From: a virus
Lineage: Duplodnaviria > Heunggongvirae > Uroviricota > Caudoviricetes
Virus record (IMG/VR): IMGVR_UViG_2778261300_000006
Coordinates: 1 to 19,140 of that record
DNA: 19,140 nucleotides
Direction: 5' to 3' (one strand)
The number at the start of each line of letters is the position of its first letter. Positions within the stretch are counted from its first letter, which is position 1. Of the stretch, positions 1 through 19,140 are shown piece after piece. The position numbers and the translations under genes were made by a program. The notes beneath the pieces were generated by a model. It had not been told where the DNA came from. It worked only from the letters and a program-made list of their open reading frames with translations, and made no database searches.

Positions 1-201
1 TTAGGTAACTTCTTTACCTATTGCAACCGATAGATCTCGCAAAATCCGATAAGTCAAACGACCGCGAGGTAGTTCACTTTTACCAGCCCAGCGACTGACT
101 GCCTGGGTGACTGTTCGTGGTTCATAGCCCGCGTTAAGCGCGAACTGGCGCAAGCTACTGCCTCGTTCAACCAGCCGTGCCCGAACTTGTTGTTTGTTCA
201 T
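1..201 (-). CDS. Ner/Cro-like small HTH DNA-binding regulator
   Basis: 66-aa ORF (ATG at 201; the track's 207 start is GTG). The segment SLRQFALNAGYEPRTVTQAVSRWAGKSE resembles the Mu Ner / Nlp family pattern (SLSALSRQFGYAPTTLANALERHWPKGE) from memory. It is divergent from the plus-strand regulator. The stop codon sits at the window edge (1..3). Confidence 0.55.
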   Translation of the reverse strand: MNKQQVRARLVERGSSLRQFALNAGYEPRTVTQAVSRWAGKSELPRGRLTYRILRDLSVAIGKEVT

Positions 202-289
202 ATGCACCGTGTTCCTGTTAGGTTATGATGTACTCTATTGGGTCTATTGTACACACCCAAATGAGTGTGTCAAATTGAGATATGTTCAA
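202..289. promoter_or_regulatory. Divergent intergenic control region between the Ner-like and XRE-like regulator genes
   Basis: 88-bp AT-rich spacer between two divergently oriented HTH genes. It contains a short inverted repeat, acacac-N9-gtgtgt (about 246..266). Promoters and operators are inferred from geometry only. Confidence 0.3.
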
Positions 290-697
290 ATGAGTACAAA
301 AGAGAGATTGCGTGAAGTGATGGATGCTAATGGCATGACAATAAAGGCATTATCTGACTTATCAAAAATTCCATATCGCTCACTTCAAAACTATTTGCGT
401 GGAGAGAGAGAACCAAACGCAGAGGCTCTTGTTGCGCTAAGTGCCCATTTGGGTGTATCGATCGATTGGCTACTTACCGGTAAAGAACATATTCCATCTA
501 AAGAAATTGTTGCTGTACCAACACAACATCAATTCAGCCCGTCAGACCTTAAAATGCTTGAACTTCTAAACCAGTTAGATCCTGAGGTTCGGCGAGATCT
601 CATGCGAGGCGCTGAAGAAAAACAGCGTGTGATTGAGATGGAAAAACAACTGAAGGAATTATCCGCAACGATTGAGCGGTTAAAAAATGTGGGTTAA
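290..697 (+). CDS. XRE-family HTH transcriptional regulator (repressor-like) with a C-terminal coiled-coil region
   Basis: ATG at 290 (MSTKERLREVMDANGMTIKALSDLSKIPYRSLQNYLRGEREP...) gives a classic XRE/Cro-CI-type helix-turn-helix. The C-terminus is charged and heptad-like (EEKQRVIEMEKQLKELSATIERLK). The track ORF starts at 194, but its N-terminal extension is unlikely to be translated. No S24 peptidase domain is present. Confidence 0.6.
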   Translation: MSTKERLREVMDANGMTIKALSDLSKIPYRSLQNYLRGEREPNAEALVALSAHLGVSIDWLLTGKEHIPSKEIVAVPTQHQFSPSDLKMLELLNQLDPEVRRDLMRGAEEKQRVIEMEKQLKELSATIERLKNVG

Positions 698-767
698 TGT
701 GTTCCTAACGAGAACATATAGCAGAAATTATTTGCCATTAAGCAATAAAAAATAAGGTGGATAGCCA

Positions 768-1775
768 ATGTCTGAGCAGACCATTGAAGTTAAACACGTT
801 GTAGTTCACATTTTAGACAAACAACAAAATGGAGACGCTTCTGAGAGATTGAGTCCTGAAGAAGGTCTAGTTACTGAAGCCTCTCAGCGCCTTATAAACG
901 ATATTTGTGCAAAATATGCAGGACGCACAGGTAAAGGTTATGGCTATTTTGAAGGCGATACGGATAACTATCCTATGGAACGAATGGCTGGGGACTTTCT
1001 CGAAGGTGTTGATGATTTCTACCAAAGTTCCTGCCGAATGATGCATCACCTGACGGAACGTTCTCAGCGAGAAAACATGGCTACTGGTGGTTATGTTCTT
1101 TTTGCAAATATCGTGATAGGACACAATGAACACCTGTTGATAGCTATTGTAAGCGCTACCATTGGGTCCACTGTCACAGATGATTTTAACATCCAAGATA
1201 GTACCTATCTTGATATTGCTAAGCTGCGTATGGCTGGGCGCATTGACTTAACCGCGTGGGAAAGTGGCGCAGAGCGCTATATCAGTTTTCTTAAGGGGCA
1301 AGGTAATGTTTCAAACTATTTTAAACAGTTCCTAGGCTGTAATGATGTCTTAATCGCCAAACGAGAGTCTGAAAAGTTACGTGACGTTTTAAAAGCATTT
1401 GCGGCAGAGAAAGGACTTGACGGCGCTGAAAAAGATGCATTTCTTAAGAGTGCGTTTGAACACTTACATGCACTAAGTAAGGCTGGTGAACCACTTAGTC
1501 TTGAAACCCTTGTTAATGCCATTTGGCCCCAGGCTCCCGAGGAGTTATCTGGTAAACTTGCTGCTGAAGAGTTGGAGTTATCGGATGGCTTCGTTCCTGA
1601 TGGTCGAGTCATTCGGGCTCTGGTATCTTTTAAAGGCAAGTCTAAATATTGGGAACTTAAGTTTGACCGGGAAGGGAAAACTGAAGGCTATATTGATTAT
1701 GATCCGGAAACAAATATTATCACCCTACGTAATGTACCTGAAGAATTTAGGGAAATGTGGATGACTGAGGTTTAA
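768..1775 (+). CDS. NdpA/YejK-like (nucleoid-associated-protein-like) soluble protein; cargo gene A
   Basis: ATG at 768 with RBS AAGGTGG 7 nt upstream. 335 aa. Recalled NdpA-family landmarks: N-terminal I-x-V-K-HVVVHILDK, KGYGYF, and GGYVLFANIV...HLLIAIV. AT-rich relative to the tail genes. This is a recall-based assignment, not a search result. Confidence 0.5.
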   Translation: MSEQTIEVKHVVVHILDKQQNGDASERLSPEEGLVTEASQRLINDICAKYAGRTGKGYGYFEGDTDNYPMERMAGDFLEGVDDFYQSSCRMMHHLTERSQRENMATGGYVLFANIVIGHNEHLLIAIVSATIGSTVTDDFNIQDSTYLDIAKLRMAGRIDLTAWESGAERYISFLKGQGNVSNYFKQFLGCNDVLIAKRESEKLRDVLKAFAAEKGLDGAEKDAFLKSAFEHLHALSKAGEPLSLETLVNAIWPQAPEELSGKLAAEELELSDGFVPDGRVIRALVSFKGKSKYWELKFDREGKTEGYIDYDPETNIITLRNVPEEFREMWMTEV

Positions 1776-1777
1776 TC

Positions 1778-2983
1778 GTGGCGATTTCATTTGAGATGCT
1801 GACAGCTCTGTATCGTCGTATGGAATTCCAAGAGGGGTTTCGTGTCGGTTCGCTGTTGCTCTTAGATCAGTCCGATTGTGATCTGGTTGATACTTTGCTT
1901 GATGATCCTCGTGAATATGGTCTTTCTATTGATACAGGCACTATCGCTCCAGGTAACACGATCATCCTACGTGTGACGTCACCACGGAGTGGACTGGGAC
2001 TTGTGTTTTCCACCCATGAAAAATTGCTAAATGCTCCAAAGCATCAGTGCCTTGAGCCAGCTAATTACTTCATCCTAGAAACAAAATTTCGTAATGATGA
2101 TGAAGATATCCCCGTTTTCATCAGCAACTACCGGAAGATTCTCGAGTTCGTTAACCTGCTAAAAGAGGCCGCGGCCTACTTTGATAACTCAACTTGTCAG
2201 TTAGTTTTTCTGAAAAAAGAAGTTATCAAGCTATTACCGCACTTCGCTGCAGAAAATGTACAAAATTTGCAAAGGGAGTATCTTGATAACCTTATAGCTT
2301 GTTTCAATGATGATACCCATAAGGATCAGAAGCTAGATATTCTGATTGAAAGTATTCAAGCAGTTAGTGATGGAATTGATTCACCTCTAGTATTCGCTTA
2401 TTTACTGGACAATATTCAGCGTCTGCATGAAAAGTTTCTGAAAGGGTATCGTATCTACTCTTCTGGATTCTCTTATGACAAAGTAATGGATCAACTGCGT
2501 GCTGCAAAAGTCGAAGAAATGGGTAAAATCCACAAAGCGTTTTCAGATATCCAGAACCATATACTTGGCATTCCTGTTGCCTCTGTTATCGTAGCTACCC
2601 AATTCAAAGTGGCTACGAAATGGTCAGGCCAAGGGATAACAAACACAATAATTCTTCTGGGATGCATTTTTGCTGCAACGTTAATCTGGCTGGCACTTTC
2701 GAACCAGATGCAATCTATAAAGGCCTTAGGCGAAGAAATTGAATACAAAGAAAAACAGATTAATAAGGAATATTCCTTCATTAAAGATGACGTGGCTGGT
2801 GTATTTAGCAGTATTTCTGCGCGACTAGACACGCAGAAACGTACGTTCTGGATTATACGTGGTGTTCTAGTTATGGGAATTATTACCGCTATCACTGTTT
2901 ATTTTTGGTACACAAAACCAGCCCTTGACTTCATGCAGTACTTGATTCACTGCATGAAGTCTTACTATTCGGTCAAAAGTTGA
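1778..2983 (+). CDS. Membrane protein with a large N-terminal soluble domain and two C-terminal TM helices; cargo gene B
   Basis: GTG at 1778 with GAGG 7 nt upstream, 2 nt after the stop of gene A (operon coupling). Hydrophobic segments ITNTIILLGCIFAATLIWLAL and TFWIIRGVLVMGIITAITVYFWY are separated by a charged helical linker. No recognisable enzymatic motif. Confidence 0.55.
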   Translation: MAISFEMLTALYRRMEFQEGFRVGSLLLLDQSDCDLVDTLLDDPREYGLSIDTGTIAPGNTIILRVTSPRSGLGLVFSTHEKLLNAPKHQCLEPANYFILETKFRNDDEDIPVFISNYRKILEFVNLLKEAAAYFDNSTCQLVFLKKEVIKLLPHFAAENVQNLQREYLDNLIACFNDDTHKDQKLDILIESIQAVSDGIDSPLVFAYLLDNIQRLHEKFLKGYRIYSSGFSYDKVMDQLRAAKVEEMGKIHKAFSDIQNHILGIPVASVIVATQFKVATKWSGQGITNTIILLGCIFAATLIWLALSNQMQSIKALGEEIEYKEKQINKEYSFIKDDVAGVFSSISARLDTQKRTFWIIRGVLVMGIITAITVYFWYTKPALDFMQYLIHCMKSYYSVKS

Positions 2984-3743
2984 GGATAATGAGTTCCTTC
3001 TTGCGACTGGATTTGCCAGTGATCTTGAGGTTGTAGCTGATATCAACCGACTGAATATTTAGACCGTTGAATGCCTGCCGCATTTCCGGGATATCGTTCA
3101 CCGATATAATCATCTTCCCTTTGATCCTGCGTGCTAAATCTGCCATATGATCATAATTTTCTAGTCCGAACTCCACACCATAACCTTCCGTTCCCCAGTA
3201 TGGAGGGTCACAGTAGAACAACGTATGCGGGCGATCATATCGTTCTATGCACTGTTGCCAGTCCATGTGTTCTATGACCGTTCTGGAAAGCCGCAGGTGT
3301 GCCGCTGACAGTTCTTCTTCAATACGCAGCAGGTTGAAGCGTGGCGGGGATATGGTGGAGGTACCAAAGCTGTGCTCCGCCACCTTGCCCCCAAACGCCT
3401 GCTTCTGAAGGTAATAGAACCGTGCTGCACGCTGGATATCCGTCAGTGTTTCTTCCGGGGTGATCTGCAGCCATTTGTAGATCTGCCGGCTGACCAGCGC
3501 CCATTTGAACTGGCGTACAAATTCTTCCAGATGATGTTTTACCACCCGATACAGGTTCACCAGCTCACCGTTGATATCATTAATGACTTCGATCTTGCCG
3601 GGTACCTTAAGAAAATAGAGCGCTGCTGCCCCACAAAACGGCTCCACATAACATTCATGCGCCGGAAACAGCGGCAGGATGTGTTTTGCAAGGCGGCGTT
3701 TGCCACCAATCCATGGAACGATGGGTAATGTCTGCATTTTCAT
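2973..3743 (-). CDS. dam: DNA adenine methyltransferase (Dam-like, D12-class N6-adenine MTase)
   Basis: 256 aa. N-terminal AdoMet-binding motif (EPFCGAAALYF), catalytic DPPY motif (FYCDPPYWG) and WIGGKRRL near the N-terminus. The 3' end overlaps the 3' end of cargo gene B by 11 bp (convergent). Confidence 0.85.
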   Translation of the reverse strand: MKMQTLPIVPWIGGKRRLAKHILPLFPAHECYVEPFCGAAALYFLKVPGKIEVINDINGELVNLYRVVKHHLEEFVRQFKWALVSRQIYKWLQITPEETLTDIQRAARFYYLQKQAFGGKVAEHSFGTSTISPPRFNLLRIEEELSAAHLRLSRTVIEHMDWQQCIERYDRPHTLFYCDPPYWGTEGYGVEFGLENYDHMADLARRIKGKMIISVNDIPEMRQAFNGLNIQSVDISYNLKITGKSSRKKELIILNF

Positions 3744-3990
3744 AATCTGTAAGCCTTTTACAATTATAAAAAATATGGCAGGCTAGTCTGGTCTCGCGAG
3801 ACTGACTGAACCTTGGTCGGCTCACAGCGCATTCCTGTGGGGCGATGGCCAGCCCGGTGTTCGGGTACCGGGCTGGTCGTTCTTTCAAAGCCATCATGCA
3901 GTGCACGTTTACATCTTCACTATTAACGCTGTTTAAAATCCGTATCCCGCCACATTTGTGATGCTGTCTCCACCAAACGAGGAGACACAC

Positions 3991-4341
3991 ATGAAAAACC
4001 TGAAAAAATTCATTCCCCCTGTTAAAAAACCTCGCCTCAGCGGCTGGCTGCTGACCTCAGTGCTGCTGCTGGGCACCATCGCTCTGGTCTCGCCACAGCA
4101 GTTGCCTGTTGTGATCTACAAGCTGGCACTCATCACGCTGGCAGCAGTGCTGGGTTACTGGCTTGACCGTTCGCTCTTCCCCAAAGCCCGTCCCGGTCAG
4201 TACCTGAAACATGACGACAGACTGATGGCTGAAGGGCGTTTCCCTGTGCAGACCGGCCTTCACCTTGTATTTTCTGCTGCGTTAATCCGCCGTGCACTGA
4301 TTGTTGCAGCGGTCTGTCTGGCTGTGGCAACAGGACTGTGA
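3991..4341 (+). CDS. Holin-like small membrane protein (2-3 predicted TM segments)
   Basis: ATG at 3991 with RBS GAGGAG at 3979..3984. 116 aa with hydrophobic stretches WLLTSVLLLGTIALV, VVIYKLALITLAAVLGYWL and ALIRRALIVAAVCLAVATGL. Stop overlaps the start region of the downstream lysis gene. Confidence 0.5.
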   Translation: MKNLKKFIPPVKKPRLSGWLLTSVLLLGTIALVSPQQLPVVIYKLALITLAAVLGYWLDRSLFPKARPGQYLKHDDRLMAEGRFPVQTGLHLVFSAALIRRALIVAAVCLAVATGL

Positions 4342-4343
4342 CC

Positions 4344-4886
4344 ATGAACTGGCCTCAAATCACCCTCATTATTCTGTTCGCCTTTGGTCTGGGCGTAACC
4401 GCCATCAGGCACGGAGAACCACGTAACGATAAATACAGCTTCTGGTGGCAGCTTGCTGGCAACCTGGTGATTGTCTGGCTGCTCTGGTGTGGCGGCTTCT
4501 TCAGTCAGGCCCGCGCAGCGCAGCCTCCGCAGGCTGCGCTGCAGTATCGCGATGATGTGATCCGTAATGCCCGGCTTGAATGGGGACTGTCTGCGCCGGT
4601 GGCCGATTTCGCCGCGCAACTGCATCAGGAAAGCGGCTGGCGACCTGATGCGGTCTCGCCGGCTGGCGCTCAGGGACTGGCGCAGTTCATGCCTGCCACT
4701 GCCGACTGGATAAGCCAGTTGATACCGATGCTGAGCAGTCGTGAGCCGTTTAATCCTGCATGGGCTATCCGGGCGCTGGTCAGCTATGACCGCTGGCTGT
4801 GGCAGCGCGTAAGCGCCGCCAACGACTGCGAGCGTATGGCCATGACACTGTCGGGCTATAACGGTGGTCTACACCCTGCGCCGTAA
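4344..4886 (+). CDS. Signal-anchored lytic transglycosylase (endolysin-like, SLT domain), apparently truncated or frameshifted
   Basis: N-terminal hydrophobic segment (WPQITLIILFAFGLGVTAI) followed by the family-1 SLT signature ...HQESGWRPDAVSPAGAQGLAQFMPATADWI... and YNGG. The ORF stops right after the YNGG motif; see the 4891..5016 feature. Confidence 0.6.
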   Translation: MNWPQITLIILFAFGLGVTAIRHGEPRNDKYSFWWQLAGNLVIVWLLWCGGFFSQARAAQPPQAALQYRDDVIRNARLEWGLSAPVADFAAQLHQESGWRPDAVSPAGAQGLAQFMPATADWISQLIPMLSSREPFNPAWAIRALVSYDRWLWQRVSAANDCERMAMTLSGYNGGLHPAP

Positions 4887-4890
4887 GGGG

Positions 4891-5016
4891 ATGCCTGTTG
4901 CCGACAAGTACGACGGAGCCGGCGGCAAGGTGAAGTACTGCCGTTATACCGATATCTACAAAGTCGCCGTGGTTGGTGGCGATGCCGGGTATCTCATTAC
5001 CGGTATCAGTAAATAA
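4891..5016 (+). pseudogene. +1-frame continuation of the transglycosylase gene (frameshifted 3' portion or separate 41-aa ORF)
   Basis: The +1 frame reads ...YTLRRKGMPVADKYDGAGGKVKYCRYTDIYKVAVVGGDAGYLITGISK and ends at 5016, exactly where the RBS (AAGGAGG) of the next gene begins. The frame switch would lie near the ggtggt run around 4862..4870. Confidence 0.4.
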
Positions 5017-5025
5017 GGAGGCGTT

Positions 5026-5364
5026 ATGGGAACCACTCAGCAGGTCATTCTGATCACAACCGTAACGGCAGGGGCCGCACTGGCACAGCAGCGTTTTGTC
5101 GGGGCAGATAATACCCCCTGTAAAGCCGGTGCCGCAGCGCTCGGGGTTGCCGAAGTGGATGCTGTTACCGGCGACAGCACGCCGGTGAGCGTTCTGGGCA
5201 TTATTGCTGTCGAGGCCGGGGCCGCTGTCAGCCGTGGTGTGGCTGTTCAGTCAGATGCTCAGGCCAGAGCCGTGCCGCAGTCCGGCGACGGTAAATCCTG
5301 TGGTATTGCACTTGATGAAGCCGGGGGTGAAGGCGACGTCATTCGTATCCTGCGCGGGGTGTGA
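5026..5364 (+). CDS. Ala/Gly-rich small structural protein (possibly Mu gp35-like, DUF2190-type)
   Basis: ATG at 5026 with perfect RBS AAGGAGG. 112 aa. Its position immediately upstream of a DUF1320-like gene matches Mu late-operon order. The family call is from memory and weak. Confidence 0.45.
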   Translation: MGTTQQVILITTVTAGAALAQQRFVGADNTPCKAGAAALGVAEVDAVTGDSTPVSVLGIIAVEAGAAVSRGVAVQSDAQARAVPQSGDGKSCGIALDEAGGEGDVIRILRGV

Positions 5365-5365
5365 C

Positions 5366-5812
5366 ATGTACTGCACCCTGGAGGATTTGCTTGCGCAGGT
5401 GCCGGAACGAACGCTGATCGAGCTCACCAGTGAAGAGATGGACTTCGACTCGCCTGCAACAGTGAATACCCGTGTGGTGGACAGCTGTATCCGCTATGCC
5501 GACGAGCTGATTGATGCCCATCTGCGCGGACGCTATATCCTGCCACTGGCAGAGATACCGACTGTTCTGCGGGACATTGCCATCACGCTGGTCCGTTACC
5601 GGCTCTACGCCCGCCGCCCGGAAGGTGACCTCCCGGATACGGTGAAGGATGACCACAAAGAAGCGCTGCGGCAACTCAGGGAGTTACGTGATAACAGGCT
5701 CACGCTGGGGCTGCCGTCCACTCAGAAAGATGTGCCTGAGCCTGGCGAGTTTCGTGTACGCAGCCGCCCGGCCACTTTCGGCGGTCGTGACGGTTTACTG
5801 GAGAAATACTGA
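5366..5812 (+). CDS. Mu gp36-like protein (DUF1320 family; head-tail joining or tail completion)
   Basis: MYCTLEDLL...RYILPLAEIPTVLRDIAITLVRYRLYARRP...HKEALRQLRELRDNRLTLGL matches the recalled DUF1320 pattern (RY.LPL...P.VL..A.D.A.YRLY.RR...YK.A...L..I..G...LG). Start is 2 nt after the upstream stop. Confidence 0.65.
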   Translation: MYCTLEDLLAQVPERTLIELTSEEMDFDSPATVNTRVVDSCIRYADELIDAHLRGRYILPLAEIPTVLRDIAITLVRYRLYARRPEGDLPDTVKDDHKEALRQLRELRDNRLTLGLPSTQKDVPEPGEFRVRSRPATFGGRDGLLEKY

Positions 5813-6276
5813 TGAACGTTCTGCCCGTCCTTGATGCGGTACTGGCCCGGTTACGCGAGAAGCTGCCGCAACTGCAGGTGGAGTACTTCCCGGAGAAACC
5901 GGCTGAATATCGCCTGAACCATCCGGTTGGCGCGTTGCTGCTGAGCTATGCCGGTTCGCGCTTTGACAGGCCGGATGATACCGGTGCGGTGATCCAGTCT
6001 CAGACTATCCAGCTCTGCGTCACGGTGGTCTTCCGCCAGCTCAACGGTAAAAAAGGGGCGATTAATGTCCTGGATGCTGTCCGCCGCATTCTCGGCGGCC
6101 ACACCCCGCCCGGCTGCCGCCGCCGTATCTGGCTGACCCGCGAGGTGTTTATCGGTGAAGTCAGGGGGCTGTGGCAATACGCCCTCGACTTCGCGACTGA
6201 AAGCGTCTTTATCGAAGACAGCGATTTACCGTCCGGCCCGCTGTTAACCGAAGTGAACTATGAGGAAAGCGAGTGA
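5812..6276 (+). CDS. Mu gp37-like virion morphogenesis / tail completion protein (tentative)
   Basis: ATG overlaps the upstream stop (TGATG) and GGAG lies 8 nt upstream. 154 aa. Assignment is by position between the gp36-like gene and the sheath gene in Mu-like order. Confidence 0.45.
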   Translation: MNVLPVLDAVLARLREKLPQLQVEYFPEKPAEYRLNHPVGALLLSYAGSRFDRPDDTGAVIQSQTIQLCVTVVFRQLNGKKGAINVLDAVRRILGGHTPPGCRRRIWLTREVFIGEVRGLWQYALDFATESVFIEDSDLPSGPLLTEVNYEESE

Positions 6277-6527
6277 TGAAAGAATACCGCTATTCCGGCC
6301 CGGCCAGCGGCGTCACGCTGTCGGACGGAACCGAAATCCTGCTCTGGCCGGGGAAGACGGTTTCCCTGCCGGAGGAGCATGAATACGTGAAGGTACTGGT
6401 GGCGCTGAAGCATCTGACGCCGGTACCAGAAGATACTAAACCCGCCGTCACACCGGCTGTGCAGTCACCAAAGCGCAGAAGCAGCAGTGACAGCGAAGTG
6501 AAAACGGAGGACTCCCATGGCAGCTAA
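6276..6527 (+). CDS. Small protein with a disordered, charged C-terminus (Mu gp38-like position)
   Basis: ATG at 6276 overlaps the upstream TGA. 83 aa. The 3' end overlaps the sheath gene start by 11 nt. Confidence 0.4.
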   Translation: MKEYRYSGPASGVTLSDGTEILLWPGKTVSLPEEHEYVKVLVALKHLTPVPEDTKPAVTPAVQSPKRRSSSDSEVKTEDSHGS

Positions 6528-7944
6528 CTATCTGCATGGCGTCGAAACCATTGAGGTGGAAAACGGAGCCCGCCCGGTTAAAACGGTGAAATCTGCCGTT
6601 ATTGGCCTGATTGGTACCGCCCCGATGGGGGATGTCAATACGCTGGTACAGTGCCTGTCTGAGAAAGACGCTGCGGCATTTGGCAGCCAGTTCACCGGCT
6701 TTACCATTCCGCAGGCGCTGGATGCGATTTATGACCATGGTGCAGGCACCGTTCTGGTCATTAACGTACTCGATCCGTCTGTGCATAAAACCGCTGTGGT
6801 CAGTGAGAATGTGTCGTTCGACAAGGCGACAGGCAGAGCCCGGCTGGCTAATCCGGTGGTCGCGCAGCTGGTACTGAAACCGGACAGCGACGGTCAGCCT
6901 TATGTTGAAGGTCAGGACTACTCGCTTGATGCACAGACCGGGGTGATTACTAACCTGGGTAAAAGCATTGCTGCAGATGCAACGGTGAAGGCCAGCTATA
7001 ACTATGCTGATCCGACCAAAGTCACCCCGGCTGATATCATCGGTACCGTTAACGCTGCAGGCAACCGTACCGGCATGAAGCTGCTTAACGACAGTTTTAA
7101 CCTGTTTGGCTACTTCGCCAAAATCCTGATTGCTCCGGTATTCTGCACCCAGAACAGCGTCTCGGTTGAGCTTATCGCCATGGCTGAGAAACTGGGAGCA
7201 GTAACCTATATTGATGCGCCGGTTGGTACCACTTTTGCGCAGGCTCTGGCGGGACGTGGCCCGGAAGGCACCATTAACTTTAATACCAGCTCTGACCGTG
7301 TCCGCCTGTGCTACCCGCATGTGAAGGTATATGACCCGGTGACGAACACGGAGCGTCTGGAGCCACTGAGCCAGCGTGCGGCGGGCCTGCGTGCCAAAGT
7401 CGACCTGGACAAAGGGTACTGGTGGTCATCCTCCAATCAGGAAATTCTGGGGATCACCGGCGTGGAGCGCCAGCTGTCGGCAATGATTGACGATCCGCAG
7501 AGCGAGGTGAACCTGCTTAACGAACAGGGGATCACCACGGTATTCAGCAGTTACGGCAGCGGCCTTCGTCTGTGGGGTAACCGGACGGCAGCATGGCCAA
7601 CGGTCACCCATATGCGTAACTTTGAGAACGTTCGCCGCACCGGTGATGTGATCAACGAGTCCATTCGTTACTTCAGCCAGCAGTACATCGACATGCCGAT
7701 TACTCAGGCGCTGATTGATGCACTGACGGAGTCGGTCAACGCCTACGGTCGCAAAATGACTGGTGATGGTGCGGTACTGGGCTTCCGTTGCTGGTTTGAT
7801 CCGGCCCGCAATCCGGAGACGGAGCTGGCCGCCGGGCACCTGTTGCTGAGCTACAAATATACGCCACCACCGCCGCTGGAGCGACTGACGTTTGAGACTG
7901 AAATCACCTCGGAATACCTGTTAACCCTGAAAGGGGGCAACTGA
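6517..7944 (+). CDS. Contractile tail sheath protein
   Basis: 475 aa with RBS GGAGG 6 nt upstream. Size and position are right for a myovirus sheath, and it is followed immediately by a tube-sized gene. Sequence is reminiscent of Mu L / P2 FI-type sheath proteins. Confidence 0.85.
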   Translation: MAANYLHGVETIEVENGARPVKTVKSAVIGLIGTAPMGDVNTLVQCLSEKDAAAFGSQFTGFTIPQALDAIYDHGAGTVLVINVLDPSVHKTAVVSENVSFDKATGRARLANPVVAQLVLKPDSDGQPYVEGQDYSLDAQTGVITNLGKSIAADATVKASYNYADPTKVTPADIIGTVNAAGNRTGMKLLNDSFNLFGYFAKILIAPVFCTQNSVSVELIAMAEKLGAVTYIDAPVGTTFAQALAGRGPEGTINFNTSSDRVRLCYPHVKVYDPVTNTERLEPLSQRAAGLRAKVDLDKGYWWSSSNQEILGITGVERQLSAMIDDPQSEVNLLNEQGITTVFSSYGSGLRLWGNRTAAWPTVTHMRNFENVRRTGDVINESIRYFSQQYIDMPITQALIDALTESVNAYGRKMTGDGAVLGFRCWFDPARNPETELAAGHLLLSYKYTPPPPLERLTFETEITSEYLLTLKGGN

Positions 7945-8465
7945 TGTCAAAGATTGAGATAAACCGAATCACGAATGCCAACATCTATCTGGATGGTACT
8001 AACCTGCTGGGACGGGCTGAGGAAGTTAAACTCCCCGATGTCTCCATGATTATGCAGGAGCACAAGGCACTGGGGATGGTGGGTAAGGTGGAACTCCCGG
8101 CTGGTTTTGACAAACTGGAAGGCGAAATCAAATGGAACAGCTTTTACCGCGATGCGATGTTGTCTGCCGCGAACCCGTACAAGTCGCTGGCGCTGCAGTG
8201 TCGCTCCAGCGTCCAGCGCTACAGCTCGCAGGGGCTGATCGACGAAATCCCGCTGGTCACCTTCCTGACAATTATGTTCAAGAAGAACCCGCTGGGGACG
8301 TTCAAACAGCACGAGAACGCCGAGTTCTCCAGTAGCTTCACCTGCACGTATATCAGACAGGTACTGGATGGTGAAGAGTTGCTGCAACTGGACTATCTGG
8401 CCAACATCTTCCGCGTCGGTGGCGTTGATCAACTGACTGACTATCGAATCAATATCGGGGGCTGA
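7944..8465 (+). CDS. Tail tube protein
   Basis: 173 aa. ATG overlaps the sheath stop (TGATG) and RBS AAGGGGG lies upstream. Canonical position after the sheath. Confidence 0.8.
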   Translation: MSKIEINRITNANIYLDGTNLLGRAEEVKLPDVSMIMQEHKALGMVGKVELPAGFDKLEGEIKWNSFYRDAMLSAANPYKSLALQCRSSVQRYSSQGLIDEIPLVTFLTIMFKKNPLGTFKQHENAEFSSSFTCTYIRQVLDGEELLQLDYLANIFRVGGVDQLTDYRINIGG

Positions 8466-8467
8466 CG

Positions 8468-8749
8468 GTGAGTGTTGAACTGACTGACAAAGGAGGGCGA
8501 TGTGCGTCACTGGGCATGTCAAATGGTACGTGGTTTACCCTCCTTGATATTCCGGGGGTGGAGACCCTCTTTAATACCCGTAAAACCAATGACCCGATTG
8601 ACTGCACACGTTCAAAGGCCCGCAAACTGGCCGATTTGATTGAAGCATGGGAGCCGCCCGACCAGTGGTTCTCCGGCACCGGCAACTCTGAGGGAAAGGC
8701 GCTTCTCATCGCTTTCCTGCGTAACTGCAAGGGTTTTCGCACTTGCTGA
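8468..8749 (+). CDS. Hypothetical small protein between tube and chaperone genes
   Basis: 93-aa ORF with GTG start at 8468 (alternative in-frame ATG at 8516). No recognisable family. Followed directly by a terminator-like hairpin. Confidence 0.3.
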   Translation: MSVELTDKGGRCASLGMSNGTWFTLLDIPGVETLFNTRKTNDPIDCTRSKARKLADLIEAWEPPDQWFSGTGNSEGKALLIAFLRNCKGFRTC

Positions 8750-8756
8750 CATCACA

Positions 8757-8778
8757 GGGGCTCCGGCCCCTTCTTTTT
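8757..8778 (+). terminator. Rho-independent terminator-like hairpin inside the tail operon
   Basis: GGGGC-tccg-GCCCC stem-loop (8757..8770) followed by TTCTTTTT (8771..8778). Confidence 0.45.
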
Positions 8779-8846
8779 AATCCCCTTTAATATCCGTCAC
8801 GTCCACCGCCAGACATACTGCTCTGAATTTACAAAGGAGTATGATC

Positions 8847-9182
8847 ATGTCACAGACCCAGTCCGATACTTTTACGCTGTCTTATCCTTTCACCACTGCT
8901 GCAGGTACCAGAATTGAACAGATTGAACTGAAACGCCTGACAGTAAAAGACCTGAAGCAGGTGCGCAAAATCAACAAAGACCCGACAGACTGGGACGAAC
9001 CACTGATTGCCCGTAGCACCGGTATCCTCCCGGAAGACCTCGATAACATGGATCTTGCCGACTATATGGAGCTGCAGAAACGATTTCAGAAAATCACTGG
9101 GCTGGGCAAGAGCGACAAAAACACTGATGCAGGTGCAGGGCCTGCTGGCGAGATGGTTCAGGTTTCAACCGGGGGAGATTGA
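8847..9182 (+). CDS. Tail assembly chaperone (P2 gpE / lambda gpG-type), upstream frame
   Basis: ATG at 8847 with AAGGAG 7 nt upstream (the 8841 ATG is too close to the RBS). Small acidic protein directly upstream of the tape measure gene, with an overlapping out-of-frame ORF, the hallmark of the conserved chaperone frameshift pair. Confidence 0.65.
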   Translation: MSQTQSDTFTLSYPFTTAAGTRIEQIELKRLTVKDLKQVRKINKDPTDWDEPLIARSTGILPEDLDNMDLADYMELQKRFQKITGLGKSDKNTDAGAGPAGEMVQVSTGGD

Positions 9183-9264
9183 TGCCCTCGATACTGACGA
9201 TCTGGAGATGTGGCTGGAGCAGGCTGAAGAGCAAATCAAAAGCGAGTTCGGCGACAATCAGTAA
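9007..9264 (+). CDS. Frameshift extension of the tail assembly chaperone (E'-like C-terminal extension)
   Basis: ORF in the +1 frame relative to 8847..9182, overlapping its 3' end. It encodes an acidic helical tail (...IDALDTDDLEMWLEQAEEQIKSEFGDNQ). It has no plausible independent start (TTG in the track). Only the 3' part (roughly 9170..9264) would be translated after the shift. Confidence 0.45.
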   Translation: MPVAPVSSRKTSITWILPTIWSCRNDFRKSLGWARATKTLMQVQGLLARWFRFQPGEIDALDTDDLEMWLEQAEEQIKSEFGDNQ

Positions 9265-9357
9265 CAACGTATCACTTAACAGCCGCCAGTCGCGGCTGTT
9301 CTGCATGGGTTTCAGACACTTCCCTTCCGTTTTTTTTGCTTTCAGAGGATAGCCACC

Positions 9358-11823
9358 GTGGCCAGTGAATTTTCAGTCGGCGTCATTATTGGCGGCATTG
9401 TCGGGAGCAGCTTCCGCTCAGCCGTCAGTGGCACCCGACGCGCCCTTGATTCCCTTGGTGATACCTCCCGCCGTCTGCAGGAACGCCAGAATGCCTTAAC
9501 CCGGGCAACAGAACGTTATGGTCAACTGGGTTCTTCCCGGATGCAGCATCTCAACAGCGAGTTGCTGCGGGTAAGCCGCACCATGGAGCAAATTGAACGT
9601 CAGCAGCGCCGTCTGTCAGCAGTATCAGCCACCGGTGATGCGTTGAAGGCTAACCGCCTGGCGCTCTATGGTCAGGGTGCAGAAACCTATGCTATTGGCA
9701 GAACGCTGGGCGCACCGGTCATGGCCTCGGTTAAACAATATGCCTCGTTTGAATCACAGTTGCGGGATATCAGTGTCACAGGAGACCTGGATGCAAAACA
9801 GGAACGTGCAATTGGCCAGGCTATCAGACAGGCCTCGCTGAAGGTTAACCAACTGCAGGAGTCTCTGTTAGGGGGAGTCGGACAATTAGTTGCTGATGGT
9901 ATGGCCCCCGAACGGGCAGCAACGTTTGCAGAGATGCTTGGAAAGACCGCTACAGCAACCAAAGCCGATATGACCGACCTTGCCAAAATGACTTATGCCT
10001 TCAGCGATGCACTCAGAATCACTGATGCGAAAGAACTTGAACAGGCGTTTGGTATTGCGGCAACAGGAGCCAAACTTGGGTCATTTGAGCTGAAGGATAT
10101 GGCAAAAGCATTACCCGGTATGGCTAAAGCCTTCGCTGCTCGTGGTATTTATGGAAAAGATGCGATTACCCAGATTGTTGCCAGTCTGGAGGTCGGTAAA
10201 GGTAGTGGCTCTGCAGAGGAAGCGGTCACCAATATGTCCAACTGGCTGGCAGCAATGGGCCGCGGAGATACCATCCAGAAATATGCTAAAGCCGGGGTGG
10301 ATTACCAGGGGTCAATGCAGAATTACGTCGCTCAGGGTTTTTCGCAGTACGAAGCTTCACTGATGATTGCCAACCGTTTTATCGACAGTAAAGGCAAAGC
10401 GTTCTTGCAGCAATGGAAAGCTGCAGGAGCAAGAGGCGATCAGGAAGGTCAGCAGAAACTCATGGAGTCATTTGGTCTGGCTGAGGTCTTTACCGATATT
10501 CAGACTGTCAACCATTTACTGTCAATGCGACAGGGCTGGGATAAATACCTTTCCAGTAAGCAGGAAATGAATACTCCGGCTGCAATGTCTACCCTGGATA
10601 AGGATGCTGCAAAGCAGAATGATACGCTTGAAGGTCGCTGGCGCAGAATGCAGATCGGCTTTAATGATTCTGCTATCAGCATCGGGCAATCCTTGCGTCC
10701 GGCTTTGCTCCAGTTGGGTGAAACATTTATTCCTTTAATGGACAGTGTTGGCAAATGGATAGCGGCAAATCCGCAGCTCGTCAGCAGCACCATAAAGGTT
10801 GTGGGCGCATTACTCGCTTTCAGGATGGCCACTATCGGTCTCAAGCTTGGGCTGAATCTCCTTCTTTCCCCCTTTGTAAGCGTCTGGAAAAATGCTGTTT
10901 TACTTCGGGCCAACTGGCTTCGTCTGACGCTCGCACTGGGGGAAGGCGGTAAACTCCGCTGGCTGGTGACAGGCTTTGGTGCTGTCGCCAGAGGAGCCAG
11001 AACACTGGGTGGTGTGCTCTCAGGGGGGCTGGTTCGCGGAATTATGAGCGCCGGGCGTGCCGTTCTCTGGATTGGCCGGGCGCTGCTGATGAATCCCATC
11101 GGTCTCGTTATCACCGCCGTCGCGGCAGCAGCTTACCTTATCTACCGCAACTGGGGCGCAGTCAGTAGCTGGTTTAAACAGCGCTGGGCTGACATTCAGG
11201 AAGCCTTTAACGGCGGCATCGTGGGAATTGGTAAACTGCTGGTTAACTGGTCTCCGGCTGGTCTGCTTTATAAAGCCTTTGCGGCTGCGCTGAAATATCT
11301 CGGCGTTGATCTGCCGGCGAAATTCACCGACTTCGGTGGTCATCTTATTGACGGGTTGATAAATGGCATCAGAAACAAATGGGCGTCACTCAAAACCAGC
11401 GTAACCGGAATGGGTGACAGCATCAGTGACTGGTTCAGCGAAAAGCTGGGCATCCATTCACCGAGTCGCGTGTTTATGGGCTTTGGTGACAATATCGCGC
11501 AGGGTGCCGCCATTGGCCTGCAACGGACCACTCCGCTTGCTGCACTGGCCGGGCAGCGCCTGGCCGCTGAAATGACACCGGATGTTCCCCGTATCCCGTC
11601 GCCGGAAATCATGGCTGCCGGATATTCAGGCCGTGGCGCAACTGCAACCGGCGGTGGAGCGTCTGGCGGTATCCAGGTCAGCTTTAATCCTCAGTTTTTC
11701 CTCAATGGTAAGGAAACCGCAGCGCCTGCCGGGCTGGCTGGTGCCCTGAATATGAGCCTGCATGAGCTGGAAAAAATGCTGGAGCGTCTGCTGGCTCAGA
11801 AACAACGTAAGGAGTACAGCTGA
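9358..11823 (+). CDS. Tail tape measure protein
   Basis: 821 aa. GTG start with AGAGGA 8 nt upstream. Long helical N-terminal region, Gly/Ala-rich hydrophobic central segments and overall architecture typical of tape measure proteins. Confidence 0.85.
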   Translation: MASEFSVGVIIGGIVGSSFRSAVSGTRRALDSLGDTSRRLQERQNALTRATERYGQLGSSRMQHLNSELLRVSRTMEQIERQQRRLSAVSATGDALKANRLALYGQGAETYAIGRTLGAPVMASVKQYASFESQLRDISVTGDLDAKQERAIGQAIRQASLKVNQLQESLLGGVGQLVADGMAPERAATFAEMLGKTATATKADMTDLAKMTYAFSDALRITDAKELEQAFGIAATGAKLGSFELKDMAKALPGMAKAFAARGIYGKDAITQIVASLEVGKGSGSAEEAVTNMSNWLAAMGRGDTIQKYAKAGVDYQGSMQNYVAQGFSQYEASLMIANRFIDSKGKAFLQQWKAAGARGDQEGQQKLMESFGLAEVFTDIQTVNHLLSMRQGWDKYLSSKQEMNTPAAMSTLDKDAAKQNDTLEGRWRRMQIGFNDSAISIGQSLRPALLQLGETFIPLMDSVGKWIAANPQLVSSTIKVVGALLAFRMATIGLKLGLNLLLSPFVSVWKNAVLLRANWLRLTLALGEGGKLRWLVTGFGAVARGARTLGGVLSGGLVRGIMSAGRAVLWIGRALLMNPIGLVITAVAAAAYLIYRNWGAVSSWFKQRWADIQEAFNGGIVGIGKLLVNWSPAGLLYKAFAAALKYLGVDLPAKFTDFGGHLIDGLINGIRNKWASLKTSVTGMGDSISDWFSEKLGIHSPSRVFMGFGDNIAQGAAIGLQRTTPLAALAGQRLAAEMTPDVPRIPSPEIMAAGYSGRGATATGGGASGGIQVSFNPQFFLNGKETAAPAGLAGALNMSLHELEKMLERLLAQKQRKEYS

Positions 11824-12707
11824 TGTTTGCCGTACTGGGTGATATTGAGTTTGAACTGATTACCTACTGGGACGGCTTCGAGGCCACGTTTGGCGTCGAT
11901 TATGCGGAGCATGCCCGCATCGAGGGTAAACCCGGCCTGCAGTTTGTCGGCGACAGGCTGGACGAAATCCAGATAAGCCTGGTCTTCCATCAGCATTATT
12001 GTGTGCCCGACGTGGAGCTGGCGAGAGTGCGAACAGCCATGAAGGCCCATCAGGCACTGGCGCTGGTCTTCGGCAACGGTGACTATCGCGGCTGGTTCGT
12101 GATTACCGATGTGACCGCAACCAGCGAGCAGACAGACAGCACCGGTAACGTGCTGGCTGTCAGTGCCACCGTGTCTCTCCGGGAATACACCGGTGACCCG
12201 AAAAATCCTCTGCAACCGCCGGCAATACGCAGGCAGGTTCCCGGTGCCGGAGCTGTATCGGGTGCTGTTCCATCGCCTTCCGGGGTGGCGCAGTTCGTCC
12301 GTAACGGCGTCAACTATGCGAAACAGGCGCAGTCTGTACTCCAGACCACTATCAGTGCCGTTCGGGTGGCGCAGAAAATGAAGGGTAACCCCGTTGTCGC
12401 GCTGACCCGTGTGCCTGGACTGATGAGCGGACTGGGTAATATATCCGGAGCTCTGGGGAAAAGTGTTCCGGCGTTTAATGCACTCTCTGAATCCATGCCC
12501 GATGCCATCAGTCTGGCCAGAACAGCCAGTGAGGCAGCCACGTATGTACAGCAGGCGCAGTCGGCGCTGAGTGGTGTGGACAAAAGAAATATTGCAGGTG
12601 CTCTGGATACCGTTTCCGGGCAGCTTAACGCCGCCGGCACAGCATTCAACCGCATGTCTCCGGGATTAAGTGCAATGGCCGCCAGAATACTGACGAGGAG
12701 TGTGTGA
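11823..12707 (+). CDS. P2 gpU-like tail protein (DNA-circulation-type N-terminal domain)
   Basis: ATG overlaps the tape-measure stop, with AAGGAG 8 nt upstream. N-terminus MFAVLGDIEFELI resembles gpU-family starts. Position is after the tape measure. Confidence 0.55.
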   Translation: MFAVLGDIEFELITYWDGFEATFGVDYAEHARIEGKPGLQFVGDRLDEIQISLVFHQHYCVPDVELARVRTAMKAHQALALVFGNGDYRGWFVITDVTATSEQTDSTGNVLAVSATVSLREYTGDPKNPLQPPAIRRQVPGAGAVSGAVPSPSGVAQFVRNGVNYAKQAQSVLQTTISAVRVAQKMKGNPVVALTRVPGLMSGLGNISGALGKSVPAFNALSESMPDAISLARTASEAATYVQQAQSALSGVDKRNIAGALDTVSGQLNAAGTAFNRMSPGLSAMAARILTRSV

Positions 12708-12919
12708 TGTTTCTTGAACATATTACCCGTGACGGAGAGCGCTGGGATTCGCTGGCATGGCAGTACTACGGTGACCCGCTGGGCTATCCCCGGATTATTG
12801 CAGCCAATCCGCACGTGGCCATTACGCCGGTGCTGCCCTCCGGGGTGTTGTTACTGATCCCGGTTATTGAGGCTGAAGATGCCCGCACAGAAGAGGATGT
12901 TGCTCCATGGCTGAGATAA
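12707..12919 (+). CDS. Tail protein X-like (P2 gpX family)
   Basis: 70 aa. ATG overlaps the upstream stop, with GAGGAG 6 nt upstream. Pattern W..LAWQYYGDPLGY..IIAANP......LP.G..L.IP resembles the gpX / LysM-like family. Confidence 0.6.
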   Translation: MFLEHITRDGERWDSLAWQYYGDPLGYPRIIAANPHVAITPVLPSGVLLLIPVIEAEDARTEEDVAPWLR

Positions 12920-14061
12920 ACAGTACTGCGCAAGACGTATCAGCGTTAACCGGCGTCAGCGATGTGCTGACGCCGGTGTTCACTCTGTGGTATCTGCAGA
13001 AAAATATCACCTCTGATATCGCGCCTTATGTCACCCGTGTGACCTGGAGCGATAACATCAAAAATGAGTCCGATACCATTGAGGTGGAGCTGGATGACAC
13101 CGATGGTCGCTGGCTGGATAAGTGGTATCCGGGCAAGGGTGACACGCTGACGCTGAAAATGGGTTATCAGGGCGAGAAACTGCTGTCCTGCGGTACATTC
13201 TCAATAGACGAGATCGAAGTGAGTTCGCCCGCGTCCGTTGTCGCTATCCGTGGGGTGGCCACCTCGGTTAACAGTGCTCTGCGGACTAAATCCAGCCGTG
13301 GTTTTGAGAACACCACGCTGGCAGCTGTTGCGGGGCGGATTGCCAGAAAGCACCGACTGAAACTGGTGGGCAGCATTGAGTCCATCAAAATCGACCGGGT
13401 GACCCAGTATGCTGAAACCGACGTGGGTTTTCTGCGCCGGCTGGCCAGCGAGTATGGTTATGCAGTGAAAGTGGTCAGTGACCAGTTGATTTTTTCTCAT
13501 CTGGCCACACTGCGCAGTCAGGAGCCGGTCAGGCAGTTAAAACCGCAGGATGTGGCCCGCTTTTCCCTGCGTGACACCATCAACCGGGTCTATAAATCTG
13601 CAAAGGTAAAACACCAGAAAAGCAGCAGTAAAAAACTGATCGTCTACGAAGCTGATGGTGGTACCCGTGAAAGCGACAAAAAGCTCAAAGGTGGTAAGGT
13701 TACCAGCGCTGACTCACTTAAAGTTAACAGCCGTGTCAGCGACCCGGACAGTGCCCGGATTAAAGCGGATTCAGCACTGGCCAGACATAACGAATACCAG
13801 CAGAACGGCTCCCTGACGCTGACGGGAACGCCTCAACTGACAGCAGGCAACAAAATTGAACTGGTGGGCTTTGGACAGTTATCCGGTCCATGGCTGATAA
13901 TCACTGCCCGCCATGCGTTTGAGCGTAACAGCGGCTACACCACAGAGCTGGAAGTGGCACGGGGGCCAGTCACAAGAGGGAAAAAACAAAAAACTCAGAA
14001 ACTCACGGTTTATCACCCGGATGGCAGTACATCGACGGTGATTAAGGAGAAGAAAAAATGA
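12907..14061 (+). CDS. P2 gpD-like / Mu P-like tail protein (baseplate hub-type)
   Basis: 384 aa. Position between the gpX-like and spike genes. Lys-rich C-terminus. 3' end overlaps the next start (ATGA). Confidence 0.65.
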   Translation: MAEINSTAQDVSALTGVSDVLTPVFTLWYLQKNITSDIAPYVTRVTWSDNIKNESDTIEVELDDTDGRWLDKWYPGKGDTLTLKMGYQGEKLLSCGTFSIDEIEVSSPASVVAIRGVATSVNSALRTKSSRGFENTTLAAVAGRIARKHRLKLVGSIESIKIDRVTQYAETDVGFLRRLASEYGYAVKVVSDQLIFSHLATLRSQEPVRQLKPQDVARFSLRDTINRVYKSAKVKHQKSSSKKLIVYEADGGTRESDKKLKGGKVTSADSLKVNSRVSDPDSARIKADSALARHNEYQQNGSLTLTGTPQLTAGNKIELVGFGQLSGPWLIITARHAFERNSGYTTELEVARGPVTRGKKQKTQKLTVYHPDGSTSTVIKEKKK

Positions 14062-14585
14062 CTGGTGTCACCCGTCAGGTCGGTACGGTCAGTGCCGTTG
14101 ATGCCGACAGGGTTCAGGCCCGCGTTCGTCTGCCTGAATGCGATAATCTGCGCACAAACTGGCTTAACGTGCTACAGCGCAATACCCAGGATAACAAGGA
14201 TTACTGGCTCCCTGACGTGGGGGAGCAGGTTGAGGTGCTGCTCGATGCCAACGGCGAGGATGGTGTTATTCTGGGCGCGGTGTACTCAGACGTCGATAAA
14301 CCGCCGTTCAGTGATAAAAACGTCCGGGGTACGAAATACGCTGATGGCGCGGAGTTCAGTTATAACCGCGCGACCCATACGCTGACGGTCAGAGGAGGTA
14401 TTGAGCGTATCGTGGTGGAGGTTGCCGCTGATATCTCTCTCAAAGGGAAAAAACTCGACCTCACGGGAGTTACCACGATCAACGGCCCCGCGACACTCAA
14501 TGGTGATCTGGAAATCAACGGAAGCGCCCATGCAACGGGTAACATATTTGCTGATGGTCAGAACTCTAATCACCATTCCCATTGA
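14058..14585 (+). CDS. Baseplate central spike protein (gpV-like)
   Basis: 175 aa with AAGGAG RBS. gpV-like N-terminal OB-fold region. His-rich C-terminal apex (...GQNSNHHSH). Confidence 0.75.
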   Translation: MTGVTRQVGTVSAVDADRVQARVRLPECDNLRTNWLNVLQRNTQDNKDYWLPDVGEQVEVLLDANGEDGVILGAVYSDVDKPPFSDKNVRGTKYADGAEFSYNRATHTLTVRGGIERIVVEVAADISLKGKKLDLTGVTTINGPATLNGDLEINGSAHATGNIFADGQNSNHHSH

Positions 14586-14641
14586 ACCTTCTTAAACGCC
14601 TTTAATATCGGCGCTTACTTCCCGGGGGCAATACTGCCTCC

Positions 14642-14989
14642 ATGAAAACGACCTCAGTATTCTGGCAACCAGCTCTGCAGGCTCCCGGCGAAATCGTCCG
14701 GGGGCTGGATGATATCCGGCAGTCCATCCAGATCATCCTGCGGACTCCCCGCGGCAGCGACCCGCATCGCCCGGAGTTCGGCAGCAATCTGCACCTTTAT
14801 ATCGACTGGCCTGTCGGCCGGGCCATTCCGCATGTGGTTCGCGAATCCGTCGATGCCATCAGGCGCTGGGAACCCCGCTGCCAGCTTATGTCGGTTAAAC
14901 CCGCCGTCGACGGCGAACATCTTACGCTCCGGGTGAGCTGGAAAGGCTCAGACGGACAACCCCGTACTCAGGAACTGCTATGGCGCTGA
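14642..14989 (+). CDS. Baseplate wedge protein (gpW / gp25-like)
   Basis: 115 aa. Pattern ...IRQSIQIILRTPRGSDPHRPEFGSNLHLYIDWP... is typical of the GPW_gp25 family. 3' end overlaps the J-like start. Confidence 0.75.
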   Translation: MKTTSVFWQPALQAPGEIVRGLDDIRQSIQIILRTPRGSDPHRPEFGSNLHLYIDWPVGRAIPHVVRESVDAIRRWEPRCQLMSVKPAVDGEHLTLRVSWKGSDGQPRTQELLWR

Positions 14990-16083
14990 CAGAACCCGAT
15001 TTTATTGAACGCGATGCCGATAAAATCACGGCAGAAATGATTGCGAAGTATGAAGCGGATACCGGAAAAACGCTGTACCCGGCACAGGCTGAACGTCTGC
15101 TGATTGACCTGTGGGCCTATCGCGAAATGCTGGTCAGGGTGGCAGTACAGGAGGCGGCGAAGCAGAATCTGGTCGCTTTTTCCCGTGAGCCGATGATTGA
15201 TTACCTCGGTGAACTGGTCGGTGTATACCGCCTTGCCGCGCAGCCTGCCACCACCACACTTCAGTTCTCTGTGGATGAGGCACTGGCCATTGATGTGCTG
15301 ATCCCGGCAGGCACCCGCGTCAGCGCTTCCGACAGTATTATTTTTGCCACCGATACAGACGTGGTGCTGAAGGCCGGATTGCTGCTGGTCAATGTCACGG
15401 CCACCTGTACCGAGCCGGGTACCGCTGGCAACGGCTGGCAACCGGCGCAGGTCAGTCAGTTACTCGATGAGATTGATAACATTGACCTGCTGGTGACCAA
15501 TCTGACGGCCAGCTCTGGCGGTTCAGAGCAGGAAGACGATGACCGGCTCCGGGAGCGTATCAGGCTGGCCCCGGAGTCATTCACCAATGCCGGAAGCCGT
15601 GGTGCATACCGTTTTCATGCTATGGGGGCGCATCCCGGCATTGTCGACGTTGCTGTTCTTTCTCCCGCTCCCGGCACTGTCGAGCTGTATCCGCTGCTCA
15701 GCACTGGTCTGCCGGACAGCAGTATCCTCACTCTGGTAGAGAGTTTCTGTTCTGACGAAAAAGTCAGACCACTCACTGATACCGTGCGGGCTAAAACACC
15801 TGTTCAGGTGGATTACACCATTGAAGCCAGGATTACGATCTATCGTGATCAGGATGCAAGGTTGGTAAAGGACAACGCTAACAGCGCCATACAGAACTGG
15901 GTGGCATCCCGTACCGCCACGCTGGGGCGCGATATTGTTCCCAGCCAGATTATCAGCGTGTTGTCCGTTTCCGGGGTGTACCAGGTCGAACTGGTGACAC
16001 CGGCACTGAGGGTGGTGGCAGAAAACGAATGGGCAAACTGTACGGCGATCACTCTTAACATGACCGGGGTGTCCGATGGCTAA
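14980..16083 (+). CDS. Baseplate J-like protein
   Basis: 367 aa with AGGA RBS. Position and size match gpJ / Mu gp47. Translationally coupled to both neighbours. Confidence 0.8.
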   Translation: MALTEPDFIERDADKITAEMIAKYEADTGKTLYPAQAERLLIDLWAYREMLVRVAVQEAAKQNLVAFSREPMIDYLGELVGVYRLAAQPATTTLQFSVDEALAIDVLIPAGTRVSASDSIIFATDTDVVLKAGLLLVNVTATCTEPGTAGNGWQPAQVSQLLDEIDNIDLLVTNLTASSGGSEQEDDDRLRERIRLAPESFTNAGSRGAYRFHAMGAHPGIVDVAVLSPAPGTVELYPLLSTGLPDSSILTLVESFCSDEKVRPLTDTVRAKTPVQVDYTIEARITIYRDQDARLVKDNANSAIQNWVASRTATLGRDIVPSQIISVLSVSGVYQVELVTPALRVVAENEWANCTAITLNMTGVSDG

Positions 16084-16654
16084 GGTGCTACAACTCCCGC
16101 CACCGCTTGAGGGTGATATCAGTCTCAGAACGCTGGGAAGACTGGCCGGACGGCTGGATAACATCGACCTGAGCGTACTGATGGTCGGTCTCGTCGATAT
16201 TGTCGACAGTTCCGCGCTGCCATGGCTTGGCGAGCAGTTCTCGCTGTTCGGCGATGGCTGGGAACTGGCGGAATCGGACGATGTACGCCGCATGCTTATC
16301 AAATCCGCTATCGAGCTACACCGCTATAAAGGAACACCGTGGTCAATCCGGGAAATTATCCGCCGTTTTGGCTTCGGCGAAGTGGATCTGATTGAAGGTA
16401 CGGGGCAGATTGGCTATGACGGCAGACACACGTACAACGGGCTTTTCGTCCATGGTGATGCACAAGCCTGGGCAGTCTATCGCGTCATCTTTCAACAACC
16501 CATCACTAACGATCAGGCGGCGCTGTTACGTCAGACGCTTGCTGCCTTTGCTCCGGCTCGCTGTCATCTGGCAAGTCTGGAATATCAGTCTGTCGCCATT
16601 CGATACAACAGTACTACCTGTTATGACGGTAGTTACAACCACGGGAGCAGTTAA
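16076..16654 (+). CDS. Baseplate/tail protein (P2 gpI-like, Mu gp48-like)
   Basis: 192 aa. ATG overlaps the J stop. Immediately upstream of the tail fiber gene. Confidence 0.7.
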   Translation: MAKVLQLPPPLEGDISLRTLGRLAGRLDNIDLSVLMVGLVDIVDSSALPWLGEQFSLFGDGWELAESDDVRRMLIKSAIELHRYKGTPWSIREIIRRFGFGEVDLIEGTGQIGYDGRHTYNGLFVHGDAQAWAVYRVIFQQPITNDQAALLRQTLAAFAPARCHLASLEYQSVAIRYNSTTCYDGSYNHGSS

Positions 16655-16656
16655 TT

Positions 16657-17622
16657 ATGGCAAATCTACCCGAAACCCCGCAGTGGGAAAGCGGCATCTA
16701 CCAGATTGAGGTCTCTGACCCCGTTCTGGGCGGACCTGACGGAATTTCTAACCGCCAGGCTAAACAACTGGCCAGCCGAACGTCATACCTCAAACAGAAG
16801 GTCGAAAAAAGCGGAACAGACCTGGCTGCACATATCGCGGCAGTTGACCCGCATACCCAGTACGCGACGAAAGCCAGTCCGACATTCACCGGCACACCAA
16901 CAGCACCTACACCTGCAAATGGTGATAACAGCAAAAAGCTGGCGACGACGGAGTTTGTGGCCAAAGCACTTGCGGCACTTGCAGGCAGCGCCCCTGAGAC
17001 ACTGGATACGCTTAAAGAGCTGGCTGACGCTCTCGGTAATGATCCAAACTTTGCGACTACGGTACTGAACAAGCTGGCGGAAAAGCTGGCTAAAGACCAG
17101 AACGGCGCAGATATTCCTGAGCCTGCGCTGTTTGTCAAAAACCTTGGTTTGGGGGAAGGCTCTGCACTGCCCGTTGGTGTGCCTGTTCCGTGGCCCTCAG
17201 CCACACCGCCAGCAGGGTGGCTGAAATGTAACGGAGCAGCATTTTCTTCTGAAATGTACCCCAAACTGGCAAAGGCTTACCCCGCGAATAAATTACCGGA
17301 TTTACGGGGTGAGTTTATTCGTGGCTGGGATGACGGGCGCGGGATTGATCCTGGTCGCCAGTTGCTTGGGTGGCAGAAAGGTACTTTGGTTGGTGGTAGA
17401 GATGACAATGATGCCGCAGTTGATATTTCATATATGAGTAACGGAAATAGTATTGATTACGGTGGCGATAAAACATTTTCAACGAATTACCGGAGTGATT
17501 ATTTATGGTATGCAATTCTGGGTAACGTCACTGGTCGTGCCAAAGCTGCTTTAAGTGGGTCCTTTTTTAATGTAACTCGTCCACGCAACATCGCCTTTAA
17601 CTACATTGTGAGAGCAGCATAG
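16657..17622 (+). CDS. Tail fiber protein: constant N-terminal part fused to variable C-terminal cassette 1 (tail-collar domain)
   Basis: 321 aa. The constant region contains the conserved fiber segment SPTFTGTPTAPTPANGDNSKKLATTEFVAKALAALAGSAPETLDTLKELADALGNDPNFATT (P2 gpH-like). The variable part begins at about 17146 with the tail-collar-type motif GWLKCNGAAFSSEMYPKLAKAYP...LPDLRGEF and ends ...RPRNIAFNYIVRAA. Confidence 0.8.
   Translation: MANLPETPQWESGIYQIEVSDPVLGGPDGISNRQAKQLASRTSYLKQKVEKSGTDLAAHIAAVDPHTQYATKASPTFTGTPTAPTPANGDNSKKLATTEFVAKALAALAGSAPETLDTLKELADALGNDPNFATTVLNKLAEKLAKDQNGADIPEPALFVKNLGLGEGSALPVGVPVPWPSATPPAGWLKCNGAAFSSEMYPKLAKAYPANKLPDLRGEFIRGWDDGRGIDPGRQLLGWQKGTLVGGRDDNDAAVDISYMSNGNSIDYGGDKTFSTNYRSDYLWYAILGNVTGRAKAALSGSFFNVTRPRNIAFNYIVRAA
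17132..17157. other. Putative Gin/Hin/Cin-type recombination crossover site A, at the constant/variable junction of the fiber gene
   Basis: ttgtcaaaaacc-tt-ggtttgggggaa: a 12+2+12 bp arrangement whose left half matches the recalled hix/gix half-site (TTCTTGAAAACC / TTCCTGTAAACC) at 9 of 12 positions. Homology with the downstream repeat copy starts exactly at the central dinucleotide. Confidence 0.5.
17144..17345 (+). repeat. Repeat copy A (5' conserved part of variable fiber cassette 1)
   Basis: About 200 bp nearly identical to 17628..17829 (direct) and to the reverse complement of 19035..19140 (inverted; truncated by the window end). Confidence 0.85.
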
Positions 17623-17641
17623 AAACGTTGGTTTGGGGGAA
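17616..17641. other. Putative crossover site B (direct orientation relative to site A)
   Basis: agcatagaaacg-tt-ggtttgggggaa: right half identical to site A, left half diverged and overlapping the stop codon of cassette 1. Confidence 0.4.
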
Positions 17642-17829
17642 GGCTCTGCACTGCCCGTTGGTGTGCCCGTTCCGTGGCCCTTAGCAACACCACCAACGGG
17701 CTGGCTGAAATGTAACGGTGCAGCATTTTCTTCTGAAATGTACCCCAAACTGGCAAAAGCCTACCCCGCGAATAAATTACCGGATTTACGCGGAGAATTT
17801 ATCCGTGGCTGGGATGATGGGCGAGGAAT
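17628..17829 (+). repeat. Repeat copy B (5' conserved part of silent cassette 2)
   Basis: Direct repeat of 17144..17345 with a few substitutions; the two copies diverge after ...GRGID. Confidence 0.85.
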
Positions 17830-18109
17830 TGATGCGGCACGCGCTTTATTGAGCATTCAAAACGGGATGTTGGAAAAACACCGCCATATTGTTGTAGCTA
17901 ACGATGGATATGACACAAAAGATGAATGGGAGTTGGCTACGATTTTCAAAAAAACATATACACAAGGCAGGGGGCTTGATGCCACAAATACAGGAGGGAG
18001 TTTGACTCCATCACCAACGCTTCATTCACGAGGAAGTATTGGTAACACAGGTGGTAGTGAAACCCGCCCCCGCAATATTGCATTTAACTATATCGTGAGG
18101 GCGGCTTAG
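17630..18109 (+). CDS. Silent alternative tail-fiber C-terminal cassette 2 (no own start codon)
   Basis: Open frame encoding GEGSALPVGVPVPWP...GWLKCNGAAFSSEMYPKLAKAYPANKLPDLRGEFIRGWDDGRGID, then a unique middle, then the conserved end ...RPRNIAFNYIVRAA. There is no ATG or RBS (the track start is TTG at 17633), so it would need to be joined to the constant region to be expressed. Confidence 0.55.
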   Translation, partial: GLGEGSALPVGVPVPWPLATPPTGWLKCNGAAFSSEMYPKLAKAYPANKLPDLRGEFIRGWDDGRGIDAARALLSIQNGMLEKHRHIVVANDGYDTKDEWELATIFKKTYTQGRGLDATNTGGSLTPSPTLHSRGSIGNTGGSETRPRNIAFNYIVRAA

Positions 18110-18115
18110 TTATAT

Positions 18116-18733
18116 TCAACTGGCTGCTGCCAGAGGCATTTCCGGCCAGTTGATATCCGGTGCAGTGCTGATGTCAGTCGCATTAAGCACATCTATGAAA
18201 TCAAGCACGGCGTTTAGTTTTTCCGTCTCCTGGGGCGTCAATCGGCGTCCGGCTCGTAGTTTGAGATTTATAAGCTCAACAGATGCCATTGCCTGTTCCT
18301 CAAGTTGCTGACGATGCGCTCCGGCAGCTTCCAGTTCTGCTGCGTGCTGTCGTCCCGCATCTGTCACCCAGGTCTCACCATCCCAGACATCATAGATAGT
18401 AGCTGGCTGTTTCACCGTCGTATCAGGAGGGTAATCTCCCGGTTGTGTGATTTGCACAGCGTTACCATTCTCTGTGCTGTAAACCGTTTCGCCTCTGTGG
18501 TCTGGAACATATTTCCAGATGTTCTGGTCGGTATCACGACAGACAGCGAAGCCGGGGCGTTTTTCTGGTGGCGCGTCAATGCATGAGTGAGCCGGAATTC
18601 CAACACCATAAGCGAGATACTCAACAGTGGCAGAGAGATATTCACGGTTTTCAGCATCGTAGTTATAAACGGTAATATCGCCTGCAGTTATAGCGATACC
18701 ATTCTGATCAAGTACTGCAGCAGCATTATTCAT
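18116..18733 (-). CDS. Tail fiber assembly chaperone (Mu U/U'-like)
   Basis: 205 aa. C-terminal ...INWPEMPLAAAS resembles the conserved C-terminus of Mu U / Tfa-type fiber assembly proteins (recall). ATG overlaps the stop of the inverted cassette 3 (TAATG). Confidence 0.75.
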   Translation of the reverse strand: MNNAAAVLDQNGIAITAGDITVYNYDAENREYLSATVEYLAYGVGIPAHSCIDAPPEKRPGFAVCRDTDQNIWKYVPDHRGETVYSTENGNAVQITQPGDYPPDTTVKQPATIYDVWDGETWVTDAGRQHAAELEAAGAHRQQLEEQAMASVELINLKLRAGRRLTPQETEKLNAVLDFIDVLNATDISTAPDINWPEMPLAAAS

Positions 18734-19140
18734 TAAGTAGCCCTTACAATATAGTTAAACGCAATATTACGGGGGCGGTTTTCCGTTCCTGTATTCCCTC
18801 CGTTGGCACCTAATCTATAAACACCACGAGTGCCAATAGCACGTAGTGAAGATGGAACTTTTACACCTGACTCATCTGTTTTAACAATCCCGCCATCACC
18901 GTATGTAGCCAGTATACCAGGGTTTGTTCCTGCACGGGTGCTATTTGCGGCAAGCCCTTCACCAGTCCATAACTCCATATAGTGAATATGATCTATAACC
19001 GAATGTGATTGTGCATTAAGCAAGGAACGCCCTGAATCAATTCCCCGCCCGTCATCCCAGCCGCGAATAAACTCACCCCGTAAATCCGGTAATTTATTCG
19101 CGGGGTAGGCTTTTGCCAGTTTGGGGTACATTTCAGAAGA
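18733..19140 (-). CDS. Inverted alternative tail-fiber C-terminal cassette 3 (partial; 5' end beyond window)
   Basis: Minus-strand frame encoding ...SSEMYPKLAKAYPANKLPDLRGEFIRGWDDGRGID-(unique middle)-...NRPRNIAFNYIVRAT. Open to the window edge. Followed by its own chaperone on the same strand. Confidence 0.65.
   Translation of the reverse strand, partial: SSEMYPKLAKAYPANKLPDLRGEFIRGWDDGRGIDSGRSLLNAQSHSVIDHIHYMELWTGEGLAANSTRAGTNPGILATYGDGGIVKTDESGVKVPSSLRAIGTRGVYRLGANGGNTGTENRPRNIAFNYIVRAT
19035..19140 (-). repeat. Repeat copy C (inverted; truncated by window end)
   Basis: The reverse complement matches 17730..17829 and 17246..17345. The inverted crossover site itself would lie about 85 bp beyond the window. 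Confidence 0.8.

Follow-up and report, generated by a model that had tools for sequence, protein, structure and literature searches.

The first ~3 kb of the DNA analysed here, a 19,140-nucleotide stretch of a tailed-phage genome (hereafter the window), is conspicuously AT-rich, which raises the question of whether this composition marks genes acquired from elsewhere and, if so, what those genes are for. A first-pass annotation had proposed that a regulator and the two genes behind it (genes A and B) together form a horizontally acquired moron, followed by GC-richer lysis and tail genes. The window matches the MS20655 prophage of E. coli, in which transposase, ExeA-family, Gam and Mor genes lie on the left and lysis, head and tail genes on the right. 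The host element is a Mu-like transposable E. coli prophage, with an inverted early arm that may resemble that of BcepMu. The junction at 4869/4870 of the window was not found in complete E. coli genomes, and no RNA family was recovered when the window was scanned in full against Rfam. We consider it likely that the AT-rich block is the immunity and cargo region of this prophage, consisting of its own repressor and, behind it, an acquired anti-phage cassette that encodes a nucleoid-associated protein (NAP) and a membrane effector (Table 1).

Table 1. Features of the AT-rich island and its borders (positions in the window).
Feature	Position	Strand	Remarks
Small HTH protein (Ner/Cro-like)	1..207	-	Opens the leftward early (transposase) operon; conserved backbone; left island edge; GC 0.507
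Divergent regulatory region, early operon to repressor gene	208..289		Consensus matches only
cI-type immunity repressor, 135 aa	290..697	+	N-terminal HTH_3 / Phage_CI_repr; GC 0.417, GC3 0.331
Swapped-in cargo segment (moron proper)	718..2991		GC ~0.41; blastn breaks vs L002, L003
Gene A, YejK/NdpA-like nucleoid-associated protein, 335 aa	768..1775	+	NA37 domain
Gene B, 401 aa	1778..2983	+	GTG start; starts 2 nt after gene A stop
dam, D12-class DNA adenine methylase	2973..3743	-	Pfam MethyltransfD12 7e-28; conserved backbone; right island edge; GC 0.493
Second cargo slot, dam to holin gene	3887..3918		Homology break vs sisters; empty in window

GC content was 41.1% (0.411) between positions 194 and 2990, compared with 54.3% (0.543) in 2991..19140 and 0.518 in 1..193, which bears out the description of the first ~3 kb as AT-rich. 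A two-boundary maximum-likelihood fit placed the island at 185..3165, and a single GC change point fell at 3163 (log-likelihood gain of 83 nats). Equally long (2,797-bp) segments elsewhere had a mean GC of 0.550 (sd 0.019; lowest value 0.498), putting the island ~7 sd lower. The step was also clear in sliding 500-bp segments, where the minimum outside the island (0.452) exceeded the maximum inside (0.446). The left edge first proposed, at 194, was accurate to ~10 bases, whereas on the right the low GC does not end at 2990 and continues to ~3165, past the end of gene B at 2983, owing to the AT-richness of the 3′ end of dam, which is convergent with gene B. A second, far milder dip (to 0.486) occurs at 17000..19140, in the tail fibre region at the 3′ end of the window.

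Codon usage followed the same division. The three island genes had GC3 values of 0.331, 0.345 and 0.391, compared with 0.54–0.72 for the lysis and tail genes from holin to baseplate, which are indeed the GC-richer part. Relative synonymous codon usage (RSCU) of the island genes was foreign to both phage and host: r was only 0.07–0.14 against each of three reference sets (late phage genes, early phage genes and host genes from the flanks), which correlated with one another at r = 0.86–0.94. The local host flank has a GC of 0.53, and that of E. coli is ~0.51. This compositional signal is an ordinary, textbook moron signature and nothing new in itself, and an AT-richness of this degree (0.41) is also consistent with H-NS-silenced xenogeneic DNA.

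Comparison with related prophages separated the island into two units, a core repressor (290..697) and a true cargo segment (~718..2991). The regulator, originally counted among the acquired genes, proved to be the cI-type repressor of the prophage itself (Pfam HTH_3, 2e-12; Phage_CI_repr, 1.7e-6; PHROG repressor families also match). It occupies the same position in every relative examined, in the form of diverged mosaic alleles that are all AT-rich (0.43–0.45); alleles of ~80% identity accompany other cargo, and AR_0067 has a swapped N-terminal half. It is a core phage gene and not cargo. Between the repressor and the early operon, a strong promoter-like site lies on the minus strand at 273..246 (11 of 12 consensus matches); a candidate operator is the 9-nt motif CAAATGAGT, directly repeated at 258-266 and 287-295. 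The small HTH protein at the start of that operon, which gave a weak match to Pfam HTH_35 and matched phrog_8503 at 1e-31, is also annotated in sister prophages L001 and L002.

The inference of horizontal acquisition stands for genes A and B, which lie on a segment that most sister prophages lack and whose codon usage is foreign. Homology to L002 and L003 (blastn) stops at 717/718 and restarts at 2992–3052, within the dam gene, which converges on gene B with an 11-nt overlap. Among 5,426 complete E. coli genomes, the segment was found in 19, and the neighbouring dam-holin-SLT backbone was matched by 636. Most sister prophages carry unrelated ORFs at the same position and retain their holin and SLT genes. 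Two cargo slots can be distinguished. The slot between repressor and dam holds alternative ORFs in L002, L003 and L011, all of them AT-rich (GC 0.41–0.42), and the slot between dam and holin is occupied by a DUF2441 gene in L002, by three ORFs in L003 and by an NA37 plus transmembrane (TM) cassette in L011. The last of these, in a related Mu-like phage, is a 78%-identical copy of the present cassette that aligns over 731..2939. The alternative cargo ORFs of the sister prophages gave no PADLOC matches and, with Pfam, DUF2441 only; a literature search on BcepMu-like E. coli prophages and defence returned nothing on cargo slots in the titles and abstracts of the 10 best-ranked of 18 papers. Segment 718..2991 is horizontally acquired accessory cargo.

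The pair of genes is not confined to Mu-like phages. An NA37 gene lies immediately upstream of the gene B homologue in all of the distinct loci examined (6/6). Morganella and Salmonella lambdoid prophages carry the pair adjacent to Q (the antiterminator gene), in the interval that separates it from the lysis genes, and Paraburkholderia carries it in a non-phage island near an Mrr nuclease. Cassette GC ranges from 0.35 to 0.45 in the enteric loci, as against 0.48–0.59 in the lysis and structural flanks (the early-side flank of the Morganella locus is AT-richer, at 0.44), and equals that of its flanks, 0.567, in Paraburkholderia. The cassette circulates among Enterobacterales prophage cargo slots and is AT-rich in all of them.

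These observations bear on the possibility that low GC is a selected trait of temperate-phage immunity regions, serving H-NS binding, promoter melting or low expression, and is therefore uninformative about acquisition. The core repressor is as AT-rich as the cargo, the same holds for all of its alleles and for every alternative cargo, and in phage lambda, too, the immunity region is AT-rich and the structural arm GC-rich. However, the comparisons above establish independently of base composition that 718..2991 was gained or replaced and is mobile between slots. Furthermore, the cassette is AT-rich in unrelated phages yet host-like in Paraburkholderia, as expected from drift towards the resident genome. 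We therefore regard a purely intrinsic origin of the low GC as unlikely. The two explanations are compatible, and for the repressor alone intrinsic GC is probably the better one.

Transcription of the cassette was considered with a simple consensus scan. No convincing promoter was predicted for it, the only promoter-like site being a 9/12 match at 633-662 inside the repressor gene, and no terminator-like sites were seen after the repressor gene or flanking the cassette. A hairpin at ~697-720, just past the repressor stop, was evaluated as a terminator and rejected (folding z = 0.24 relative to shuffled sequence). Since cassette-specific DNA upstream of gene A amounts to only 37–50 bp and no terminator-like site intervenes, the cassette is probably transcribed together with the repressor in lysogens, by analogy with rexAB and cI in phage lambda. 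In lambda, cI is followed directly on its own strand, within an AT-rich region of the genome, by the two-gene exclusion module rexA-rexB, which comprises a soluble sensor and a membrane effector. If H-NS silences the island, expression of the cassette may be lacking; the gene order suggests co-transcription, which would favour expression in lysogens over silencing.

Gene A encodes an NA37 protein that is full-length and matches the host YejK in size. The domain (Pfam NA37, 1e-80) covers residues 12-327 of 335, and similarity extends to the YejK structure PDB 9be2 (6.8e-30) and to phrog_3767 (7e-117). No other Pfam or PADLOC family was detected, and PADLOC 2023 gave no match for the protein. 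Gene B matched phrog_5023 (2e-142) and had no Pfam match. Its N-terminal domain (residues 1-260) is alpha/beta and moderately acidic (pI 5.0, net charge -11), hydropathy identified hydrophobic segments at 262-280, 285-311 and 356-378, and the AlphaFold model (mean pLDDT 81) has long helices from residue 213 to 400. Sequence searches of the PDB with gene B, including a family profile, gave no match, as did Foldseek searches of PDB and BFVD with its predicted fold, the alpha/beta N-terminal domain included, and a literature search with the RefSeq accessions of both genes found nothing. The TM region of gene B did give a weak PADLOC match to KwaA (E 8e-5), a match shared by just 3 of the 38 homologues of gene B. 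A more elaborate proposal, that the pair may be a repressor-wired exclusion module of the cI-rexAB kind, hopping between the slots that flank dam and carrying a KwaA-related TM domain, is in our view quite improbable. If true, kinship with KwaA would link two defence families that combine a membrane protein with a DNA-binding protein, and would suggest a shared membrane-effector mechanism.

By sequence, both cassette proteins are distant homologues of a validated anti-phage system, DefensePredictor DS-1 (‘D390’; WP_000355468.1 and WP_000150292.1; Science 2026, PMC13092281), which cut plating of Bas1 by 7.6 logs and was validated against BASEL phages including Bas1 and Bas26 (PMC13092281). Gene A is 23% identical to the DS-1 NAP (BLASTP E 8e-9, shuffle z 15.5), and gene B is 23% identical to the DS-1 partner over 302 aa (BLASTP E 6e-10, shuffle z 11.8–14.1). 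Composition-preserving shuffles gave z values of about 10–15 for these comparisons, and the real score was reached in 0 of 300.

The architecture also recalls type II PANGU, which consists of Pag2A and Pag2B (Li et al., bioRxiv 10.64898/2026.04.06.716658). Pag2B has an acidic N-terminal ‘DMK’ DNA-mimic domain that binds the NAP, and a C-terminal TM domain; the E. coli system requires both genes and protects against T4, denA mutants escape it, and the NAP leaves the nucleoid upon infection (10.64898/2026.04.06.716658). PANGU operons are defined by a gap of < 40 bp (10.64898/2026.04.06.716658), and the present cassette has an NA37 gene, a same-strand partner less than 40 bp away and C-terminal TM segments in that partner. 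The cassette is probably an additional member of this recently described (2026) anti-phage family, type II PANGU or DS-1-like, with gene A as a putative Pag2A-like sensor and gene B as a putative Pag2B-like membrane effector.

A simpler role for gene A would be that of a stealth or housekeeping NAP that manages the chromatin and transcription of the element or its host, with gene B unrelated and no defence system present. Chromatin and transcription are managed in this way by H-NS-like and NdpA-like proteins encoded on plasmids, Pnd of pCAR1 among them. Reviews amply document the carriage of NAP genes by mobile elements, and the full NA37 length of gene A, identical to that of host YejK, together with its lack of a PADLOC match would fit such a function. 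Nevertheless, the constant placement of an NA37 gene upstream of a gene B homologue, across several phage types and a non-phage island, the gap of just 2 nt that separates gene B from gene A, the homology of their products to a validated two-gene system and the dependence of PANGU defence on both genes (10.64898/2026.04.06.716658) make this explanation very unlikely. It is extremely improbable that the pair serves the prophage's own cycle as a module for superinfection exclusion or lysis timing (with, for instance, nucleoid disruption in replicative transposition leading to membrane permeabilisation), although it adjoins the lysis cassette in most phage contexts (Q/holin, dam/holin, repressor/dam-holin) and gene B encodes a membrane protein whose helices are long. 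The cassette is dispensable, since most sister prophages lack it yet retain holin and SLT; it is also present in a non-prophage setting close to a restriction nuclease; and relatives confer protection against heterologous phages when they alone are expressed from plasmids.

For the anti-phage cassette that we prefer, the published relatives suggest how it might act. The YejK-like gene A protein would be bound to the host nucleoid and would be freed when an infecting phage degrades host DNA; the freed protein could then bind the acidic N-terminal domain of gene B, and the effector so activated would abort the infection, by a mechanism that the PANGU preprint leaves unsettled for the relatives themselves. 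The low GC of the cassette would simply be a mark of its foreign origin.

On this reading, genes that are annotated in at least 19 complete E. coli genomes as ‘nucleoid-associated protein’ and ‘hypothetical protein’ can be understood as a probable anti-phage system. Carriers of the cassette include E. coli strain M-17 (source listed as medicine BIOFLOR). The two slots, repressor to dam and dam to holin, are also of use beyond this locus, as the dam-holin-SLT backbone matches ~12% of complete E. coli genomes and the other AT-rich ORFs of unassigned function in both slots are reasonable candidate defence genes.

Compared with known systems, the cassette resembles a moron in being present or absent among close relatives at a fixed position and in having a base composition unlike that of its neighbours (0.41 vs 0.54), and, as Hendrix-type ‘more DNA’, it probably benefits the lysogen. 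It differs in that the scan detected neither a promoter nor a terminator belonging to it, and it seems to form part of the repressor transcription unit instead of an autonomous one. In this respect it is like lambda cI-rexAB, being located directly behind the repressor on the same strand, and we use lambda as a working analogy for expression and action in lysogens; however, the Rex proteins are not NA37 proteins and no sequence relationship to the cassette was found. Kiwa (KwaA and KwaB) is likewise a combination of a membrane protein and a protein that binds DNA, but in the cassette the gene order is reversed and there is no DUF4868/KwaB-like domain, gene A being NA37. Membership in Kiwa was rejected given this partner, the weakness and rarity of the KwaA match and the lack of PDB-sequence or Foldseek matches.

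The likeness to type II PANGU lies in an E. coli bicistron with a YejK-like NA37 gene first and then a partner with an acidic N-terminus and C-terminal TM segments; order, 2-nt coupling and sizes all fit the published description. In contrast to that system, of which the preprint main text mentions no prophages, the cassette sits in a Mu-like prophage behind a repressor. DS-1, likewise from E. coli, consists of two genes, the first for a NAP and the second for a partner of 404 aa, and both of its proteins are homologous to those of the cassette. Its NAP, however, is 391 aa long with an N-terminal zinc ribbon that gene A lacks, such that NA37 starts at residue 42 in DS-1 and at residue 12 in gene A, which has no N-terminal CxxC pairs. 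Identity between the two systems is only 23%, and the cassette and DS-1 represent separate subfamilies.

The first ~3 kb of the window, covering a regulator and two further genes (gene A and gene B), had been described in the first-pass annotation as an AT-rich island beside GC-richer lysis and tail genes, with sliding-window GC and codon-usage analysis proposed as the check. The sliding profile revealed a clear step, with GC of 0.38–0.45 across 250..3000, rising beyond it to 0.50–0.62. Exact computation gave 41.1% GC for 194..2990, compared with 51.8% for the 193 bases on its left and 54.3% for the 16,150 bases on its right, and a two-boundary likelihood fit placed the island at 185..3165. 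The island lies ~7 standard deviations under the mean of equal-length windows from the rest of the sequence, and every 500-bp window outside it was less AT-rich than the least AT-rich 500-bp window inside. GC3 of the three island genes was 0.33, 0.35 and 0.39, versus 0.57 for dam and 0.54–0.72 for the holin-to-baseplate genes; the compositional signal sits mainly at synonymous positions. Relative synonymous codon usage (RSCU) of the island genes was nearly uncorrelated with that of late phage, early phage and neighbouring host tor/cbp genes (r = 0.07–0.14), and these three sets correlated with one another at r = 0.86–0.94. On the GC, GC3 and codon-usage results the observation is therefore correct, statistically solid and far beyond chance.

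E. coli MS20655 contains a prophage that matches positions 4..4870 of the window at 99.96% identity. Left of the window, MS20655 carries a leftward operon (small HTH genes, DUF3102, DDE transposase, ExeA-family (MuB-like), Gam and Mor), and its right-hand region encodes holin, SLT transglycosylase, terminase, portal, head and Mu-type contractile tail genes. The prophage is transposable and Mu-like, with the early arm inverted relative to Mu, a layout that may resemble that of BcepMu. Bases 1..3 of the window are TTA versus GGG in MS20655, and the alignment of every relative begins at base 4 or 5. Taken at face value, the three bases create a stop codon that shortens the Ner-like ORF by 8 codons with respect to the annotated 74-aa protein; the difference may stem from the window edge, from an assembly irregularity or from another rearrangement breakpoint.

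Coordinates of features in the window and of the ORFs that take up the repressor–dam slot in related elements
Feature	Position	Strand	Remarks
Small Ner/Cro-like HTH protein	1..207	-	
cI-type repressor, 135 aa	290..697	+	HTH_3 2e-12; Phage_CI_repr 1.7e-6
Gene A	768..1775	+	NA37/YejK nucleoid-associated protein
Gene B	1778..2983	+	phrog_5023
D12-class dam methylase	2973..3743	-	convergent with gene B, 11-nt overlap (last 11 nucleotides of both genes, 2973..2983)
Holin, then SLT gene	from 3988/3991 onward		
Inverted repeats, 123 nt	17245-17367 and 19018-19140		90% complementary
Tail-fibre C-terminus/assembly gene	17633..18109	+	
Tail-fibre C-terminus/assembly gene	18116..18733	-	
Tail-fibre C-terminus/assembly gene	18733..19131	-	
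CFSAN051542 prophage (L002), slot occupant	6535..7062		AT-rich, GC 0.41-0.42
AR_0067 prophage (L003), slot occupant	6276..7566		AT-rich, GC 0.41-0.42
Related Mu-like phage (L011), slot occupant	2125..2826		AT-rich, GC 0.41-0.42

Comparison with relatives separated the regulator from the two genes that follow it. The repressor gene was found in all relatives examined, as diverged alleles with GC of 0.43–0.45; one such allele, about 80% identical, occurs in ~20 genomes. The AR_0067 allele is 78% identical over the C-terminal half (window 451..716), with no alignment at all over the DNA-binding half (window 239..450), a pattern that suggests immunity-specificity swapping through recombination inside the repressor gene. 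Among 5,426 complete E. coli genomes, 636 matched the dam-holin-SLT backbone and only 19 contained the segment holding genes A and B (698..2990), always as one chromosomal copy; the alignment of most relatives starts only at 3032 or 3079. Using sensitive blastn, homology was broken at 717/718 in CFSAN051542 and at 716/717 in AR_0067, returning from 2992 and 3052, respectively. In place of genes A and B, these prophages hold an unrelated 175-aa ORF, or 297-aa and 114-aa ORFs, none with a match in Pfam or PADLOC.

A second homology break, at 3887/3918 between dam and holin, marks another cargo slot, which is vacant in the window, is occupied by a DUF2441 gene in CFSAN051542 and contains three ORFs in AR_0067. 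The related Mu-like phage carries a copy of the gene A–gene B cassette (78% identical to window 731..2939) in this second slot, with a different 233-aa ORF, for which no Pfam family is on record, in the first. The C-terminus of gene B differs in that copy, and the alignment ends at window 2939. In a Yersinia prophage (L010), the cassette occupies the same slot as in the window, at 84% identity. The presence of the cassette in different slots of relatives makes it a mobile unit in its own right, independent of the repressor. The alternative ORFs between repressor and dam are candidate genes, as yet uncharacterised, for defence or lysogen benefit. Two cargo slots are defined in a common E. coli prophage family.

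With a repressor that is core in relatives and a gene A–gene B segment that is swapped, the island consists of a core but mosaic immunity gene plus ~2.27 kb of true cargo. The standard interpretation of such islands as horizontally acquired morons, put forward for the whole island, consequently holds for genes A and B and fails for the regulator. AT-richness intrinsic to immunity regions is a competing explanation that probably applies to the repressor gene, but it leaves intact the comparative evidence for acquisition of the cassette.

An NA37 gene lies directly upstream of the gene B homologue in all contexts examined: between the Q antiterminator and holin genes in Morganella lambdoid prophages, between Q and the lysis genes in a Salmonella lambdoid prophage, near an Mrr-type nuclease in a Paraburkholderia island, and in the Yersinia prophage and related Mu-like phage. 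Cassette GC was 0.35–0.38 in Morganella and Salmonella versus 0.44–0.51 in the flanks, 0.45 versus 0.53–0.59 in the Yersinia prophage and related phage, and equal to that of the flanks (0.567) in Paraburkholderia, as expected of a low-GC module slowly adopting the composition of its resident genome.

Gene A (335 aa) encodes a full-length NA37/YejK nucleoid-associated protein (NAP; Pfam 1e-80; YejK structure 9be2, 6.8e-30; phrog_3767, 7e-117). Gene B (401 aa) has no Pfam family and no PDB relative by sequence; it belongs to phrog_5023 (2e-142), a family of unknown function, and its 166 homologues, mostly from Enterobacterales, are all labelled hypothetical or 'phage-related membrane protein'. 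Residues 1–260 are acidic (pI 5.0, net charge −11) and the C-terminal third contains three hydrophobic segments. In an AlphaFold model (38 homologues, mean pLDDT 81), the N-terminal domain is alpha/beta and long helices span 213 to 400; neither PDB nor BFVD yielded a significant structural match.

Cassette-specific DNA starts only 37–50 bp upstream of the gene A start codon. Simple scans found no terminator-like site between the repressor gene and gene A, and no strong promoter-like site upstream of gene A, the only match being 9 of 12 at 633-662. The simplest account of cassette expression is therefore read-through from the repressor promoter, which would parallel the arrangement of lambda cI-rexAB. 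The divergent regulatory region (208..295) contains a near-consensus minus-strand promoter-like site, TTGACA-16-TACAAT, at 273..246, facing the early operon, and two copies of a 9-nt direct repeat, CAAATGAGT (258-266 and 287-295), of which the second overlies the repressor start codon; these repeat copies are possible operators.

At 4869/4870, 8.5 kb of the MS20655 prophage (L001 24868..33380) is missing, comprising the SLT 3' end, lipoprotein and small membrane genes, and the terminase, portal, head morphogenesis and capsid genes. A 2-bp (CT) microhomology marks the junction, which cuts SLT to 182 aa and occurs in none of the complete E. coli genomes of the collection. The sequence therefore stems either from a defective prophage that lacks head genes and keeps only those for lysis and tail, or from an assembly artefact. 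At the right-hand end, inverted repeats flank opposed tail-fibre genes, GC falls to 0.486 and parts match tail-fibre genes from unrelated coliphages; 17245..19140 bears the signature of a Gin/Cin-type invertible host-range segment.

A functional reading for the two poorly annotated cargo genes comes from recently described defence systems. PANGU systems are NAP-centred two-gene defence operons; in type II, the YejK-like Pag2A is partnered by Pag2B, in which the N-terminal domain is acidic (a 'DNA-mimic') and the C-terminal domain is TM (Li et al., bioRxiv 10.64898/2026.04.06.716658). In the E. coli type II system, protection against T4 requires both genes and proceeds by abortive infection, and T4 denA (EndoII) mutants are able to escape it; Pag2A departs from the nucleoid upon infection, and activation of Pag2B is left unresolved in the preprint (10.64898/2026.04.06.716658). 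By homology and architecture, the cassette would likewise constitute an abortive-infection system, with a NAP sensor and a membrane effector. The cassette is unlikely to serve lysis by the phage itself, as sister phages can dispense with it and it is found outside phages too. A purely chromatin-managing NAP is also unlikely, given the pairing with gene B in all contexts examined and the validated relatives.

The cassette resembles type II PANGU in architecture, and sequence alignment connects it to DS-1, in which a 391-aa NAP is paired with a 404-aa partner. This E. coli system, independently validated by DefensePredictor, lowered plating of Bas1 by 7.6 logs and of Bas26 by 2.7 logs (Science 2026, PMC13092281). 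Gene B is 23% identical to the DS-1 partner across 302 residues (E 6e-10) and gene A is 23% identical to the DS-1 NAP (E 8e-9); composition-preserving shuffles gave z = 10–15 for these alignments, also when gene B was represented only by its soluble N-terminal domain. The DS-1 NAP has an N-terminal zinc ribbon that is absent from gene A, and the cassette is therefore of a different subfamily of the same kind. Homology and architecture together argue that the cargo is a new member of this defence family described in 2026.

Follow-up and report, generated by a model that had tools for sequence, protein, structure and literature searches.

What is the function of two short helix–turn–helix (HTH) genes that diverge from a common spacer at the left edge of a 19,140-nucleotide stretch of tailed-phage DNA (IMG/VR record IMGVR_UViG_2778261300_000006; hereafter the window), and do they constitute a phage immunity switch, as the original prediction from the sequence proposed? 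Both open reading frames were found where that prediction had placed them, with ORF A on the minus strand and ORF B on the plus strand, on either side of an 88-bp spacer (Table 1). The reading as an immunity switch is supported by genome context in intact Mu-like relatives. We consider it likely that the region is the lysis–lysogeny control region of a BcepMu-type transposable (Mu-like) E. coli prophage, with ORF B as immunity repressor and ORF A as a Ner-like protein. Control regions of this kind are an ordinary feature, and public records already annotate this one by homology; taken at face value, the expected repressor/Ner-like region of a BcepMu-type prophage therefore adds little. Only two points are mildly unexpected, namely a conserved palindrome just past ORF B (S2) and a Ner-like gene that does not covary with immunity type. 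A toxin–antitoxin reading was rejected, as ORF A is an HTH protein and the gene pair is tied to a transposition operon. An Rfam scan of positions 1–1000 returned no RNA family match.

Table 1. Position, strand and sequence of the features of the control region, in window coordinates
Feature	Position	Strand	Sequence	Remark
ORF A	201..1	minus	begins MNKQQVRARLVERGSSLRQFALNAGYEPRTVTQAVSRWAGKSELPRGRL	66 aa; ATG at 201..199; in-frame GTG at 207 a possible alternative start
ORF A/ORF B spacer	202-289			88 bp
Conserved left spacer block	209..235		GTGTTCCTGTTAGGTTATGATGTACTC	putative early-transcript leader with ORF A ribosome-binding site; candidate ORF A binding region
Putative ORF A ribosome-binding site	216..211	minus	AGGAAC	
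Conserved TAnnnT hexamer	224-229	plus	TATGAT	without a -35; candidate -10 of the repressor promoter
Half-site	240-245		GGGTCT	makes a second dyad across the PE -10
Early promoter PE	246..273	minus	-35 TTGACA (273..268), 16-nt spacer, -10 TACAAT (251..246)	aimed at ORF A
Candidate operator O1	251..270		ACACAC (251-256)-N8-GTGTGT (265-270); core dyad ACACCC-AAAT-GAGTGT (253-268)	fills the PE -10/-35 spacer
Direct repeat D1	258 and 287		CAAATGAGT	9-mer common to O1 and O2; distance 29 bp
Candidate operator O2	282..298		ATGTTCAAATGAGTACA	overlaps the ORF B start codon (290-292)
ORF B	290..697	plus		135 aa; residues 1-66 XRE/P22 c2-like HTH, 67-82 linker, 83-135 conserved helical C-terminal module
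S2 palindrome	700..716		TGTTCCTAACGAGAACA	2 nt past the ORF B stop, at the border of the variable cargo slot

The domain search that had been suggested for both proteins returned HTH_3 and Phage_CI_repr for ORF B and a sub-threshold HTH_35 match for ORF A. The ORF B scores (PF01381, 47.4 bits; PF07022, 28.7 bits) both exceed their Pfam cutoffs and, together with a five-helix lambda-repressor-like fold, place the protein among XRE and phage CI-type regulators. Specifically, the AF2 model predicts a five-helix HTH domain (residues 3–63), a disordered linker (67–82) and two further helices (84–95 and 98–134). The coiled-coil tail originally proposed agrees with the a/d heptad pattern read from the sequence at M117, L121, L124, I128 and L131, and we regard residues 83–135 as a putative oligomerisation coiled coil. 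The predicted lack of an S24 autopeptidase domain likewise held up; neither S24 nor any other peptidase occurs among the Pfam results and helices are predicted for the C-terminal 53 residues, setting ORF B apart from autocleaving repressors of the LexA/CI type. Among ORF B homologues, several N-terminal HTH types are joined to one and the same conserved C-terminal module.

In its overall build, ORF B resembles DicA of the Qin cryptic prophage and the short repressors of the Gifsy type, being a 135-aa P22 c2-like protein that consists of an HTH domain, a linker and a short helical C-terminus with no S24 domain; like DicA, it is situated in a defective prophage (PMC10448788). The alignment to the DicA subfamily model NF007257 is full length (ORF B residues 5–131 against 8–132 of the 135 model positions), with a score of 40.2 bits against a cutoff of 101. 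ORF B thus differs from the DicA/DicC pair in falling well below that cutoff and in having a Ner-like partner, not a Cro-like one as in DicC.

The surroundings of the pair are best seen in intact relatives. Prophages of 18 complete E. coli genomes match the region at 99.6–100% identity, and those of 44 others at ~84%. To the left of ORF A, intact relatives carry an IclR-type HTH gene, a DUF3102 gene, an rve DDE transposase gene (35.8 bits) and an AAA_22 (MuB-like) ATPase gene (73.4 bits), followed further left by Gam (assigned by annotation), several small genes, gp16/GemA and finally Mor (147.8 bits) at the prophage end. In strain CE0011b, ORF B is followed on its right by cargo genes, Dam, lysis genes, and Mu-type head and tail genes. 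The DDE transposase, MuB-like ATPase, Gam and Mor that adjoin the immunity region mark these relatives as Mu-like transposable prophages, and the insertion sites vary accordingly, with the CE0011b prophage in emrA and that of the source genome in flgL. The left flank had been singled out in the original prediction as the place to look for Mu-type transposase or early genes, which are indeed found there in intact relatives but not in the source genome, where host flgL takes their place.

The early transposition operon opens with ORF A, which diverges from the repressor gene, both in L001, L002, L003 and L004 and at 20 genome loci. From Enterobacterales to Pseudomonas, the divergent arrangement holds at 20 of 22 genome loci, and the spacer measures 87–90 bp in 15 of the 21 loci in which ORF B could be placed. 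The ORF A gene of the KP12_2 record likewise heads an operon with the rve transposase, AAA_22 ATPase, Gam and Mor. This record (GenBank OM835952.1, 'Klebsiella phage KP12 clone KP12_2', L002) is filed under Vequintavirinae and carries the Mu-like genome type described here, being 84% identical to window positions 4–721 and unchanged in gene order; by all appearances it is a temperate phage that was co-assembled, and not part of a Vequintavirinae genome.

The gene order of the ORF A operon agrees with that of BcepMu genes 16 to 1, which rise together after H2O2 as one early operon (PMC2830190). In BcepMu, gp17 is annotated as repressor and gp16 as DNA-binding protein, and gp13/gp14 of KS10 form a homologous pair (PMC2628397). 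As in these phages, a repressor of ~135–156 aa without a peptidase domain diverges from an HTH gene of 62–74 aa (PMC2628397, PMC2830190), and the small HTH gene opens a leftward early operon with transposase and ATPase, with Mor at the prophage end. The likeness to BcepMu gp16/gp17 and KS10 gp14/gp13 rests on annotation; at the sequence level BcepMu is too dissimilar for tblastn to detect, and ORF A falls short of the TIGR04111 cutoff.

Phage Mu provides a second point of comparison. Its repressor gene diverges from a Ner-type first early gene, its operators overlap the early promoter, and its repressor possesses no LexA-like autocleavage domain. The present lineage shares with Mu c/Ner the transposable lifestyle, the divergence of the repressor gene from a small Ner-type early gene and a repressor without an autocleavage domain, and shares with the Mu Pe–Pc region the overlap of candidate operators with the early promoter. 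It differs from Mu in that the early operon faces the prophage end and the immunity region is located inside the prophage. In addition, the DNA-binding domain of Mu c is a MuA-like winged helix, whereas that of ORF B is an HTH of the XRE/P22 c2 type.

Where, then, would a repressor act? The promoter scan found one strong promoter, PE, which lies on the minus strand and matches the consensus at 11 of 12 positions; equivalent hexamers occupy the same position in other immunity types. A consensus scan of the plus strand did not find a sigma-70 promoter for ORF B, for which a conserved hexamer in the left part of the spacer is a candidate -10 (Table 1). The inverted repeat noticed originally is present, with arms eight nucleotides apart and not nine, and it coincides with the interval between the PE -10 and -35 hexamers (O1). 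Across the 21 loci, O1 and O2 change together with the N-terminal DNA-binding domain of ORF B. The dyad in the O1 slot reads ACACCC-AAAT-GAGTGT in type 1 as found in the window, ACGCAC-N8-GTGCGT in type 1 from Pseudomonas, TACTC-AAAC-GAGTA in type 1 from Lelliottia, TTATTC-AAAAT-GAATAA in type 2, TACTC.AAA.GCGTAA in type 3 and TTCCCAAATGGGAT in type 4, and TCCCAAATGGGA is also among the same-position dyads of relatives that vary with the ORF B HTH type. For types 2, 3 and 4, the O1 of a locus recurs at its ORF B start, with agreement in 11–14 of 16 positions and a fixed offset of ~29 bp; the match is weaker in type 1 (7–10 of 16), and part of it is conserved start codon context. In type 1b, the closest variant, with an identical recognition region, O1 is degenerate (ACGCAC...GTATGT) and only an ACCC-N4-GGGT core is kept, which leaves the exact definition of the operator uncertain.

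The covariation points to ORF B as the immunity repressor, as O1 and O2 vary with its HTH domain while ORF A is nearly constant. Comparison of the window with type 2 gives at least 90% identity across ORF A, ~50–65% from position ~200 to ~530, and 80–100% in the C-terminal part of ORF B. Judged from these alignments, the boundaries at ~200 and ~530 present the usual picture of an exchanged immunity cassette. The comparative analysis thereby furnishes testable operator and promoter assignments for a widespread, unstudied prophage lineage of Enterobacterales and Pseudomonas.

ORF A had been described as Ner/Cro-like, and the two halves of that label fared differently. Its match to Pfam HTH_35 (PF13693; 17.2 bits, E 0.0053, residues 2–43 only) lies below the gathering cutoff of 25, and its best and only NCBIfam match, TIGR04111 (BcepMu gp16; 29.7 bits, E 4.5e-7, residues 4–35), lies below the cutoff of 34; a 62%-identical homologue in Pseudomonas phage BR319a bears the RefSeq label 'BcepMu gp16 family'. 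PDB sequence searches with ORF A, both as a single sequence and as a profile, gave no meaningful match, and the link to Ner came only from fold and profile–profile comparison. The AF2 model is a confidently predicted four-helix HTH (pLDDT 93), the predicted fold most resembles the DNA-binding proteins EnrR and Ner, and hhalign against a Ner-family alignment gave 78% probability (E 1.8e-5, 43 columns). EnrR is ~45% identical to Mu Ner, and both EnrR and Ner have a short loop between helices 3 and 4 (PMC9023278). The hallmarks of Ner, namely the invariant WPKGE turn, this short loop and a C-terminal IWPSRY, are not those of ORF A. Unlike in Mu Ner, the loop of the ORF A family is 9 residues long and includes LPRGR, which aligns with WPKGE after a 5-residue insertion, and the C-terminus bears an IGxEVxPGIL motif. 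Given a profile–profile match but sub-cutoff scores, ORF A is probably a distant relative of Ner and not a member by curated thresholds, and to that extent the first half of the label stands. In relatives the protein is 74 aa long and ends in the conserved PGIL motif, so that the window copy is 3'-truncated; identity within the family ranges from 60 to 97% from E. coli to Pseudomonas and Azotobacter. A DNA-binding domain shared between regulator and transposase, as in Mu, was rejected, as the transposase N-terminus shows no similarity to ORF A.

The second half of the label does not survive the comparison of immunity types. ORF A is identical or 97% identical across types 1a, 1b and 2, and 60–75% identical out to Pseudomonas, indicating that the candidate operators track ORF B and not ORF A. 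ORF A hardly varies while the repressor HTH and its operators are traded, and so cannot compete with ORF B for those sites in the manner of Cro. Ner differs between Mu and D108, which are heteroimmune; unlike in that pair, ORF A here does not vary with immunity type, and the heteroimmune variants represent a clean cassette exchange without covariation of the Ner-like gene. The second early gene (IclR-type, 101–102 aa in enterobacterial relatives) is 92–97% identical across immunity types and was rejected as an immunity-specific partner, as it too shows no covariation with type. In the Pseudomonas relatives (L016–L024), the gene after ORF A encodes an unrelated ~160-aa protein (MKRPVLATKRQVMSAVI...YPGGRECAAARLG...), implying that the second early gene is replaceable and ORF A is not.

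A further constant element is the block in the left part of the spacer (Table 1), which is kept across types 1–4 and in Enterobacterales, Pseudomonas and Azotobacter; the right half of the spacer is not. Since ORF A stays constant while operators and HTH are exchanged as a cassette, we infer that it would act through this immunity-independent block. Just past ORF B, 20 of 23 related loci carry the S2 palindrome, with the consensus TGT(T/A)CC(C/T)ATT(A/G)(A/G)GAACA, at an unchanged offset, and one more has it 15 nt past the stop, whatever the immunity type, genus or downstream cargo. Close matches to S2 (0–1 mismatch) within the prophage are confined to this one site. The base changes among its copies are not compensatory, which makes a protein-binding DNA site likelier than an RNA hairpin.

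A speculative and rather unlikely extension of these patterns is an immunity region built in two layers, in which HTH, O1 and O2 form a swappable cassette, and ORF A, the block at 209–235, the ORF B C-terminal module and S2 form an invariant layer on which ORF A acts. ORF A may in that arrangement bind S2 and the leader block, or contact the ORF B C-terminal module. Were this correct, lytic commitment would be independent of immunity type, and S2 would also gate a variable, possibly anti-phage, cargo slot.

The constancy of ORF A could also be explained without treating it as a DNA-binding analogue of Ner or Cro, if ORF A were a universal antirepressor, or another kind of partner, with the conserved C-terminal module of ORF B as its point of contact. 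Such a role would account for why ORF A (with the identities given above) and that module, conserved across types as well, both remain constant during exchange of the HTH/operator cassette, and the PHROGs scan described below found no other candidate for an antirepressor. However, the confidently predicted HTH fold of ORF A is nearest to DNA-binding EnrR and Ner, and the conserved DNA block beside its gene is a simpler target. Moreover, ORF A would be made only after derepression of PE, and could thus reinforce induction but not trigger it. We regard an antirepressor function as improbable, and retain the reading of ORF A as a Ner-like protein.

The position of S2 draws attention to the cargo slot (768–2983), which extends from the repressor gene to Dam. 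In the window it contains genes for an NA37 nucleoid-associated protein (272 bits) and a 401-aa membrane protein; the latter matches phrog_5023 and, below threshold, NF053869 (75.9 bits against a cutoff of 315) and Kiwa KwaA (21 bits). The two proteins may represent a defence pair expressed in the lysogen. Relatives carry instead a 177-aa lipoprotein-like gene, a 297-aa plus 114/145-aa pair, a 376-aa gene, or no cargo. Could ORF B mainly regulate this downstream cargo in the fashion of CapH-type XRE proteins, its pairing with ORF A being incidental? Such a role would fit its weak PADLOC matches to the capH and RmrA HTH regulators, the sub-threshold resemblance of the 401-aa protein to KwaA and the anti-phage family NF053869, and a search that found no terminator between ORF B and the cargo. 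We nevertheless consider it very unlikely, because the cargo differs among relatives while ORF B, spacer and ORF A are fixed throughout, and because what the candidate operators overlap is the early promoter, not one serving the cargo. The view that ACACAC-N8-GTGTGT is a chance feature of a promoter spacer, with ORF B acting elsewhere or not at all, can appeal to the equally good inverted repeats (arms of at least 6 bp) in 18% of shuffled spacers and to the degraded repeat of type 1b relatives with the same recognition helix, yet it is hard to sustain when just 1.8% of shuffles hit the fixed 22-nt slot, when dyads in that slot, between the PE -35 and -10, recur in about 20 related loci and vary with HTH type, and when a second copy lies ~29 bp away at the ORF B start, and we therefore take the O1 repeat as real.

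With ORF B as immunity repressor, the following mechanism can be proposed. The C-terminal helical module would probably link two or more ORF B subunits, whose HTH domains would bind O1, the adjoining half-site across the -10, and O2. Occupancy of O1 between the -35 and -10 of PE would silence the early operon, with its genes (in intact phages) for ORF A, the IclR-type HTH protein, transposase, MuB-like ATPase, Gam and Mor, and binding to O2 at its own start codon would subject ORF B to negative autoregulation. ORF A would most likely behave as a Ner-like protein that, after PE fires, damps both repressor synthesis and early transcription.

Given that ORF B possesses no S24 domain, its sequence permits the fair inference of an induction route other than autocleavage. 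Derepression would then depend on an antirepressor, on host proteolysis or on stochastic loss. For host proteolysis, Mu provides a precedent. Among short repressors, DicA is relieved by the antirepressor Rem (PMC10448788), and the Gifsy repressors are inactivated by LexA-controlled antirepressors (PMC3121763). Unlike in the DicA and Gifsy systems, neither an antirepressor gene nor a LexA box was found in this prophage lineage. A PHROGs scan of ten early-operon proteins of the intact relative yielded no annotated antirepressor, and the sole match to the LexA box (CTGT-N8-ACAG) lies inside a structural gene and has a GC-rich centre, as expected at chance level, giving no sign of SOS control.

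Two deletions have affected the prophage of the source genome. On the source contig (GCA_002518655.1, NOMQ01000028.1), the base adjoining window position 1 belongs to host flgL. Phage homology reaches as far as window position 4 and shares 4 bp, ACCT, with the flgL homology (L028 10195–10201 onward); window bases 1–3 (TTA) differ from all 62 E. coli matches because the deletion joint to flgL lies there. The deletion joins codon 66 of ORF A to flgL, and the position of this joint at the left edge of the window implies loss of the last 8 codons of ORF A together with the whole early/transposition module. The flgL gene is disrupted at the joint (called at 272 aa, with the Flagellin_N domain only), and flgK to flgA come next. 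The second deletion, deduced by comparing the window, the source contig and the intact relative, removed the head module from between a truncated SLT gene, which stops at 4886, and the DUF2190 gene, which begins at 5026. The SLT endolysin gene (window 4338–5026 region) encodes 182 aa in the window and 180 aa on the source contig, compared to 242 aa in the intact relative. Approximately 8.5 kb of that relative (L001 25069–33541) are absent from the window, comprising a lipoprotein gene, a membrane protein gene, terminase, the DUF935 portal, a MuF-like gene and capsid genes.

The source prophage is thus a remnant that retains holin, a full tail module and regulators but is without heads and without Mor, and its control region is an orphan. 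As the left flank is host flgL and not transposase genes, nothing is left for the switch to induce in this genome. Expression from the region would now be limited to the repressor and, probably, the cargo genes downstream of it, and the orphan repressor could confer immunity against superinfecting relatives. Repressor and cargo have here outlasted the transposition and head modules, making the source strain a small example of a defective prophage that keeps immunity and cargo functions.

At the opposite end of the window, the tail-fibre region (16657–19140) contains three copies of a C-terminal cassette (MYPKLAKAYPANKLPDLRGEFIRGWDDGRGID...) and a 220-nt direct repeat at 17139 and 17623. Inverted repeats of 105–123 nt, 90–93% complementary, pair 17245–17367 and 17729–17833 with 19018–19140. 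The region looks like an invertible host-range region of the Mu G-segment type that runs past the window end.

Follow-up and report, generated by a model that had tools for sequence, protein, structure and literature searches.

The closest described systems to the locus analyzed here are PANGU type II and DS-1. PANGU type II (Pag2A and Pag2B; "Cluster 2" operons of nucleoid-associated proteins, NAPs) was described in April 2026 (bioRxiv 10.64898/2026.04.06.716658). According to this preprint, the effector combines an acidic N-terminal DMK domain with a C-terminal transmembrane (TM) domain, both genes are required, and the phenotype is abortive infection. Phage T4 escapes the system via denA mutations. 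Upon infection, the NAP departs from the degraded nucleoid and binds the acidic domain of the effector; neither gene is toxic alone, and the role of the NAP is that of a sensor or activator rather than an antitoxin. The authors call the way in which Pag2B is activated by Pag2A unknown. The two PANGU systems studied failed to stop phages T1 and T5, which also degrade host DNA. The systems were found through linkage with defense islands, and prophages are not mentioned (bioRxiv 10.64898/2026.04.06.716658).

DS-1 (working id D390), reported in the DefensePredictor study (Science 2026; PMC13092281), is a validated E. coli anti-phage pair consisting of the proteins WP_000355468.1 and WP_000150292.1, which are represented by the NCBIfam models NF053868 (DS1_1) and NF053869 (DS1_2). 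DS-1 cut the plating of Bas1 by 7.6 logs, of Bas26 by 2.7, and of Bas3 and T3 by 1.7 (PMC13092281).

The locus compared with these systems comprises two adjacent genes, here named A and B. The A+B cassette is very probably a defense module, yet not one of a new kind, since it is a distant relative of DS-1 and PANGU type II.

Organization of the Locus

The window, i.e., the whole analyzed stretch of 19,140 nt (positions 1–19,140 of the IMG/VR record IMGVR_UViG_2778261300_000006), belongs to a Mu-like transposable prophage located in emrA of E. coli CE0011b, which encodes a DDE transposase, a MuB-like ATPase, Gam, and Mor. The following features surround and make up the cassette:

1–207, minus strand: Ner/Cro-like gene, divergent from the repressor-like gene
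290–697, plus strand: XRE/cI-type repressor-like gene, 135 aa (Pfam HTH_3, E 2e-12; Phage_CI_repr, E 1.7e-6)
698–767, plus strand: intergenic region between the repressor-like gene and A, with the left junction of the cassette
718–2991, plus strand: mobile low-GC cassette, A+B and ~27–50 nt of upstream DNA (delimited by blastn boundaries and GC)
768–1775, plus strand: gene A, 335 aa, pI 4.9, full-length paralogue of the NA37/YejK family of nucleoid-associated proteins
1778–2983, plus strand: gene B, 401 aa, GTG start, 2 nt past the stop of A
2973–3743, minus strand: Dam-family N6-adenine methyltransferase gene (PF02086, E 7e-28; TIGR00571, 116.9 bits, cut-off 114.85)

The three reading frames at 290–697, 768–1775, and 1778–2983, the GTG start of B, and its coupling to A are as given in the first-pass annotation, which was made from the sequence alone. 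The TAA stop of A at 1773–1775 is followed by "TC" and then by the GTG of B; Shine–Dalgarno-like sequences are present for A (AAGGTGG, 754–760) and for B (GAGG, 1766–1769). Gene A matches phrog_3767 (E 7e-117) and gene B matches phrog_5023 (E 2e-142). In RefSeq, the product of A is WP_000003711.1, with no name more specific than nucleoid-associated protein, and that of B is WP_001007984.1, named hypothetical. The PHROG matches together with the RefSeq annotation indicate that A and B are genuine genes and not chance ORFs.

The repressor-like gene matches PHROG transcriptional repressor families and corresponds to the RefSeq CDS WP_000104669.1. A sigma-70-like site with an 11/12 match, which would serve the leftward early operon, lies at 273–246. 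The gap between the repressor-like gene and A is 70 nt on the same strand, with only 27–50 nt of upstream DNA coming from the cassette, and the terminator scan found no terminator-like site between 697 and 768. In the promoter scan, promoter-like matches were at chance level, leaving A+B with no assignable promoter, and a repeat search within 1–800 gave nothing informative. The repressor-like gene is probably the promoter-proximal gene of a transcript that includes A and B. On the other side, the dam gene is convergent with B and overlaps its last 11 nt. Sister prophages with different slot contents keep it as well; dam is prophage backbone, forms the right flank of the slot, and lies outside the module.

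The boundaries of the cassette were obtained by blastn against five related loci (L002, L065, L066, L004, and L005). At the left junction, the match to sister prophages with other cargo stops at 717; Brenneria/Pectobacterium prophages, whose repressor is a different one, match from 741 onward. The different cargo of the sister prophages in the same slot thus places the cassette at approximately 718–2991. Its composition was earlier described as foreign from a hand-counted GC content of about 37%; the contrast is real and smaller, as the GC content of A+B is 41.5%, that of dam 49.3%, and that of the remainder of the window 54.5%.

The slot directly behind the repressor gene is variable and accessory, and close sister prophages lack A+B. 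The alternative cargo genes of the sister prophages gave no NCBIfam or PADLOC match; therefore, the slot is not demonstrable as a hotspot of known defense genes.

Protein A Is a YejK-like Nucleoid-Associated Protein

Protein A matches PF04245 almost from end to end (E 1e-80, 272 bits; residues 12–327 against model positions 1–324 of 325), which confirms the NdpA/YejK-like reading in the first-pass annotation; the motifs HVVVHILDK, KGYGYF, and GGYVLFANIV, on which it relied, are all present in A. With chromosomal YejK (NdpA), whose structure has been solved (PDB 9be2), protein A shares the fold family, the length, and an end-to-end alignment (E 7e-30). In contrast to chromosomal YejK, it is a mobile, operon-encoded paralogue that scores under the equivalog threshold (186 bits, below the cut-off of 341). 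At its N-terminus, protein A shows no Cys pairs and begins straight in the NA37 domain (MSEQTIEVKHVVVH...). A PADLOC search (2023 models) gave no match for it. By analogy with DS-1A and Pag2A, protein A is the putative sensor of the pair.

The alignment with solved YejK might suggest that A is a housekeeping YejK orthologue and B an unrelated neighbor, a reading that we give practically no credence and consider refuted, since A fails the cut-off (186 vs. 341 bits), resides in a prophage-borne cassette of 41.5% GC, is absent from all but 19 of the 5426 complete E. coli genomes, and is always coupled to B. Its score and its place in a low-GC prophage cassette thus mark A as YejK-like but distinct from the housekeeping protein.

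Protein B Combines an Acidic Domain with a Membrane Region

Three parts can be distinguished in protein B:

1778–2413, plus strand: residues 1–212, acidic alpha/beta N-terminal domain (charge, AlphaFold model)
2414–2560, plus strand: residues 213–261, basic juxtamembrane helix (conserved columns, modelled helix)
2561–2983, plus strand: residues 262–401, membrane region (hydropathy, model helices)

The N-terminal domain has a net charge of −14 and a pI of 4.6 (median charge in the B family −9, range −18 to −2), and the AlphaFold model has a pLDDT of ~88–95 across residues 1–212. No Pfam family was found for these residues, and the search for similar solved or viral structures of the domain gave none. 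By its charge, this part may be the NAP-binding "DNA-mimic" domain and the counterpart of the DMK domain of Pag2B.

Most of the most conserved block of the B family (GYxxFxSGFSYDKxxDQLxxAKVEEMGKIHKxFSDIQN) is located within residues 213–261, and its final part, ILGIPVAxVIVATQ, extends into residues 262–277. Residues G223, Y224, F231, S232, Y233, K235, K250, D257, I258, and Q259 are invariant in 28 B sequences. Residues 213–273 are modelled as a single long helix.

The membrane region contains two strong hydrophobic segments, residues 285–311 (nt 2630–2710, Kyte–Doolittle maximum 2.33) and 356–378 (nt 2843–2911, maximum 1.95), separated by a helical hairpin of ~45 residues. A further segment, residues 262–280 (nt 2561–2617, maximum 1.62), is marginal and highly conserved. 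The two C-terminal TM helices proposed in the first-pass annotation correspond to the strong segments, but the third, conserved segment makes a three-helix membrane region as likely as one with two TM helices. In the AlphaFold model, helices of this region span residues 282–331, 333–378, and 380–400, and the polar residues N309, Q310, E320, R349, and Q353 are invariant in the 28 sequences. This region may be the effector part of the protein. When PDB sequences were searched with a B-family profile, the best E value was no lower than 0.97. The modelled layout, with an acidic alpha/beta domain, a long helical stalk, and two or three C-terminal membrane helices, appears loosely CorA-like.

Relationship to DS-1 and PANGU Type II

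Both proteins matched the DS-1 models and failed their cut-offs: A matched NF053868 (DS1_1_antiphage) with E 1.4e-17 and 63.7 bits (cut-off 330), and B matched NF053869 (DS1_2_antiphage) over residues 74–366 with E 3e-21 and 75.9 bits (cut-off 315). The DS1_2 model was matched by all 28 members of the B family, with a best E of 2.4e-27 and no score near the cut-off. According to BLASTP, the identity is 23% between A and DS-1A (E 8e-9) and ~23% between B and DS-1B (E 6e-10), and hhalign aligned the B family with DS-1B over 272 columns with a probability of 95.9%. Judged by these sequence comparisons, both A and B are distant homologues of the validated DS-1 pair.

The organization is similar as well. 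In DS-1, the NAP gene also comes first and the gap is also 2 nt (220602–221777 and 221780–222994), and the second protein likewise has ~400 aa, a soluble N-terminal domain, and a hydrophobic C-terminus. DS-1A differs from A by an N-terminal CxxC...CxxC zinc ribbon (CLECG...CDKCG in WP_000355468.1), which A lacks, and A is much nearer to YejK than DS-1A is (E 7e-30 vs. 1e-9 against PDB 9be2). On the hydropathy scale, the TM segments are clearer in B than in DS-1B. Unlike DS-1, A+B is prophage-borne. WP_000003711 and WP_001007984 were not found in those parts of the DefensePredictor supplements that were consulted.

With PANGU type II, A+B shares a bicistron in which a YejK-like NAP precedes an effector with C-terminal TM segments, and both come from E. 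coli. The PANGU operon criterion is a distance of <40 bp between genes, and A and B are 2 nt apart on the same strand; residues 1–212 of B have the acidic charge expected of a DMK domain (net −14, pI 4.6). Unlike PANGU as described, A+B occupies a slot on the lysogeny side of a prophage. Judged by its architecture, A+B likely belongs to PANGU Cluster 2.

The first-pass annotation had proposed an undescribed exclusion or defense module. The homology with DS-1 supports the defense part of this proposal; the kind of system is already described, given DS-1 (PMC13092281), PANGU type II (bioRxiv 10.64898/2026.04.06.716658), and the DS1_1 and DS1_2 models. As far as sequence can tell, A+B adds a new and divergent member to a kind of system that is already known.

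Co-Occurrence and Distribution of the Pair

A is adjacent to B in 95 of the 100 retrieved loci, lying directly upstream in 52 of the 55 loci from genomes and 43 of the 45 from viruses; the tight spacing on the same strand is also found in the 95 related loci. The five exceptions contain a partial B only, namely, three remnants in Cupriavidus and two cuts at contig ends. The Cupriavidus B lacking A was considered as a separate architecture and rejected, as all that is left of it is a C-terminal piece of 203 aa next to a nitrilase gene. Measured against the pair in the window, the identity of A rises and falls with that of B (r = 0.97 for 91 loci; 0.91 when near-identical loci are left out), with A more conserved than B in 87 of the 91 loci. 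The pairing of A and B is close to obligate.

A search of 5426 complete E. coli genomes revealed the cassette in 19 of 62 matching genomes. In approximately 20 Mu-like viral contigs, A+B is located at the same place, on the repressor side before the lysis genes, and these contigs include very divergent ones (B identity 26–46%). In two kinds of lambdoid prophage, it occupies the moron slot between Q and lysis genes on the strand opposite the late genes. It was also found in the Sinorhizobium phage phi2LM21, on a Sphingomonas plasmid, and in a Paraburkholderia island, adjoining an Mrr-type nuclease. The expectation that the pair travels together in unrelated elements was thus borne out across Mu-like, lambdoid, plasmid, and island contexts. 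The family of the putative effector B comprises ~1,280 clusters at 50% identity.

Comparison with Rex and Kiwa

The lambda cI-rexA-rexB genes have a layout like that seen here, i.e., a repressor, a soluble protein, and a membrane protein on one strand on the immunity side. In Rex, a cytoplasmic sensor activates a membrane effector, which leads to abortive infection, and RexB has a four-TM architecture. The parallel with Rex suggested earlier holds for the layout, with an accessory slot behind the repressor on the same strand and no terminator-like site between. In contrast to lambda Rex, A is a paralogue of YejK and not RexA, and B, unlike RexB, has a ~210-aa N-terminal domain and two or three membrane helices. 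As was also stated in the first-pass annotation, neither protein resembles RexA or RexB; the Pfam scan at E ≤ 1 gave no match of A or B to these families. What A+B has in common with Rex is thus confined to layout and logic, with no sequence relation.

Kiwa (KwaA membrane protein and KwaB DNA-binding protein) resembles A+B as a defense pair made up of one membrane protein and one protein that binds DNA, and residues 262–394 of B weakly matched the PADLOC model of KwaA (E 8e-5). The link to Kiwa was rejected, since this match was found in only 2–3 of the 28 B-family members and A had no PADLOC match.

Possible Mechanism and Alternative Explanations

Taken together, we consider it probable that the two genes at 768–2983 act against phages by abortive infection, as a module of the same kind as DS-1 and PANGU type II that a Mu-like prophage carries as an accessory cassette. 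The steps proposed below are taken from the PANGU work and not from data on the window locus; for the window pair, we infer the trigger, the interaction of A with B, the membrane effect, protection as such, and transcription that starts on the repressor side. In a lysogen, A+B would probably be transcribed with the repressor gene or just downstream of it. In an uninfected cell, the YejK-like A would reside on chromosomal DNA, and degradation of the host chromosome by an infecting phage would set it free. Free A would bind the acidic, DNA-mimicking N-terminal domain of B and switch on its membrane region, probably by oligomerization or the opening of a channel or pore, which would collapse the membrane potential. 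The infected cell would then cease to support phage growth, and the lysogen population together with its prophage would be protected.

Some observations run against the DS-1 / PANGU assignment. Identity with DS-1 is only ~23%, the scores are far under the equivalog cut-offs, and the zinc ribbon is absent; in addition, none of the 2023 PADLOC models covers A, and the weak KwaA match of B is not reproducible.

It is possible, though rather unlikely, that A+B is a defense or exclusion module with a trigger or logic other than that of PANGU. A might itself detect phage DNA on entry or intermediates of replication, in a Rex-like or Kiwa-like manner, or B might block DNA entry at the membrane instead of killing the cell. 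The location of A+B behind the repressor gene mirrors rexAB, and the PANGU authors regard the activation of type II effectors as unexplained (bioRxiv 10.64898/2026.04.06.716658). DS-1 acted most strongly on Bas1, Bas26, Bas3, and T3, and two PANGU systems failed on T1 and T5, so the trigger may differ between subfamilies. However, the sole mechanistic data on pairs of a NAP and a TM protein concern nucleoid release after EndoII-dependent genome damage and binding to the acidic domain; B has such an acidic domain, shows no similarity to RexA or RexB, and matches KwaA in 2–3 of 28 family members only.

Mu-type transposition uses host nucleoid proteins, and this textbook knowledge lends some plausibility to a role of A+B in the biology of the prophage itself, which we regard as improbable. 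The NAP could organize or silence the DNA of the prophage or the host, or aid transposition or target choice, and B could be its membrane tether or regulator; A+B would then be no anti-phage system. The same placement in ~20 Mu-like viral contigs, with B identity down to 26–46%, is in line with such a role, and a phage-specific function retains some plausibility, as many Mu-like phages that diverge widely have the pair at one slot. Against it, close sister prophages lack A+B and have other genes in the slot, the pair also occurs in non-phage islands, on a plasmid, and, on the strand opposite the late genes, in the lambdoid moron slot, and its relatives have been validated for defense after cloning on their own into a host free of phage.

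As a compact mobile unit of two closely coupled genes, one of them for a membrane protein, and with A more conserved than B (87/91 loci), A+B also resembles a toxin–antitoxin or addiction cassette that stabilizes its element, in which A would restrain B as a membrane toxin. This seems very improbable, as the genes of PANGU type II are not toxic singly and the A-type protein is an activator or sensor; moreover, A and B are of considerable size (335 and 401 aa), and A appears to be a full-length DNA-binding NAP.

Implications

If the DS-1 / PANGU-like module works as proposed, Mu-like and lambdoid temperate phages would spread a nucleoid-integrity alarm that protects lysogens, and some E. coli would carry an immunity pair that is named generically or as hypothetical and is missed by the 2023 PADLOC models. 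As A is nearer to YejK than DS-1 is and B has clear membrane helices, this subfamily is suited to the question of how a freed nucleoid protein activates a membrane effector. The variable slot behind the repressor gene points to further uncharacterized cargo of sister prophages that may be defense genes.

A more specific proposal can be put forward tentatively, with somewhat more doubt than confidence: A+B may represent a distinct, prophage-adapted lineage of immunity with a NAP sensor and a membrane effector, whose effector fold has no solved relative, which may be wired into the repressor transcript, and whose trigger and membrane action may differ from the T4-EndoII/PANGU case. If this is true, the pair would be a widespread and mechanistically tractable functional analogue of lambda RexAB.

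Gene organization of the region and its host prophage

The gene pair located behind the repressor-like gene in the window is real, and an ORF check reproduced exactly the positions of the three ORFs given in the first-pass annotation. Gene A terminates with a TAA stop codon separated by 2 bases from the start codon of gene B, and each of the two genes is preceded by a Shine–Dalgarno-like sequence.

Genes of the region (window positions)
1-207, minus strand: small ORF (68 aa) divergent from the repressor-like gene; weak winged-HTH match (HTH_35, E 0.003)
290-697, plus strand: repressor-like gene with an XRE/cI-type HTH (135 aa)
768-1775, plus strand: gene A (335 aa)
1778-2983, plus strand: gene B (401 aa), GTG start
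2973-3743, minus strand: dam, convergent adenine methyltransferase gene

The genome of E. coli CE0011b matches the window at 100% identity, and the corresponding region is a Mu-like transposable prophage with emrA as its insertion site. Leftward from the Ner-like gene, this prophage encodes a DDE transposase, a MuB-like ATPase, Gam, and Mor; rightward, the repressor, A, and B are followed by the convergent dam and then by lysis, head, and tail genes. The GC content of the A+B pair is 41.5%, that of dam is 49.3%, and that of the remainder of the window is 54.5%. In CE0011b, emrA (locus L001, 10432-11394) adjoins the phage Mor gene and is a RefSeq pseudogene lacking its C-terminus; the prophage insertion has thus disrupted the EmrAB efflux adaptor of this strain.

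The 68-aa ORF is likely a Ner/Cro-like early regulator. A sigma-70-like site (11/12) was found at 273-246 on the minus strand. In addition, the octamer GTGTTCCT is located at 209-216, in the control region from which the early genes and the repressor diverge, and recurs at 699-706, 2 nt past the repressor stop codon and just ahead of the cassette junction. The window contains three copies of this octamer against 0.5 expected, a count attained by 3 of 200 shuffles; the repeat may be operator-like or due to chance.

A search between the repressor gene and A revealed no terminator-like site, and a promoter search gave no assignable promoter. Since the mobile unit described below brings little upstream DNA and no terminator-like site separates the repressor gene from A, both A and B probably lie, in the lysogen, on the transcript that comes from the repressor side.

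B and dam overlap by 11 nt (2973-2983). In the unrelated Sinorhizobium phage phi2LM21 (L113, 1622-3718), a convergent adenine methyltransferase gene also directly follows the pair; the repeated proximity may be a coincidence or a preferred neighbourhood.

Analysis of the proteins encoded by A and B

Protein A is unambiguously a member of the NA37/YejK family by sequence: it matches PF04245 over its full length (E 1e-80) and phrog_3767 (E 7e-117), and it aligns end to end with the solved YejK structure 9be2 (E 7e-30). Its score with the YejK equivalog model is 186 bits, below the cut-off of 341, which indicates a paralogue; the possibility that A is the housekeeping YejK gene was thus refuted.

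As for protein B, the Pfam scan found no family, but there was a match with phrog_5023 (E 2e-142). The predicted structure contains a confidently modelled alpha/beta domain at residues 1-212 (pLDDT about 90) with a net charge of -14 and pI 4.6, the median charge in the B family being -9. This domain is followed by a basic and highly conserved juxtamembrane helix and by hydrophobic helices at 262-280 (marginal), 285-311, and 356-378. Residues N309, Q310, E320, R349, and Q353 are invariant. Comparison of the fold with PDB and BFVD gave no significant match, the resemblances being limited to generic helical bundles and a loosely CorA-like layout. At 50% identity, the B family comprised 1,279 clusters in an exhaustive profile search, and full-length matches among the best 150 have lengths of ~390–410 aa. 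A resemblance of B to Kiwa was also considered and rejected, as it was not reproducible across the B family.

Similarity to the DS-1 defence pair

The lead that tied the pair to DS-1 came from NCBIfam, where A matches "DS1_1_antiphage, nucleoid-associated anti-phage protein" (E 1.4e-17) and B matches "DS1_2_antiphage" (E 3e-21), both with scores far under the equivalog cut-offs. DS-1 (working id D390) belongs to the 42 transcription units that the DefensePredictor study validated; its genes, separated by 2 nt, encode an NA37 protein of 391 aa that starts with a zinc ribbon (WP_000355468.1) and a 404-aa protein (WP_000150292.1) (PMC13092281). In the screen, DS-1 reduced plating of Bas1 by 7.6 logs, of Bas26 by 2.7, and of Bas3 and T3 by 1.7; on the mechanism, that paper says only that the YejK domain is new to defence (PMC13092281).

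According to BLASTP, A shows 23% identity with DS-1A (E 8e-9) and B shows 23% identity with DS-1B across 302 residues (E 6e-10). The DS1_2 model was matched by all 28 diverse B homologues analyzed, and the profile built from them aligned with DS-1B in hhalign with a probability of 95.9%. Taken with the NCBIfam matches, these results indicate that A and B are both homologous to a validated defence pair, as a divergent subfamily. The earlier guess that the pair is a defence or exclusion module was a good one.

Co-occurrence of A and B

A pattern search of one genome per species found 55 loci with a relative of B, which come from Gamma-, Beta-, and Alphaproteobacteria and from a few other MAGs. 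An A homologue directly precedes B at 52 of these loci, the estimated gap ranging from a few nt to about 40 nt. At the remaining three, all in Cupriavidus, just the C-terminal half of B is retained. In an independent scan of IMG/VR, A was upstream in 43 of 45 loci, the other two being cut by a contig end. The pair therefore travels together, and does so in unrelated elements. Over 91 loci, the identity of A to its counterpart in the window correlates strongly with that of B (r = 0.97; 0.91 without near-identical loci), and A is better conserved than B in 87 of them; such a correlation is expected of co-inherited neighbours and alone is no proof of interaction.

The 203-aa Cupriavidus ORF (L051-L053, L114, 4507-5118; chromosomal contigs and a plasmid) matches B residues 191-392 with 44% identity, has no A gene beside it, and shares sequence with the end of a nitrilase-family gene, which it overlaps. 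Most likely, this ORF is what remains of a decayed cassette.

Mobility and genomic neighbourhood

Among the 55 genome loci, only about 8 are Mu-like prophages related to that of the window; among the 45 viral loci, about 20 are. Two different lambdoid prophages found in Citrobacter and Salmonella hold the pair in a classic moron position, flanked by antiterminator Q and the holin/lysis genes and encoded on the opposite strand. The pair was also found in a Paraburkholderia island adjoining a Mrr_cat/NA-iREase gene, in Sinorhizobium phage phi2LM21, in Klebsiella phage Kp4865-4, and in a Sphingomonas plasmid.

In the Citrobacter lambdoid prophage (L058-L060, 12039-17155), a colicin-domain gene (PF01024) and a Schlafen/AlbA_2 gene are located within 8 kb of the pair, and one genome additionally carries a reverse transcriptase gene followed by a gene for an SMC/AAA_15/AAA_21 protein. 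This stretch looks like an accessory or defence cluster.

Within the E. coli Mu-like lineage, the cassette is present in 19 of 62 matching genomes. Nucleotide homology to the sister prophages ends at 717 and restarts at 2992 or 3052, and homology to the prophages of Brenneria and Pectobacterium, whose repressor differs, starts at 741. These break points define a mobile unit of ~718/741-2991 carrying no more than about 50 nt upstream of A. In two types of sister prophage, the repressor–dam slot contains, instead of the pair, unannotated cargo: a 175-aa ORF (L065, 5543-6070) or two ORFs that overlap, 297 and 145 aa long (L066, 6276-7566). These ORFs gave zero NCBIfam or PADLOC matches and are candidates for accessory or defence functions at a site prone to cargo exchange.

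In a Brenneria Mu-like prophage with another repressor (L004, 6087-6623), a predicted 178-aa membrane protein is encoded between the repressor and the pair, followed by a gap of ~365 nt; the cassette thus does not in every case follow the repressor gene directly. Another variable slot separates dam from the holin gene. It is empty in the window (3744-3990, about 247 nt), and in the sister prophages (L065, 7132-7698; L066, 8791-9899) one has a DUF2441 gene and another has two hypothetical genes.

Possible mechanism

PANGU are defence operons centred on nucleoid-associated proteins (bioRxiv 10.64898/2026.04.06.716658, April 2026). Type II consists of the YejK-like protein Pag2A and the transmembrane effector Pag2B, whose acidic N-terminal "DNA-mimicking" domain has a KD for Pag2A of 19 nM (10.64898/2026.04.06.716658). 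Against the test phage (T4 or Bas34), an E. coli type II system gives a drop in plating of 3–4 logs; it requires both genes, is non-toxic, and behaves as abortive infection; T4 escapes through mutations in denA (EndoII), and Pag2A-GFP departs from the nucleoid upon infection (10.64898/2026.04.06.716658). The window pair fits this description: a nucleoid-associated protein gene is followed by B with its acidic N-terminal domain and hydrophobic helices.

Anatomy, homology, coupling, and accessory status of the pair are observed here, and we propose that it works by the PANGU type II model, with the trigger, interaction, and membrane effect carried over by analogy with the published relatives. 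Protein A would sit bound to the chromosome until chromosome breakdown caused by the phage releases it; released A would then bind the acidic N-terminal domain of B, whose membrane region would switch on and abort the infection.

A defence module responding to a different trigger is a plausible alternative; the preprint left the step of Pag2B activation open (10.64898/2026.04.06.716658). A role of the pair in the life cycle of the phage itself is unlikely, as the pair occurs in unrelated elements and sister prophages exist without it. A toxin–antitoxin function is at odds with the published finding that the components of type II are non-toxic (10.64898/2026.04.06.716658).

The proposed parallel with Rex is fair as an analogy of layout and logic but involves no homology. 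The system had been put forward as a candidate undescribed one; its kind is already published, as DS-1 in 2025/2026 and as PANGU type II in 2026. We therefore classify the A+B pair, whose annotation names are only generic or hypothetical, as a new, divergent, prophage-borne example of this published kind of system.

Follow-up and report, generated by a model that had tools for sequence, protein, structure and literature searches.

What does a DNA methyltransferase gene, placed between the immunity region and the lysis genes of a Mu-like prophage, do for the phage that carries it, which site does its product modify, and how is its expression held in check? We analyzed these questions for the following gene of the window, by which we mean the whole 19,140-nucleotide stretch of viral DNA under analysis.

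2973..3743, minus strand: orphan alpha-class (D12) DNA methyltransferase of 256 aa, M.EcoMIV / phage B3 ORF48 family

The open reading frame begins with ATG and ends with TGA at 2973-2975. Pfam PF02086 (MethyltransfD12) matched residues 11-234 with 98.4 bits (E 7.3e-28; cutoff 22), and the alignment spanned model positions 1-248 of 253. The PADLOC type II methyltransferase model PDLC03253 matched as well (3.7e-115). Motif IV is D179PPY182, and DPPY is invariant in a family alignment of 65 sequences. Motif I is F36-C-G38-A-A40, whose final alanine is also the consensus in that alignment. The order expected of the alpha class was observed: motif I is followed by the target-recognition region (approximately residues 60-150, helical and including a hairpin at F117-F136) and then by motif IV. 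The AF2 model had a pLDDT of 93 and a pTM of 0.90, and its best PDB matches in Foldseek were EcoDam (TM 0.79-0.81), DpnM, M.CbeI (0.80) and T4Dam. The dN/dS values against relatives were 0.03-0.14, which means that purifying selection keeps the gene. Judged by its motifs and its predicted model, the product is an active-looking alpha-class (D12) methyltransferase with a Dam-like fold, and we regard the fold and the motifs as established. The preliminary description, made from the letters alone, had called the gene a complete D12-class methyltransferase gene with FxGxG and DPPY motifs. The PF02086 score, the 256-aa frame and the modelled fold bear out its completeness, and DPPY (D179-Y182) is present as described, whereas FxGxG has to be corrected to FxGxA (F36xG38xA40).

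The methylase gene is flanked by a convergent operon on one side and by the lysis genes on the other.

290..2983, plus strand: convergent lysogeny-side operon, which is context and not a partner of the methylase
290-697, plus strand: HTH repressor, as annotated in MS20655
768-1775, plus strand: NA37/YejK-like protein (cargo)
1778-2983, plus strand: 401-aa membrane protein (cargo), stop TGA at 2981-2983
3958..4341, plus strand: holin gene, first of the lysis/late operon, divergent from the methylase

The divergent methylase-holin pair was kept in 26 fetched loci. No restriction endonuclease was found among the sizeable reading frames of the window; those other than the methylase encode the repressor, the NA37-like protein, the membrane protein, the holin, an SLT lysin, and head-tail, tail, baseplate and fibre proteins. 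The first reading of the DNA had likewise seen no cognate endonuclease in the window and had pointed to a partner outside it as the way in which the orphan assignment could fail. This was checked in the complete prophage of E. coli MS20655, in which no nuclease partner is annotated. The methylase is a phage-borne orphan without a restriction partner.

The 3′ end of the gene has two features.

2973..2983: tail-to-tail overlap of exactly 11 bp between the methylase stop (minus strand, 2973-2975) and the membrane-protein stop (plus strand, 2981-2983)
2927..2961: perfect inverted repeat (13 bp, 9-nt loop) that may form a terminator or RNA-end hairpin of the methylase transcript

The 11-bp overlap of the two stops, noticed at the outset, was confirmed, since positions 2973-2983 are common to both reading frames. 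The same arrangement with the same cargo was found in a Mixta locus (L011) and probably in a Brenneria locus (L027). In EC958, a 116-bp spacer lies downstream of the methylase and contains a hairpin that resembles a terminator of the convergent repressor gene; in the Klebsiella phage KP12, the spacer measures 47 bp and also contains a hairpin. Neither locus has an overlap. Thus, the overlap is tied to one cargo cassette (Escherichia, Mixta, Brenneria) and cannot be upheld as a conserved regulatory design of the methylase. Putative transcriptional interference between the methylase and the cargo operon is possible at this locus. The inverted repeat begins 11 nt downstream of the methylase stop, within the final 19 codons of the membrane-protein gene. 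Its folding energy was -20.2 kcal/mol (z -3.3) on the plus strand and -25 kcal/mol (z -4.9) on the minus strand, and the U-tract is weak on both strands.

The close contact with the cargo leads to one alternative, in which the methylase provides the modification function of a restriction or defence system and the partner is the NA37-like and membrane-protein cargo or a gene beyond the window. The cargo pair matches the DS1_1/DS1_2 antiphage models and KwaA, in both cases weakly, and its 11-bp overlap with the methylase recurs in Mixta and probably in Brenneria. However, the adjoining cargo varies between phages while the methylase stays: the methylase stands without the NA37-like and membrane-protein genes in EC958, JJ2434, KP12, PhiKM and most other loci. 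Furthermore, neither cargo protein has a nuclease domain, no endonuclease is annotated prophage-wide, and the methylase and the cargo are convergent rather than in one operon. Because most methylase loci lack the cargo, we rejected the pairing with it, and we regard a restriction or defence half of any kind as extremely improbable.

The distribution of the gene shows where it belongs. Among 5426 complete E. coli genomes, 535 carry it within BcepMu-like transposable prophages, and its identity exceeds 90% across Klebsiella, Enterobacter, Salmonella and Citrobacter. It is a conserved accessory gene of the BcepMu-like transposable (Mu-like) prophages of Enterobacterales. The carriers thus amount to about one tenth of complete E. 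coli genomes, including pandemic ST131, besides many Klebsiella, Salmonella and Enterobacter genomes. The prophage of the window itself has no head genes; since these are missing, the methylase may no longer be serving any phage in this particular genome.

Among the relatives, the D12 methylase of the EC958 prophage Phi2 (WP_000783854.1) shares 88% amino-acid identity with the window methylase. The two are nearly identical over residues 1-182, the recognition region included, and the C-terminal third is a divergent allele. Because WP_000783854.1 is the sole D12 methylase in the BcepMu-like prophage of EC958, we infer that it is M.EcoMIV (EC958_1101). M.EcoMIV was reported as an orphan of the Phi2 prophage of E. 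coli ST131 EC958, with transcription in LB far below that of dam, without a motif in SMRT sequencing and without characterised homologues above 65% identity (Forde et al. 2015, PMC4659465). In this sense the methylase is an ordinary and already catalogued enzyme, its EC958 homologue having been on record since 2015 as a prophage orphan with little transcription. Both genes are D12 orphans in the slot between the immunity region and the holin of a BcepMu-like prophage. The loci differ in that EC958 has no cargo between the repressor and the methylase and no gene overlap. The named phage relatives are B3 ORF48 (66% identity over the full length) and VP882 gp37 and phiE125 gp27 (64-65%). Relatives with 2-4 tandem D12 domains also exist, and three of the five examined are fused to a phage XkdF-type protease domain. 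The reviews consulted gave no recognition site, activity or expression timing for the close relatives phiE125 gp27, VP882 gp37, B3 ORF48, VHML and CJE0220.

We then consider the target. The preliminary description had called the enzyme Dam-type, and the first candidate is a genuine GATC-specific Dam isozyme that supplements host Dam during rapid phage replication. The uses proposed for such an isozyme are the avoidance of MutH nicking, packaging, control of transposition, and GATC methylation in hosts without Dam. TIGR00571 ("Dam family") scored 116.9 bits, just over its cutoff of 114.85, and EcoDam was the top structural match. A GATC enzyme would also explain why no extra motif appears in the methylomes of two lysogens, EC958 and a Salmonella strain that harbours a BcepMu-like prophage. 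EcoDam, T4 Dam and DpnM indeed share the fold and the motif order of the methylase (23-25% identity, TM 0.7-0.8).

In contrast, the GATC-reading hairpin and the N-terminal residues of these enzymes are not kept. The residues aligned to K9, N120, L122, R124, P134 and Y138 of EcoDam, which we take to be the GATC contacts in the EcoDam and T4Dam crystal structures, are P10, G118, K120, A122, S132 and F136; that is, all six are replaced. The EcoDam/DpnM signature [YF]NGLxRxN...FNVPxGRY was absent from the methylase and from 150 of the 150 closest cluster representatives, and the Dam equivalog model NF008152 gave 69.2 bits, far below its cutoff of 441. M.CbeI, an m4C enzyme for GGCC, equals Dam in closeness of sequence and fold. 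The prophage also avoids GATC, which is its most depleted 4-bp palindrome (O/E 0.53-0.60), although this is weak evidence. Finally, C. jejuni methylomes are without GATC methylation, including that of a strain with a 98.9%-identical copy of CJE0220, a protein with 34% identity to the window methylase. We consider a GATC isozyme unlikely, and the label "Dam-type" does not hold in the GATC sense. Since the recognition hairpin is unlike that of GATC-specific Dam, the target is therefore probably other than plain GATC, although a differently built hairpin could read GATC. GATC specificity should not be read into an annotation as "Dam" or as "DNA adenine methylase".

The closeness to M.CbeI (PDB 7M6B) raises a second candidate, that cytosine N4 and not adenine N6 is modified. 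M.CbeI is an alpha-class N4-cytosine methyltransferase with DPPY that matches the methylase about as well as Dam does (E 6e-15, TM 0.80), and the two are alike in the F-[SG]-G-x-V start of the hairpin and in a C-terminal segment. However, most characterised D12 members are m6A enzymes. In addition, Woods and co-workers (2002) reportedly found N6-methyladenine in phiE125 lysogens, and gp27 of that phage shares 65% identity with the methylase. We regard N4-cytosine modification as very unlikely.

As for the role, the neighbours of the relatives are informative. Phage B3 has a true Com in ORF47 (PF10122, 77.7 bits), which overlaps the start of ORF48. Com reading frames lie directly upstream of the methylase and abut it in 17 of 80 species loci. 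Upstream of the window methylase, no Com-like (CxxC...CxxC) reading frame was found, and the enterobacterial relatives are likewise without Com. The full prophage also has an early gene for a 64-aa zinc-ribbon protein (L001, 12079-12273); it was tried as a Com candidate and proved not to be Com by Pfam. In MuM16-1, phiSHP3, TJ1, VP882 and phiE125, the gene occupies the right end or else the last place in the late operon, and in VP882 an anti-defence gene of the Acb2/Tad1 family follows the methylase. By analogy, the Com linkage and the late-operon-end positions of the relatives point to late, gated expression and a mom-like role. The earlier reading had offered anti-restriction, packaging and regulatory roles side by side; of these, anti-restriction is the most plausible.

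The comparison with B3 ORF48 has limits, because that gene, although equally from a Mu-like transposable phage, lies within the late (tail) operon with a Com gene overlapping its start, whereas the window methylase is preceded by a candidate structured, non-coding leader without a Com reading frame. The likeness to com-mom of Mu is one of concept: a DNA modifier of a transposable phage, without a role in replication and gated post-transcriptionally. Mom itself is non-homologous, having an acyltransferase fold and forming N6-carbamoylmethyl-adenine, whereas the family of the window methylase is expected to carry out AdoMet-dependent methylation; moreover, the window methylase lies away from the right end of the genome.

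Another precedent is given by Hia5, Hin1523 and Nme1821 of FluMu-type prophages, which are non-specific, Dam-related adenine methyltransferases in the mom slot, are silent in lysogens, and make DNA resistant to numerous restriction enzymes (Drozdz et al. 2012, PMC3299994). The Hia5 family appears to be separate from the family studied here and much more divergent; according to its authors, B3 ORF48 falls outside the 1000 sequences closest to Hia5 (Drozdz et al. 2012, PMC3299994). We infer from these analogies that the methylase plays the part that Mom plays in Mu and that the Hia5/Hin1523 methylases play in FluMu-type phages.

The following course of events is proposed. In the lysogen, the methylase would be essentially off, as suggested by the low transcription of the near-identical EC958 homologue. 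It would be made in lytic development, a timing suggested by the relatives, and progeny DNA would be methylated before packaging and so could survive restriction in the next host. Control would act after transcription initiation, through Com in many relatives and through a conserved structured leader in the enterobacterial phages. Our main reading, to which we assign a probability of roughly 60%, is a tightly controlled methylase of lytic growth that protects phage DNA in a mom-like manner, has a target that is probably not plain GATC, and is gated by Com or by a leader. If the enzyme is of broad specificity and lytic, it would help to account for the passage of BcepMu-like transposable phages from genus to genus in spite of restriction, and it would be a third independent solution in Mu-like phages beside Mom and Hia5.

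The opposite timing is assumed by a reading that casts the methylase as an epigenetic regulator of lysogenic conversion or of the lifecycle. It would be on in the lysogen, perhaps conditionally, and would tune the lysis-lysogeny decision or host traits by promoter methylation. The gene adjoins the immunity region and points towards the repressor operon in a convergent arrangement. For the methylases that VP882-related telomere phages such as VHML carry, a regulatory role has been suggested, and the N6-methyladenine reported in phiE125 lysogens would fit. However, M.EcoMIV transcription in EC958 is far below that of dam, the lysogen methylome is without a detectable motif, and the Com linkage and late-operon-end positions of the relatives speak for late, gated expression. 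We consider such a regulator quite unlikely and retain the mom-like lytic methylase.

In the phages without Com, the region upstream of the methylase offers a candidate gate.

3744..3885, minus strand: conserved upstream region of approximately 140-150 nt, candidate structured 5′ leader, no Rfam match
3849..3876: H1, GC-rich hairpin whose 10-bp arms show compensatory changes from genus to genus
3823..3839, minus strand: CACAG-N7-CTGTG inverted repeat, invariant except for its loop, possible alternative (anti-sequestering) hairpin
3791..3802: H3 core, perfect 12-bp palindrome GTCTCGCGAGAC, unique in the prophage
3747..3759, minus strand: ribosome-binding region AAAAGGCUUACAG (sense strand), predicted to be paired

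The region is common to Escherichia, the Klebsiella phage KP12, Mixta, Erwinia and Photorhabdus, and also to Xenorhabdus, Serratia, Symbiopectobacterium, Brenneria and Citrobacter. An Rfam scan of 2850-4050 gave no credible match. The predicted pairing partners of the ribosome-binding region are CUGUGAGCC (window 3819-3827) and an upstream U-run, which gives the predicted leader helix CUGUGAGCC:GGCUUACAG. This anti-SD helix was 97% paired on the sense strand against 75% on the antisense strand, and its G.U pairs work only on the methylase-sense strand. The changes in it are one-sided and wobble-compatible only. For the leader, 96.3% of cells were paired against 92.3% in shuffles (0/500), and the covariation score was 0.231 against 0.162 in shuffles (0/500); both values come from 23 related sequences, whose kinship inflates the statistic. 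Slid controls gave 32-48%. The 3′ arm of CACAG-N7-CTGTG doubles as the 5′ strand of the long-range helix to the ribosome-binding region. Therefore, CACAG:CUGUG is a possible anti-sequestering alternative. From these predicted pairings, the candidate leader appears to sequester the ribosome-binding site of the methylase.

A more specific proposal has two parts that must both be true. The leader would be an undescribed cis-regulatory RNA that holds off a potentially toxic mom-like methylase by sequestration of the ribosome-binding site, is opened by a phage factor and replaces Com; and the enzyme would be of a new, non-GATC and possibly relaxed specificity. We put this combination forward tentatively, as a possibility that we would not bet on. 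The alternation of Com and leader upstream of one enzyme family would offer a compact system for the gating of a dangerous DNA-modifying enzyme.

No convincing sigma-70-like promoter was found for the methylase, and a TATAAT at 3763-3768 was dropped as its promoter, since it is not conserved in relatives. On the plus strand, a cis-antisense small RNA running from a promoter-like site at 3737-3764 to H1 was considered; the -10 element is not conserved in other genera, and such an RNA is only a possibility.

H1 has four pairs changed on both sides and folds with -32.1 kcal/mol (z -4.9) on the plus strand, where it is followed by a conserved TCGYTCTT. There it looks like a terminator for transcripts that run antisense through the methylase towards the holin gene. 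The strand on which it acts is ambiguous, as the count of G.U against C.A cells gave 93.7% paired in the sense and 90.3% in the antisense direction, a difference that does not decide between the strands. The H3 palindrome was tried as a shared late-promoter activator site, and because it is unique in the prophage, no such link could be made. At the H3 position, other genera carry different palindromes, GTCATCGATGAC and GTTCTCGAGAAC, and Photorhabdus carries a looped hairpin. AGGYU/AGCCU closing pairs stand on either side of H3. Instead of forming an RNA helix, the H3 palindromes could serve a co-evolving dimeric regulator as operators.

The methylase ORF (2973..3743, minus strand, ATG start, 256 aa) matched PF02086, the Pfam family of D12-class N6-adenine DNA methyltransferases, with 98.4 bits (E 7e-28) over nearly the full model. 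This result confirmed the preliminary description, in which the gene was taken to encode a complete D12-class enzyme. The DPPY catalytic motif named there was found at residues 179-182, whereas the strict FxGxG motif was not: the AdoMet motif reads F36-C-G38-A-A40, i.e. FxGxA, and the alanine at the last position is also present in the family consensus. The protein scored 116.9 bits against TIGR00571 ('Dam family'), just over the cutoff of 114.85, and E 3.7e-115 against the PADLOC type II methyltransferase model PDLC03253. An AlphaFold2 model built from 65 homologues (pLDDT 93, pTM 0.90) was superposed on E. coli Dam (EcoDam; TM 0.79-0.81), M.CbeI (0.80), T4 Dam (about 0.70) and also DpnM. Pairwise dN/dS values were 0.03-0.14. 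Thus, the methylase is kept by selection, though silent in lysogens.

The window is a portion of a BcepMu-like transposable E. coli prophage. Positions 4-4870 and 4869-15585 correspond to two separate stretches of the MS20655 prophage (locus L001), which adjoins torS, with 99.8-99.96% identity. The genes of the MS20655 prophage are listed below in the orientation of the window.

Gene layout of the MS20655 prophage
Minus strand: early operon (Ner-like HTH protein, DDE transposase, ExeA/B-like ATPase, Gam, gp16, Mor)
Plus strand: repressor, NA37/YejK-like protein, 401-aa membrane protein
Minus strand: methylase
Plus strand: holin, SLT lysin, spanins, terminase, portal, head and tail genes

The other ORFs of the window encode head-tail, tail, baseplate or fibre proteins. 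No nuclease-like gene was found among the ORFs of the window or in the layout of the MS20655 prophage. Thus, the label 'orphan' is justified for the present element, and the earlier statement that the window holds no cognate endonuclease gene stands.

The methylase is Dam-type by fold and class. In the EcoDam and T4Dam co-crystal structures, GATC is read by residues K9, N120, L122, R124, P134 and Y138 of EcoDam. In phmmer and MAFFT alignments, these are replaced by P10, G118, K120, A122, S132 and F136, respectively, in the methylase. The same alignments gave a hairpin signature common to EcoDam and DpnM, [YF]NGLxRxN...FNVP[FY]GRY, and at this position the methylase reads F117-GGKVAEHSFGTSTISPPRF-136. 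The 150 closest 50%-cluster representatives of the methylase all lack the signature, and the score against the NCBIfam Dam equivalog model (69) was below the cutoff of 441. Judging from the contact residues and this score, the methylase is probably not GATC-specific, and the earlier label 'Dam-type' is narrowed to 'Dam-fold, probably not GATC'. GATC is also the most depleted 4-bp palindrome in the prophage, with observed/expected ratios (maximal-order Markov expectation) of 0.60 for the whole window and 0.53 for the full prophage (L001 8990-41501); seven GATC sites lie within 3021-3591, all inside the methylase gene. This depletion speaks, as weak circumstantial evidence, against a dependence of the phage on GATC methylation of its own. 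M.CbeI (PDB 7M6B), an alpha-class N4-cytosine methylase with the site GGCC, is as close to the methylase as Dam is in sequence and fold, and M.CbeI and the methylase both start the hairpin with F-[SG]-G-x-V. Thus, the target base is not proven by the sequence. The hairpin is variable in the wider family; in the closer subfamily (at least 59% identity: B3, VP882, phiE125, MuM16-1 and enterobacterial copies) it is fairly conserved as FGG[KR][VIL]xGQ[ST][FY]GT[AS]T.

The methylase gene was detected in 535 of 5426 complete E. coli genomes, and proteins with >90% identity occur in Klebsiella, Enterobacter, Salmonella, Citrobacter, Pantoea and others. E. coli EC958 (ST131) carries the same prophage type, and its methylase is 88% identical to that of the window: residues 1-182 are near-identical, and the alleles diverge over the C-terminal third. 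Since this enzyme is the sole D12 methylase of that prophage, we infer that it is M.EcoMIV (EC958_1101). M.EcoMIV was described as an orphan of prophage Phi2 with a PF02086 domain; its transcription was significantly lower than that of dam in mid-log LB culture, SMRT gave no assignable motif, and there was no >65%-identical homologue with a known site (Forde et al. 2015, PMC4659465). In a Salmonella strain with a BcepMu-like prophage, the methylome motifs were all chromosomal. The finding is therefore real but ordinary: a well-conserved orphan phage methyltransferase of a family that is already registered and noted to be silent in lysogens.

The methylase family is spread across many temperate phages. 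In Pseudomonas phage B3, ORF48 is 66% identical to the methylase, and its start is overlapped by the end of ORF47, which encodes a genuine Com protein of the zinc-ribbon type (PF10122, 77.7 bits; locus L003 3846-4031). In phage Mu, Com gates mom by activating its translation. When one genome per species was sampled and the best 80 loci were scanned, a Com ORF ended at or overlapped the methylase start in 17 loci (66-76% identity; about 3700-4050 in each of L029, L038, L044, L047, L048, L050, L053, L056, L061, L062, L066, L071, L077, L081, L083, L084 and L088). All five Com ORFs tested from these loci matched PF10122 (41-57 bits). Thus, a recurrent com-methylase module mirrors com-mom of Mu. 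In the Mu-like siphoviruses MuM16-1, phiSHP3 and TJ1, the family gene takes the position of mom, at the far right end, and in phiE125 it follows the spanin gene. In VP882 it lies after tail gene D and directly before gp38 (locus L006 4275-4628; PF24729, 65.6 bits), a gene of the Acb2/Tad1 family. This family is a known class of anti-CBASS/anti-Thoeris sponges; thus, the VP882 methylase gene has counter-defence surroundings. In distant relatives, two to four D12 domains follow each other in tandem within giant polyproteins of 1056-2505 aa (P0123, P0135, P0144, P0177, P0236). A phage XkdF-type prohead protease domain is fused in three of the five examined, and further domains in some are DNA ligase, intein or metallo-beta-lactamase. 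These polyproteins may be capsid-targeted multi-methylases.

From genomic context, anti-restriction is the best-supported reading of the methylase's role, and the Com linkage strengthens it. The mom slot of other Mu-like prophages is occupied by Hia5 and Hin1523, a very divergent, unrelated Dam-like family with near-unspecific adenine methylation, which protects from many restriction enzymes and is silent in lysogens; according to the same authors, B3 ORF48 is not a member (Drozdz et al., PMC3299994). The present family, placed by its context, looks like a third, independent occupant of a tightly gated, self-protective DNA-modification niche in transposable and other temperate phages.

No Com ORF was found upstream of the methylase in the enterobacterial copies, the window included. 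A region of ~150 nt upstream of the start codon is common to 23 loci from ten genera. Its elements are listed 5' to 3' on the methylase-sense strand, i.e. in descending window coordinates.

Elements of the candidate leader (minus strand)
(i) 3849-3876: H1, GC-rich hairpin with compensatory changes, e.g. CCAGCC/GGCTGG, CTTGTC/GACAAG, CCTGCC/GGTAGG
(ii) 3823-3839: invariant CACAG-N7-CTGTG
(iii) H3, extended hairpin with the perfect-palindrome core GTCTCGCGAGAC at 3791-3802
(iv) between H3 and the ribosome-binding region: T-run
(v) ribosome-binding region with invariant AAAAGGCTTAC

RNAalifold paired CUGUGAGYC with GGCUUACRG and the U-run with an A-run, so that the Shine-Dalgarno (SD) sequence is buried. 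In the anti-SD helix, 97% of the cells were paired on the methylase-sense strand (50 as G.U) versus 75% on the opposite strand; its changes are one-sided only. For the H3 outer stem, the values were 96.5% and 81.7%. Pairing of the leader was 96.3% versus 92.3% in column shuffles (0 of 500), and the covariation score was 0.231 versus 0.162 (0 of 500), among aligned sequences that are related. In slid controls, pairing fell to 32-48%. The single-sequence fold of the window leader (-50.5 kcal/mol, z -4.05) buries the start codon too. Rfam gave no match for the region. These predictions make it a candidate translation-inhibiting leader, in which a CACAG:CUGUG hairpin is a possible alternative conformer. 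The core palindrome of H3 differs by lineage (GTCATCGATGAC in Xenorhabdus, GTTCTCGAGAAC in Symbiopectobacterium, a looped version in Photorhabdus), and the H3 palindromes could be protein operators rather than RNA structure. Among the by-products of the analysis, the most interesting are the recurring Com-methylase module and the structured leader that is conserved in the place of Com in enterobacterial phages.

The prophage has only one small zinc-ribbon protein that might act in trans on the leader. It has 64 aa with two CxxC pairs and is encoded in the early operon (phrog_3401; L001 12079-12273, minus strand, outside the window). Pfam did not identify it as Com.

As had been described, the methylase overlaps the convergent plus-strand ORF 1778..2983, which stops at 2981-2983, by 11 bp. 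This ORF belongs to a two-gene cargo cassette.

Cargo cassette
768-1775, plus strand: NA37/YejK-like nucleoid-associated protein (Pfam 272 bits, phrog_3767)
1778-2983, plus strand: 401-aa membrane protein (phrog_5023)

Homology to Klebsiella phage KP12 starts at 3007, within the 3' end of the methylase gene. Thus, the cassette junction lies inside this gene. In Mixta tenebrionis the same cassette abuts the methylase, with coordinates that imply an identical 11-bp overlap, and this is probably also the case in Brenneria. In EC958 and JJ2434, the repressor gene faces the methylase directly across 116 bp; on the repressor-sense strand, this spacer holds a hairpin with a T-run behind it, resembling a terminator of the repressor transcript. 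The KP12 spacer is 47 bp, with a hairpin. The sole hairpin of the overlap zone in the window is a 13-bp inverted repeat (2927-2961), 11 nt downstream of the methylase stop in the last codons of the membrane-protein gene. No terminator-like site was found on the plus strand in 2983-3743; thus, read-through of lysogenic-operon transcripts antisense to the methylase is plausible in the window. On the plus strand, H1 is terminator-like (-32 kcal/mol, followed by conserved TCGYTCTT) and could stop antisense transcripts ahead of the holin gene, its strand of action being ambiguous. If so, the read-through stopped at H1 would add to methylase silencing in the lysogen. The interference proposed from the overlap would be a local consequence of a cargo insertion.

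The cargo pair gave weak, below-cutoff matches to the two components of the NCBIfam 'DS1' antiphage system (63.7, cutoff 330; 75.9, cutoff 315), and the membrane protein matched PADLOC KwaA (Kiwa) at 8e-5. By these similarities, the cassette is probably a Kiwa-like prophage defence system co-expressed with the repressor. Mixta tenebrionis (L011) and Brenneria (L027) carry it in this position too; among the 5426 complete E. coli genomes, only 19 had it.

At 4869-4870, ~8.5 kb of the MS20655 prophage (L001 22272-30784) are missing from the window: the 3' part of the SLT lysin gene and the spanin, terminase, portal, head morphogenesis, protease/scaffold and major capsid genes. The lysin ORF, truncated to 4338-4886, leads directly into the region ahead of the DUF2190 gene (5026-5364). 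Since this junction was found in none of the 5426 complete E. coli genomes, it is either a private deletion, which would leave a defective prophage with no head, or an artefact of assembly or extraction. A second variable spot lies between H1 and the holin promoter (window 3887-3924; L002 24035-25007; L010 10272-11597). It is empty in the window; KP12 has a DUF2441 gene there, and EC958, JJ2434 and PhiKM have three small function-unassigned genes.

The window closes with the following ORFs.

Right end of the window
16657-17622: collar-domain tail-fibre gene
17633-18109: second collar-domain ORF
18116-18733, strand opposite to the collar-domain ORFs: tail-fibre assembly gene
18733-19131, same strand as the assembly gene: further ORF

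This opposed fibre-gene layout (16657-19131), together with the DNA invertase that KP12 has at its equivalent end, suggests an invertible segment for host range, comparable to those of Mu and P1.

Follow-up and report, generated by a model that had tools for sequence, protein, structure and literature searches.

A putative small structured RNA encoded divergently from a Dam-type methylase gene in a BcepMu-like prophage of Escherichia coli and in diverse phages of Proteobacteria

The window, that is, the entire 19,140-nucleotide stretch of viral DNA analyzed here, represents a BcepMu-like (Bcepmuvirus-type) transposable prophage of E. coli. A segment of 501 bases that spans the palindrome and hairpin discussed below is 100% identical to E. 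coli MS20655, the prophage of which carries, in this order, a Mor-family gene, transposase genes, a repressor gene, two cargo genes, and dam on the minus strand, beyond which the plus strand encodes the holin, lysis, head, and tail functions. The gene at 2973-3743 is labeled 'DNA adenine methylase' in RefSeq, and the RefSeq annotation contains no RNA feature at this locus. The features on which the analysis draws, including the promoter and helices (P0 to P3) of the putative RNA gene, are as follows.

2973..3743, minus strand: dam, encoding a D12-class N6-adenine DNA methyltransferase of 256 aa (Pfam PF02086, E = 7e-28)
3747..3755, minus strand: ribosome-binding region 'T' of dam, GGCUUACAG on the dam mRNA, followed by AUU AUG; matches the P2 5' arm at 8 of 9 positions
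3776..3784, plus strand: putative extended -10 element TG-g-CAGGCT, TGGCAGGCT (hexamer 3779-3784), identified from the family columns in alignment A7 (see below)
3791..3802, plus strand: P0, the 5'-terminal hairpin, which is the palindrome itself, with the stem GUCU/AGAC and the loop CGCG (fold, covariation)
3803..3811, plus strand: 5' strand of P1 (UGA..GAAC), the long-range helix that closes the three-way junction (fold, covariation)
3812..3815, plus strand: J1/2, the unpaired junction CUUG (alignment, fold)
3816..3846, plus strand: P2 hairpin (fold, covariation)
3847..3878, plus strand: P3 hairpin, the hairpin originally noted (core 3849-3876; fold, covariation)
3879..3887, plus strand: 3' strand of P1 (GUUC..UCA) together with the U-rich tail GUUCUUUCA, the probable 3' end (end of homology, fold)
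3923..3939, plus strand: late-promoter-like motif TTAACGCTGTTTAAAAT, upstream of the holin gene and outside the RNA gene (shared motif)
3965..3987, plus strand: hairpin TGTCUCC-N9-GGAGACA (arms 3965-3971 and 3981-3987) that buries the holin Shine-Dalgarno sequence
3991..4341, plus strand: holin gene, the first gene of the lysis/late operon (annotation, translation)

A sequence-only reading of this stretch had described a perfect palindrome, a hairpin with a 9-bp stem, and a T-rich tract between divergent Dam and holin genes, and all these placements are borne out. The palindrome, GTCTCGCGAGAC, is perfect over 12 bp at 3791-3802; dam (2973-3743, minus strand) and the holin gene (3991-4341, plus strand) flank the region; the tract 3' of the hairpin reads TCGTTCTTTCA; and the stem of the hairpin at 3849-3876 amounts to a perfect 10 bp (3849-3858 paired with 3867-3876) around an 8-nt loop, growing to 13 pairs (3847-3859 with 3866-3878) when G-U pairs are allowed. 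That reading was right, too, to regard the region as a regulatory intergenic region with divergent transcription. A 12-bp palindrome alone is not significant because there are 5 such perfect palindromes in the window compared with 4.9 in shuffled sequences, and any significance of this one would come from comparative data only. The hairpin, in contrast, is unusual because the window has 4 places with a perfect 10-bp stem around a loop of 3-10 nt, where 0.07 would be expected; its folding energy is -29.3 kcal/mol (z = -4.6). Two more inverted repeats had been missed, one, CTCACAG/CTGTGGG, at 3821-3827 and 3835-3841, and the other, TGTCTCC/GGAGACA, at 3965-3971 and 3981-3987, where it covers the holin Shine-Dalgarno sequence. 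The palindrome and the hairpin had been taken for separate sites, which they are not: they are helices P0 and P3 of one co-varying RNA.

The evidence for this RNA is comparative. A first broad DNA scan, anchored on the middle hairpin, returned mostly chance matches and yet exposed distant, G+C-rich homologs with the same layout and a different first hairpin; a stricter pattern yielded more than 100 homologs. A MAFFT alignment of 63 diverse members from viral contigs, not aligned to the model (A4), has a consensus of four helices, namely, P0, the long-range P1, and P2 and P3 enclosed within P1, so arranged as to form a three-way junction with an unpaired CCUUGG. In A4, 93.6% of the cells are paired, compared with about 40% when the partners are slid, and 27 of the 40 pairs have changed on both sides. 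A covariance model of the RNA, R1, was applied to 80 loci from species-representative genomes that were chosen only by the similarity of their Dam proteins (64-91% identity). R1 matches 71 of these 80 loci, in every case immediately upstream of dam in the opposite orientation, with E-values from 2e-5 to 2e-32, and has no other match below 1e-4 in the about 450 kb of Dam-chosen loci. In alignment A7, where this Dam-selected set is aligned to the model and pair counts accordingly lean towards the structure, 90.7% of the cells are paired (35-53% with partners slid) and both-side changes are found in 38 of the 40 pairs, the P2 core included; the result based on A4 agrees. The covariation extends to every helix: all 8 pairs of P0 have changed on both sides, as have all 5 core pairs of P1 (97.8% of cells paired in A7) and, in the Dam-selected set, 12 of the 13 pairs of P2 and 13 of the 14 pairs of P3. 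The core arms of P2 illustrate the extent of these changes, with GGCUCACAG/CUGUGGG in some members corresponding to GACUUGCAG/CUGCGGGUC and AAUUCACUG/CAGUGGAAA in others.

Within the window, R1 has one strong match, at 3772-3898 on the plus strand (89.7 bits), against 16.6 bits on the reverse strand. Across the family, the consensus pairs include 393 G-U compared with 102 A-C combinations, and the sense strand folds more stably in 66 of the 72 members, by 9.9 kcal/mol on average. Given this excess of G-U pairs and the better folding of the sense strand, the functional strand is the plus strand of the window. Compensatory changes throughout the helices, combined with G-U pairs that work on one strand, identify the element as a structured RNA.

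We infer that the segment from about 3776 to 3887 on the plus strand is the gene for a structured small RNA of about 97 bases, divergent from dam. When 3791-3887 is folded alone, the minimum-free-energy fold is exactly the family structure of P0, P1, P2, and P3 (-47.8 kcal/mol, z = -3.4). The junction J1/2, taken with the preceding CC and the following G, is the family-conserved CCUUGG/CCYYGG, and P2 consists of the 5' arm X, GGCUCACAG (3819-3827), a hypervariable loop (3828-3834), the 3' arm Y, CUGUGGG (3835-3841), and an outer 4 bp. Judging from promoter spacing, the RNA would start at about G3790/G3791, the latter being the first base of the palindrome. The promoter motif of the family, (T)GnTAnnnT, ends 5-7 nt before P0, and its columns in A7 are nearly invariant at A(-11) (71/72) and T(-7) (72/72) and strongly conserved at G(-14) (63/72); the first T is present in 62/72 and is C in the E. 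coli type. A sigma-70 promoter, TTTTCA-16-TACAAT (3737-3764), was considered as the source of the transcript and rejected since its -10 reads TGCAAT in most relatives; the conserved extended -10 at 3776-3784 is therefore preferred. A sigma-54 reading of TGGCA was likewise set aside, its spacing and -12 element being a misfit by eye. At the other end, the abrupt loss of homology and a U-rich tail suggest a 3' terminus of the RNA at about 3887. The tail, UCGUUCUUUC, is a weak U-tract with at most 3 consecutive U, and a simple terminator scan of the window did not call it, so that P3 with its U-tract, viewed as an intrinsic terminator, combines a strong hairpin (-29.3 kcal/mol) with a weak tail that the scan does not flag; the tail of distant members reads UUCUUUUUUU. 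Two other readings of the conserved junction were discarded, one in which CCUUGG is the -10 element of dam on the opposite strand (the frame is inconsistent, and the position equivalent to -7 varies, being a P1 pair), and one in which it pairs with 4.5S RNA (the variants CCCTGG and CCTCGG speak against such pairing).

The right-hand boundary of the gene is sharply marked in close relatives. When the intergenic region is aligned with those of three phage records and of an E. coli prophage of 85% identity, 3778-3887 shows stronger conservation than the dam coding sequence, and the changes within it either compensate one another or are confined to hairpin loops. In PhiKM and KP12, homology breaks exactly after GTCGTTCTTTCA (3887 in the window) and comes back at about 3918-3920, the gap between these positions being filled by cargo genes, which in PhiKM lie on the opposite strand. 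Among 36 variants, derived from 48 viral contigs that carry the palindrome plus its flank, GTCGTTCTTTCA is invariant and is followed by at least 5 unrelated continuations; the loops of P2 and P3 are hypervariable in both sequence and length, and the P3 stem accumulates compensatory changes even among such close relatives. The boundary thus falls exactly after TTTCA, which is the insertion point of the cargo genes, and the end of the RNA marks both a precise border and a hot spot of cargo insertion in BcepMu-like E. coli prophages.

The RNA is by no means confined to this group. It adjoins dam in Pseudomonas phage B3, Vibrio phage VP882, and Burkholderia phage phiE125, in all of which it diverges from dam and runs antisense to the late genes on its flanks; in B3, it is located upstream of com-dam, inside the tail operon, with the tape-measure gene beyond the cassette. 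A divergent Dam ORF lies beside 115 of the 137 viral copies selected by motif, and the hosts of the loci selected by Dam include Enterobacterales, many Betaproteobacteria, some Gammaproteobacteria, Desulfuromonas, and Geobacter. An ORF for a Com-like zinc finger is found between the RNA and dam in 22 of the 71 cassettes as well as in phage B3, and no com ORF is present at this place in the window. The presence of the RNA beside dam in B3, VP882, and phiE125 implies, therefore, a mobile cassette rather than a part of the late operon of Mu-like phages, and the RNA and dam together appear to constitute a mobile two-gene cassette of Mu-like, N15-like, and lambda-like phages of Proteobacteria. The connection between the element and Dam, suspected from the window alone, is thus correct, with the RNA beside dam in many phages. 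The RNA, which in B3, VP882, and phiE125 is today either unannotated or hidden under doubtful small ORFs, would add a well-supported new family to phage genomes from Enterobacterales to Desulfuromonadota.

The nature of the link to dam is suggested by the P2 hairpin. Its 5' arm, GGCUCACAG (3819-3827), differs little from the ribosome-binding region of the dam mRNA, AAGGCUUACAGAUUAUG. Agreement at 7 or more of the 9 positions between the P2 5' arm and the ribosome-binding region of dam or com is found in 56% of 46 unique loci, compared with 1.7% for shuffled ribosome-binding regions, the start codons being assigned by a heuristic; in the three main classes, which are the only independent ones in this test, matches within a class exceed those to other classes. 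The arm and the site co-vary from lineage to lineage, with CUCACAG accompanying GGCU(U/C)ACAG, CUUGCAG accompanying CUUGCAG, and AAUUCAC accompanying GGCAAUUCA; in VP882, the corresponding sequences are GGCUCACA and GGCUCACUAAUG. Where the dam site and the P2 arm differ, every change inspected is C-to-U or A-to-G, such that pairing with a partner of the CUGUG(G/A)G type is kept. The mimicry is absent in most Com-type cassettes.

Because the 5' arm of P2 copies the ribosome-binding region of dam, the 3' arm is complementary to that region, and two modes of pairing can be envisaged. In trans, the P2 3' arm and the dam site of the window form 7 bp, including 2 G-U (-10.7 kcal/mol), a duplex that must compete with the more stable intramolecular P2. 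In cis, the complement of the P2 5' arm would pair with the dam site over 9 bp, almost all of them Watson-Crick; this stronger pairing requires a dam-sense transcript that runs across the RNA gene. Such transcripts are implied in B3, where the cassette is followed by the tape-measure gene, and in Com-type cassettes, where com starts 3-19 nt from the 5' edge of the model; in the window, a promoter scan revealed no promoter for dam and, to the right of the RNA, no leftward one. Antisense seeds in the P2 and P3 loops were also considered and rejected, with no complementary 7-mer at homologous positions of L001 and L002. Collectively, the pattern suggests that the RNA controls the translation of dam; control of the neighboring methylase, in one direction or the other, is its likely role. 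The modification genes of Mu-like phages are harmful and strictly controlled, and the methylases that replace Mom in such phages, relatives of this Dam, are thought to be harmful and tightly controlled as well (PMC3299994). A dedicated control RNA fits these properties of the Mom-replacing methylases.

Starting from the conserved structure, strand, promoter motif, dam linkage, and ribosome-binding-site mimicry of the family, we consider it probable that the element is a self-contained small RNA gene of about 97 nt that moves with dam and controls its expression. Under the mechanism we propose, the RNA would be transcribed divergently from dam off the conserved extended -10, and the transcript would probably end where the closing helix P1 runs into the U-rich tail. 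Masking of the dam ribosome-binding site could then be achieved by either of two routes, namely, in trans, by the P2 3' arm of the small RNA, or in cis, by the complement of the P2 5' arm on a dam-sense transcript that crosses the RNA gene; pairing between the small RNA and such a leader would modulate the masking. In this particular prophage, the 3' structure of the RNA may additionally shield the lysis operon from rightward transcription. The proposal offers a testable answer to the question of how phages that swap Mom for a Dam-type methylase keep the enzyme silent, and the RNA would be a natural example of a regulator that holds a copy of the ribosome-binding site of its target.

The 5'-terminal hairpin adds a further twist. 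P0 harbors, in 45 of 60 unique members, a Watson-Crick palindrome that is perfect over at least 8 nt and continues through the apex, whereas perfect palindromes are rare in the other hairpins (2/66 for P2 and 7/71 for P3). The P0 sequences of B3, VP882, and phiE125 are GCTCACGTGAGC, GCCTCGCGAGGC, and CCTACGTAGG, respectively. At the same time, the central hexamers are of at least 18 kinds, including TCGCGA, TGTACA, GTCGAC, GACGTC, CGATCG, and GTGCAC. The expectation that the element would be conserved in related clusters accordingly holds for the element and fails for the palindrome, in which the sequence varies and only the palindromy is kept. A hairpin does not need a self-complementary loop, and therefore, something else must select for the palindromy of P0; RNA homodimerization, an identical hairpin on overlapping transcripts of opposite strands, or structure-specific recognition of DNA may be involved. 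Because RNA folding alone leaves a palindromy that spans the loop unexplained, a DNA-level role is conceivable, in particular, that of an operator at which a dimeric regulator, such as the Mor-family activator or a repressor, would act on the dam, RNA, or late promoter, possibly alongside an RNA role. The full prophage indeed encodes a Mor-family protein, the palindrome occupies approximately positions +1 to +12 of the RNA promoter, less than 50 bp from the start of dam, and its perfection through the apex distinguishes it from P2 and P3 and exceeds anything that folding needs.

Nevertheless, we regard the operator as unlikely. The preservation of palindromy alone across 18 central hexamers argues against a sequence-specific dimeric regulator, the binding partner originally envisaged, the more so as these hexamers come from phages with Dam proteins that are 64-91% identical, and the 18 sequences occur among closely related cassettes in which the flanking RNA positions are conserved. 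The palindrome is a single-copy element in the prophage: no second copy was detected in the window or in the 40-kb prophage locus, where near-matches are at the chance level. The stems of P0 contain G-U pairs, which are workable on one strand only; the cassette moves among phage types with different regulators; and the only regulator gene of its own that the cassette ever carries encodes Com, an RNA-binding protein. There is no GATC (Dam) site between 3700 and 4000, and the idea that CGCG is a methylation-sensitive core finds no support. For the late promoter specifically, about 150 bp separate the palindrome (center 3796.5) from the predicted start downstream of it, and cargo genes intervene in relatives, whereas Mor/C sites, which are 16-bp imperfect dyads in promoters with a -10 but no -35, are centered at -43.5 (PMC2582627). 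The setting does resemble that of the Mor/C promoters of Mu, with a dyad near promoters that lack a -35 in a Mu-like prophage that encodes a Mor-family protein, but the palindrome differs in being located at the RNA start site, variable in sequence, and far from the late -10, and a late-promoter site of the Mor/C type was rejected on account of this wrong position and the cargo inserted between in PhiKM and KP12 (PMC2582627).

The RNA was also compared with known RNAs. Rfam 15 gave no match on the window at E <= 10. The closest approach is ctRNA_pGA1 (RF00236), one of the plasmid countertranscript (antisense) RNAs. Its best scores, 35.6, 33.5, 29.5, and 27 bits, come from the segment of P2, P3, and the tail in four distant members and are all below the gathering threshold of 45 bits; we read these scores as a sign of similar architecture, not of membership. 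Both are RNAs of about 80-100 nt with variable loops, in which a recognition hairpin precedes a terminator hairpin (a putative one in the phage RNA) and a U-rich tail, and both are encoded beside, or antisense to, the leader of the gene that is, or would be, controlled. The phage RNA differs in having the 5' palindromic hairpin and the long-range helix that creates a three-way junction, and in being tied to a methylase rather than a plasmid rep gene, with a putative overlap with the leader. The com-mom system of Mu, with Com as translational activator and a masked mom start site, resembles the mechanism proposed here in that a phage DNA-modification gene is silenced by occlusion of its ribosome-binding site (PMC3299994), and it is similar also in the Com-like ORF of 22/71 related cassettes and B3; the window, however, lacks com, the enzyme is a D12 Dam rather than Mom, and R1 has no match in the com-mom region of Mu. 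C4 of P1 and P7 and CI of P4 are small, stable, structured phage RNAs that are expressed from a constitutive promoter and regulate neighboring genes by RNA-RNA pairing. Like these, the RNA described here is small, branched, and encoded beside the phage gene that it would regulate; unlike C4, it has no match to the Rfam C4 family and no co-varying loop targets, its partner is dam, and its architecture is different. The known small RNA of VP882, VpdS, of about 50 nt, is a different RNA (PMC12197685). No description of the present RNA was found in the literature, and, with no match in Rfam 15, the family is apparently undescribed.

An RNA with a compact three-way junction, conserved junction nucleotides (CCUUGG and GGUCGC), and a semi-conserved P3 apex (GUGUU..GCAC) might instead be catalytic or bind a protein, acting as a new self-cleaving ribozyme or as a cofactor or decoy for the methylase or a host factor, and hammerhead and twister ribozymes are enriched near genes of Mu-like phages for reasons unknown (PMC10085705). 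We find this quite improbable: the link to ribozymes comes from the literature alone, few nucleotides are strictly conserved, no Rfam 15 ribozyme family is matched, and the ribosome-binding-site mimicry is a sign of base pairing. None of the models of hammerhead, twister, twister-sister, pistol, hatchet, and HDV-like ribozymes matched the window, any of 13 distant member loci, or any of 9 dam loci without the motif.

As for the lysis and tail genes, to the operon of which the element had originally been assigned, the pattern YTAA-N5-WTTAAWAT occurs at three sites in the window, all on the plus strand and intergenic (3923-3939, 8777-8793, and 14592-14608), and at the same three sites in the 85%-identical prophage L002; the pattern was derived from these same sequences, so that a chance estimate is not independent and the L002 positions are the evidence. 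The conservation of the motif at 3923-3939 in L002 implies that the late promoter is located downstream of the palindrome and hairpin and is separable from them, and we therefore relocate the putative late promoter of the window to this site. The assignment to the late operon is also at odds with the cargo genes that separate the RNA from the late motif in PhiKM and KP12, and with the quite different neighborhoods in which B3, VP882, and phiE125 carry the element and dam. The least probable of the readings is that the element gives rise to no free RNA and serves the lysis/tail operon in cis only, as a leader, an attenuator, or an insulating terminator: although it lies upstream of the holin gene on the same strand, its hairpin and U-rich tract would stop read-through into the lysis genes, and a similar order of terminator and promoter precedes the second late motif, the genes between the element and the holin gene are on the opposite strand in PhiKM, the element is antisense to the late genes and divergent from dam in B3, VP882, and phiE125, it has its own conserved -10 motif just upstream, and a terminator needs neither a co-varying three-way junction nor a conserved CCUUGG.

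Returning to the small RNA that would control dam, we tentatively put forward a broader interpretation, to which we give somewhat less than an even chance: the RNA could represent an undescribed, widespread class of phage RNAs, characterized by a three-way junction and a loop-less palindromic 5' hairpin and tied to one clade of Dam, which would gate a host-toxic Dam via a copy of its ribosome-binding site, with P0 perhaps serving a second function such as RNA homodimerization or the provision of the same hairpin on both overlapping transcripts.

Two other hairpins near the RNA gene deserve mention. The operon upstream on the plus strand has its own hairpin, at 2930-2958, and the possibility that the RNA serves as a terminator for transcripts of this operon that run on through dam was rejected on that ground. 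On the other side, the hairpin over the holin Shine-Dalgarno sequence (3965-3987) folds at -14.2 kcal/mol (z = -3.0), and in 4 relatives, its stem is invariant and its loop variable.

Comparison of the window with L001, the locus of the full prophage, places window positions 4-4870 at L001 16405-21271 and positions 4869-15585 at L001 29785-40501, with the junction at 4869-4870; the intervening L001 segment, 21272-29784 (~8.5 kb), is absent, so the window derives from the full prophage by deletion. The deletion has removed the spanin, the terminase, the portal, most of the head genes, and the SLT lysin gene in its 3' part; the start of the lysis region and the entire tail cluster are retained. 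The prophage of the window is defective or, alternatively, is possibly a tail-only element.

At 3887/3888, just 3' of the U-rich tail of the small RNA, 36 close variants continue in at least five unrelated ways, and in the relatives PhiKM and KP12, one or two additional genes occupy this site (L003 3290-4716; L004 3283-4249). The site is a hot spot for the insertion of cargo (moron) genes. Variable cargo is also located between the repressor and dam (window 768-2983, + strand; 18793-19320 in L002, the 85%-identical prophage). In the window, this cargo encodes a nucleoid-associated protein plus a hypothetical protein of 401 aa; in both L002 and KP12, it is one unrelated ORF of ~175 aa.

On the other side of the RNA, 22 of the 71 dam cassettes carry, between the RNA and dam, an ORF for a Com-like zinc finger (M..IRCGxC..KLAEGxY); carriers include L275, L288, L289, L298, L242, and phage B3 (L299 2346-2531), among others. 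The start codon of this ORF nearly abuts the RNA promoter, and the leader of its mRNA must therefore extend over part of the RNA gene. The small hypothetical ORFs annotated over the RNA gene in phages VP882 (gp36, L300 2084-2416) and B3 (ORF45/46, L299 2079-2304) may be mis-annotations.

Several further elements of the window are candidates for regulatory sites:

2930-2958, + strand: perfect 10-bp hairpin, CTTCATGCAG-N9-CTGCATGAAG then TCTTACTATT, within the 401-aa cargo ORF, at its 3' end
3923-3939, 8777-8793, and 14592-14608, + strand: late-promoter-like motif YTAA-N5-WTTAAWAT, each in the intergenic gap before a late gene block
3965-3987, + strand: hairpin TGTCTCC-N9-GGAGACA, with the holin Shine-Dalgarno sequence buried within

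In four relatives, the loop of the holin hairpin varies and the stem is invariant; this hairpin is likely to act as a translational brake on the holin. The hairpin at 2930-2958 lies just before the 11-bp convergent overlap of the 401-aa ORF with dam (2973-2983) and may serve to terminate the repressor/cargo operon. By chance, 0.07 perfect hairpins with a stem of at least 10 bp would be expected in the window; two more lie in coding regions, at 4515-4542 and 12949-12977.

All three copies of the late-promoter-like motif are kept in L002. Mu C-dependent promoters have a conserved dyad at -43.5, whereas none lies at that position of the three motifs in the window. Directly 5' of the second motif, there is a small terminator-like hairpin, GGGGCUCCGGCCCC then UUCUUUUU (~8756-8775, + strand), so that structure precedes promoter, the same order as at the holin.

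Follow-up and report, generated by a model that had tools for sequence, protein, structure and literature searches.

A probable head-deleted Bcepmuvirus-type prophage remnant with an undamaged contractile tail module in the Escherichia coli chromosome

Results and Discussion

The stretch of DNA analyzed here (the window; 19,140 nt, positions 1-19,140 of the IMG/VR record IMGVR_UViG_2778261300_000006) is very probably a defective Bcepmuvirus-type (BcepMu/Mu-like) prophage remnant of the E. coli chromosome that was shaped by ordinary decay and not a selected bacteriocin; judged from its sequence, the element belongs to the Bcepmuvirus-type family as a defective derivative. The original prediction had offered two readings. 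A head-deleted Mu-like prophage is borne out by a single missing 8.5-kb block with gene stumps on both sides and flanks near-identical to intact copies. An R-type tailocin is not supported in view of a deletion private to a few contigs, a damaged lysis cassette, the loss of the sole Mor/C-type activator and the retention of useless head/connector genes.

Gene content of the window

Gene identities were assigned by Pfam and PHROGs scans of the window; in addition, 20 head, early and invertase proteins of one intact relative were used as tblastn queries against it. The intact prophage of E. coli MS20655 (NZ_CP082080, 1,073,000-1,109,400) served as reference for the mapping of the deletion junction. 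The features are as follows (coordinates refer to the window):

1-7, no strand: left junction between host flgL and phage interior; 4-bp microhomology (ggta) at 4-7
4-201, minus: truncated first gene of the leftward early operon (tblastn; weak HTH_35 match)
246-273, minus: strong sigma-70-like promoter candidate (consensus scan)
290-697, plus: CI/c-type HTH repressor, 135 aa (Pfam HTH_3, Phage_CI_repr)
768-1775, plus: NA37 nucleoid-associated protein (Pfam/PADLOC)
1778-2983, plus: unknown protein, 401 aa (accessory block)
2973-3743, minus: Dam-type N6-adenine methyltransferase (Pfam/PADLOC)
3991-4341, plus: holin, Holin_2-3 family (Pfam, E = 1.2e-40)
4344-4886, plus: truncated SLT lytic transglycosylase (translations, tblastn)
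4869/4870, no strand: head/packaging deletion junction (alignment to intact prophage; sequence read directly)
4870-5016, plus: 3' stump of the major capsid gene, 48 codons and stop (translations, tblastn)
5026-5364, plus: DUF2190/Phage_cement_2 head-associated protein in Mu gp35 position, intact (Pfam; PHROG head and packaging)
5366-5812, plus: Mu gp36 homologue, head-tail adaptor (Pfam Phage_Mu_Gp36; PHROG 195, connector)
5812-6276, plus: Gp37-family protein (Pfam Gp37, 3.9e-62; weak Phage_tail_terminator match; PHROG 895)
6273-6527, plus: 83/84-aa protein overlapping the end of the Gp37-family gene
6517-7944, plus: tail sheath, 475 aa (Pfam Phage_sheath_1, Phage_sheath_1C)
7944-8465, plus: tail tube, 173 aa (Pfam Phage_tube)
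8468-9352, plus: 93-aa protein, chaperone and overlapping downstream frame (gene calls in the window-identical contig)
8847-9182, plus: tail assembly chaperone (Pfam Phage_TAC_7)
9358-11823, plus: tape measure, 821 aa (Pfam PhageMin_Tail)
11823-14061, plus: P2 gpU, gpX and gpD (hub) homologues (Pfam)
14058-16654, plus: baseplate V (spike), W (gp25-like), J and I homologues (Pfam)
16657-17622, plus: Collar-domain tail fibre gene (Pfam Collar)
17633-18109, plus: Collar-domain cassette (Pfam Collar)
18116-18733, minus: fibre assembly chaperone (Pfam Caudo_TAP)
18733-19131, minus: fibre cassette (Pfam)

By Pfam and PHROGs, the plus strand reads holin, SLT transglycosylase, DUF2190, Mu gp36, Gp37, sheath, tube, tail assembly chaperone, tape measure, gpU/gpX/gpD, V/W/J/I and fibre; fibre and chaperone cassettes on the opposite strand (Pfam) extend to position 19140. 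PHROGs places DUF2190 and gp36 among head or connector functions, not among tail genes. The accessory block (768-3743) has a GC content of 0.39-0.45, compared with 0.52-0.60 elsewhere in the window, and is also carried by intact relatives.

The head/packaging deletion and the lysis genes

Window positions 4-4870 (left arm) correspond to positions 12001-16867 of the MS20655 prophage sequence with 99.96% identity, and positions 4869-17336 to its positions 25381-37848 with 99.75% identity, gapless and with 31 mismatches in 12,468 nt. Relative to this prophage a single block of 8,513 bp is missing, with a 2-bp microhomology (ct) at the junction, and gene stumps flank the deletion on both sides: residues 1-176 of the 242 residues of the SLT protein, and residues 270-317 of the 317 residues of the capsid protein, the latter matching at 100% (tblastn); the full-length capsid protein falls into the PHROG "major head protein" family. 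In the intact prophage the missing block comprises the Rz-like spanin, a lipoprotein, Mu Gp27, TerL, Portal_Mu, Mu F, Mu G, the head maturation protease and the major head protein; TerS (small terminase), one small gene and the last third of SLT have gone with it. A Mu-type head module (Gp27, TerL, Portal_Mu, Mu F, Mu G, protease, capsid) lies between the lysis and gp36 genes in every relative examined. Neither TerS, TerL and portal nor Mu F, Mu G and protease of the intact relative found a tblastn match in the window. The proposed absence of head genes holds for terminase, portal, protease and a full capsid gene, with the exception of the 48-codon capsid remnant. Within the aligned part, the comparison of sequences strongly supports that the window corresponds to an intact Bcepmuvirus-type prophage of E. 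coli from which one block of 8.5 kb has been lost.

The holin (116 aa) is equal in length to that of the intact relatives. The SLT endolysin ends after residue 176 with four foreign codons (HPAP) and a stop, with the last 66 residues lost; in comparison to Slt70, the cut is located just past the YNGG motif, and about 60 final residues of the lysozyme-like domain are gone. Both spanin-type genes (Rz-like spanin and lipoprotein) are deleted, and of a working lysis cassette (holin, endolysin and spanins) only the holin is intact; lysis would be impaired even if the late operon were transcribed. Of the predicted succession of lysis genes and complete tail module, the holin and the tail, baseplate and fibre module are complete, but SLT is cut and both spanin-type genes are missing.

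The left junction, the early operon and regulation

Window positions 1-14886 match positions 5658-20543 of a draft contig at 100%, and in this window-identical contig flgG through flgL are located immediately to the left of window position 1. The flgK-flgL homology to E. coli ends at contig position 5664 and phage homology begins at contig position 5661 (window position 4), which results in a 4-bp overlap of host and phage homology; flgL is cut by the junction at about codon 264 of 317. The head-less state proposed originally extends to the left flank, the side that was read, where host flgL and no head genes were found. The first early gene has kept residues 1-66 of 74 (100%, tblastn), its 3' end being replaced by flgL sequence; in intact relatives its product is a 74-aa winged-HTH-like protein, which is followed by the full early operon. 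The candidate early promoter (TTGACA-16-TACAAT) scores 11/12 in the consensus scan, and its position (246-273) between the divergent repressor and early genes suggests that it is the early promoter; all that is left downstream of it is the truncated early gene, followed by flgL in antisense orientation.

Together with the 8.6-kb early operon, transposase A, B-type ATPase, Gam, GemA and the Mor/C-family activator have been lost, as has the left end of the phage. No Mor/C-family gene was found in the window or the 5.6-kb left flank, the sole copy of the intact relatives residing in the early operon. The DDE (rve) transposase and the B-type ATPase, present in 10/10 relatives examined, are absent from the window and left flank, and TnpA, B and Gam of the intact relative gave nothing in the window by tblastn. 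The collection contains the identical repressor protein in 698 blocks; the 10 places listed are all full-length prophages, all of which possess the full early operon including Mor (PF08765). The repressor lacks a peptidase S24 domain (Pfam: HTH_3 and Phage_CI_repr only). The notion of one regulator over the cluster is correct as far as the repressor is concerned, but the Mor/C-type late activator is absent. In the Mu cascade the early operon leads to Mor/C and Mor/C to the late promoters, and the late operon of the window would now be silent; the dependence of late transcription on Mor is presumed here by analogy to phage Mu and from the annotation of one depositor. The latter concerns Escherichia phage PhiKM, a classified Bcepmuvirus, whose Mor homologue is described as positive regulator of late transcription. 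Supply of Mor in trans is conceivable.

The tail, baseplate and fibre region

All tail, baseplate and fibre ORFs are full length, with lengths equal to the annotated CDS lengths, and the complete contractile tail, baseplate and fibre gene set is present, gapless in comparison to the MS20655 prophage. The overlapping downstream frame of the tail assembly chaperone is likely its frameshift partner, analogous to P2 E/E'. The identical tape measure protein is found in 410 blocks; the 10 places listed are all downstream of a full head module.

The fibre region contains direct repeats (17139-17358 and 17623-17842) and inverted repeats of 105-123 nt with 90-93% complementarity (including 17245-17367/19018-19140), with Collar-domain cassettes on both strands and the Caudo_TAP chaperone on the minus strand. 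Positions 17138-17845 and 18313-19140 are inverted relative to the MS20655 prophage, and cassette order and strand vary among five relatives that share the identical tape measure protein. The relatives possess 4-6 fibre cassettes, and their Resolvase-type invertase is encoded at the right edge, approximately 2.3 kb further right, by a gene of 190 aa (Resolvase/HTH_7); no match to the invertase was obtained in the window (tblastn), which ends inside a repeat of the invertible region. The suggested host-range switching of the fibres is supported by the cassettes on both strands and the inversion states among relatives, but the invertase is not in the window. The fibre region in the window is part of a multi-cassette invertible region; the right end of the phage is located outside the window.

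Relatives, rarity and recency of the deletion

Over the shared parts, intact E. coli prophages reach a nucleotide identity of 99.7-99.99%, PhiKM 92% and Klebsiella phage KP12 88%; compared with the intact prophages of four other assemblies, the right arm (12,268 nt) shows a 1-nt difference. Among 5,426 complete E. coli genomes, the head block is present in 639 and the tail block in 639, and this phage type occupies up to 3 places in some of them; in consequence, head-less copies do not form a population. When the 5,426 complete E. coli genomes were searched, 641 gave matches, and in not one of these was the head-deletion junction contiguous; it was also absent from genome_contigs, viral_contigs and metagenome_contigs. 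The exact truncated SLT was found on only three contigs: one 64-kb contig of an NCBI assembly and those of Logan assemblies of two samples. The 10 relatives with identical repressor adjoin 10 different host genes; the MS20655 copy sits next to torS.

Origin of the locus

According to the favored explanation, the remnant arose by illegitimate recombination in two recent steps, each with very little homology at the junction: The first removed 8,513 bp, from the last third of SLT into the capsid gene, of which 48 codons are left; the second joined window position 1 to host flgL with loss of the phage left end and the leftward early operon, either by deletion or by rearrangement. The repressor, the accessory block, the holin and the tail/baseplate/fibre module have survived, and the latter genes are undamaged because too little time has passed since these events for point mutations to build up. 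The remnant has lost the ability to transpose and replicate, and it can neither package DNA nor build heads.

A functional or nascent R-type tailocin appears improbable. Derepression would lead to expression of the tail operon, holin and truncated transglycosylase would release head-less tails that kill related strains, and the invertible cassettes would vary the targets. The complete, undamaged tail, baseplate and fibre genes and holin are consistent with this proposal, as is the absence of genes for replication, packaging and the head, a pattern known from reports on R-pyocin and R-syringacin (PMC4542187; PMC12090994), and engineered head-gene deletions turn prophages into tailocins (PMC10670071). 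However, the only Mor/C-family activator of the phage type is missing from window and left flank, the endolysin is 66 residues short at its end and neither spanin-type gene is left; the repressor lacks the S24 self-cleavage domain that links to the SOS response; the retained capsid stump, DUF2190 and head-tail adaptor indicate a locus that is not streamlined; the divergence from intact phages of 1 nt in 12.3 kb leaves no time for selection; and the junction is confined to three contigs (0/5,426 complete genomes). Genes for head formation, packaging or replication (TerS, TerL, portal, F, G, protease, TnpA, B and Gam) gave no tblastn match in the window, and their absence is a feature by which tailocins are recognized (PMC12090994), albeit with capsid stump, DUF2190 and adaptor remaining; neither maintenance of the head-less locus across a lineage or species nor a regulatory circuit of its own that could turn on the tail operon was found. 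What speaks against a mere remnant is that the tail ORFs are full length and holin and repressor intact, so that tail production is not disproved by sequence, and that engineered prophages without only the capsid or portal gene yield killing tail particles (PMC10670071). There is a slim chance that a tailocin birth is seen near time zero, in which the two deletions spared all tail genes and killing tails would be released by holin-driven lysis; if so (by a Mor-independent promoter or Mor from another prophage), a usable tailocin would be reached in two deletion steps from a Bcepmuvirus prophage.

It is very unlikely that the source genome contains an intact prophage and that the 8.5-kb gap and the flgL fusion are misjoins of the assembler. 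Draft or short-read assemblies provide the only support for the junctions, and one of the junctions coincides precisely with the start of the window, whose other end lies within a repeat; yet the truncated SLT, and hence the deletion junction, is shared by the NCBI assembly and the Logan assemblies of two samples, both junctions join unique sequence with 2 to 4 bp overlap and no misleading repeat, and the window-identical contig is uninterrupted through both for 23 kb. The same continuity bears on a helper-dependent remnant, for which Mor, heads and lysis functions would come in trans from an intact Bcepmuvirus prophage in the same cell, with the tails and fibres of the remnant mixed into helper virions: A near-identical second copy would normally be expected to break a short-read contig at the junctions. 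The frequency of the phage type (639/5,426 complete genomes, some with up to 3 places) is in favor of such a helper, and any late promoters still carried by the remnant would presumably be responsive to a related Mor; the source genome may conceivably harbor a divergent helper prophage at another site, but helper dependence as a whole is regarded as highly improbable. A head-deleted prophage remnant is therefore preferred.

Comparison with known systems

The locus shares with intact Bcepmuvirus-type prophages (MS20655, PhiKM, KP12) the order of repressor, NA37, unknown protein, Dam, holin, SLT, DUF2190, gp36, Gp37, P2-like tail and invertible fibre region. In contrast to them, it lacks the 8.5-kb block from spanins to capsid and the 8.6-kb early operon with the left end, its endolysin, capsid gene and first early gene are truncated, and it is fused to host flgL. 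With the fibre-switching systems Mu G/Gin, P1 C/Cin and p15B Min it has in common the Collar fibre C-terminal cassettes on both strands, repeats of approximately 210 nt, one assembly chaperone and, in its relatives, a Resolvase-family invertase; compared with these systems, the window covers part of the region only, without the invertase. The number of 4-6 cassettes would resemble p15B Min more than the two-state Mu G segment. Among tailocins, the R-pyocin of Pseudomonas aeruginosa is of P2-like tail origin and the R-syringacin of P. syringae of Mu-like tail origin, and carotovoricin Er is a tailocin with fibre inversion, a likeness to the alternative fibre cassettes of the window.

The gene content shared with R-type tailocins consists of contractile tail, baseplate, fibre and holin, without head, packaging and replication genes (PMC4542187). 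R-type tailocins are conserved between species at fixed loci, streamlined and equipped with working lysis cassettes and dedicated regulators (PMC4542187; PMC12090994), whereas the present locus is a private deletion with a broken lysis cassette, no activator and head/connector leftovers. In comparison to engineered head-gene-deleted prophages (PMC10670071), which keep their regulatory, replication and lysis genes, it has lost the early operon, the activator, part of the endolysin and the spanins; with its tail module intact, it is the natural counterpart of the starting point of such constructs.

Gene content of the window

By its sequence, the locus is defective and derives from a transposable prophage of the Bcepmuvirus type; Escherichia phage PhiKM (92% identity; Bcepmuvirus in NCBI taxonomy) and Klebsiella phage KP12 (88%) are among its relatives. 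A classical Mu or SfMu-type element was ruled out by the early operon divergent from the late genes, the P2-like tail and the close relationship to the Bcepmuvirus PhiKM. The ORF listing and the Pfam/PHROGs scans revealed the following layout:

4-201, minus strand: truncated small early gene
290-697, plus strand: CI-type HTH repressor
768-3743, mixed strands: low-GC accessory block (NA37 protein, 401-aa unknown protein, Dam methylase)
3991-4341, plus strand: holin
4344-4886, plus strand: SLT transglycosylase
5026-5364, plus strand: DUF2190 protein
5366-5812, plus strand: Mu gp36
5812-6276, plus strand: Gp37
6273-6527, plus strand: small protein
6517-7944, plus strand: sheath
7944-8465, plus strand: tube
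8847-9182, plus strand: tail assembly chaperone
9358-11823, plus strand: tape measure protein, 821 aa
11823-16654, plus strand: homologues of P2 gpU, X, D, V, W, J, I
16657-17622, plus strand: Collar-domain fibre
17633-19140, mixed, part on minus strand: further fibre cassettes and fibre assembly chaperone

Neither the ORF listing nor the Pfam/PHROGs scans detected a terminase, portal, protease or full capsid gene in the window; the original prediction of a head-less tail cluster was thus borne out. The accessory block, placed between the repressor and the lysis genes, has a GC content of 0.39-0.45 versus 0.52-0.60 in the rest of the window and was kept in all intact relatives seen. Its convergent Dam-type methylase matched a type II methyltransferase model (PADLOC); the 401-aa protein contained no Pfam domain and gave a weak match to KwaA of Kiwa (8e-5, PADLOC). 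The block may represent a phage-borne defence or exclusion module. A short ORF, placed at 9127-9264 by the gene calls and at 9179-9352 by the ORF list, overlaps the 3' side of the tail assembly chaperone gene; this arrangement (8847-9352) fits a programmed frameshift of the P2 E/E' type.

Deletion of the head module

Megablast comparison with complete E. coli genomes matched 2,098 records, and in the best matching ones the same query span extended over ~25.8 kb versus 17.8 kb. The closest complete genome, E. coli MS20655 (locus L001, NZ_CP082080), harbors a full-length prophage flanked by torS on one side and a disrupted 4Fe-4S gene on the other. Leftward runs its early operon (Mor, gp16/GemA, Gam, ExeA-type ATPase, integrase-core transposase, DUF3102, HTH protein), rightward a set of repressor, accessory block and lysis genes; a Mu-type head module and a P2-like tail are present as well, besides invertible fibre cassettes plus a recombinase. 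According to the pairwise alignment, window positions 4-4870 correspond to L001 12001-16867 with two mismatches, and 4869-17336 to L001 25381-37848, gapless but for 31 mismatched positions; the missing stretch measures exactly 8,513 bp (L001 16868-25380), and the two arms share a 2-bp overlap (ct). Both ends of the deletion (4869/4870) are intragenic, located in the SLT gene and the major capsid gene: Residue 176 of 242 is the last native one of the SLT protein and is followed by four foreign codons, and window 4870-5016 comprises the final 48 codons of the major capsid gene, in frame and with their own stop. The lost block encodes:

Lysis side: Rz-like spanin, lipoprotein (probably the outer spanin), small unknown protein
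Head side: Mu Gp27 (small terminase), large terminase, Portal_Mu, Mu F, Mu G, head maturation protease, major head protein

Left junction with host flgL

Contig L002 (SRR29736265_179) is 100% identical to window 1-14886 and continues to the left of position 1 directly into E. coli flgG-H-I-J-K-L, the flgK-flgL stretch being 100% identical to that of E. coli strains S3 and MARGA_3. In this contig, flgL homology extends up to 5664 and phage homology begins at 5661 (4-bp overlap). As a result of the fusion, flgL (L002 4872-5664; window 1-7) breaks off near codon 264 of 317 and the first early gene lacks its final 8 codons. All phage sequence farther to the left is missing from this position, including the genes for the transposase, the B-type ATPase, Gam, GemA and Mor as well as the left end of the phage. 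Because flgL, the gene of a hook-filament junction protein, is truncated, the source strain is predicted to lack flagella and motility. A strong, near-consensus sigma-70 promoter (TTGACA-16-TACAAT; 273-246, minus strand), probably the early promoter, is situated between the divergent repressor and early genes; if derepressed, it would transcribe only into antisense flgL.

Fibre inversion region

At its right end (16657-19140), the window covers part of an invertible region with several cassettes, which contains direct repeats (17139-17358 and 17623-17842) and inverted repeats (17245-17367 and 19018-19140); segments of this region are inverted relative to L001. The known contigs stop within these repeats, L002 near window 17173 and the window at 19140. 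In five relatives with an identical tape measure protein (L003, L004, L005, L008, L009), the corresponding region (about 17300-21980) comprises four to six promoterless Collar-domain C-terminal cassettes of 143-177 aa that share one assembly chaperone, plus a Resolvase-type invertase of 190 aa located beyond the end of the window. Cassette order and strand vary among strains with an identical tape measure protein, and these permutations point to active multi-site inversion in the relatives, whose region is closer in appearance to p15B Min than to the two-state G segment of Mu.

Lysis and late gene activation

The element retains no gene for transposition, replication, packaging or head assembly. 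Alignment to Slt70 placed the truncation of the endolysin just past the YNGG motif, with the catalytic ES motif kept and ~60 residues lost from the end of the lysozyme-like domain; both spanin-type genes are missing. Likewise, the sole Mor/C-family gene of this phage type is absent. Late genes of Mu depend on a cascade from the early operon via Mor to C, and the Mor homologue of PhiKM was annotated by its depositors as late activator; by analogy, the holin-to-fibre operon is therefore probably silent in the remnant. The promoter scan detected upstream of the holin a weak sigma-70-like site only (9/12, 3737-3764), which fits an activator-dependent promoter and proves nothing.

Age and spread of the deletions

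A single nucleotide separates the right arm (12,268 nt) from its counterparts in the intact prophages of four further E. coli assemblies (L005, L008, L010, L011). An identical tape measure protein occurred in 410 blocks of the collection, with a full head module upstream in all ten inspected, and an identical repressor in 698 blocks, with full early, lysis and head modules in 10/10 inspected. These ten identical-repressor phages (L014-L023) all reside at different chromosomal sites, e.g. adjoining rtcB, topA/DUF2498 or mutY, as expected for an active transposable phage; none of the ten loci is inserted at flgL. With a share of about 12% of the complete E. coli genomes (639/5,426), the phage type appears to be very successful and currently active.

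Could the junctions be an artefact, or conversely mark a conserved head-less lineage? In complete E. coli genomes no contiguous junction was present: A 401-nt probe matched 641 of them, always as two separate halves. The exact 28-nt junction was not found in species-representative genomes, IMG/VR or JGI metagenome contigs; the exact truncated SLT protein has been recorded on three contigs (NCBI and Logan), one of which is L002. Misassembly is an unlikely source, judged from the assembled contigs, because the same junction is present in independent assemblies, both junctions connect unique sequences and L002 is unbroken across both. A conserved head-less lineage was ruled out, since the head block and the tail-proximal block are each present in 639 complete genomes; for the same reason, head-less derivatives form no population. 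The tail genes are intact since the deletions are too young for mutations to have built up in them, and this intactness is not a sign of selective retention.

Comparison with known systems

Defective prophages that arose through deletions are frequent in E. coli. The locus is a case of such routine decay within a single E. coli lineage and is confined to a few draft assemblies. Of the two readings originally offered, that of a head-deleted Mu-like prophage proved correct, given the 8.5-kb gap relative to L001 and the gene stumps at both of its ends. The tailocin reading is unsupported: Of the tailocin features tested, three failed, namely a functional lysis cassette, a regulator that activates the operon and maintenance across a lineage, and it is very improbable that a tailocin precursor was caught at birth, still making tails. 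A tail cluster without head genes in a window does not count as evidence for a tailocin; such cases are quickly settled by three checks, which ask whether the locus is nearly identical to intact phages, whether stumps of genes border the junction and in what state the lysis genes and the activator gene are.

The gene content of the window looks like that of the R-pyocins and R-syringacins, which have lost replication and head genes and kept tail and regulatory genes (PMC4542187; PMC12090994). In contrast to R-type tailocins, leftover head and connector genes are still present in the window, and the locus is thus unstreamlined. Engineered deletions of capsid or portal genes convert prophages into tailocins (PMC10670071); the source strain, carrying a naturally head-deleted prophage, could serve for comparison with such engineered head-less prophages.

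Follow-up and report, generated by a model that had tools for sequence, protein, structure and literature searches.

The 19,140-nt stretch of DNA analysed here (the window) is, with a probability that we put at roughly 93%, a defective BcepMu-like (Bcepmuvirus) transposable prophage of Escherichia coli, in which the apparent frameshift of the endolysin gene at position 4869/4870 is the novel joint of one 8,515-bp internal deletion. The deletion is recent, private to one lineage and situated in a prophage that is dead; this is ordinary prophage decay of a kind already known, and it holds no new biology.

The SLT-type endolysin ORF (4344..4886, + strand; start at ATG 4344 or GTG 4338) ends with a TAA at 4884-4886, directly after a GYNGG motif. 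It is overlapped in the +1 frame by an ORF of 50 aa that runs on the same strand from GTG 4864 to the TAA at 5014-5016. This GTG is fortuitous, and apart from it the frame of 4871-5016 has neither a start codon nor an RBS. Immediately thereafter follow the RBS AAGGAGG (5015-5021) and, from ATG 5026, the native and intact DUF2190/cement-protein gene (5026-5364, +; Pfam PF09956, E 2e-13). A preliminary description of this locus had noted an endolysin gene broken inside its catalytic domain around 4862-4870, an SLT ORF stopping right after YNGG, and a +1 ORF ending at the RBS of the next gene. The sequence and the ORF list agree with all of this, the frame change being found at 4869/4870. The same description regarded the +1 frame as a continuation of the SLT domain; however, PHROGs, tblastn and an alignment to PDB 3bjq identify the encoded peptide as the C-terminus of the major capsid protein.

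Accordingly, 4871..5016 (+) is a 3' remnant of the major capsid gene. Of the 317 codons of this gene, the window retains the last 48 (270-317) and the stop codon. The T at 4870 supplies the first base of codon 270, the retained part starts at capsid nt 809 of 954, and the gene's own start is gone. While a Pfam scan of the 50-aa ORF returned no match, the 48 capsid residues match the PHROGs family phrog_1005 ('major head protein') over profile positions 267-314 of 315 (E 5e-14). In tblastn searches of phage genomes, residues 3-50 of the ORF were 100% identical to Escherichia phage PhiKM and 94% identical to Klebsiella phage KP12, and the same residues shared 51% identity with the annotated major head proteins of BcepMu (gp34) and phiE255; in those phages, the gene that was hit lies ~8.4 kb from the endolysin gene. 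Besides, a full-length 317-aa homologue matches PDB 3bjq from end to end (E 6.5e-35), the C-terminal stretch included. The genomic position fits as well: in nine of the ten neighbourhoods shown, the 317-aa capsid gene ends 10 nt upstream of the DUF2190 gene, and the window has the same spacing between capsid stop and DUF2190 gene as intact phages.

Conversely, the true C-terminus of the enzyme is missing. Alignment identified it as a stretch of 66 aa (GWVQRDRRL...CVASG) that is present in all intact 240-246-aa homologues; when compared with the whole window by tblastn, it had no match beside the break in any frame. Its sole match in the window, at 12543-12695 (+), lies 7.7 kb away (34.5% over 55 aa, E 0.014) and corresponds, in frame, to the C-terminus of a gpU-like tail gene (11823-12707). 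Given the weak E-value of 0.014, this similarity was treated as probably due to chance and not as the lost SLT end. A PDB sequence search with the 66 residues alone gave no match. The lost part may have carried the conserved E-x3-Y motif of Slt70 (ENRHY versus ETRGY).

The preliminary description had also named an alternative, in which homologous enzymes end naturally after YNGG and 4891..5016 is an independent small gene. However, homologues measure 240-246 aa (242-246 aa in nine of ten neighbourhoods), and it is the 317-aa capsid gene that is called directly upstream of the DUF2190 gene in nine of ten neighbourhoods. Neither the original hypothesis nor this alternative therefore matches what is present.

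We placed the joint by base-level comparison with KP12, PhiKM, the intact E. coli MS20655 prophage and the assembly neighbourhoods (designated L) L025, L015/L020 and L004. The deletion junction falls on 4869..4870, where the two parental sequences have only the dinucleotide CT in common. The SLT parent reads ...GGTGGTCT up to the joint and GGGCTGG beyond it; the capsid parent arrives with ...TTCGGCT and proceeds with ACACCCTG. Written out further, the SLT parent has ...AACGGTGGTCT before and GGGCTGGG after the joint, the capsid parent ...CCTTCGGCT before and ACACCCTGCG after it, and the window itself ...AACGGTGGTCTACACCCTGCG. Window positions 4-4870 align with the MS20655 prophage (NZ_CP082080.1) at 99.96% identity (2 mismatches, 0 gaps) and positions 4869-17336 at 99.75% (31 mismatches in 12,468 nt, 0 gaps). 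Between these two arms, NZ_CP082080.1 contains exactly 8,515 bp (record positions 1087601-1096115) that are absent from the window. Two draft genomes, moreover, contain intact prophages (L021 and L025) that match the left arm at 100.000% identity over 4,867 nt. With 0-2 mismatches per 4,867 nt on one side and 31 per 12,468 nt on the other, the homology of both arms to intact prophages is far beyond chance. Comparison with KP12, PhiKM and the E. coli M9682-C1 prophage gives the same picture, in that homology reaches 4870 within the SLT gene and resumes at 4869/4870 within the capsid gene; in these intact relatives, as in MS20655, the two halves lie ~8.4-8.5 kb apart and have lysis and head genes between them. 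The deleted DNA as carried by L025 (8,113 of the 8,515 nt) has no copy elsewhere in the window.

The left breakpoint corresponds to codon 176 of the 242-aa endolysin gene and the right breakpoint to capsid codon 269/270. Because 8,515 equals 3n+1, the capsid tail is read out of frame: past the joint, the endolysin frame continues with L176 (CTG changed to CTA), followed by HPAP and the stop codon. The truncated product of 180 aa hence consists of residues 1-176 of the 242-aa parent enzyme, WP_001104433.1, plus these four foreign residues, which are capsid-gene DNA read in the wrong frame. The true capsid frame, from Y270 onward, is left as a 48-codon orphan that ends at the native capsid stop (5014-5016).

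This bears directly on the explanation favoured in the preliminary description, namely a single-nucleotide indel, either real or a sequencing error, near the GGTGGT run of one continuous SLT gene whose remainder would lie in the +1 frame. True, a change of frame occurs at 4869/4870, and the ORF that comes next does abut the RBS of the following gene, just as this explanation would have it; yet the +1 peptide is capsid and not SLT, the true 66-aa SLT C-terminus is absent from all frames near the break, and an indel would call for homologous endolysins with a C-terminus reading YTLRRKGMPVADKYDG... Nor is there, as in a pseudogene created by a small indel, homology to the same protein downstream in another frame. 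Instead of one nucleotide, the window lacks 8,515 bp that near-identical intact prophages possess, and a sequencing error does not account for the frame change either. We consider an indel of any origin extremely unlikely.

More improbable still is programmed recoding, which the preliminary description had mentioned as well and by which a +1 or -2 ribosomal frameshift would yield a fusion of the SLT protein with the capsid tail. The overlap of ORFs in two frames is what such an event would require, but the two-frame layout occurs in no relative and the downstream frame belongs to another gene; in every intact phage, the two parts are from genes 8.5 kb apart, and a muralytic enzyme would have no plausible use for 48 residues of capsid tail. 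A conserved frameshift is also at odds with the homologues, each of which is encoded by a single ORF of 240-246 aa, and with the distribution of the junction itself, which was found in none of the 5,426 complete E. coli genomes, nor in IMG/VR or the JGI metagenomes.

As for this distribution, a 501-bp probe centred on the joint was compared with the complete E. coli genomes: 641 of the 5,426 hold both halves, and in 0 of the 5,426 are the halves joined. The junction 24-mer had no exact match in GTDB species representatives, IMG/VR or JGI metagenomes; a control pattern for the intact SLT sequence gave 61 IMG/VR matches. The exact 180-aa product was called on three contigs from separately assembled public runs (Logan), possibly all of one clone, and the Logan contig L003 (SRR29736265) is 100% identical to window positions 1-14886. 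The junction is thus private to one lineage. The evidence for the joint is at the level of assemblies, and it was seen solely in short-read assemblies from Logan, with no occurrence in a curated complete genome, as might be expected if a chimeric contig had connected two parts of an intact prophage. Against such an assembly artefact speak the identical truncated protein on three contigs of separately assembled runs and the 100% agreement of the window with L003 over 14,886 nt. Furthermore, a de Bruijn assembler bridges a 2-nt overlap only when reads contain the joint, so that an overlap as short as this one should be unbridgeable for a k-mer graph assembler without junction-containing reads. 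Taken together, an artefact appears very unlikely, and we regard the 8,515-bp deletion as genuine.

With respect to its origin, the deletion probably arose by an illegitimate event, i.e. microhomology-mediated end joining or replication slippage. Because neither joint of the element (4869/4870 or the one in flgL described below) is located at a phage end, we favour illegitimate microhomology recombination over a deletion mediated by the phage transposase. We also considered an invertase acting at pseudo-sites. The gix/hix sites of such enzymes have an inverted-repeat core of the AAACC..GGTTT type, and the sequences at the breakpoints, judged by eye, lack a core of this kind. As the flanks still show 99.75-100% identity to intact prophages and none of the remaining ORFs is disrupted, the deletion would seem to be a very recent event.

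According to annotations and family scans, the deletion removed nine whole genes and two gene parts. The window has lost the endolysin C-terminus (the last 66 residues), a 216-aa Rz-like spanin (phrog_1403), two small genes for proteins of 108 aa and 103 aa, a Mu gp27-type small terminase together with the large terminase, a Mu-type portal, the Mu F-like and Mu G-like morphogenesis genes, a 371-aa head maturation protease (phrog_976), and capsid codons 1-269. From this gene content we infer that the element would be unable to build heads, package DNA or complete lysis, which makes it a dead prophage rather than a phage with a subtly recoded endolysin.

Among the lysis genes, the holin gene is the only one to have been fully kept. 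It encodes an intact protein of 116 aa (3991..4341, +; Pfam PF13272 Holin_2-3, E 1e-40; phrog_1528 over its full length, E 4e-54) and sits in the left arm that L021 and L025 share without a mismatch. The adjoining endolysin remnant still matches the SLT family (PF01464, E 7.5e-13, 48.5 bits at a cut-off of 21.3) and phrog_669 endolysins (E 7e-54). It retains two N-terminal hydrophobic segments (residues 5-22 and 37-53, from hydropathy) as well as the motifs E96-S97, GLAQ (111-114) and GYNGG (171-175), which align to E478-S479, GLMQ and AYNAG of Slt70. The SLT match, however, covers profile positions 21-98 of 117, compared with 21-111 in the intact homologue, and since it stops at position 98 the domain is truncated: the part of the lysozyme-like fold that follows the YNxG motif is gone. 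The SLT ORF of the window is, as judged from its sequence, a gene fragment and not a functional member of the family. With the C-terminal quarter of the sequence missing, including the end of the lysozyme-like fold, the truncated enzyme is most likely misfolded, inactive or unstable. The suggestion in the preliminary description of an inactivated endolysin and a lysis-attenuated element hence holds as a general conclusion, in that the spanin and the endolysin C-terminus are gone and the enzyme is probably inactive, but the mechanism put forward for it was wrong.

The comparison with the catalytic domain of E. coli Slt70 (PDB 1qsa/1sly), the prototype of SLT/GH23 family 1, leads to the same expectation. 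The Glu-Ser, GLxQ and (A/G)YNxG motifs align in the window protein, which stops at the equivalent of about residue 556-558 of the 618 residues of Slt70; as it ends at the equivalent of about residue 556, the C-terminal part of the fold is absent. At the other terminus, the window protein has hydrophobic segments where Slt70 has superhelical domains. In BcepMu, gp22 has been described as an endolysin with an SLT domain (PMC2628397).

There is a second break at the left edge of the window. The ner-like first early gene (1..201, -) lacks its last eight codons and is fused to the host gene flgL, with the joint at window positions 4-7 (within L003 5625-5704). Alignment to an intact flgL (L031) and to the intact phage (L025) put the flgL breakpoint at nt 793 of 954 and uncovered a 4-nt microhomology, GGTA. 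The host is E. coli, as flgK-flgL matches E. coli chromosomes at 100% identity as far as L003 position 5664, which equals window position 7. With flgL fused to a 3'-truncated ner-like gene, this locus has neither the early operon (transposase A, B, Gam, GemA, Mor) nor the left phage end. As the early operon and Mor are missing in cis, the late operon, including the remaining holin and tail genes, is probably silent. The disruption of flgL may, in turn, render the strain non-motile. GCA_028360455.1 has a prophage whose left arm is identical and which is located beside yedP and the fli operon (L006, L025). If the yedP/fli site were ancestral, the flgL joint could mark an end of a large inversion and not a deletion.

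To the right of the DUF2190 gene, the rest of the late operon (5366..17622, +) comprises the gp36-like and gp37-like genes and those for sheath, tube, chaperone, tape measure, baseplate and tail fibre, as established from the ORF list, Pfam and the MS20655 alignment. Since this region is colinear with the intact prophage and free of gaps, all of its ORFs are intact, and so every gene from DUF2190 to the tail fibre has been preserved. Within it, the gene for the tail assembly chaperone (111 aa, PF10109) has an overlapping ORF of 45 aa after it, the two spanning 8847-9264. This is the usual layout of a programmed -1 frameshift pair of the P2 E/E' kind. The tape measure (9358-11823) has 821 aa here and in many relatives, and 983 or 1,070 aa in others (M9682-C1, L011, L018); the length differences sit in the internally repetitive part, and such a polymorphism would change tail length. 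At the right end (17138-19140, both strands), the window enters a multi-cassette invertible tail-fibre region in which several cassettes for fibre C-termini with a Collar domain share ~210-bp repeats in both orientations, and in which a tail-fibre assembly gene is located at 18116-18733 (-). The relatives L005-L010 and MS20655 have three to five fibre cassettes in differing order, closely followed by a serine invertase; the window stops short of this gene.

On the other side of the element, a cargo slot (768-2983, +) with two genes is located between the repressor and the Dam-like methylase. One gene encodes an NA37/NdpA-like nucleoid-associated protein (PF04245, E 1e-80). The other encodes a 401-aa protein that belongs to phrog_5023 and has a weak PADLOC match to KwaA of the Kiwa defence system (E 8e-5, residues 262-394). 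As related phages have different genes in this position, the slot may be a defence 'moron'.

The pattern of what was lost and what was kept raises the question of adaptive domestication, i.e. whether a head-less derivative has been kept as the producer of tailocin-like, tail-only particles or for its cargo genes. The deletion has taken terminase, portal, protease and most of the capsid gene; the tail ORFs, from the gp36-like gene up to the tail fibre, are all intact, as are the invertible fibre cassettes and the holin, and the combination of absent head and packaging functions with an intact tail module is indeed that of a tailocin. Intactness is, however, to be expected anyway after a recent deletion, at a divergence of 0-0.25%, and a tailocin would also possess a working lysis cassette and its own regulator, of which the endolysin, the Rz-like spanin, Mor and the early region are defective or missing in cis. 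Besides, the junction is found in one lineage, and so there is no sign of long-term retention. Domestication is therefore a very unlikely explanation, and recent decay remains the preferred one. A similarly long shot, judged from gene content, would be that the element is a nascent tail-only BcepMu-like form (devoid of head, packaging and transposition genes, and equipped with a contractile tail, invertible fibres and a holin) in which a tailocin-like entity could arise, or that the membrane-anchored SLT fragment of 176 residues might still be muralytic.

For annotation practice, the locus teaches that a 'frameshifted' gene accompanied by an ORF that ends at the next RBS can result from a large deletion that joined two unrelated genes. 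Comparing the downstream frame with the families of neighbouring genes settles such cases quickly.

The family to which the element belongs is well represented: in the assembly collection, an identical DUF2190 protein is indexed in 43,001 blocks and the 401-aa cargo protein in 3,555. Intact relatives carry, on one strand, Mor, GemA, Gam, B, transposase A, DUF3102, an HTH gene and the ner-like gene, and, onward from there, repressor, cargo genes, methylase, holin, SLT gene, spanin, head genes, tail genes, fibre cassettes and invertase. Both arms of the window share 84-100% DNA identity and the same gene order with the intact Bcepmuvirus prophages and phages MS20655 (NZ_CP082080.1:1072522-1109392), PhiKM (PQ738613) and KP12 (OM835952). 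Common to all is the succession of repressor, cargo slot, Dam-like methylase, holin, SLT endolysin, capsid 3' end, DUF2190, gp36/gp37-like genes and a P2-like contractile tail module. In contrast to these relatives, the window is without the 8,515 bp that separate SLT codon 176 from capsid codon 270 and, on its left side, without anything beyond the ner-like gene. Burkholderia phage BcepMu itself (gp21 holin, gp22 SLT endolysin, gp34 major head protein) is no more than distantly related, and its endolysin and capsid genes have counterparts in the window that are fragments fused out of frame.

Another member of the family has taken a comparable course. In L023 (CP057281.1, 12826-14222), the SLT gene is lost from the equivalent of window position 4603 onward and the capsid 3' end has been joined to tail genes located farther downstream; in addition, the transposase region is missing and an IS (DDE_Tnp_1) has entered the fibre region. 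L023 is an independently decayed relative and shows that the family decays repeatedly via different deletions. In a wider context, the cryptic or defective prophages of E. coli K-12 and of the O157 Sakai pool (PMC2669165) have likewise had lysis and morphogenesis genes deleted and contain chimeric pseudogene joints. Compared with those, decay in the window has been caught very early, with flanks that are still 99.75-100% identical to intact phages and with surviving ORFs that are whole.

Follow-up and report, generated by a model that had tools for sequence, protein, structure and literature searches.

A small accessory gene, a conserved terminator-like hairpin, and a putative Mor/C-type late promoter between the tail tube and chaperone genes of a BcepMu-like Escherichia coli prophage

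The interval between the tail tube gene and the tail assembly chaperone gene of this prophage is probably the junction of two late transcription units, at which a cargo gene is followed by a terminator, and then by a promoter of the Mor/C type. The stretch of DNA that was analysed, referred to here as the window, has a total length of 19,140 nucleotides, and represents the late region of a BcepMu-like prophage of Escherichia coli, a transposable prophage of the Mu type. The observations that carry this reading are a small coding gene of accessory character (ORF93), a conserved hairpin behind it, and a sequence motif that recurs with a fixed geometry. An earlier note on the same DNA had recorded an open reading frame of 93 amino acids, together with a GC stem and a T-run, and had placed them in the middle of the tail operon. 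The reading frame and the hairpin are both present, but the mid-operon placement gives way to a probable operon boundary, given that a conserved Mor/C-type promoter motif lies directly downstream from the hairpin, and recurs before the holin and gpW genes.

The segment from 7900 to 9400 is matched at 80-99.9% identity in 641 of the 5426 complete E. coli genomes (approximately 12%), and is also present in the phages PhiKM (classified as Bcepmuvirus), KP12, and Phi06_2974. The tube protein, with an amino-acid identity of 92-99% among related loci, is encoded by the core gene that comes last in the upstream late transcription unit, and the chaperone gene, judged by its setting, is most likely the first gene of the downstream unit. 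The spacer between ORF93 and the chaperone gene is 91 nt long. The RefSeq start of the chaperone is at 8847, and an in-frame ATG at 8841 is too near the Shine-Dalgarno sequence. A search of the whole window against Rfam at the gathering thresholds returned no match. The features of the region are as follows:

3923-3965, plus strand: predicted sibling late promoter before the holin gene, composed of TTAACGCTGTTTAAAATC, 19 nt, and GATGCT (3960-3965)
6517-7944, plus strand: sheath gene (Pfam)
7944-8465, plus strand: tail tube gene of the P2 FII type (Pfam PF04985, E = 2e-53)
8468-8749, plus strand: ORF93, accessory gene for a protein of 93 amino acids, PHROG 1239/DUF7739-like (full-length PHROG match, 54 intact alleles)
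8756-8771, plus strand: hairpin of the putative terminator (top-ranked site of the scan, -12.2 kcal/mol, invariant stems)
8772-8778, plus strand: T-run of the putative terminator, TCTTTTT (from the sequence; mean pairwise identity 0.88)
8777-8794, plus strand: putative box for a Mor/C-family activator, TTAATCCCCTTTAATATC (recurrence of TTAANNNNNNTTAAWATC; half-site identity 0.97)
8795-8813, plus strand: promoter spacer of 19 nt, drifting in sequence and constant in length across the 43 spacers compared (19 nt in 42 of them)
8814-8819, plus strand: -10-like hexamer, CATACT (ATACT invariant in the 43 spacers)
8820-8846, plus strand: leader of the predicted downstream unit, with a Shine-Dalgarno sequence, AGGAG, at 8835-8839 (from the sequence; moderate conservation, identity 0.81)
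8847-9182, plus strand: tail assembly chaperone gene of the gpE type (Pfam PF10109, E = 5e-22; RefSeq start)
9358-11823, plus strand: tape-measure gene (Pfam)
14592-14635, plus strand: predicted sibling late promoter before gpW, composed of TTAAACGCCTTTAATATC, 20 nt, and AATACT (14630-14635)

The hairpin (AGGGGC-TCCG-GCCCCT) starts 6 nt past the stop codon of ORF93, and its arms, at 8756-8761 and 8766-8771, form a stem of 6 bp, five of which are G-C pairs, around a 4-nt loop of the UNCG type (TCCG, 8762-8765). With its T-run, it occupies positions 8756-8778, a difference of one base from the 8757-8778 that had been recorded previously. The hairpin alone has an energy of -12.2 kcal/mol, and its 61-nt context has a z score of -2.3 in comparison with shuffled sequences. 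A generic terminator scan of the window recovered 19 sites against the 17.8 expected, and, as the scan is not enriched across the window, a match of this kind proves nothing by itself. The site at 8756-8778 ranks first in the scan, and is its only intergenic match on the plus strand.

The comparative alignment of the tube-chaperone interval, which had been proposed as a check, revealed conserved stems, a conserved box, and a conserved -10 hexamer, with a 19-nt spacer that drifts. Both arms of the stem are invariant in 43 distinct ORF93-chaperone spacers from related prophages, in which the 19 nt nearby have an identity of only 57%. The loop varies among these spacers (TCCG, TTCG, TGCG, TTAG, and ATCA), while the T-rich run is retained, and the hairpin is still found in the loci in which ORF93 is damaged.

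MAFFT misaligned the hairpins from distant genera, and the comparison across genera is one of the same place occupied by a different stem sequence. In BcepMu, the tube gene is immediately followed by GGCCCGC-TTCG-GCGGGCC and TTTTTTAATC, and in the Ralstonia phage YO107_2 by GCCCAC-TTCG-GTGGGC and ATTTTTCGTTT, which suggests that the terminator is older than ORF93. A hairpin and a T-run are also found in Photorhabdus. In the Salmonella STM4212-type cluster and P2, the tube gene is followed by a GC hairpin, but the T-run is poor or absent.

The anatomy of the site, with a GC stem-loop and an immediate U-rich tract past a stop codon, and the retention of its structure beyond neutral drift are those of an intrinsic terminator, to which the earlier note had likened the hairpin, and positions 8756-8778 look like a conserved one. 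The occurrence of a T-run behind the hairpin in the E. coli group, Photorhabdus, BcepMu, and Ralstonia, despite their differing stems, is difficult to reconcile with the principal alternative, in which the hairpin mainly stabilises a 3' end, serves as a processing signal, or attenuates weakly within one long late transcript, and the chaperone and tape-measure genes are expressed mostly through read-through. This alternative appears rather improbable, although the stem is short (6 bp, for the energy given above), and the hairpins of P2 and the Salmonella STM4212-type cluster, without a proper T-run, would be compatible with a pure role in RNA stability. The promoter box, in addition, starts on the last two T of the T-run, so the conservation of the run could stem from this A/T-rich box alone. 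The box itself is part of a separate promoter motif immediately downstream from the hairpin, which would make read-through unnecessary for the downstream genes.

This motif begins with the box at 8777-8794, which has the structure TTAA-N6-TTAA-TATC (in its general form, TTAA-N6-TTAA followed by WATC), and ends with the CATACT hexamer, which has an identity of 0.98 across the 43 spacers. Between the two, the spacer at 8795-8813 has 28 distinct sequences among the 43, with a mean identity of 0.57. When the hexamer is taken as -12 to -7, the centre of the dyad (8783.5) falls at about -42.5, and the start of transcription would be located at approximately 8825-8827. A sigma-70 scan found no standard promoter at this site, with the -35 hexamer being absent, and the -35 position falling within the variable spacer.

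The sequence TTAANNNNNNTTAAWATC has three exact copies in the window, against 0.12 expected, and none of 200 shuffled sequences reached three. These copies start at 3923 (before the holin gene), 8777, and 14592 (before gpW), all of them intergenic and on the late strand. The genome of PhiKM has four copies (0.10 expected), which are located before the holin gene, the protease/scaffold gene, the chaperone gene, and gpW, with those at 32248 and 17223 being the counterparts of the holin and gpW sites, respectively. The gpW site also has counterparts at 17430 in the Pseudomonas phage Komp_PAO1_1, and at 30774 in BcepMu.

Given that three of the counted sites had contributed to the derivation of the pattern, Komp_PAO1_1 was used as an independent test. 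This GC-rich genome of 40 kb, the tube protein of which is 53% identical, contains exactly four copies of TTAA-N6-TTAA, against 0.01 expected, and these precede the same four blocks, that is, the head, chaperone, gpW, and lysis genes. The box before the chaperone gene is followed by 19 nt, and then by GATGCT. The independent confirmations are, then, the window site at 3923, the head-gene site of PhiKM, and all four of the sites in Komp_PAO1_1. Recognisable versions of the box are also found in the Pasteurella phage AFS-2018a and in BcepMu, in which the copy after the tube terminator is degenerate (TTAA-N6-CTGA). A Mor-family protein (PF08765) is encoded by PhiKM, Komp_PAO1_1, and BcepMu, and the activator gene lies outside the window.

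A -10 hexamer without a -35, a dyad near -43.5, the heading of several late units, and the presence of the activator family in relatives are all features of the late promoters of the Mu type, and positions 8777-8819 are most likely an activator-dependent late promoter of the Mor/C type. As this conserved motif lies directly after the hairpin, and recurs before the holin gene and gpW, the downstream genes most likely have their own promoter, and the resemblance of the box and hexamer to the Mor/C-dependent late promoters of Mu points to an operon boundary at this site, rather than an attenuator in the middle of an operon.

It is unlikely that the TTAA-N6-TTAA box is a site for some other DNA-binding protein, whether nucleoid or related to transposition or packaging, or is mere A/T-rich intergenic sequence. 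The box is a low-complexity palindrome, to which a promoter role has been assigned from its sequence, and the BcepMu copy at the tube-chaperone position is degenerate. A fixed distance to a conserved -10-like hexamer over a drifting spacer would not be expected of such a sequence, however, and nor would a distribution that is restricted to the gaps before late gene blocks, or the excess of copies in the GC-rich genome of Komp_PAO1_1. The geometry is also that of the C-dependent promoters of Mu (PMC2582627).

The gene upstream from the hairpin opens with GTG 2 nt past the stop codon of the tube gene (8463-8465), behind a GGGGG run, and has 93 codons before its TGA stop. The earlier note assigned it to no recognisable family, and allowed that it might be non-coding. 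It has, however, a full-length match to PHROG 1239 (E = 2.8e-47, residues 1-93 on positions 1-96 of the 96 of the profile). Its match to the Pfam family DUF7739 (PF24881), at 25.8 bits and E = 1.7e-5, falls below the gathering cut-off of 27 bits, whereas a lambdoid homolog scores 49.2 bits, above this cut-off, and 10 of 49 diverse members of the ORF93 family match DUF7739 at E <= 0.01. By these scores, ORF93 is a close relative of DUF7739 that stands formally outside that family. Its RefSeq entry is the hypothetical protein WP_000110117.1.

A word-indexed search recovered 34 relatives of ORF93, down to an identity of 48% and mostly of exactly 93 amino acids, in Escherichia, Citrobacter, Serratia, Shigella, Photorhabdus, and Morganella, and the alignment of the homologs is conserved from residue 1 onward. 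When 1.84 billion representative proteins were searched exhaustively with a profile, only 74 clusters were recovered, nearly all of approximately 93 amino acids, with identities down to 27%. The median dN/dS is 0.10 (Nei-Gojobori, 1131 pairs from 54 distinct intact alleles), in comparison with 0.025 for the tube gene, and the variable columns are distributed among codon positions 1, 2, and 3 as 50, 33, and 83. All 54 alleles begin at the same position, with GTG, ATG, or TTG. The dN/dS and the conserved length of the homologs contradict a non-coding reading, and ORF93 is, on this comparative evidence, a coding gene under purifying selection.

Three other reading frames or starts were considered and rejected. 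The antisense frame at 8449-8742, which is open in 47 of the 54 alleles, is best regarded as a shadow frame, since it shares its third codon positions with the sense frame, and it is broken in the lambdoid-type homolog. The ATG at 8500, behind AAGGAGG, is out of frame, and yields an ORF of only 15 codons. The ATG at 8516 would exclude 16 residues that are conserved among distant homologs.

The predicted protein is hydrophilic overall (10.3 kDa, pI 7.6, GRAVY -0.33) and would be soluble, and AlphaFold2 models it with confidence as a small alpha/beta fold (pLDDT 88, pTM 0.79). A Foldseek search of this model against the PDB gave a best E of 0.12 (DapD), with weak matches to YfbM and DMP12 (TM approximately 0.5, E approximately 1), and a search against BFVD recovered only unnamed or uncharacterised proteins. 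A profile search among the PDB sequences, a search with PADLOC and NCBIfam, and a full-text literature search for DUF7739 each returned no match.

The place of ORF93 in the genome is variable. There is no gene between the tube gene and the chaperone gene in Mu (gap of 9 nt), P2 (56 nt), and BcepMu (121 nt), which confirms the earlier statement that Mu-like and P2-like clusters have no extra gene here, and the same holds for the Salmonella STM4212-type cluster (51 nt) and the Pseudomonas phage Bise (5 nt). Some relatives have a second small gene (PF13876, the N4 gp49/Sf6 gp66 family) between the tube gene and ORF93. In 13 of 67 non-redundant tube-linked loci, ORF93 is not intact (truncated, frameshifted, or otherwise altered), and all but one of these 13 have an intact tube gene; premature stops or frameshifts occur at the loci L011, L021, L076, L083, and L096, and the N-terminal half has been lost in four species of Photorhabdus. 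Homologs with approximately 55% identity are found in 37 lambdoid viral contigs, in none of which does a tube or chaperone gene lie close by. The genes around the homolog are mosaic: one contig has a DnaC-like gene, Ead/Ea22, NinB, NinG, and Q, a second has DUF2303 with a lambda-type integrase, and a third has a C5 methylase together with a DnaT domain. A core tail protein would be present wherever the homologous sheath-tube-chaperone module occurs, and ORF93 is absent from several such modules; judged by its distribution, it is a real, dispensable accessory gene, and no core tail gene.

The earlier note had also raised the possibility of a moron, which in its classical form has its own promoter and terminator, and would be expressed in the repressed prophage as a lysogenic-conversion gene. 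The part of this proposal that stands is the insertion of an extra, non-core gene between genes that are adjacent in relatives, with a terminator following it (criteria in PMC2920897), and its presence in another class of phage. The scan of the plus strand upstream from ORF93 found no sigma-70-like promoter, and the gene begins right behind the tube stop codon. It has an ordinary GC content (0.539, in comparison with 0.523 for the window, with a GC3 of 0.585 that is inside the range of the neighbouring genes), and the terminator appears to be ancestral, given that BcepMu has one without ORF93. A classical moron is thus quite unlikely, and the ordinary GC and the lack of a preceding promoter-like site suggest that ORF93 is cargo on the expression signals of the tube operon, rather than a self-contained moron. 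Similarly unlikely is a lineage-specific component of tail assembly or structure, such as a helper of tube polymerisation, for while ORF93 starts close behind the tube gene, is under purifying selection, and is present in most of the enterobacterial members of the group, homologous tubes do without it in BcepMu, Bise, the Salmonella cluster, Mu, and P2, its homologs lie in the early regions of lambdoid siphophages, far from tail genes, and 12 loci combine a damaged ORF93 with an intact tube gene.

The distribution and setting of ORF93 support a non-structural protein that is horizontally exchanged, and would be made late, probably in abundance. A tentative prediction is that it acts as a host-interaction or counter-defence factor, a role that is possible rather than probable. 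A broader reading, in which ORF93 and DUF7739 form an unrecognised family for counter-defence or host takeover that is small, soluble, and produced in bulk, and is exchanged between lambdoid early regions and the 3' end of the capsid-sheath-tube operon of BcepMu-like phages, and the slot between the tube gene and the terminator is a general hot-spot for accessory genes, is somewhat more doubtful. If this were true, the slot would allow accessory genes to share the highest level of late expression.

The mechanism that is proposed here for the junction of two late units would begin with an upstream unit which, in intact relatives, starts at a promoter in front of the protease/scaffold gene, includes the capsid, cement, neck, sheath, and tube genes, and ends with the cargo gene, ORF93, and which would thus carry all the proteins that are needed in hundreds of copies. 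The cargo gene would have been inserted between the stop codon of the tube gene and an older terminator, and would be translated by coupling to the tube gene. The hairpin and its U-run would end the upstream transcripts at 8778, provide the mRNA with a stable 3' end, and insulate the two units from one another. The Mor/C-type promoter would then start the next unit at the position given above, for the chaperone, tape-measure, hub, and baseplate genes, with a further promoter before gpW. The expression of the high-copy proteins (capsid, sheath, and tube) would, in this way, be uncoupled from that of the low-copy tail proteins.

The suggestion that the hairpin sets the stoichiometry of sheath and tube relative to the downstream genes is retained in part, as the separation of high-copy and low-copy genes fits the layout. 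The mid-operon attenuation on which it relied is replaced by an operon boundary with a promoter motif downstream, and stoichiometry would be set by two promoters and the terminator that separates them, rather than by partial read-through alone.

The elements of this arrangement are individually ordinary, that is, an intrinsic terminator, a promoter of the Mor/C type, and a small conserved phage gene, and ORF93 is not exceptional. For the BcepMu-like prophages, which are found in approximately 12% of the complete E. coli genomes, the tail genes should not be annotated as a single operon, as they most likely form separate units that are headed by Mor/C-type boxes, with a terminator after the tube and cargo genes. 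The pattern TTAA-N6-TTAA-WATC/N19/NATNCT can be used to search for late promoters in this group of phages, and the recurring boxes offer concrete sites for the study of the Mor/C-family activators outside Mu. Since ORF93 occurs in two unrelated genomic contexts, it is also a reasonable candidate for an accessory or anti-defence screen.

No published description of the arrangement of ORF93, terminator, and promoter was found in a search the coverage of which did not extend to the BcepMu genome paper or Margolin et al. 1989, and a literature search on the late promoters of BcepMu recovered nothing relevant. The best-described counterpart of the putative promoter is the C-dependent late promoter of Mu, which has a -10 hexamer, no -35, and a 16-bp dyad at -43.5 that is bound by C (PMC2582627). 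Four such promoters head the late units of Mu, each with an imperfect dyad that is bound by a dimeric activator (PMC2582627; PMC4461284; see also bioRxiv 10.1101/2025.05.02.651988). The motif described here is similar in its -10 without a -35, its dyad at approximately -42.5, and, in relatives, its four copies and Mor-family gene. It differs in the dyad itself, which is TTAA-N6-TTAA here and of the ATAA/TTAT type in Mu, as judged by eye. Mu also has neither a promoter nor a terminator in the 9 nt between the tube gene M and the chaperone gene gp41, in contrast with the present lineage, which has putative promoters before both the chaperone gene and gpW.

The gp40 (tube)-gp41 (chaperone) interval of BcepMu is similar in its gene order, and in its GC hairpin with a TTCG loop and TTTTTTAATC. 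Before the chaperone gene, it has GACAATGT where the window has GACATACT, and boxes of the same type precede its holin, protease, and gpW genes. Unlike the window, BcepMu has no ORF93 or other cargo in this gap, a different stem sequence, and a degenerate box. In the FETUD operon of P2, the tube and chaperone are homologous, and the 56-nt spacer between FII and E contains a GC-rich hairpin, but there is no T-run, cargo gene, or internal promoter, and the single terminator annotated for the F operon is located after ogr. The late promoters of P2 use Ogr, and no Mor/C protein.

Morons, in the concept of Hendrix and Juhala, have their own promoter and terminator and a deviant GC content, and are inserted between genes that are adjacent in relatives (PMC2920897). 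ORF93 resembles them in its position between such genes, in a slot that also holds PF13876, and in its presence in another class of phage. It differs in having neither a promoter of its own nor a deviant GC content, and in a terminator that appears to be borrowed from the host operon. In T7 and f1, terminators located after gene 10 (T-phi) and gene VIII, respectively, raise the transcripts of abundant structural genes over those of the downstream genes. The arrangement described here is similar in that the predicted terminator directly follows the structural genes that are needed most abundantly. In T7 and f1, however, the downstream genes need read-through, whereas here a predicted activator-dependent promoter follows at once.

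In comparison with its near-identical counterpart in E. coli MS20655, the prophage in the window carries a clean deletion of 8,513 bp at the junction 4869/4870, where 2 nt are shared. The missing segment contained the spanin genes, both terminase genes, the portal gene, the F- and G-like genes, the protease/scaffold gene and the putative head-gene promoter, as well as parts of two further genes, namely the 3' portion of the one for the SLT endolysin and most of the one for the capsid. The window prophage is therefore headless, and its putative holin promoter now runs directly into the genes for cement, neck, sheath and tube. The junction 4869/4870 was found in none of the complete E. coli RefSeq genomes searched.

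The following elements were noted at the putative gpW promoter and in the leader of the holin transcript:

3966-3971 (GTCTCC) and 3981-3986 (GGAGAC), inverted repeat in the holin transcript leader, ahead of the holin ATG at 3991
14630-14635, AATACT, -10-like element of the putative promoter before gpW

The inverted repeat, which is also present in phage PhiKM, would sequester the holin Shine-Dalgarno sequence, located just 5' of the ATG. The start codon of gpW (14642-14644) begins with the A at 14642, 7 nt past the end of the AATACT, and no Shine-Dalgarno sequence precedes it; given this short gap and the lack of a ribosome-binding motif, the transcripts from the putative gpW promoter may be leaderless. 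Two ATG codons lie in frame at the start of the chaperone gene, one at 8841, from which the mechanical ORF list begins it, and one at 8847, the RefSeq start, 7 nt 3' of an AGGAG (8835-8839).

The slot between the tube gene and ORF93, the 93-aa accessory gene that precedes the chaperone gene, is a hot-spot for small accessory genes, since it is occupied in some relatives by a second cargo gene (2718-3011 in locus L005; also in L008, L010, L015, L021, L046 and others), which encodes a 97-aa product of the N4 gp49 / Sf6 gp66 family (PF13876). In Photorhabdus spp. (L017-L020, about 3001-3200), the ORF93 homolog has lost its N-terminal half by deletion, and the leftover 61-aa frame, which differs from that of the tube gene, begins within the 3' end of the latter, with the hairpin 3' of the shortened homolog being retained. 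In Pantoea stewartii (L010, about 3290-4680), an insertion of approximately 1.3 kb, which may be an insertion sequence, lies between ORF93 and the chaperone gene, and splits the terminator hairpin within its 3' arm (GGGGCTTCGGCCC/TGAGGG...). The tube-chaperone gap of Pseudomonas phage Komp_PAO1_1 is 390 nt long, and contains one further frame:

L111 1515-1706, minus strand, 63-aa ORF, flanked by the terminator-like hairpin and the putative promoter box

In its deposited annotation, this gap has a 39-aa ORF on the plus strand instead.

A second junction of a terminator-like hairpin and a putative promoter separates the G-like virion morphogenesis gene from the protease/scaffold gene:

PhiKM, L102 about 4940-4990, GGCTGTA...TACAGCC, then TCTGTTTTAT
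BcepMu, L107 about 18740-18790, CCCGTAAAG...CTTTACGGG, then TTTGGTT

At the far end of the window, the plus-strand tail-fibre gene is directly adjoined by genes of the opposite orientation:

18116-19131, minus strand, tail-fibre assembly gene and tail-fibre gene fragment

This arrangement resembles a Mu G-type invertible segment for host range.

What the first reader, a model, noticed from the sequence alone, without database searches (positions are those of the whole stretch)
8784..8794. Identical 11-mer CCTTTAATATC in two of the few non-coding gaps of the tail operon
The same 11-mer occurs at 8784..8794 (upstream of the chaperone gene) and at 14594..14604 (upstream of the gpW-like gene). Both lie in rare intergenic gaps of an otherwise overlapping operon, 35-50 nt upstream of a start codon. 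It contains a -10-like TAATAT. A shared internal promoter, activator site or RNA-processing site is possible. A chance match of this length between two short gaps is unlikely, though not impossible.
Basis: seen in the sequence. Interest (0 to 1): 0.28.

Follow-up and report, generated by a model that had tools for sequence, protein, structure and literature searches.

The report
Activator-type late promoters of Mu-like prophage
The repeated 11-mer is the conserved core of an activator-binding box in two (in fact three) internal late promoters of a BcepMu-like transposable prophage, built like the Mor/C-dependent promoters of phage Mu: a real regulatory element, but of a known kind.

Summary
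Chance sharing between the two gaps has P of about 0.0015.

It is part of a larger composite: TTAA-N6(G/C-rich)-TTAA, 4 conserved flanking bases, a 19-nt hypervariable spacer of fixed length, then a -10-like hexamer nAnnnT (CATACT, AATACT). A third copy lies at 3923..3965, upstream of the holin gene.

The window is a BcepMu-like prophage of E. coli with its head genes deleted. Intact relatives carry exactly four such sites, before the lysis, head, tail-chaperone and baseplate-W operons. The architecture holds at the homologous gaps in about 190 related loci, from Enterobacterales to Burkholderia BcepMu and Neisseria.

The geometry matches Mu Mor/C-dependent promoters: a 16-bp dyad with a G/C-rich 6-bp spacer centred near -43, no -35, and a recognisable -10. 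Intact relatives encode one Mor-family activator; its gene is not in the window.

The W promoter places its hexamer 6 nt before the only possible ATG, with no Shine-Dalgarno, which predicts a leaderless mRNA.

No transcript ends or protein binding have been measured. Verdict: new member of a known kind, moderate interest.

The parts
3923..3936 (+). Third copy of the activator box (TTAA-CGCTGT-TTAA), followed by AATC.
   Evidence: TTAA-N6-TTAA occurs only 3 times in the window, all at these gaps. It is conserved in the holin loci L084-L163, where 61 distinct upstream windows were compared.
3960..3965 (+). -10-like hexamer GATGCT of the lysis promoter. Predicted +1 is A3972, the SD AGGAG is at 3980..3984, and the holin ATG is at 3991.
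   Evidence: The spacing is the same as at site 1: 24 nt from the second TTAA to hexamer position 2. The start codon was checked.
8756..8779 (+). Intrinsic-terminator-like hairpin AGGGGCtccgGCCCCT plus TCTTTTT, ending the sheath-tube-DUF7739 transcript just before promoter site 1.
   Evidence: It is the top hit of the terminator scan and folds at -12.8 kcal/mol. Relatives keep a hairpin here, with a different stem in L043 and L054 (GGGGGCCgcaaGGTTCCC) and in BcepMu (GGCCCGCttcgGCGGGCC-T6).
8776..8791 (+). Activator box of the tail-chaperone promoter: 16 bp, tTTAA-TCCCCT-TTAAt. It is an imperfect dyad with a G/C-rich 6-bp spacer, and its centre is about -42.5 relative to the predicted +1.
   Evidence: Mean information is 1.89 bits per position in the dyad, against about 1 bit in the spacer.
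8784..8794 (+). It consists of the last 3 spacer bases, the promoter-proximal half-site TTAA, and the 4 conserved flanking bases TATC.
8814..8819 (+). -10-like hexamer CATACT of the tail-chaperone promoter. Predicted +1 is A8826, the SD AGGAG is at 8835..8839, and the conserved start ATG is at 8847.
   Evidence: ATACTGC is shared with site 2 at the same distance. GACATACTGC is nearly invariant in the upstream windows of 77 loci, while the spacer before it varies.
14591..14606 (+). Activator box of the baseplate (gpW) promoter: cTTAA-ACGCCT-TTAAt. TTAAA-CGCC-TTTAA is a perfect 5-bp inverted repeat.
14599..14609 (+).
14624..14641 (+). -10-like hexamer AATACT (14630..14635), flanked by the inverted repeat GGGGGC / GCCTCC. 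The hexamer ends 6 nt before ATG 14642, so the predicted +1 is the A of the start codon: a leaderless gpW mRNA.
   Evidence: The sequence is. There is no SD, and 14642 is the first possible start in this frame. The hexamer-6/7 nt-ATG geometry is kept in all 28 distinct variants and in BcepMu (CAACAT-GGCCGC-ATG). The hairpin folds at -12.7 kcal/mol.
8847..9182 (+). Tail assembly chaperone gene (PF10109), the first gene of the operon served by site 1.
14642..14989 (+). gpW/gp25 baseplate wedge gene (PF04965), the first gene of the operon served by site 2.

Best explanation
The two 11-mers are the promoter-proximal half of the binding box for the prophage's own Mor/C-family late activator. They sit in two internal late promoters: P(tail chaperone) at about 8776..8826 and P(baseplate W) at about 14591..14642. 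A third promoter of the same build, P(lysis), lies at about 3922..3972. A fourth, P(head), has been lost with the head-gene deletion.

Inferred mechanism, by analogy with Mu Mor and C: the activator binds the 16-bp dyad nTTAA-N6-TTAAn centred at about -42.5/-43.5, where a -35 element would normally be. It recruits sigma70 RNA polymerase through alpha-CTD and sigma region 4, and transcription starts about 7 nt after the nAnnnT hexamer.

At site 1 a terminator just upstream ends the sheath/tube transcript and the promoter restarts transcription for chaperone, tape measure and hub genes. At site 2 the start is predicted to fall on the A of the gpW ATG, giving a leaderless mRNA.

What is shown: the sequence architecture, its conservation and specificity, and the presence of one Mor-family gene in intact relatives. 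What is inferred: activator binding, the transcription start points and leaderless translation.
For: 1. Both copies extend to the same composite: TTAA-N6-TTAA-TATC, 19/20 nt, (C/A)ATACTGC.

2. The composite regex hits the window 3 times against 0.04 in dinucleotide shuffles (maximum 1 in 300). The third hit is independent of the derivation and lies on the right strand in the gap before the holin gene.

3. The window is 100% identical to the E. coli MS20655 BcepMu-like prophage apart from an 8.5-kb head deletion. That intact prophage has exactly four well-formed + strand sites, before the lysis, head, chaperone and W genes. Burkholderia phage BcepMu has four hits at the homologous gaps and none elsewhere.

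4. In 77 IMG/VR loci (chaperone identity 58-100%) the regex gives 201 hits. About 194 fall at the three homologous gaps, and only 1 is on the minus strand. The lysis site is conserved in nearly all of 80 holin loci; the three failures are truncated or misplaced upstream windows. The same holds at the homologous gaps in Buttiauxella, Mixta, Pantoea, Erwinia, Brenneria, Burkholderia and Neisseria, and at the chaperone gap in Kingella.

5. The pattern is a footprint. Dyad, 4-nt flank and hexamer are conserved (pooled 1.34, 1.40 and 1.11 bits per position). The spacer is hypervariable (0.34-0.38) but of fixed length. In the hexamers read off in the corrected register, A at position 2 and T at position 6 recur, as in sigma70 -10 elements.

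6. The geometry equals that of Mu. Mor and C bind a 16-bp element of two 5-bp inverted repeats with a G/C-rich 6-bp spacer centred at -43.5. Those promoters have a -10 but no -35, and the bases just downstream of the dyad are critical (PMC4390567, PMC2582627).

7. Intact relatives encode one Mor-family protein (PF08765, E=1e-43) at the end of the early operon. The E. coli and BcepMu proteins are 53% identical overall but nearly identical in the HTH (ELARKFGVSLQWVY/ELARKFGVSLQWIY). This matches the shared DNA box. Mu Mor and C differ in the HTH.

8. The sigma70 consensus scan finds no ordinary -35/-10 promoter at these sites.
Against: - No transcription start, footprint or activator dependence has been measured for this phage family.
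- The only dRNA-seq set found is B. cenocepacia J2315, an uninduced BcepMu lysogen. It shows no start at any of the four predicted positions. That is expected for silent late promoters but gives no positive support.
- The Mor gene is not inside the window. It lies about 8 kb to the left in the intact relative, so its presence in the source genome is assumed.
- The predicted dyad centre is -42.5, against -43.5 in Mu. The half-site sequences differ from Mu's. I could not retrieve the exact Mu dyads for a base-by-base comparison.
- The loci are related by descent, so part of the conservation is shared ancestry. The hypervariable spacer is the internal control for that.
Confidence: 0.75

Rival explanations
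1. The conserved dyad is the binding site of a different DNA-binding protein, not the Mor homologue. Candidates are a host nucleoid protein (IHF or Fis), the phage HTH repressor or the phage NA37 protein. It would modulate or repress late operons.
For: The half-sites are A/T-rich, as nucleoid proteins prefer. The window encodes an HTH_3 protein and an NA37 nucleoid-associated protein. No binding experiment exists.
Against: The box is absent from the early control region and occurs only in front of late operons, always on the coding strand. It lies at a fixed 24 nt from a -10-like hexamer where a -35 should be, and no -35 is present. The 5+6+5 layout with a G/C-rich spacer is that of Mor/C sites. 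The NA37 and 401-aa cargo genes are absent from BcepMu, which has the same box.
Confidence: 0.12
2. TAATAT within the 11-mer is the -10 element of a weak constitutive sigma70 promoter.
For: TAATAT matches TATAAT at 4 of 6 positions, including A2 and T6.
Against: There is no -35-like hexamer 16-18 nt upstream; at site 1 that position is the terminator stem. The scan does not report a promoter there. Sister promoters have TTAAAAGC, or CTGAAAG in the BcepMu chaperone site, which lacks T6. This reading does not explain the conserved upstream half-site or the conserved downstream hexamer at fixed distance.
Confidence: 0.04
3. The motif acts at RNA level, as an RNase E/III processing site or a translational element in the polycistronic tail mRNA.
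For: It is A/U-rich and predicted single-stranded. It follows a stable hairpin at site 1. Segmental processing of long phage operons is common.
Against: Dyad symmetry and a fixed-length but sequence-free spacer up to a -10-like hexamer are DNA-geometry features. The lysis and head versions keep the dyad but not the 11-mer sequence. There is no Rfam match. At the lysis site the element lies downstream of a convergent gene, so no upstream sense transcript is expected.
Confidence: 0.04
4. The match is a chance repeat without function.
For: Across all pairs of gaps the expectation for a shared 11-mer is about 0.08, which is not negligible.
Against: P is about 0.0015 for these two gaps. A second shared word lies at the same distance. 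A third site exists in the window, and the element is conserved across roughly 190 loci from several bacterial orders.
Confidence: 0.01

Closest known systems
Phage Mu middle promoter Pm (Mor-dependent) and late promoters Plys, PI, PP, Pmom (C-dependent)
   Same: - An imperfect 16-bp dyad of two 5-bp repeats and a G/C-rich 6-bp spacer, centred near -43 and replacing the -35.
- A recognisable -10 element.
- Functionally important bases immediately downstream of the dyad; here the 4-nt flank is as conserved as the dyad.
- Several such promoters head the lysis, head and tail operons.
- The activator is a PF08765 protein encoded at the end of the early region, next to a gemA/gp16 homologue.
- A terminator-like hairpin directly abuts the promoter; Mu's record annotates terminators at Pm and Plys.
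   Different: - The half-site sequence differs (TTAA...TTAA here), and the activator is only 28-31% identical to C and Mor, with a different recognition helix.
- Annotation shows one Mor/C-family gene per genome. This implies a two-step cascade (early to late) rather than Mu's three-step one.
- The promoter positions differ: there are two tail promoters (chaperone and W) and no mom.
- The predicted dyad centre is -42.5.
- The W promoter is predicted to be leaderless.
- Nothing has been tested experimentally.
Phage P2 late promoters (Ogr-dependent), including the leaderless gene V transcript
   Same: Activator-dependent late promoters lacking a -35 are placed in front of tail and baseplate operons. 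The first gene of the baseplate operon is expressed from a leaderless mRNA. P2 is cited among the few E. coli leaderless cases (PMC4633059, citing Christie and Calendar 1985).
   Different: Ogr is a zinc-finger protein unrelated to Mor. From memory and not checked here, its site is TGT-N12-ACA near -55. The gene orders differ (V-W-J-I in P2; here V ends the upstream operon and W starts the next).
IS10/Tn10 'fold-back inhibition' of read-through transcripts
   Same: The sequence just upstream of the element's own transcription start is complementary to the ribosome-binding site. Only externally initiated (read-through) RNAs can fold and hide the site. The lysis, head and chaperone promoters here show that arrangement.
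   Different: Here this is only a thermodynamic prediction. The formal covariation test was negative. The IS10 comparison is recalled from memory, not checked in a paper.

Membership tests
Mor/C-type activator-dependent promoter (phage Mu Pm, Plys, PI, PP, Pmom) | A 16-bp imperfect dyad: two 5-bp inverted repeats separated by a G/C-rich 6-bp spacer | tested here: met
   The three boxes are tTTAA-TCCCCT-TTAAt, cTTAA-ACGCCT-TTAAt and aTTAA-CGCTGT-TTAAa. Each spacer has 4 of 6 G/C. The definition is taken from PMC4390567.
Mor/C-type activator-dependent promoter (phage Mu Pm, Plys, PI, PP, Pmom) | Dyad centred at -43.5 relative to the mapped transcription start | tested here: inconclusive
   No start has been mapped. 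Measured from the -10-like hexamer, the centre is -42.5 if +1 lies 7 nt after the hexamer and -43.5 if 8 nt. The spacing is constant across the roughly 138 distinct instances once register is corrected, with a single 20-nt spacer.
Mor/C-type activator-dependent promoter (phage Mu Pm, Plys, PI, PP, Pmom) | A recognisable -10 hexamer but no -35 hexamer | tested here: met
   The hexamers fit nAnnnT, with A2 and T6 recurring in the corrected register. The -35 position holds TATCCG, TATCGG or AATCCG, and the consensus promoter scan reports nothing at these sites.
Mor/C-type activator-dependent promoter (phage Mu Pm, Plys, PI, PP, Pmom) | A Mor/C-family (PF08765) activator encoded by the same element | tested here: inconclusive
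   The gene is present in the intact, otherwise identical E. coli prophage (L004 11591..11980, E=1e-43) and in BcepMu gp01. It is not inside the 19-kb window.
Mor/C-type activator-dependent promoter (phage Mu Pm, Plys, PI, PP, Pmom) | Transcription depends on, and the box is bound by, the activator | not testable with these tools
   This needs EMSA or footprinting and reporter assays. The only indirect observation is that the BcepMu late promoters are silent in an uninduced J2315 lysogen.
Leaderless mRNA (gpW gene) | No Shine-Dalgarno, and a -10 element placed so that +1 is the A of the start codon | tested here: met
   The sequence is AATACT-GCCTCC-ATG, and 14642 is the first possible start in this frame. 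The geometry is kept in 28 distinct variants and in BcepMu. [quoted passage not shown]
Leaderless mRNA (gpW gene) | A primary 5' end mapped at the start codon, and translation of that RNA | not testable with these tools
   No transcript data are available.
Rho-independent terminator (8756..8779) | A G/C-rich hairpin followed by a U-tract | tested here: met
   Scan; fold of -12.8 kcal/mol; retained with different stems in relatives.

The most novel reading that the evidence does not exclude
The late promoters of BcepMu-like phages may be built as self-insulating units. The segment from the -10 hexamer to +1 doubles as the 5' arm of a hairpin. Its 3' arm is the Shine-Dalgarno or start codon in the enteric lysis, head and chaperone promoters. 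In the Neisseria relatives the 3' arm is the second half of a terminator stem.

On this reading, read-through RNA is translationally silent or terminated. Only RNA initiated at the Mor-activated promoter is open. At gpW, and at the BcepMu head gene, that RNA is leaderless.

This would protect the lysogen from accidental expression of lysis and virion genes, and would set operon stoichiometry independently of upstream transcription.
Probability: 0.3. Interest if true: 0.55.

Novelty: new member of a known kind. Interest (0 to 1): 0.35.

Why it matters
It gives a concrete, testable consensus for the late promoters of the BcepMu-like transposable phages: nTTAA-N6-TTAAn, 4 flanking bases, a 19-nt spacer, then nAnnnT. 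These phages are widespread as prophages in E. coli, Klebsiella, Salmonella-type enterics, plant-associated Erwiniaceae, Burkholderia and Neisseria.

The consensus defines their late operon boundaries: lysis, head, chaperone/tape measure and baseplate/fibre. It also suggests a two-tier cascade with a single Mor-family activator.

That helps annotation, prediction of prophage inducibility, and the engineering of tail-only (tailocin-like) derivatives such as the head-deleted copy in this window. The predicted leaderless gpW mRNA and the possible insulation hairpins are small but directly testable additions to the Mu paradigm.

Tried and rejected
- **TAATAT as the -10.** Rejected: there is no -35, it is not conserved in sister promoters, and a better-conserved hexamer lies at fixed distance downstream.
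- **Known RNA family.** Rfam at gathering thresholds over the whole window found nothing.
- **RNA structure around the 11-mer.** None; it is predicted unpaired.
- **Covariation for the SD-sequestering hairpin at the lysis promoter.** Tested on 24 distinct sequences. The core pairs are nearly invariant, with only one-sided G.U changes, and the shuffle controls were not exceeded. This gives no support, so the hairpin idea stays speculative. Shuffling the 12 nt upstream of +1 gives only modest P values of 0.005-0.11 per site.
- **Experimental starts.** I used the dRNA-seq table of B. cenocepacia J2315, a BcepMu lysogen (PMC4603805, Table S3), with the coordinate mapping x = 609955 - p. No start lies at the four predicted late promoters. 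The only starts in the late-gene direction are before gp20 and one inside gp48. This is uninformative because the lysogen was not induced. Sequence searches of the promoter table found nothing; that file was truncated when stored.
- **Literature on BcepMu late promoters.** No paper in the library describes them.
- **Base-by-base comparison with the Mu dyads.** I read Pm and Plys from the Mu genome but could not place the published dyads with certainty without the figures. The comparison therefore rests on the published verbal description.

Full report
**Observation.** CCTTTAATATC occurs exactly twice in the window, both on the + strand, at 8784..8794 and 14599..14609. Both copies lie in genuine non-coding gaps:
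- 8750..8846, before the tail assembly chaperone (PF10109);
- 14586..14641, before the gpW/gp25 gene (PF04965).

Two gaps of this size share a word of 11 or more bases with P of about 0.0015.

**The 11-mer is part of a larger unit.** Read in context, both copies are the right-hand part of TTAA-N6-TTAA-TATC. Both are followed by the same word ATACTGC, 31/32 nt after the start of the 11-mer.
- Site 1: TTAATCCCCTTTAATATC.
- Site 2: TTAAACGCCTTTAATATC.

TTAA-N6-TTAA occurs only three times in the window. The third occurrence, 3923..3936 (TTAACGCTGTTTAAAATC), lies in the gap before the holin gene. It has the same 24-nt distance to a -10-like GATGCT. The composite pattern gives 3 hits in the window against 0.04 in dinucleotide shuffles.

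**Genomic context.** The window is a BcepMu-like (Bcepmuvirus) transposable prophage.
- It is 87-89% identical to phages PhiKM, KP12 and Phi06_2974 B.
- It is 100% identical to a prophage of E. coli MS20655, except that 8,513 bp are missing at window position 4869/4870. The missing stretch runs from the middle of the SLT lysin gene to the 3' end of the capsid gene.
- The gene order is: HTH repressor, NA37, unknown, Dam (minus strand), holin, truncated SLT, cement, gp36, gp37, sheath, tube, DUF7739, chaperone, tape measure, U/X/D-like, V-like, W, J, I, fibres.

**Comparative test.**
- The intact E. coli prophage carries exactly four well-formed sites on the coding strand. They lie before the lysis, head (protease/scaffold), chaperone and W genes. 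The relaxed pattern also gave two spurious hits in flanking host genes.
- Burkholderia phage BcepMu is only 28% identical in the chaperone. With a relaxed pattern it has four hits, all at the homologous gaps.
- In 77 IMG/VR loci the pattern hits 201 times. About 194 of these are at the three gaps covered, and 1 is on the minus strand.
- Nearly all of 80 holin loci show the lysis version.
- Twenty-nine genome loci show it in Buttiauxella, Mixta, Pantoea, Erwinia, Brenneria, Lonsdalea (head site), Arsenophonus, Burkholderia, Neisseria and Kingella.

The pattern of variation is a footprint. The dyad, the four bases after it and the hexamer are conserved. The 19-nt spacer is hypervariable but of constant length. 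In the hexamers read off in the corrected register, A at position 2 and T at position 6 recur, which is the signature of a sigma70 -10 element.

**Mechanism.** This is the architecture described for phage Mu. Mor and C bind a 16-bp element of two 5-bp inverted repeats with a G/C-rich hexanucleotide spacer, centred at -43.5. Their promoters have a -10 but no -35, and the bases just downstream of the dyad are also needed (PMC4390567, PMC2582627). Cryo-EM places the activators on two adjacent major grooves upstream of the -35, contacting alpha-CTD, sigma region 4 and the beta flap (bioRxiv 10.1101/2025.05.02.651988).

Here the dyad centre falls at -42.5 or -43.5, depending on whether +1 is 7 or 8 nt after the hexamer. 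Intact relatives encode one PF08765 protein at the end of the early operon, next to a gemA homologue. Its HTH is almost identical between the E. coli prophage and BcepMu, which share the DNA box, and differs from Mu Mor and C.

I therefore read the 11-mer as three parts: the last three spacer bases, the promoter-proximal half-site, and the flanking TATC (about -45 to -35). The two sites are Mor-type late promoters for the chaperone/tape-measure operon and the baseplate/fibre operon. Binding, activator dependence and start points are inferred, not shown.

**Details at each site.**
- *Site 1.* It is preceded by a strong terminator-like hairpin (8756..8771, -12.8 kcal/mol, then TCTTTTT). Relatives retain a hairpin here with different stems. 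The sheath/tube transcript probably ends there, and the promoter restarts transcription. The conserved start of the chaperone gene is ATG 8847, 7 nt after the SD, not 8841.
- *Site 2.* The hexamer AATACT is followed by exactly 6 nt and then the only available ATG, with no Shine-Dalgarno. The same geometry holds in all 28 distinct variants and in BcepMu (CAACAT-GGCCGC-ATG). This predicts a leaderless gpW mRNA. Leaderless genes in E. coli are known mainly from lambda, P2 and Tn1721 (PMC4633059).

**A secondary, speculative pattern.** The sequence from the -10 hexamer to +1 is complementary to the ribosome-binding region downstream at three promoters:
- lysis, GCUGUCUCC/GGAGAC;
- head, CUGUCCC/GGGACAG;
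- chaperone, CAUACU/AGUAUG or UGCUCU/GGAGCA.

At W, an inverted repeat flanks the hexamer instead. RNA that includes these bases folds at -7 to -17 kcal/mol, whereas RNA starting at the predicted +1 is essentially unstructured. In Neisseria relatives the equivalent hairpin is followed by a T-run. This resembles protection against read-through.

The support is weak. Formal covariation was not supported, and the shuffle tests are only modestly significant.

**What failed or gave nothing.**
- Rfam found nothing.
- No literature in the library describes BcepMu late promoters.
- The dRNA-seq data for the uninduced BcepMu lysogen J2315 show no starts at the predicted late promoters. That is compatible with activator dependence but is not positive evidence.

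**Verdict.** Its '-10-like TAATAT' and 'RNA-processing' options are not supported. The element is a new member of the known class of Mor/C-dependent phage promoters, and interest is moderate.

Noticed in passing
window 4869..4870 (junction); compare L004 24868..33380: Relative to the otherwise 100% identical prophage of E. coli MS20655, the window lacks 8,513 bp. The missing genes are the 3' part of the SLT lysin, the spanins, terminase, portal, F and G, the head promoter, the protease/scaffold and most of the capsid gene. What remains is a lysis-plus-tail element without heads, either tailocin-like or simply defective. No place in any of the 5,426 complete E. coli genomes covers 80% or more of window 1..6500, so none was found with this junction.
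   Followed up: partly
window 3923..3993: A third promoter of the same build lies in front of the holin gene: TTAACGCTGTTTAAAATC, a 19-nt spacer, then GATGCT. The 6 nt before the predicted +1 (GTCTCC) pair with the SD region (GGAGAC). Read-through RNA folds at -10.5 kcal/mol, and RNA from +1 at -0.5.
   Followed up: yes
window 14624..14644: The inverted repeat GGGGGC/GCCTCC flanks the -10-like hexamer and directly abuts the gpW ATG. BcepMu has GCGGC/GCCGC at the same place, and the BcepMu lysis and head promoters also have repeats flanking their hexamers (ATGCCGTC-CAAGAT-GACGGCAT; GCCC-GATGAT-GGGC). The function is unknown.
   Followed up: partly
L187 and L191 (Neisseria loci): hits about 138-141 nt upstream of the chaperone match, about 5.7-6.1 kb downstream of it and, in L187 only, about 6.1 kb upstream: In Neisseria relatives the variable spacer between box and hexamer of most sites contains TTCAGACGGC. 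From memory, this is the reverse complement of the Neisseria DNA uptake sequence. A hairpin plus T-run starts right at the hexamer, giving a terminator embedded in the promoter.
   Followed up: no
window 8841..8849: The first ATG of the chaperone ORF (8841) is not conserved in relatives and lies 1 nt after the SD. The conserved start is ATG 8847. The overlapping ORF 9179..9352, before the tape-measure gene, fits the usual chaperone frameshift product.
   Followed up: partly
window 16657..19131: The tail-fibre region has two Collar-domain ORFs on the + strand. A fibre-assembly gene (PF02413) and an unassigned 132-aa ORF lie on the - strand. KP12 has a DNA invertase just beyond this point, so this looks like an invertible host-range segment.
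   Followed up: no
window 768..2983: An NA37 nucleoid-associated protein gene and a 401-aa ORF with no Pfam match sit between the repressor-like HTH gene and Dam. They look like lysogeny-expressed cargo, and BcepMu lacks them.
   Followed up: no
L172 (NZ_PJIO01000028.1, labelled Arthrobacter sp. GMC3): An 8.2-kb contig labelled as an actinobacterium carries this enterobacterial prophage, with 83% chaperone identity and identical promoters. It is probably a contaminant contig.
   Followed up: no
L082 (phage Mu) 664..734 and 1884..1970: Mu's own record annotates predicted terminators overlapping or abutting Pm and Plys. The -10 region of Plys (TAGACTGCC) resembles the hexamer-plus-TGC of the promoters here (CATACTGC, CAGACTGT).
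   Followed up: no

Follow-up and report, generated by a model that had tools for sequence, protein, structure and literature searches.

The conserved frameshift of the tail assembly chaperone genes is textbook knowledge, and its direction differs between phages. In phage Mu, a −2 frameshift at CGG_GGG_CGA in gp41/Mu_56 was reportedly verified by Xu, Hendrix and Duda in 2004. The efficiency of the Mu −2 shift is approximately 2.2% (PMC3498833). In lambda (gpG/gpGT) and P2 (gpE/gpE+E′), both products bind the tape-measure protein via a common N-terminal domain, the rare long form adds a domain that engages the tail tube, and neither product ends up in the virion (PMC5009743). For the +1 direction, several hundred actinobacteriophages carry annotated chaperone frameshifts, and a haloarchaeal myovirus has been suggested as a further case (PMC10274946, PMC5009743). 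Outside the phage tail genes, UUU followed by a pyrimidine is prone to +1 shifting in E. coli, an example being UUU_UAU of argI, and weak E-site pairing has been reported to favour such shifts (PMC2790909). The influenza PA-X site reads UCC_UUU_CGU (PMC3498833).

The locus described here lies in a stretch of 19,140 nucleotides, referred to below as the window. The long form of its tail chaperone is probably made by a ribosomal +1 frameshift at CGA_UUU_C, in which tRNA-Phe would move from UUU to UUC and generate a 138-aa fusion resembling gpE+E′. The proposed signal is as follows.

9081..9087, plus strand: proposed +1 frameshift signal CGA_UUU_C, comprising Arg79, Phe80 and the first base of codon 81; proposed from conservation and from the positional bracket.

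The window is the late region, containing head and tail genes, of a Mu/BcepMu-like E. coli prophage and has 99.9% identity to E. coli 2014C-3075. The region was found in 642 of 5426 complete E. coli genomes and also in many other Enterobacterales and Burkholderiales prophages. The tail genes surrounding the chaperone are listed below.

6517-7944: sheath.
7944-8465: tube (PF04985).
8468-8749: small DUF7739 ORF.
9358-11823: tape measure (PF10145).

The chaperone ORF and the overlapping +1 ORF, which ends at 9264, sit between the tube and the tape measure. Genes for gpU-like and gpD-like proteins come after the tape measure. The ORF at 8468-8749, between tube and chaperone, encodes a conserved protein of 93 aa and of unknown function. 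It matches DUF7739 below threshold and phrog_1239 with E = 2.8e-47, and is shared with KP12, PhiKM and E. coli prophages. Between this ORF and the chaperone gene there is a terminator-like hairpin at 8756-8780 (AGGGGCTCCGGCCCCT followed by TCTTTTT), falling midway in what would be expected to be a single tail operon. A perfect 9-bp hairpin (AACAGCCGC and GCGGCTGTT, with a 5-nt loop) is located at 9278-9300, between the E′ stop at 9264 and the tape-measure start at 9358. KP12 and PhiKM retain its stem, with differing loops, and a T-run does not follow directly on the 3′ side.

The short product is read in what is termed here frame 0.

8834..8839, plus strand: Shine-Dalgarno sequence AAGGAG, 7 nt 5′ of the ATG at 8847; read from the sequence.
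8847..9182, plus strand: frame-0 tail assembly chaperone, short product of 111 aa, similar to P2 gpE and Mu gp41; assigned from PF10109, phrog_166 and synteny.

The start at 8847 matches the RefSeq gene model WP_000084230.1. The chaperone scores 78.4 bits (cut-off 25) over residues 8-82 against Pfam PF10109 (Phage_TAC_7), the family described as ‘Phage tail assembly chaperone proteins, E, or 41 or 14’, and also matches phrog_166, ‘tail protein’. The end of the Pfam chaperone domain is marked by F80. The part of frame 0 that follows the proposed site comprises 31 codons in the window, and this tail varies in both sequence and length among homologues. In most of them frame 0 ends in ...GEVV with the stop at window-equivalent 9159-9161. 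A 90-aa variant, represented by a protein cluster on 914 contigs and also by loci L046 and L047, ends at window-equivalent 9117-9119 (codon 91, TAG).

The extension is carried by the second, overlapping frame.

9088..9264, plus strand: +1-frame extension of 58 codons and a stop; supported by translation, third-position variability and phrog_8286 (E = 1.6e-28).
9115..9255, plus strand: E′-like domain, homologue of P2 GpE/PF06528; supported by hhalign and Pfam PF06528.

The initial annotation had placed the extension ORF (9007..9264) at an offset of +1 from the chaperone ORF starting at 8847, and the arithmetic agrees, as (9007−8847) mod 3 = 1. The homologues gathered comprised 77 loci from IMG/VR, 29 loci from GTDB genomes, several phages from GenBank and 17 further loci retrieved by querying with a Ralstonia phage. 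Across 61 aligned unique sequences, mean entropy by frame-0 codon position was 0.35/0.29/0.88 over the 150 nt upstream of 9081, 0.55/0.13/0.11 over 9129-9179 and 0.60/0.30/0.30 over 9183-9260. Past the site the pattern changes, and variation is highest at the third positions of +1-frame codons. The peptide read in that frame, ...QAQGLLARWFRFQPGEIDALDTDDLEMWLEQAEEQIKSEFGD.., is nearly invariant in at least 58 unique homologues. As variability falls on +1-frame third positions from approximately 9108 to 9260 and this peptide is nearly invariant, the +1 frame can be regarded as coding, and by this pattern it is under strong purifying selection. The upstream part of the listed ORF, 9007-9084, is not coding in the +1 frame, as homologues have +1-frame stops there.

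The identity of the extension was addressed by profile comparison. The window peptide scores 15.6 bits against Pfam PF06528 (Phage_P2_GpE), which is below the gathering threshold of 23; the Lonsdalea homologue reaches 26.0 bits, the Pasteurellaceae homologues 31-52 and P2 E′ itself 78.7. An hhalign comparison of nine +1 extensions with the E′ sequences of P2 and Pasteurellaceae gave a probability of 98.3% and E = 1.5e-14 over 47 columns, corresponding to 9115-9255 of the window, and the start of the E′-homologous domain falls at approximately 9115-9136. Judged by these profiles, the extension is homologous to the E′ domain of P2.

A coding +1 frame could also be expressed with no recoding at all, either by independent translation as an E′-only protein or by transcriptional slippage. 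The +1 frame of the window does contain an ATG, at 9127, and the ORF is listed separately by some gene callers (phrog_8286; P0092, P0093). However, only about half of the homologues share that ATG, 5 of the 61 contain no ATG, GTG or TTG anywhere between the site and the domain, and an SD-like sequence was present upstream in just one of the 61. Conservation of the +1 frame also reaches upstream of 9127, with an invariant W at 9103 and an invariant L at 9124 in the 61-sequence alignment. Slippage would have to occur on a run of three T residues, a length which is insufficient for the polymerase to slip. Independent initiation of the +1 ORF therefore has little to stand on in the homologues and appears unlikely, and the chance that either of these routes accounts for the extension is put as slim.

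For a ribosomal shift, the position can be bracketed from the homologues. In Ralstonia, Pandoraea and related phages, a +1-frame TGA is found 11 nt 5′ of the TTT (window-equivalent 9073-9075), and the +1 frame opens only three codons before the TTT. This TGA on one side, and on the other the frame-0 stop that further homologues carry at 9117, confine any site conserved in position to 9076-9119. CGATTTC at 9081-9087 is the sole conserved element of that bracket, and has zero entropy at 7/7 positions among the 61 aligned unique homologues. The signal was counted over 124 loci, representing 70 unique 130-nt contexts from phages of Enterobacterales and Burkholderiales. TTT was present in 70/70 of these contexts and the next base was C in 70/70; the codon before TTT was CGA in 69/70 and CGG in the remaining one (L101). 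The codon preceding CGA occurs in ten forms (AAA, AAG, ACC, GCC, CGT, GGT, GCA, GTA, GCG, GAC), and identity between chaperones sharing TTT_C can be as low as 37%. Among 18 other codons of the upstream 150 nt that are conserved and degenerate, not one is invariant at its third position. CGA accounts for 6.7% of the Arg codons in the window's genes. In a protein alignment, the site lies within approximately 5 columns of the annotated −1 site of P2 and the verified −2 site of Mu. The tetranucleotide TTT_C alone is non-specific, as 12 in-register copies occur in other genes of the window.

Two further candidates within or next to the bracket were rejected. PhiKM-like homologues lack the A5 run at 9117-9121, considered as a +1 site, and in the 90-aa variant this run coincides with or follows the frame-0 stop. 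GGG_C at 9099 is not conserved in the beta-proteobacterial group.

The initial annotation had looked for the shift much closer to the frame-0 stop, in the zone ACC GGG GGA GAT TGA.

9171..9182, plus strand: G5 run and frame-0 UGA; in the +1 frame encodes part of the Pro-Gly-Glu of E′; not the shift site.

The zone is present as described, and its G5 run (9171-9175) does adjoin the frame-0 stop (9180-9182); it is its role as the shift site that the homologues contradict. According to this proposal, the frame-0 UGA at 9180 would stimulate tRNA-Gly to slip by +1 or −2 on the neighbouring G5 run (GGG GGA, 9171-9176). The run would permit re-pairing in both directions, resembles the verified Mu −2 site CGG_GGG_CGA and is directly 5′ of the window's stop. 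Frame 0 nevertheless stops upstream of the run, at window-equivalent 9159 in most homologues and at codon 91 in the common variant, so frame-0 ribosomes would never reach it there, and distant homologues carry CCG AGT GAG in its place. Slippage at this point would also drop approximately 20 conserved E′ residues, including LLARWFRF, the most conserved motif, since homology to E′ starts some 35-55 nt upstream of the run. Selection on the +1 frame is already visible from approximately 9108. Slippage at the G5 run is accordingly regarded as highly improbable. The shift would instead be placed almost certainly at CGA_UUU_C, approximately 90 bases upstream of the G-run.

The databases contain ‘fusion’ proteins of exactly 138 aa (P0001-P0009) with junctions at either the A5 run (9117) or the G5 run (9171). 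Most come from raw-read assemblies, and locus L076 shares the G-run indel. They were rejected as evidence for the junction, as the homopolymer junctions and raw-read origin indicate that they are probably indel errors rather than biology. A separate case is L095 of Apirhabdus apintestini (CP138906.1, approximately 880-1100), in which loss of one nucleotide, 13 nt before TTT_C, brings chaperone and E′ into one frame (...DYLGCRPDFKKSQGW...). This natural fusion would yield the long form only, and may reflect a defective prophage or a sequencing error.

The direction of the shift was weighed separately. There is no in-register X_XXY_YYZ anywhere in 8847-9182, in agreement with the earlier statement that a canonical heptamer is lacking. 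The companion statement, that a sizeable ORF is missing from the −1 frame, does not strictly hold: an ORF of 57 aa at 9179..9352 occupies it. This −1-frame ORF, which runs across both the E′ region and the intergenic hairpin, is not kept intact in homologues and has no coding signature. The suggestion of +1 or −2 recoding rather than −1 is supported by the frame relation, and between the two the evidence favours +1, at CGA_UUU_C. A −2 shift of the Mu type somewhere in the overlap would result in the same frame and is verified in Mu, which has a related tail module (AF083977 annotation; PMC5009743). Yet no conserved codon in 9076-9119 can re-pair 2 nt upstream (UUU would meet GAU, and CAG would meet UUC), and the Mu extension has no detectable homology to that of the window. 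The −2 shift is consequently given a minimal probability.

A further alternative keeps the +1 direction and moves the event one codon earlier. The rare CGA would pause in the A site and tRNA-Asp would bind GAU (9082-9084) with no re-pairing in the P site, giving the junction ...LQK/DFRKSLGW... CGA is slowly decoded and, as noted, rare, and the single exception to it, in L101, is CGG, likewise a rare Arg codon. Coding of Asp-Phe (GAU UUC) in the +1 frame would explain the invariance of A9083 and T9086, and the position falls within the bracket 9076-9119. On the other hand, the P-site codon would be any one of ten, with no consistent +1 re-pairing. Bacterial +1 frameshifting normally relies on re-pairing in the P site, and UUU_C offers a perfect one. 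A shift at the CGA codon is therefore considered unlikely, if less so than the alternatives above.

The preferred reading remains the shift on UUU_C, and would proceed as follows. Most ribosomes would continue in frame 0 and produce the 111-aa short protein, while a minority would shift +1 at CGA_UUU_C (9081-9087). In these, tRNA-Phe would move from UUU (9084-9086) to UUC (9085-9087), and reading would resume at AGA (9088) and end at the stop at 9262-9264. The predicted fusion is join(8847..9086, 9088..9264), a protein of 138 aa reading ...LQKRF/RKSLGWARATKTLMQVQGLLARWF...DNQ, with the junction ...LQKRF/RKSLGW... As in the shift of prfB, the P-site codon is able to re-pair in the +1 frame, from UUU to UUC in 70/70 contexts; tRNA-Phe (anticodon GAA) pairs with both codons, and the +1 move retains and even improves the pairing.

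The other elements of a prfB-type site are lacking. The 0-frame A-site codon after UUU (CAG, CAA, CUG etc.) is not rare, the codon upstream is variable and no SD-like sequence is present; a conserved SD-like stimulator upstream of the site was not found among the homologues. For RNA structure downstream of or flanking the site, RNAalifold gave a consensus of −5.3 kcal/mol with essentially no covariation in 14 diverse homologues, the single-sequence fold had z = 0.04, and no match was found in Rfam. With no rare A-site codon, SD-like element or conserved RNA structure, the known bacterial +1 stimulators are absent.

The sole candidate stimulator is the invariant CGA. CGU, CGC and CGA are all decoded by one E. 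coli tRNA (ICG), so selection for CGA amounts to selection for its I:A wobble pair. The rare codon may thus act as a 5′ stimulator, either as a weak pair in the E site or by perturbing the A site from the P site. In the P-site version, CGA would push the A-site codon's first base out of place, and tRNA-Phe would then read UUC. Displacement of this kind has so far been discussed for CGA codon pairs of yeast. It is conceivable, and put forward only tentatively, that CGA_UUU_C is a self-contained bacterial +1 signal not previously recognised, stimulated by the I:A wobble of CGA in either the E or the P site.

By analogy with lambda and P2, the short and long products of the window would both have a role in tail assembly. 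The shared N-terminal domain would coat the tape-measure protein, the rare long form would recruit the tail tube, and the efficiency of frameshifting would set the ratio of short to long product. Only the short chaperone is annotated in KP12, PhiKM and RefSeq PGAP. Since RefSeq/PGAP and GenBank list only this product, an essential tail protein would be systematically missing from annotation, and homopolymer sequencing errors are being taken for ‘fusions’. In L115 (NZ_CP027447.1, 9448-9959), the locus tags pass from C6W72_RS12085 (chaperone) to RS12095 (tape measure), a gap which suggests that a former gene call over the E′ ORF was later dropped. NCBIfam contained no model and the PDB no sequence relative. 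Beyond the tables of Xu et al. 2004, which the literature search did not cover and in which an earlier prediction is possible, nothing relevant was found on CGA_UUU_C or on a +1 shift in the gpE/E′ family. The +1 direction and the CGA_UUU_C signal appear to be undescribed in this family and unannotated in RefSeq/GenBank. On the comparative evidence, the feature is a real, functional and unannotated +1 variant of the tail-chaperone frameshift.

Its interest for recoding is twofold. A +1 signal of 7 nt with neither stop codon, SD sequence nor RNA structure would be compact, and the conserved CGA yields the testable prediction that wobble geometry beside a slippery codon affects frame maintenance. 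The locus would also belong to a natural series of homologues that all arrive at two products, some by −1, some by −2 and some by +1 shifts. From its sequences, the gpE/E′ family shows several independent recoding solutions, among them U6G in P2 and G_GGA_AAG in Pasteurellaceae. If CGA_UUU_C is a self-contained signal of the kind suggested above, four would have evolved: two −1 shifts (on U6G and on G_GGA_AAG), a −2 shift on a G-run and a +1 shift on CGA_UUU_C.

One of the closest described systems is gpE/gpE+E′ of P2 (AF063097). Both parts are homologous, comprising a PF10109 chaperone and an E′ (PF06528) extension. The genes occupy the same slot, flanked by the tube and tape-measure genes, both shift sites come where the chaperone domain ends, and the fusions are of similar length, at 142 aa in P2 and 138 aa in the window. 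The two differ in the shift itself, which in P2 is −1 on the U6G heptamer U_UUU_UUG, whereas the shift proposed for the window is +1 on CGA_UUU_C, with no U-run. They also differ in the frame-0 tail after the site, which is 6 codons in P2 and 31 in the window. In the Pasteurellaceae homologues L083 and L111-L114 (Pasteurella phage AFS-2018a, Haemophilus, Pasteurella, Volucribacter and Mannheimia), E′ is in the −1 frame behind the lambda-type heptamer G_GGA_AAG.

With gpG/gpGT of lambda, the window shares two nested products, read from ORFs that overlap shortly before the tape-measure gene. As in lambda-type systems, its second ORF has no conserved start or SD sequence and carries a codon-position signature, here of the +1 frame. 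There is no sequence similarity to lambda G/T, however, and the window differs in its +1 direction and in the absence of a heptamer. The likeness to Mu extends to a Mu-type tail module, an extension in the +1/−2 frame, a rare CGA within the conserved signal and a site that occupies the corresponding position when the chaperones are aligned. In Mu, the A site holds CGA while tRNA-Gly slips by −2 on the G-run; the proposed slip codon of the window is UUU_C, and CGA is 5′ of it. The Mu slip takes place on a G-run in the part that frame 0 still reads, whereas the G5 run of the window is past the frame-0 stop in most homologues and inside E′. Re-pairing by −2 is moreover impossible at the window's conserved site, and the extensions are not detectably homologous.

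In mechanism, though not in membership, the proposed shift resembles those of PA-X and argI, which concern different organisms and genes. Common features are the shift tetranucleotide UUU_C/Y, where tRNA-Phe fits UUU and UUC, a conserved 5′ (E-site) codon of unexplained role, and an event of low efficiency (PMC3498833, PMC2790909). PA-X has its rare codon in the A site, whereas in the window the rare codon, CGA, is on the 5′ side.
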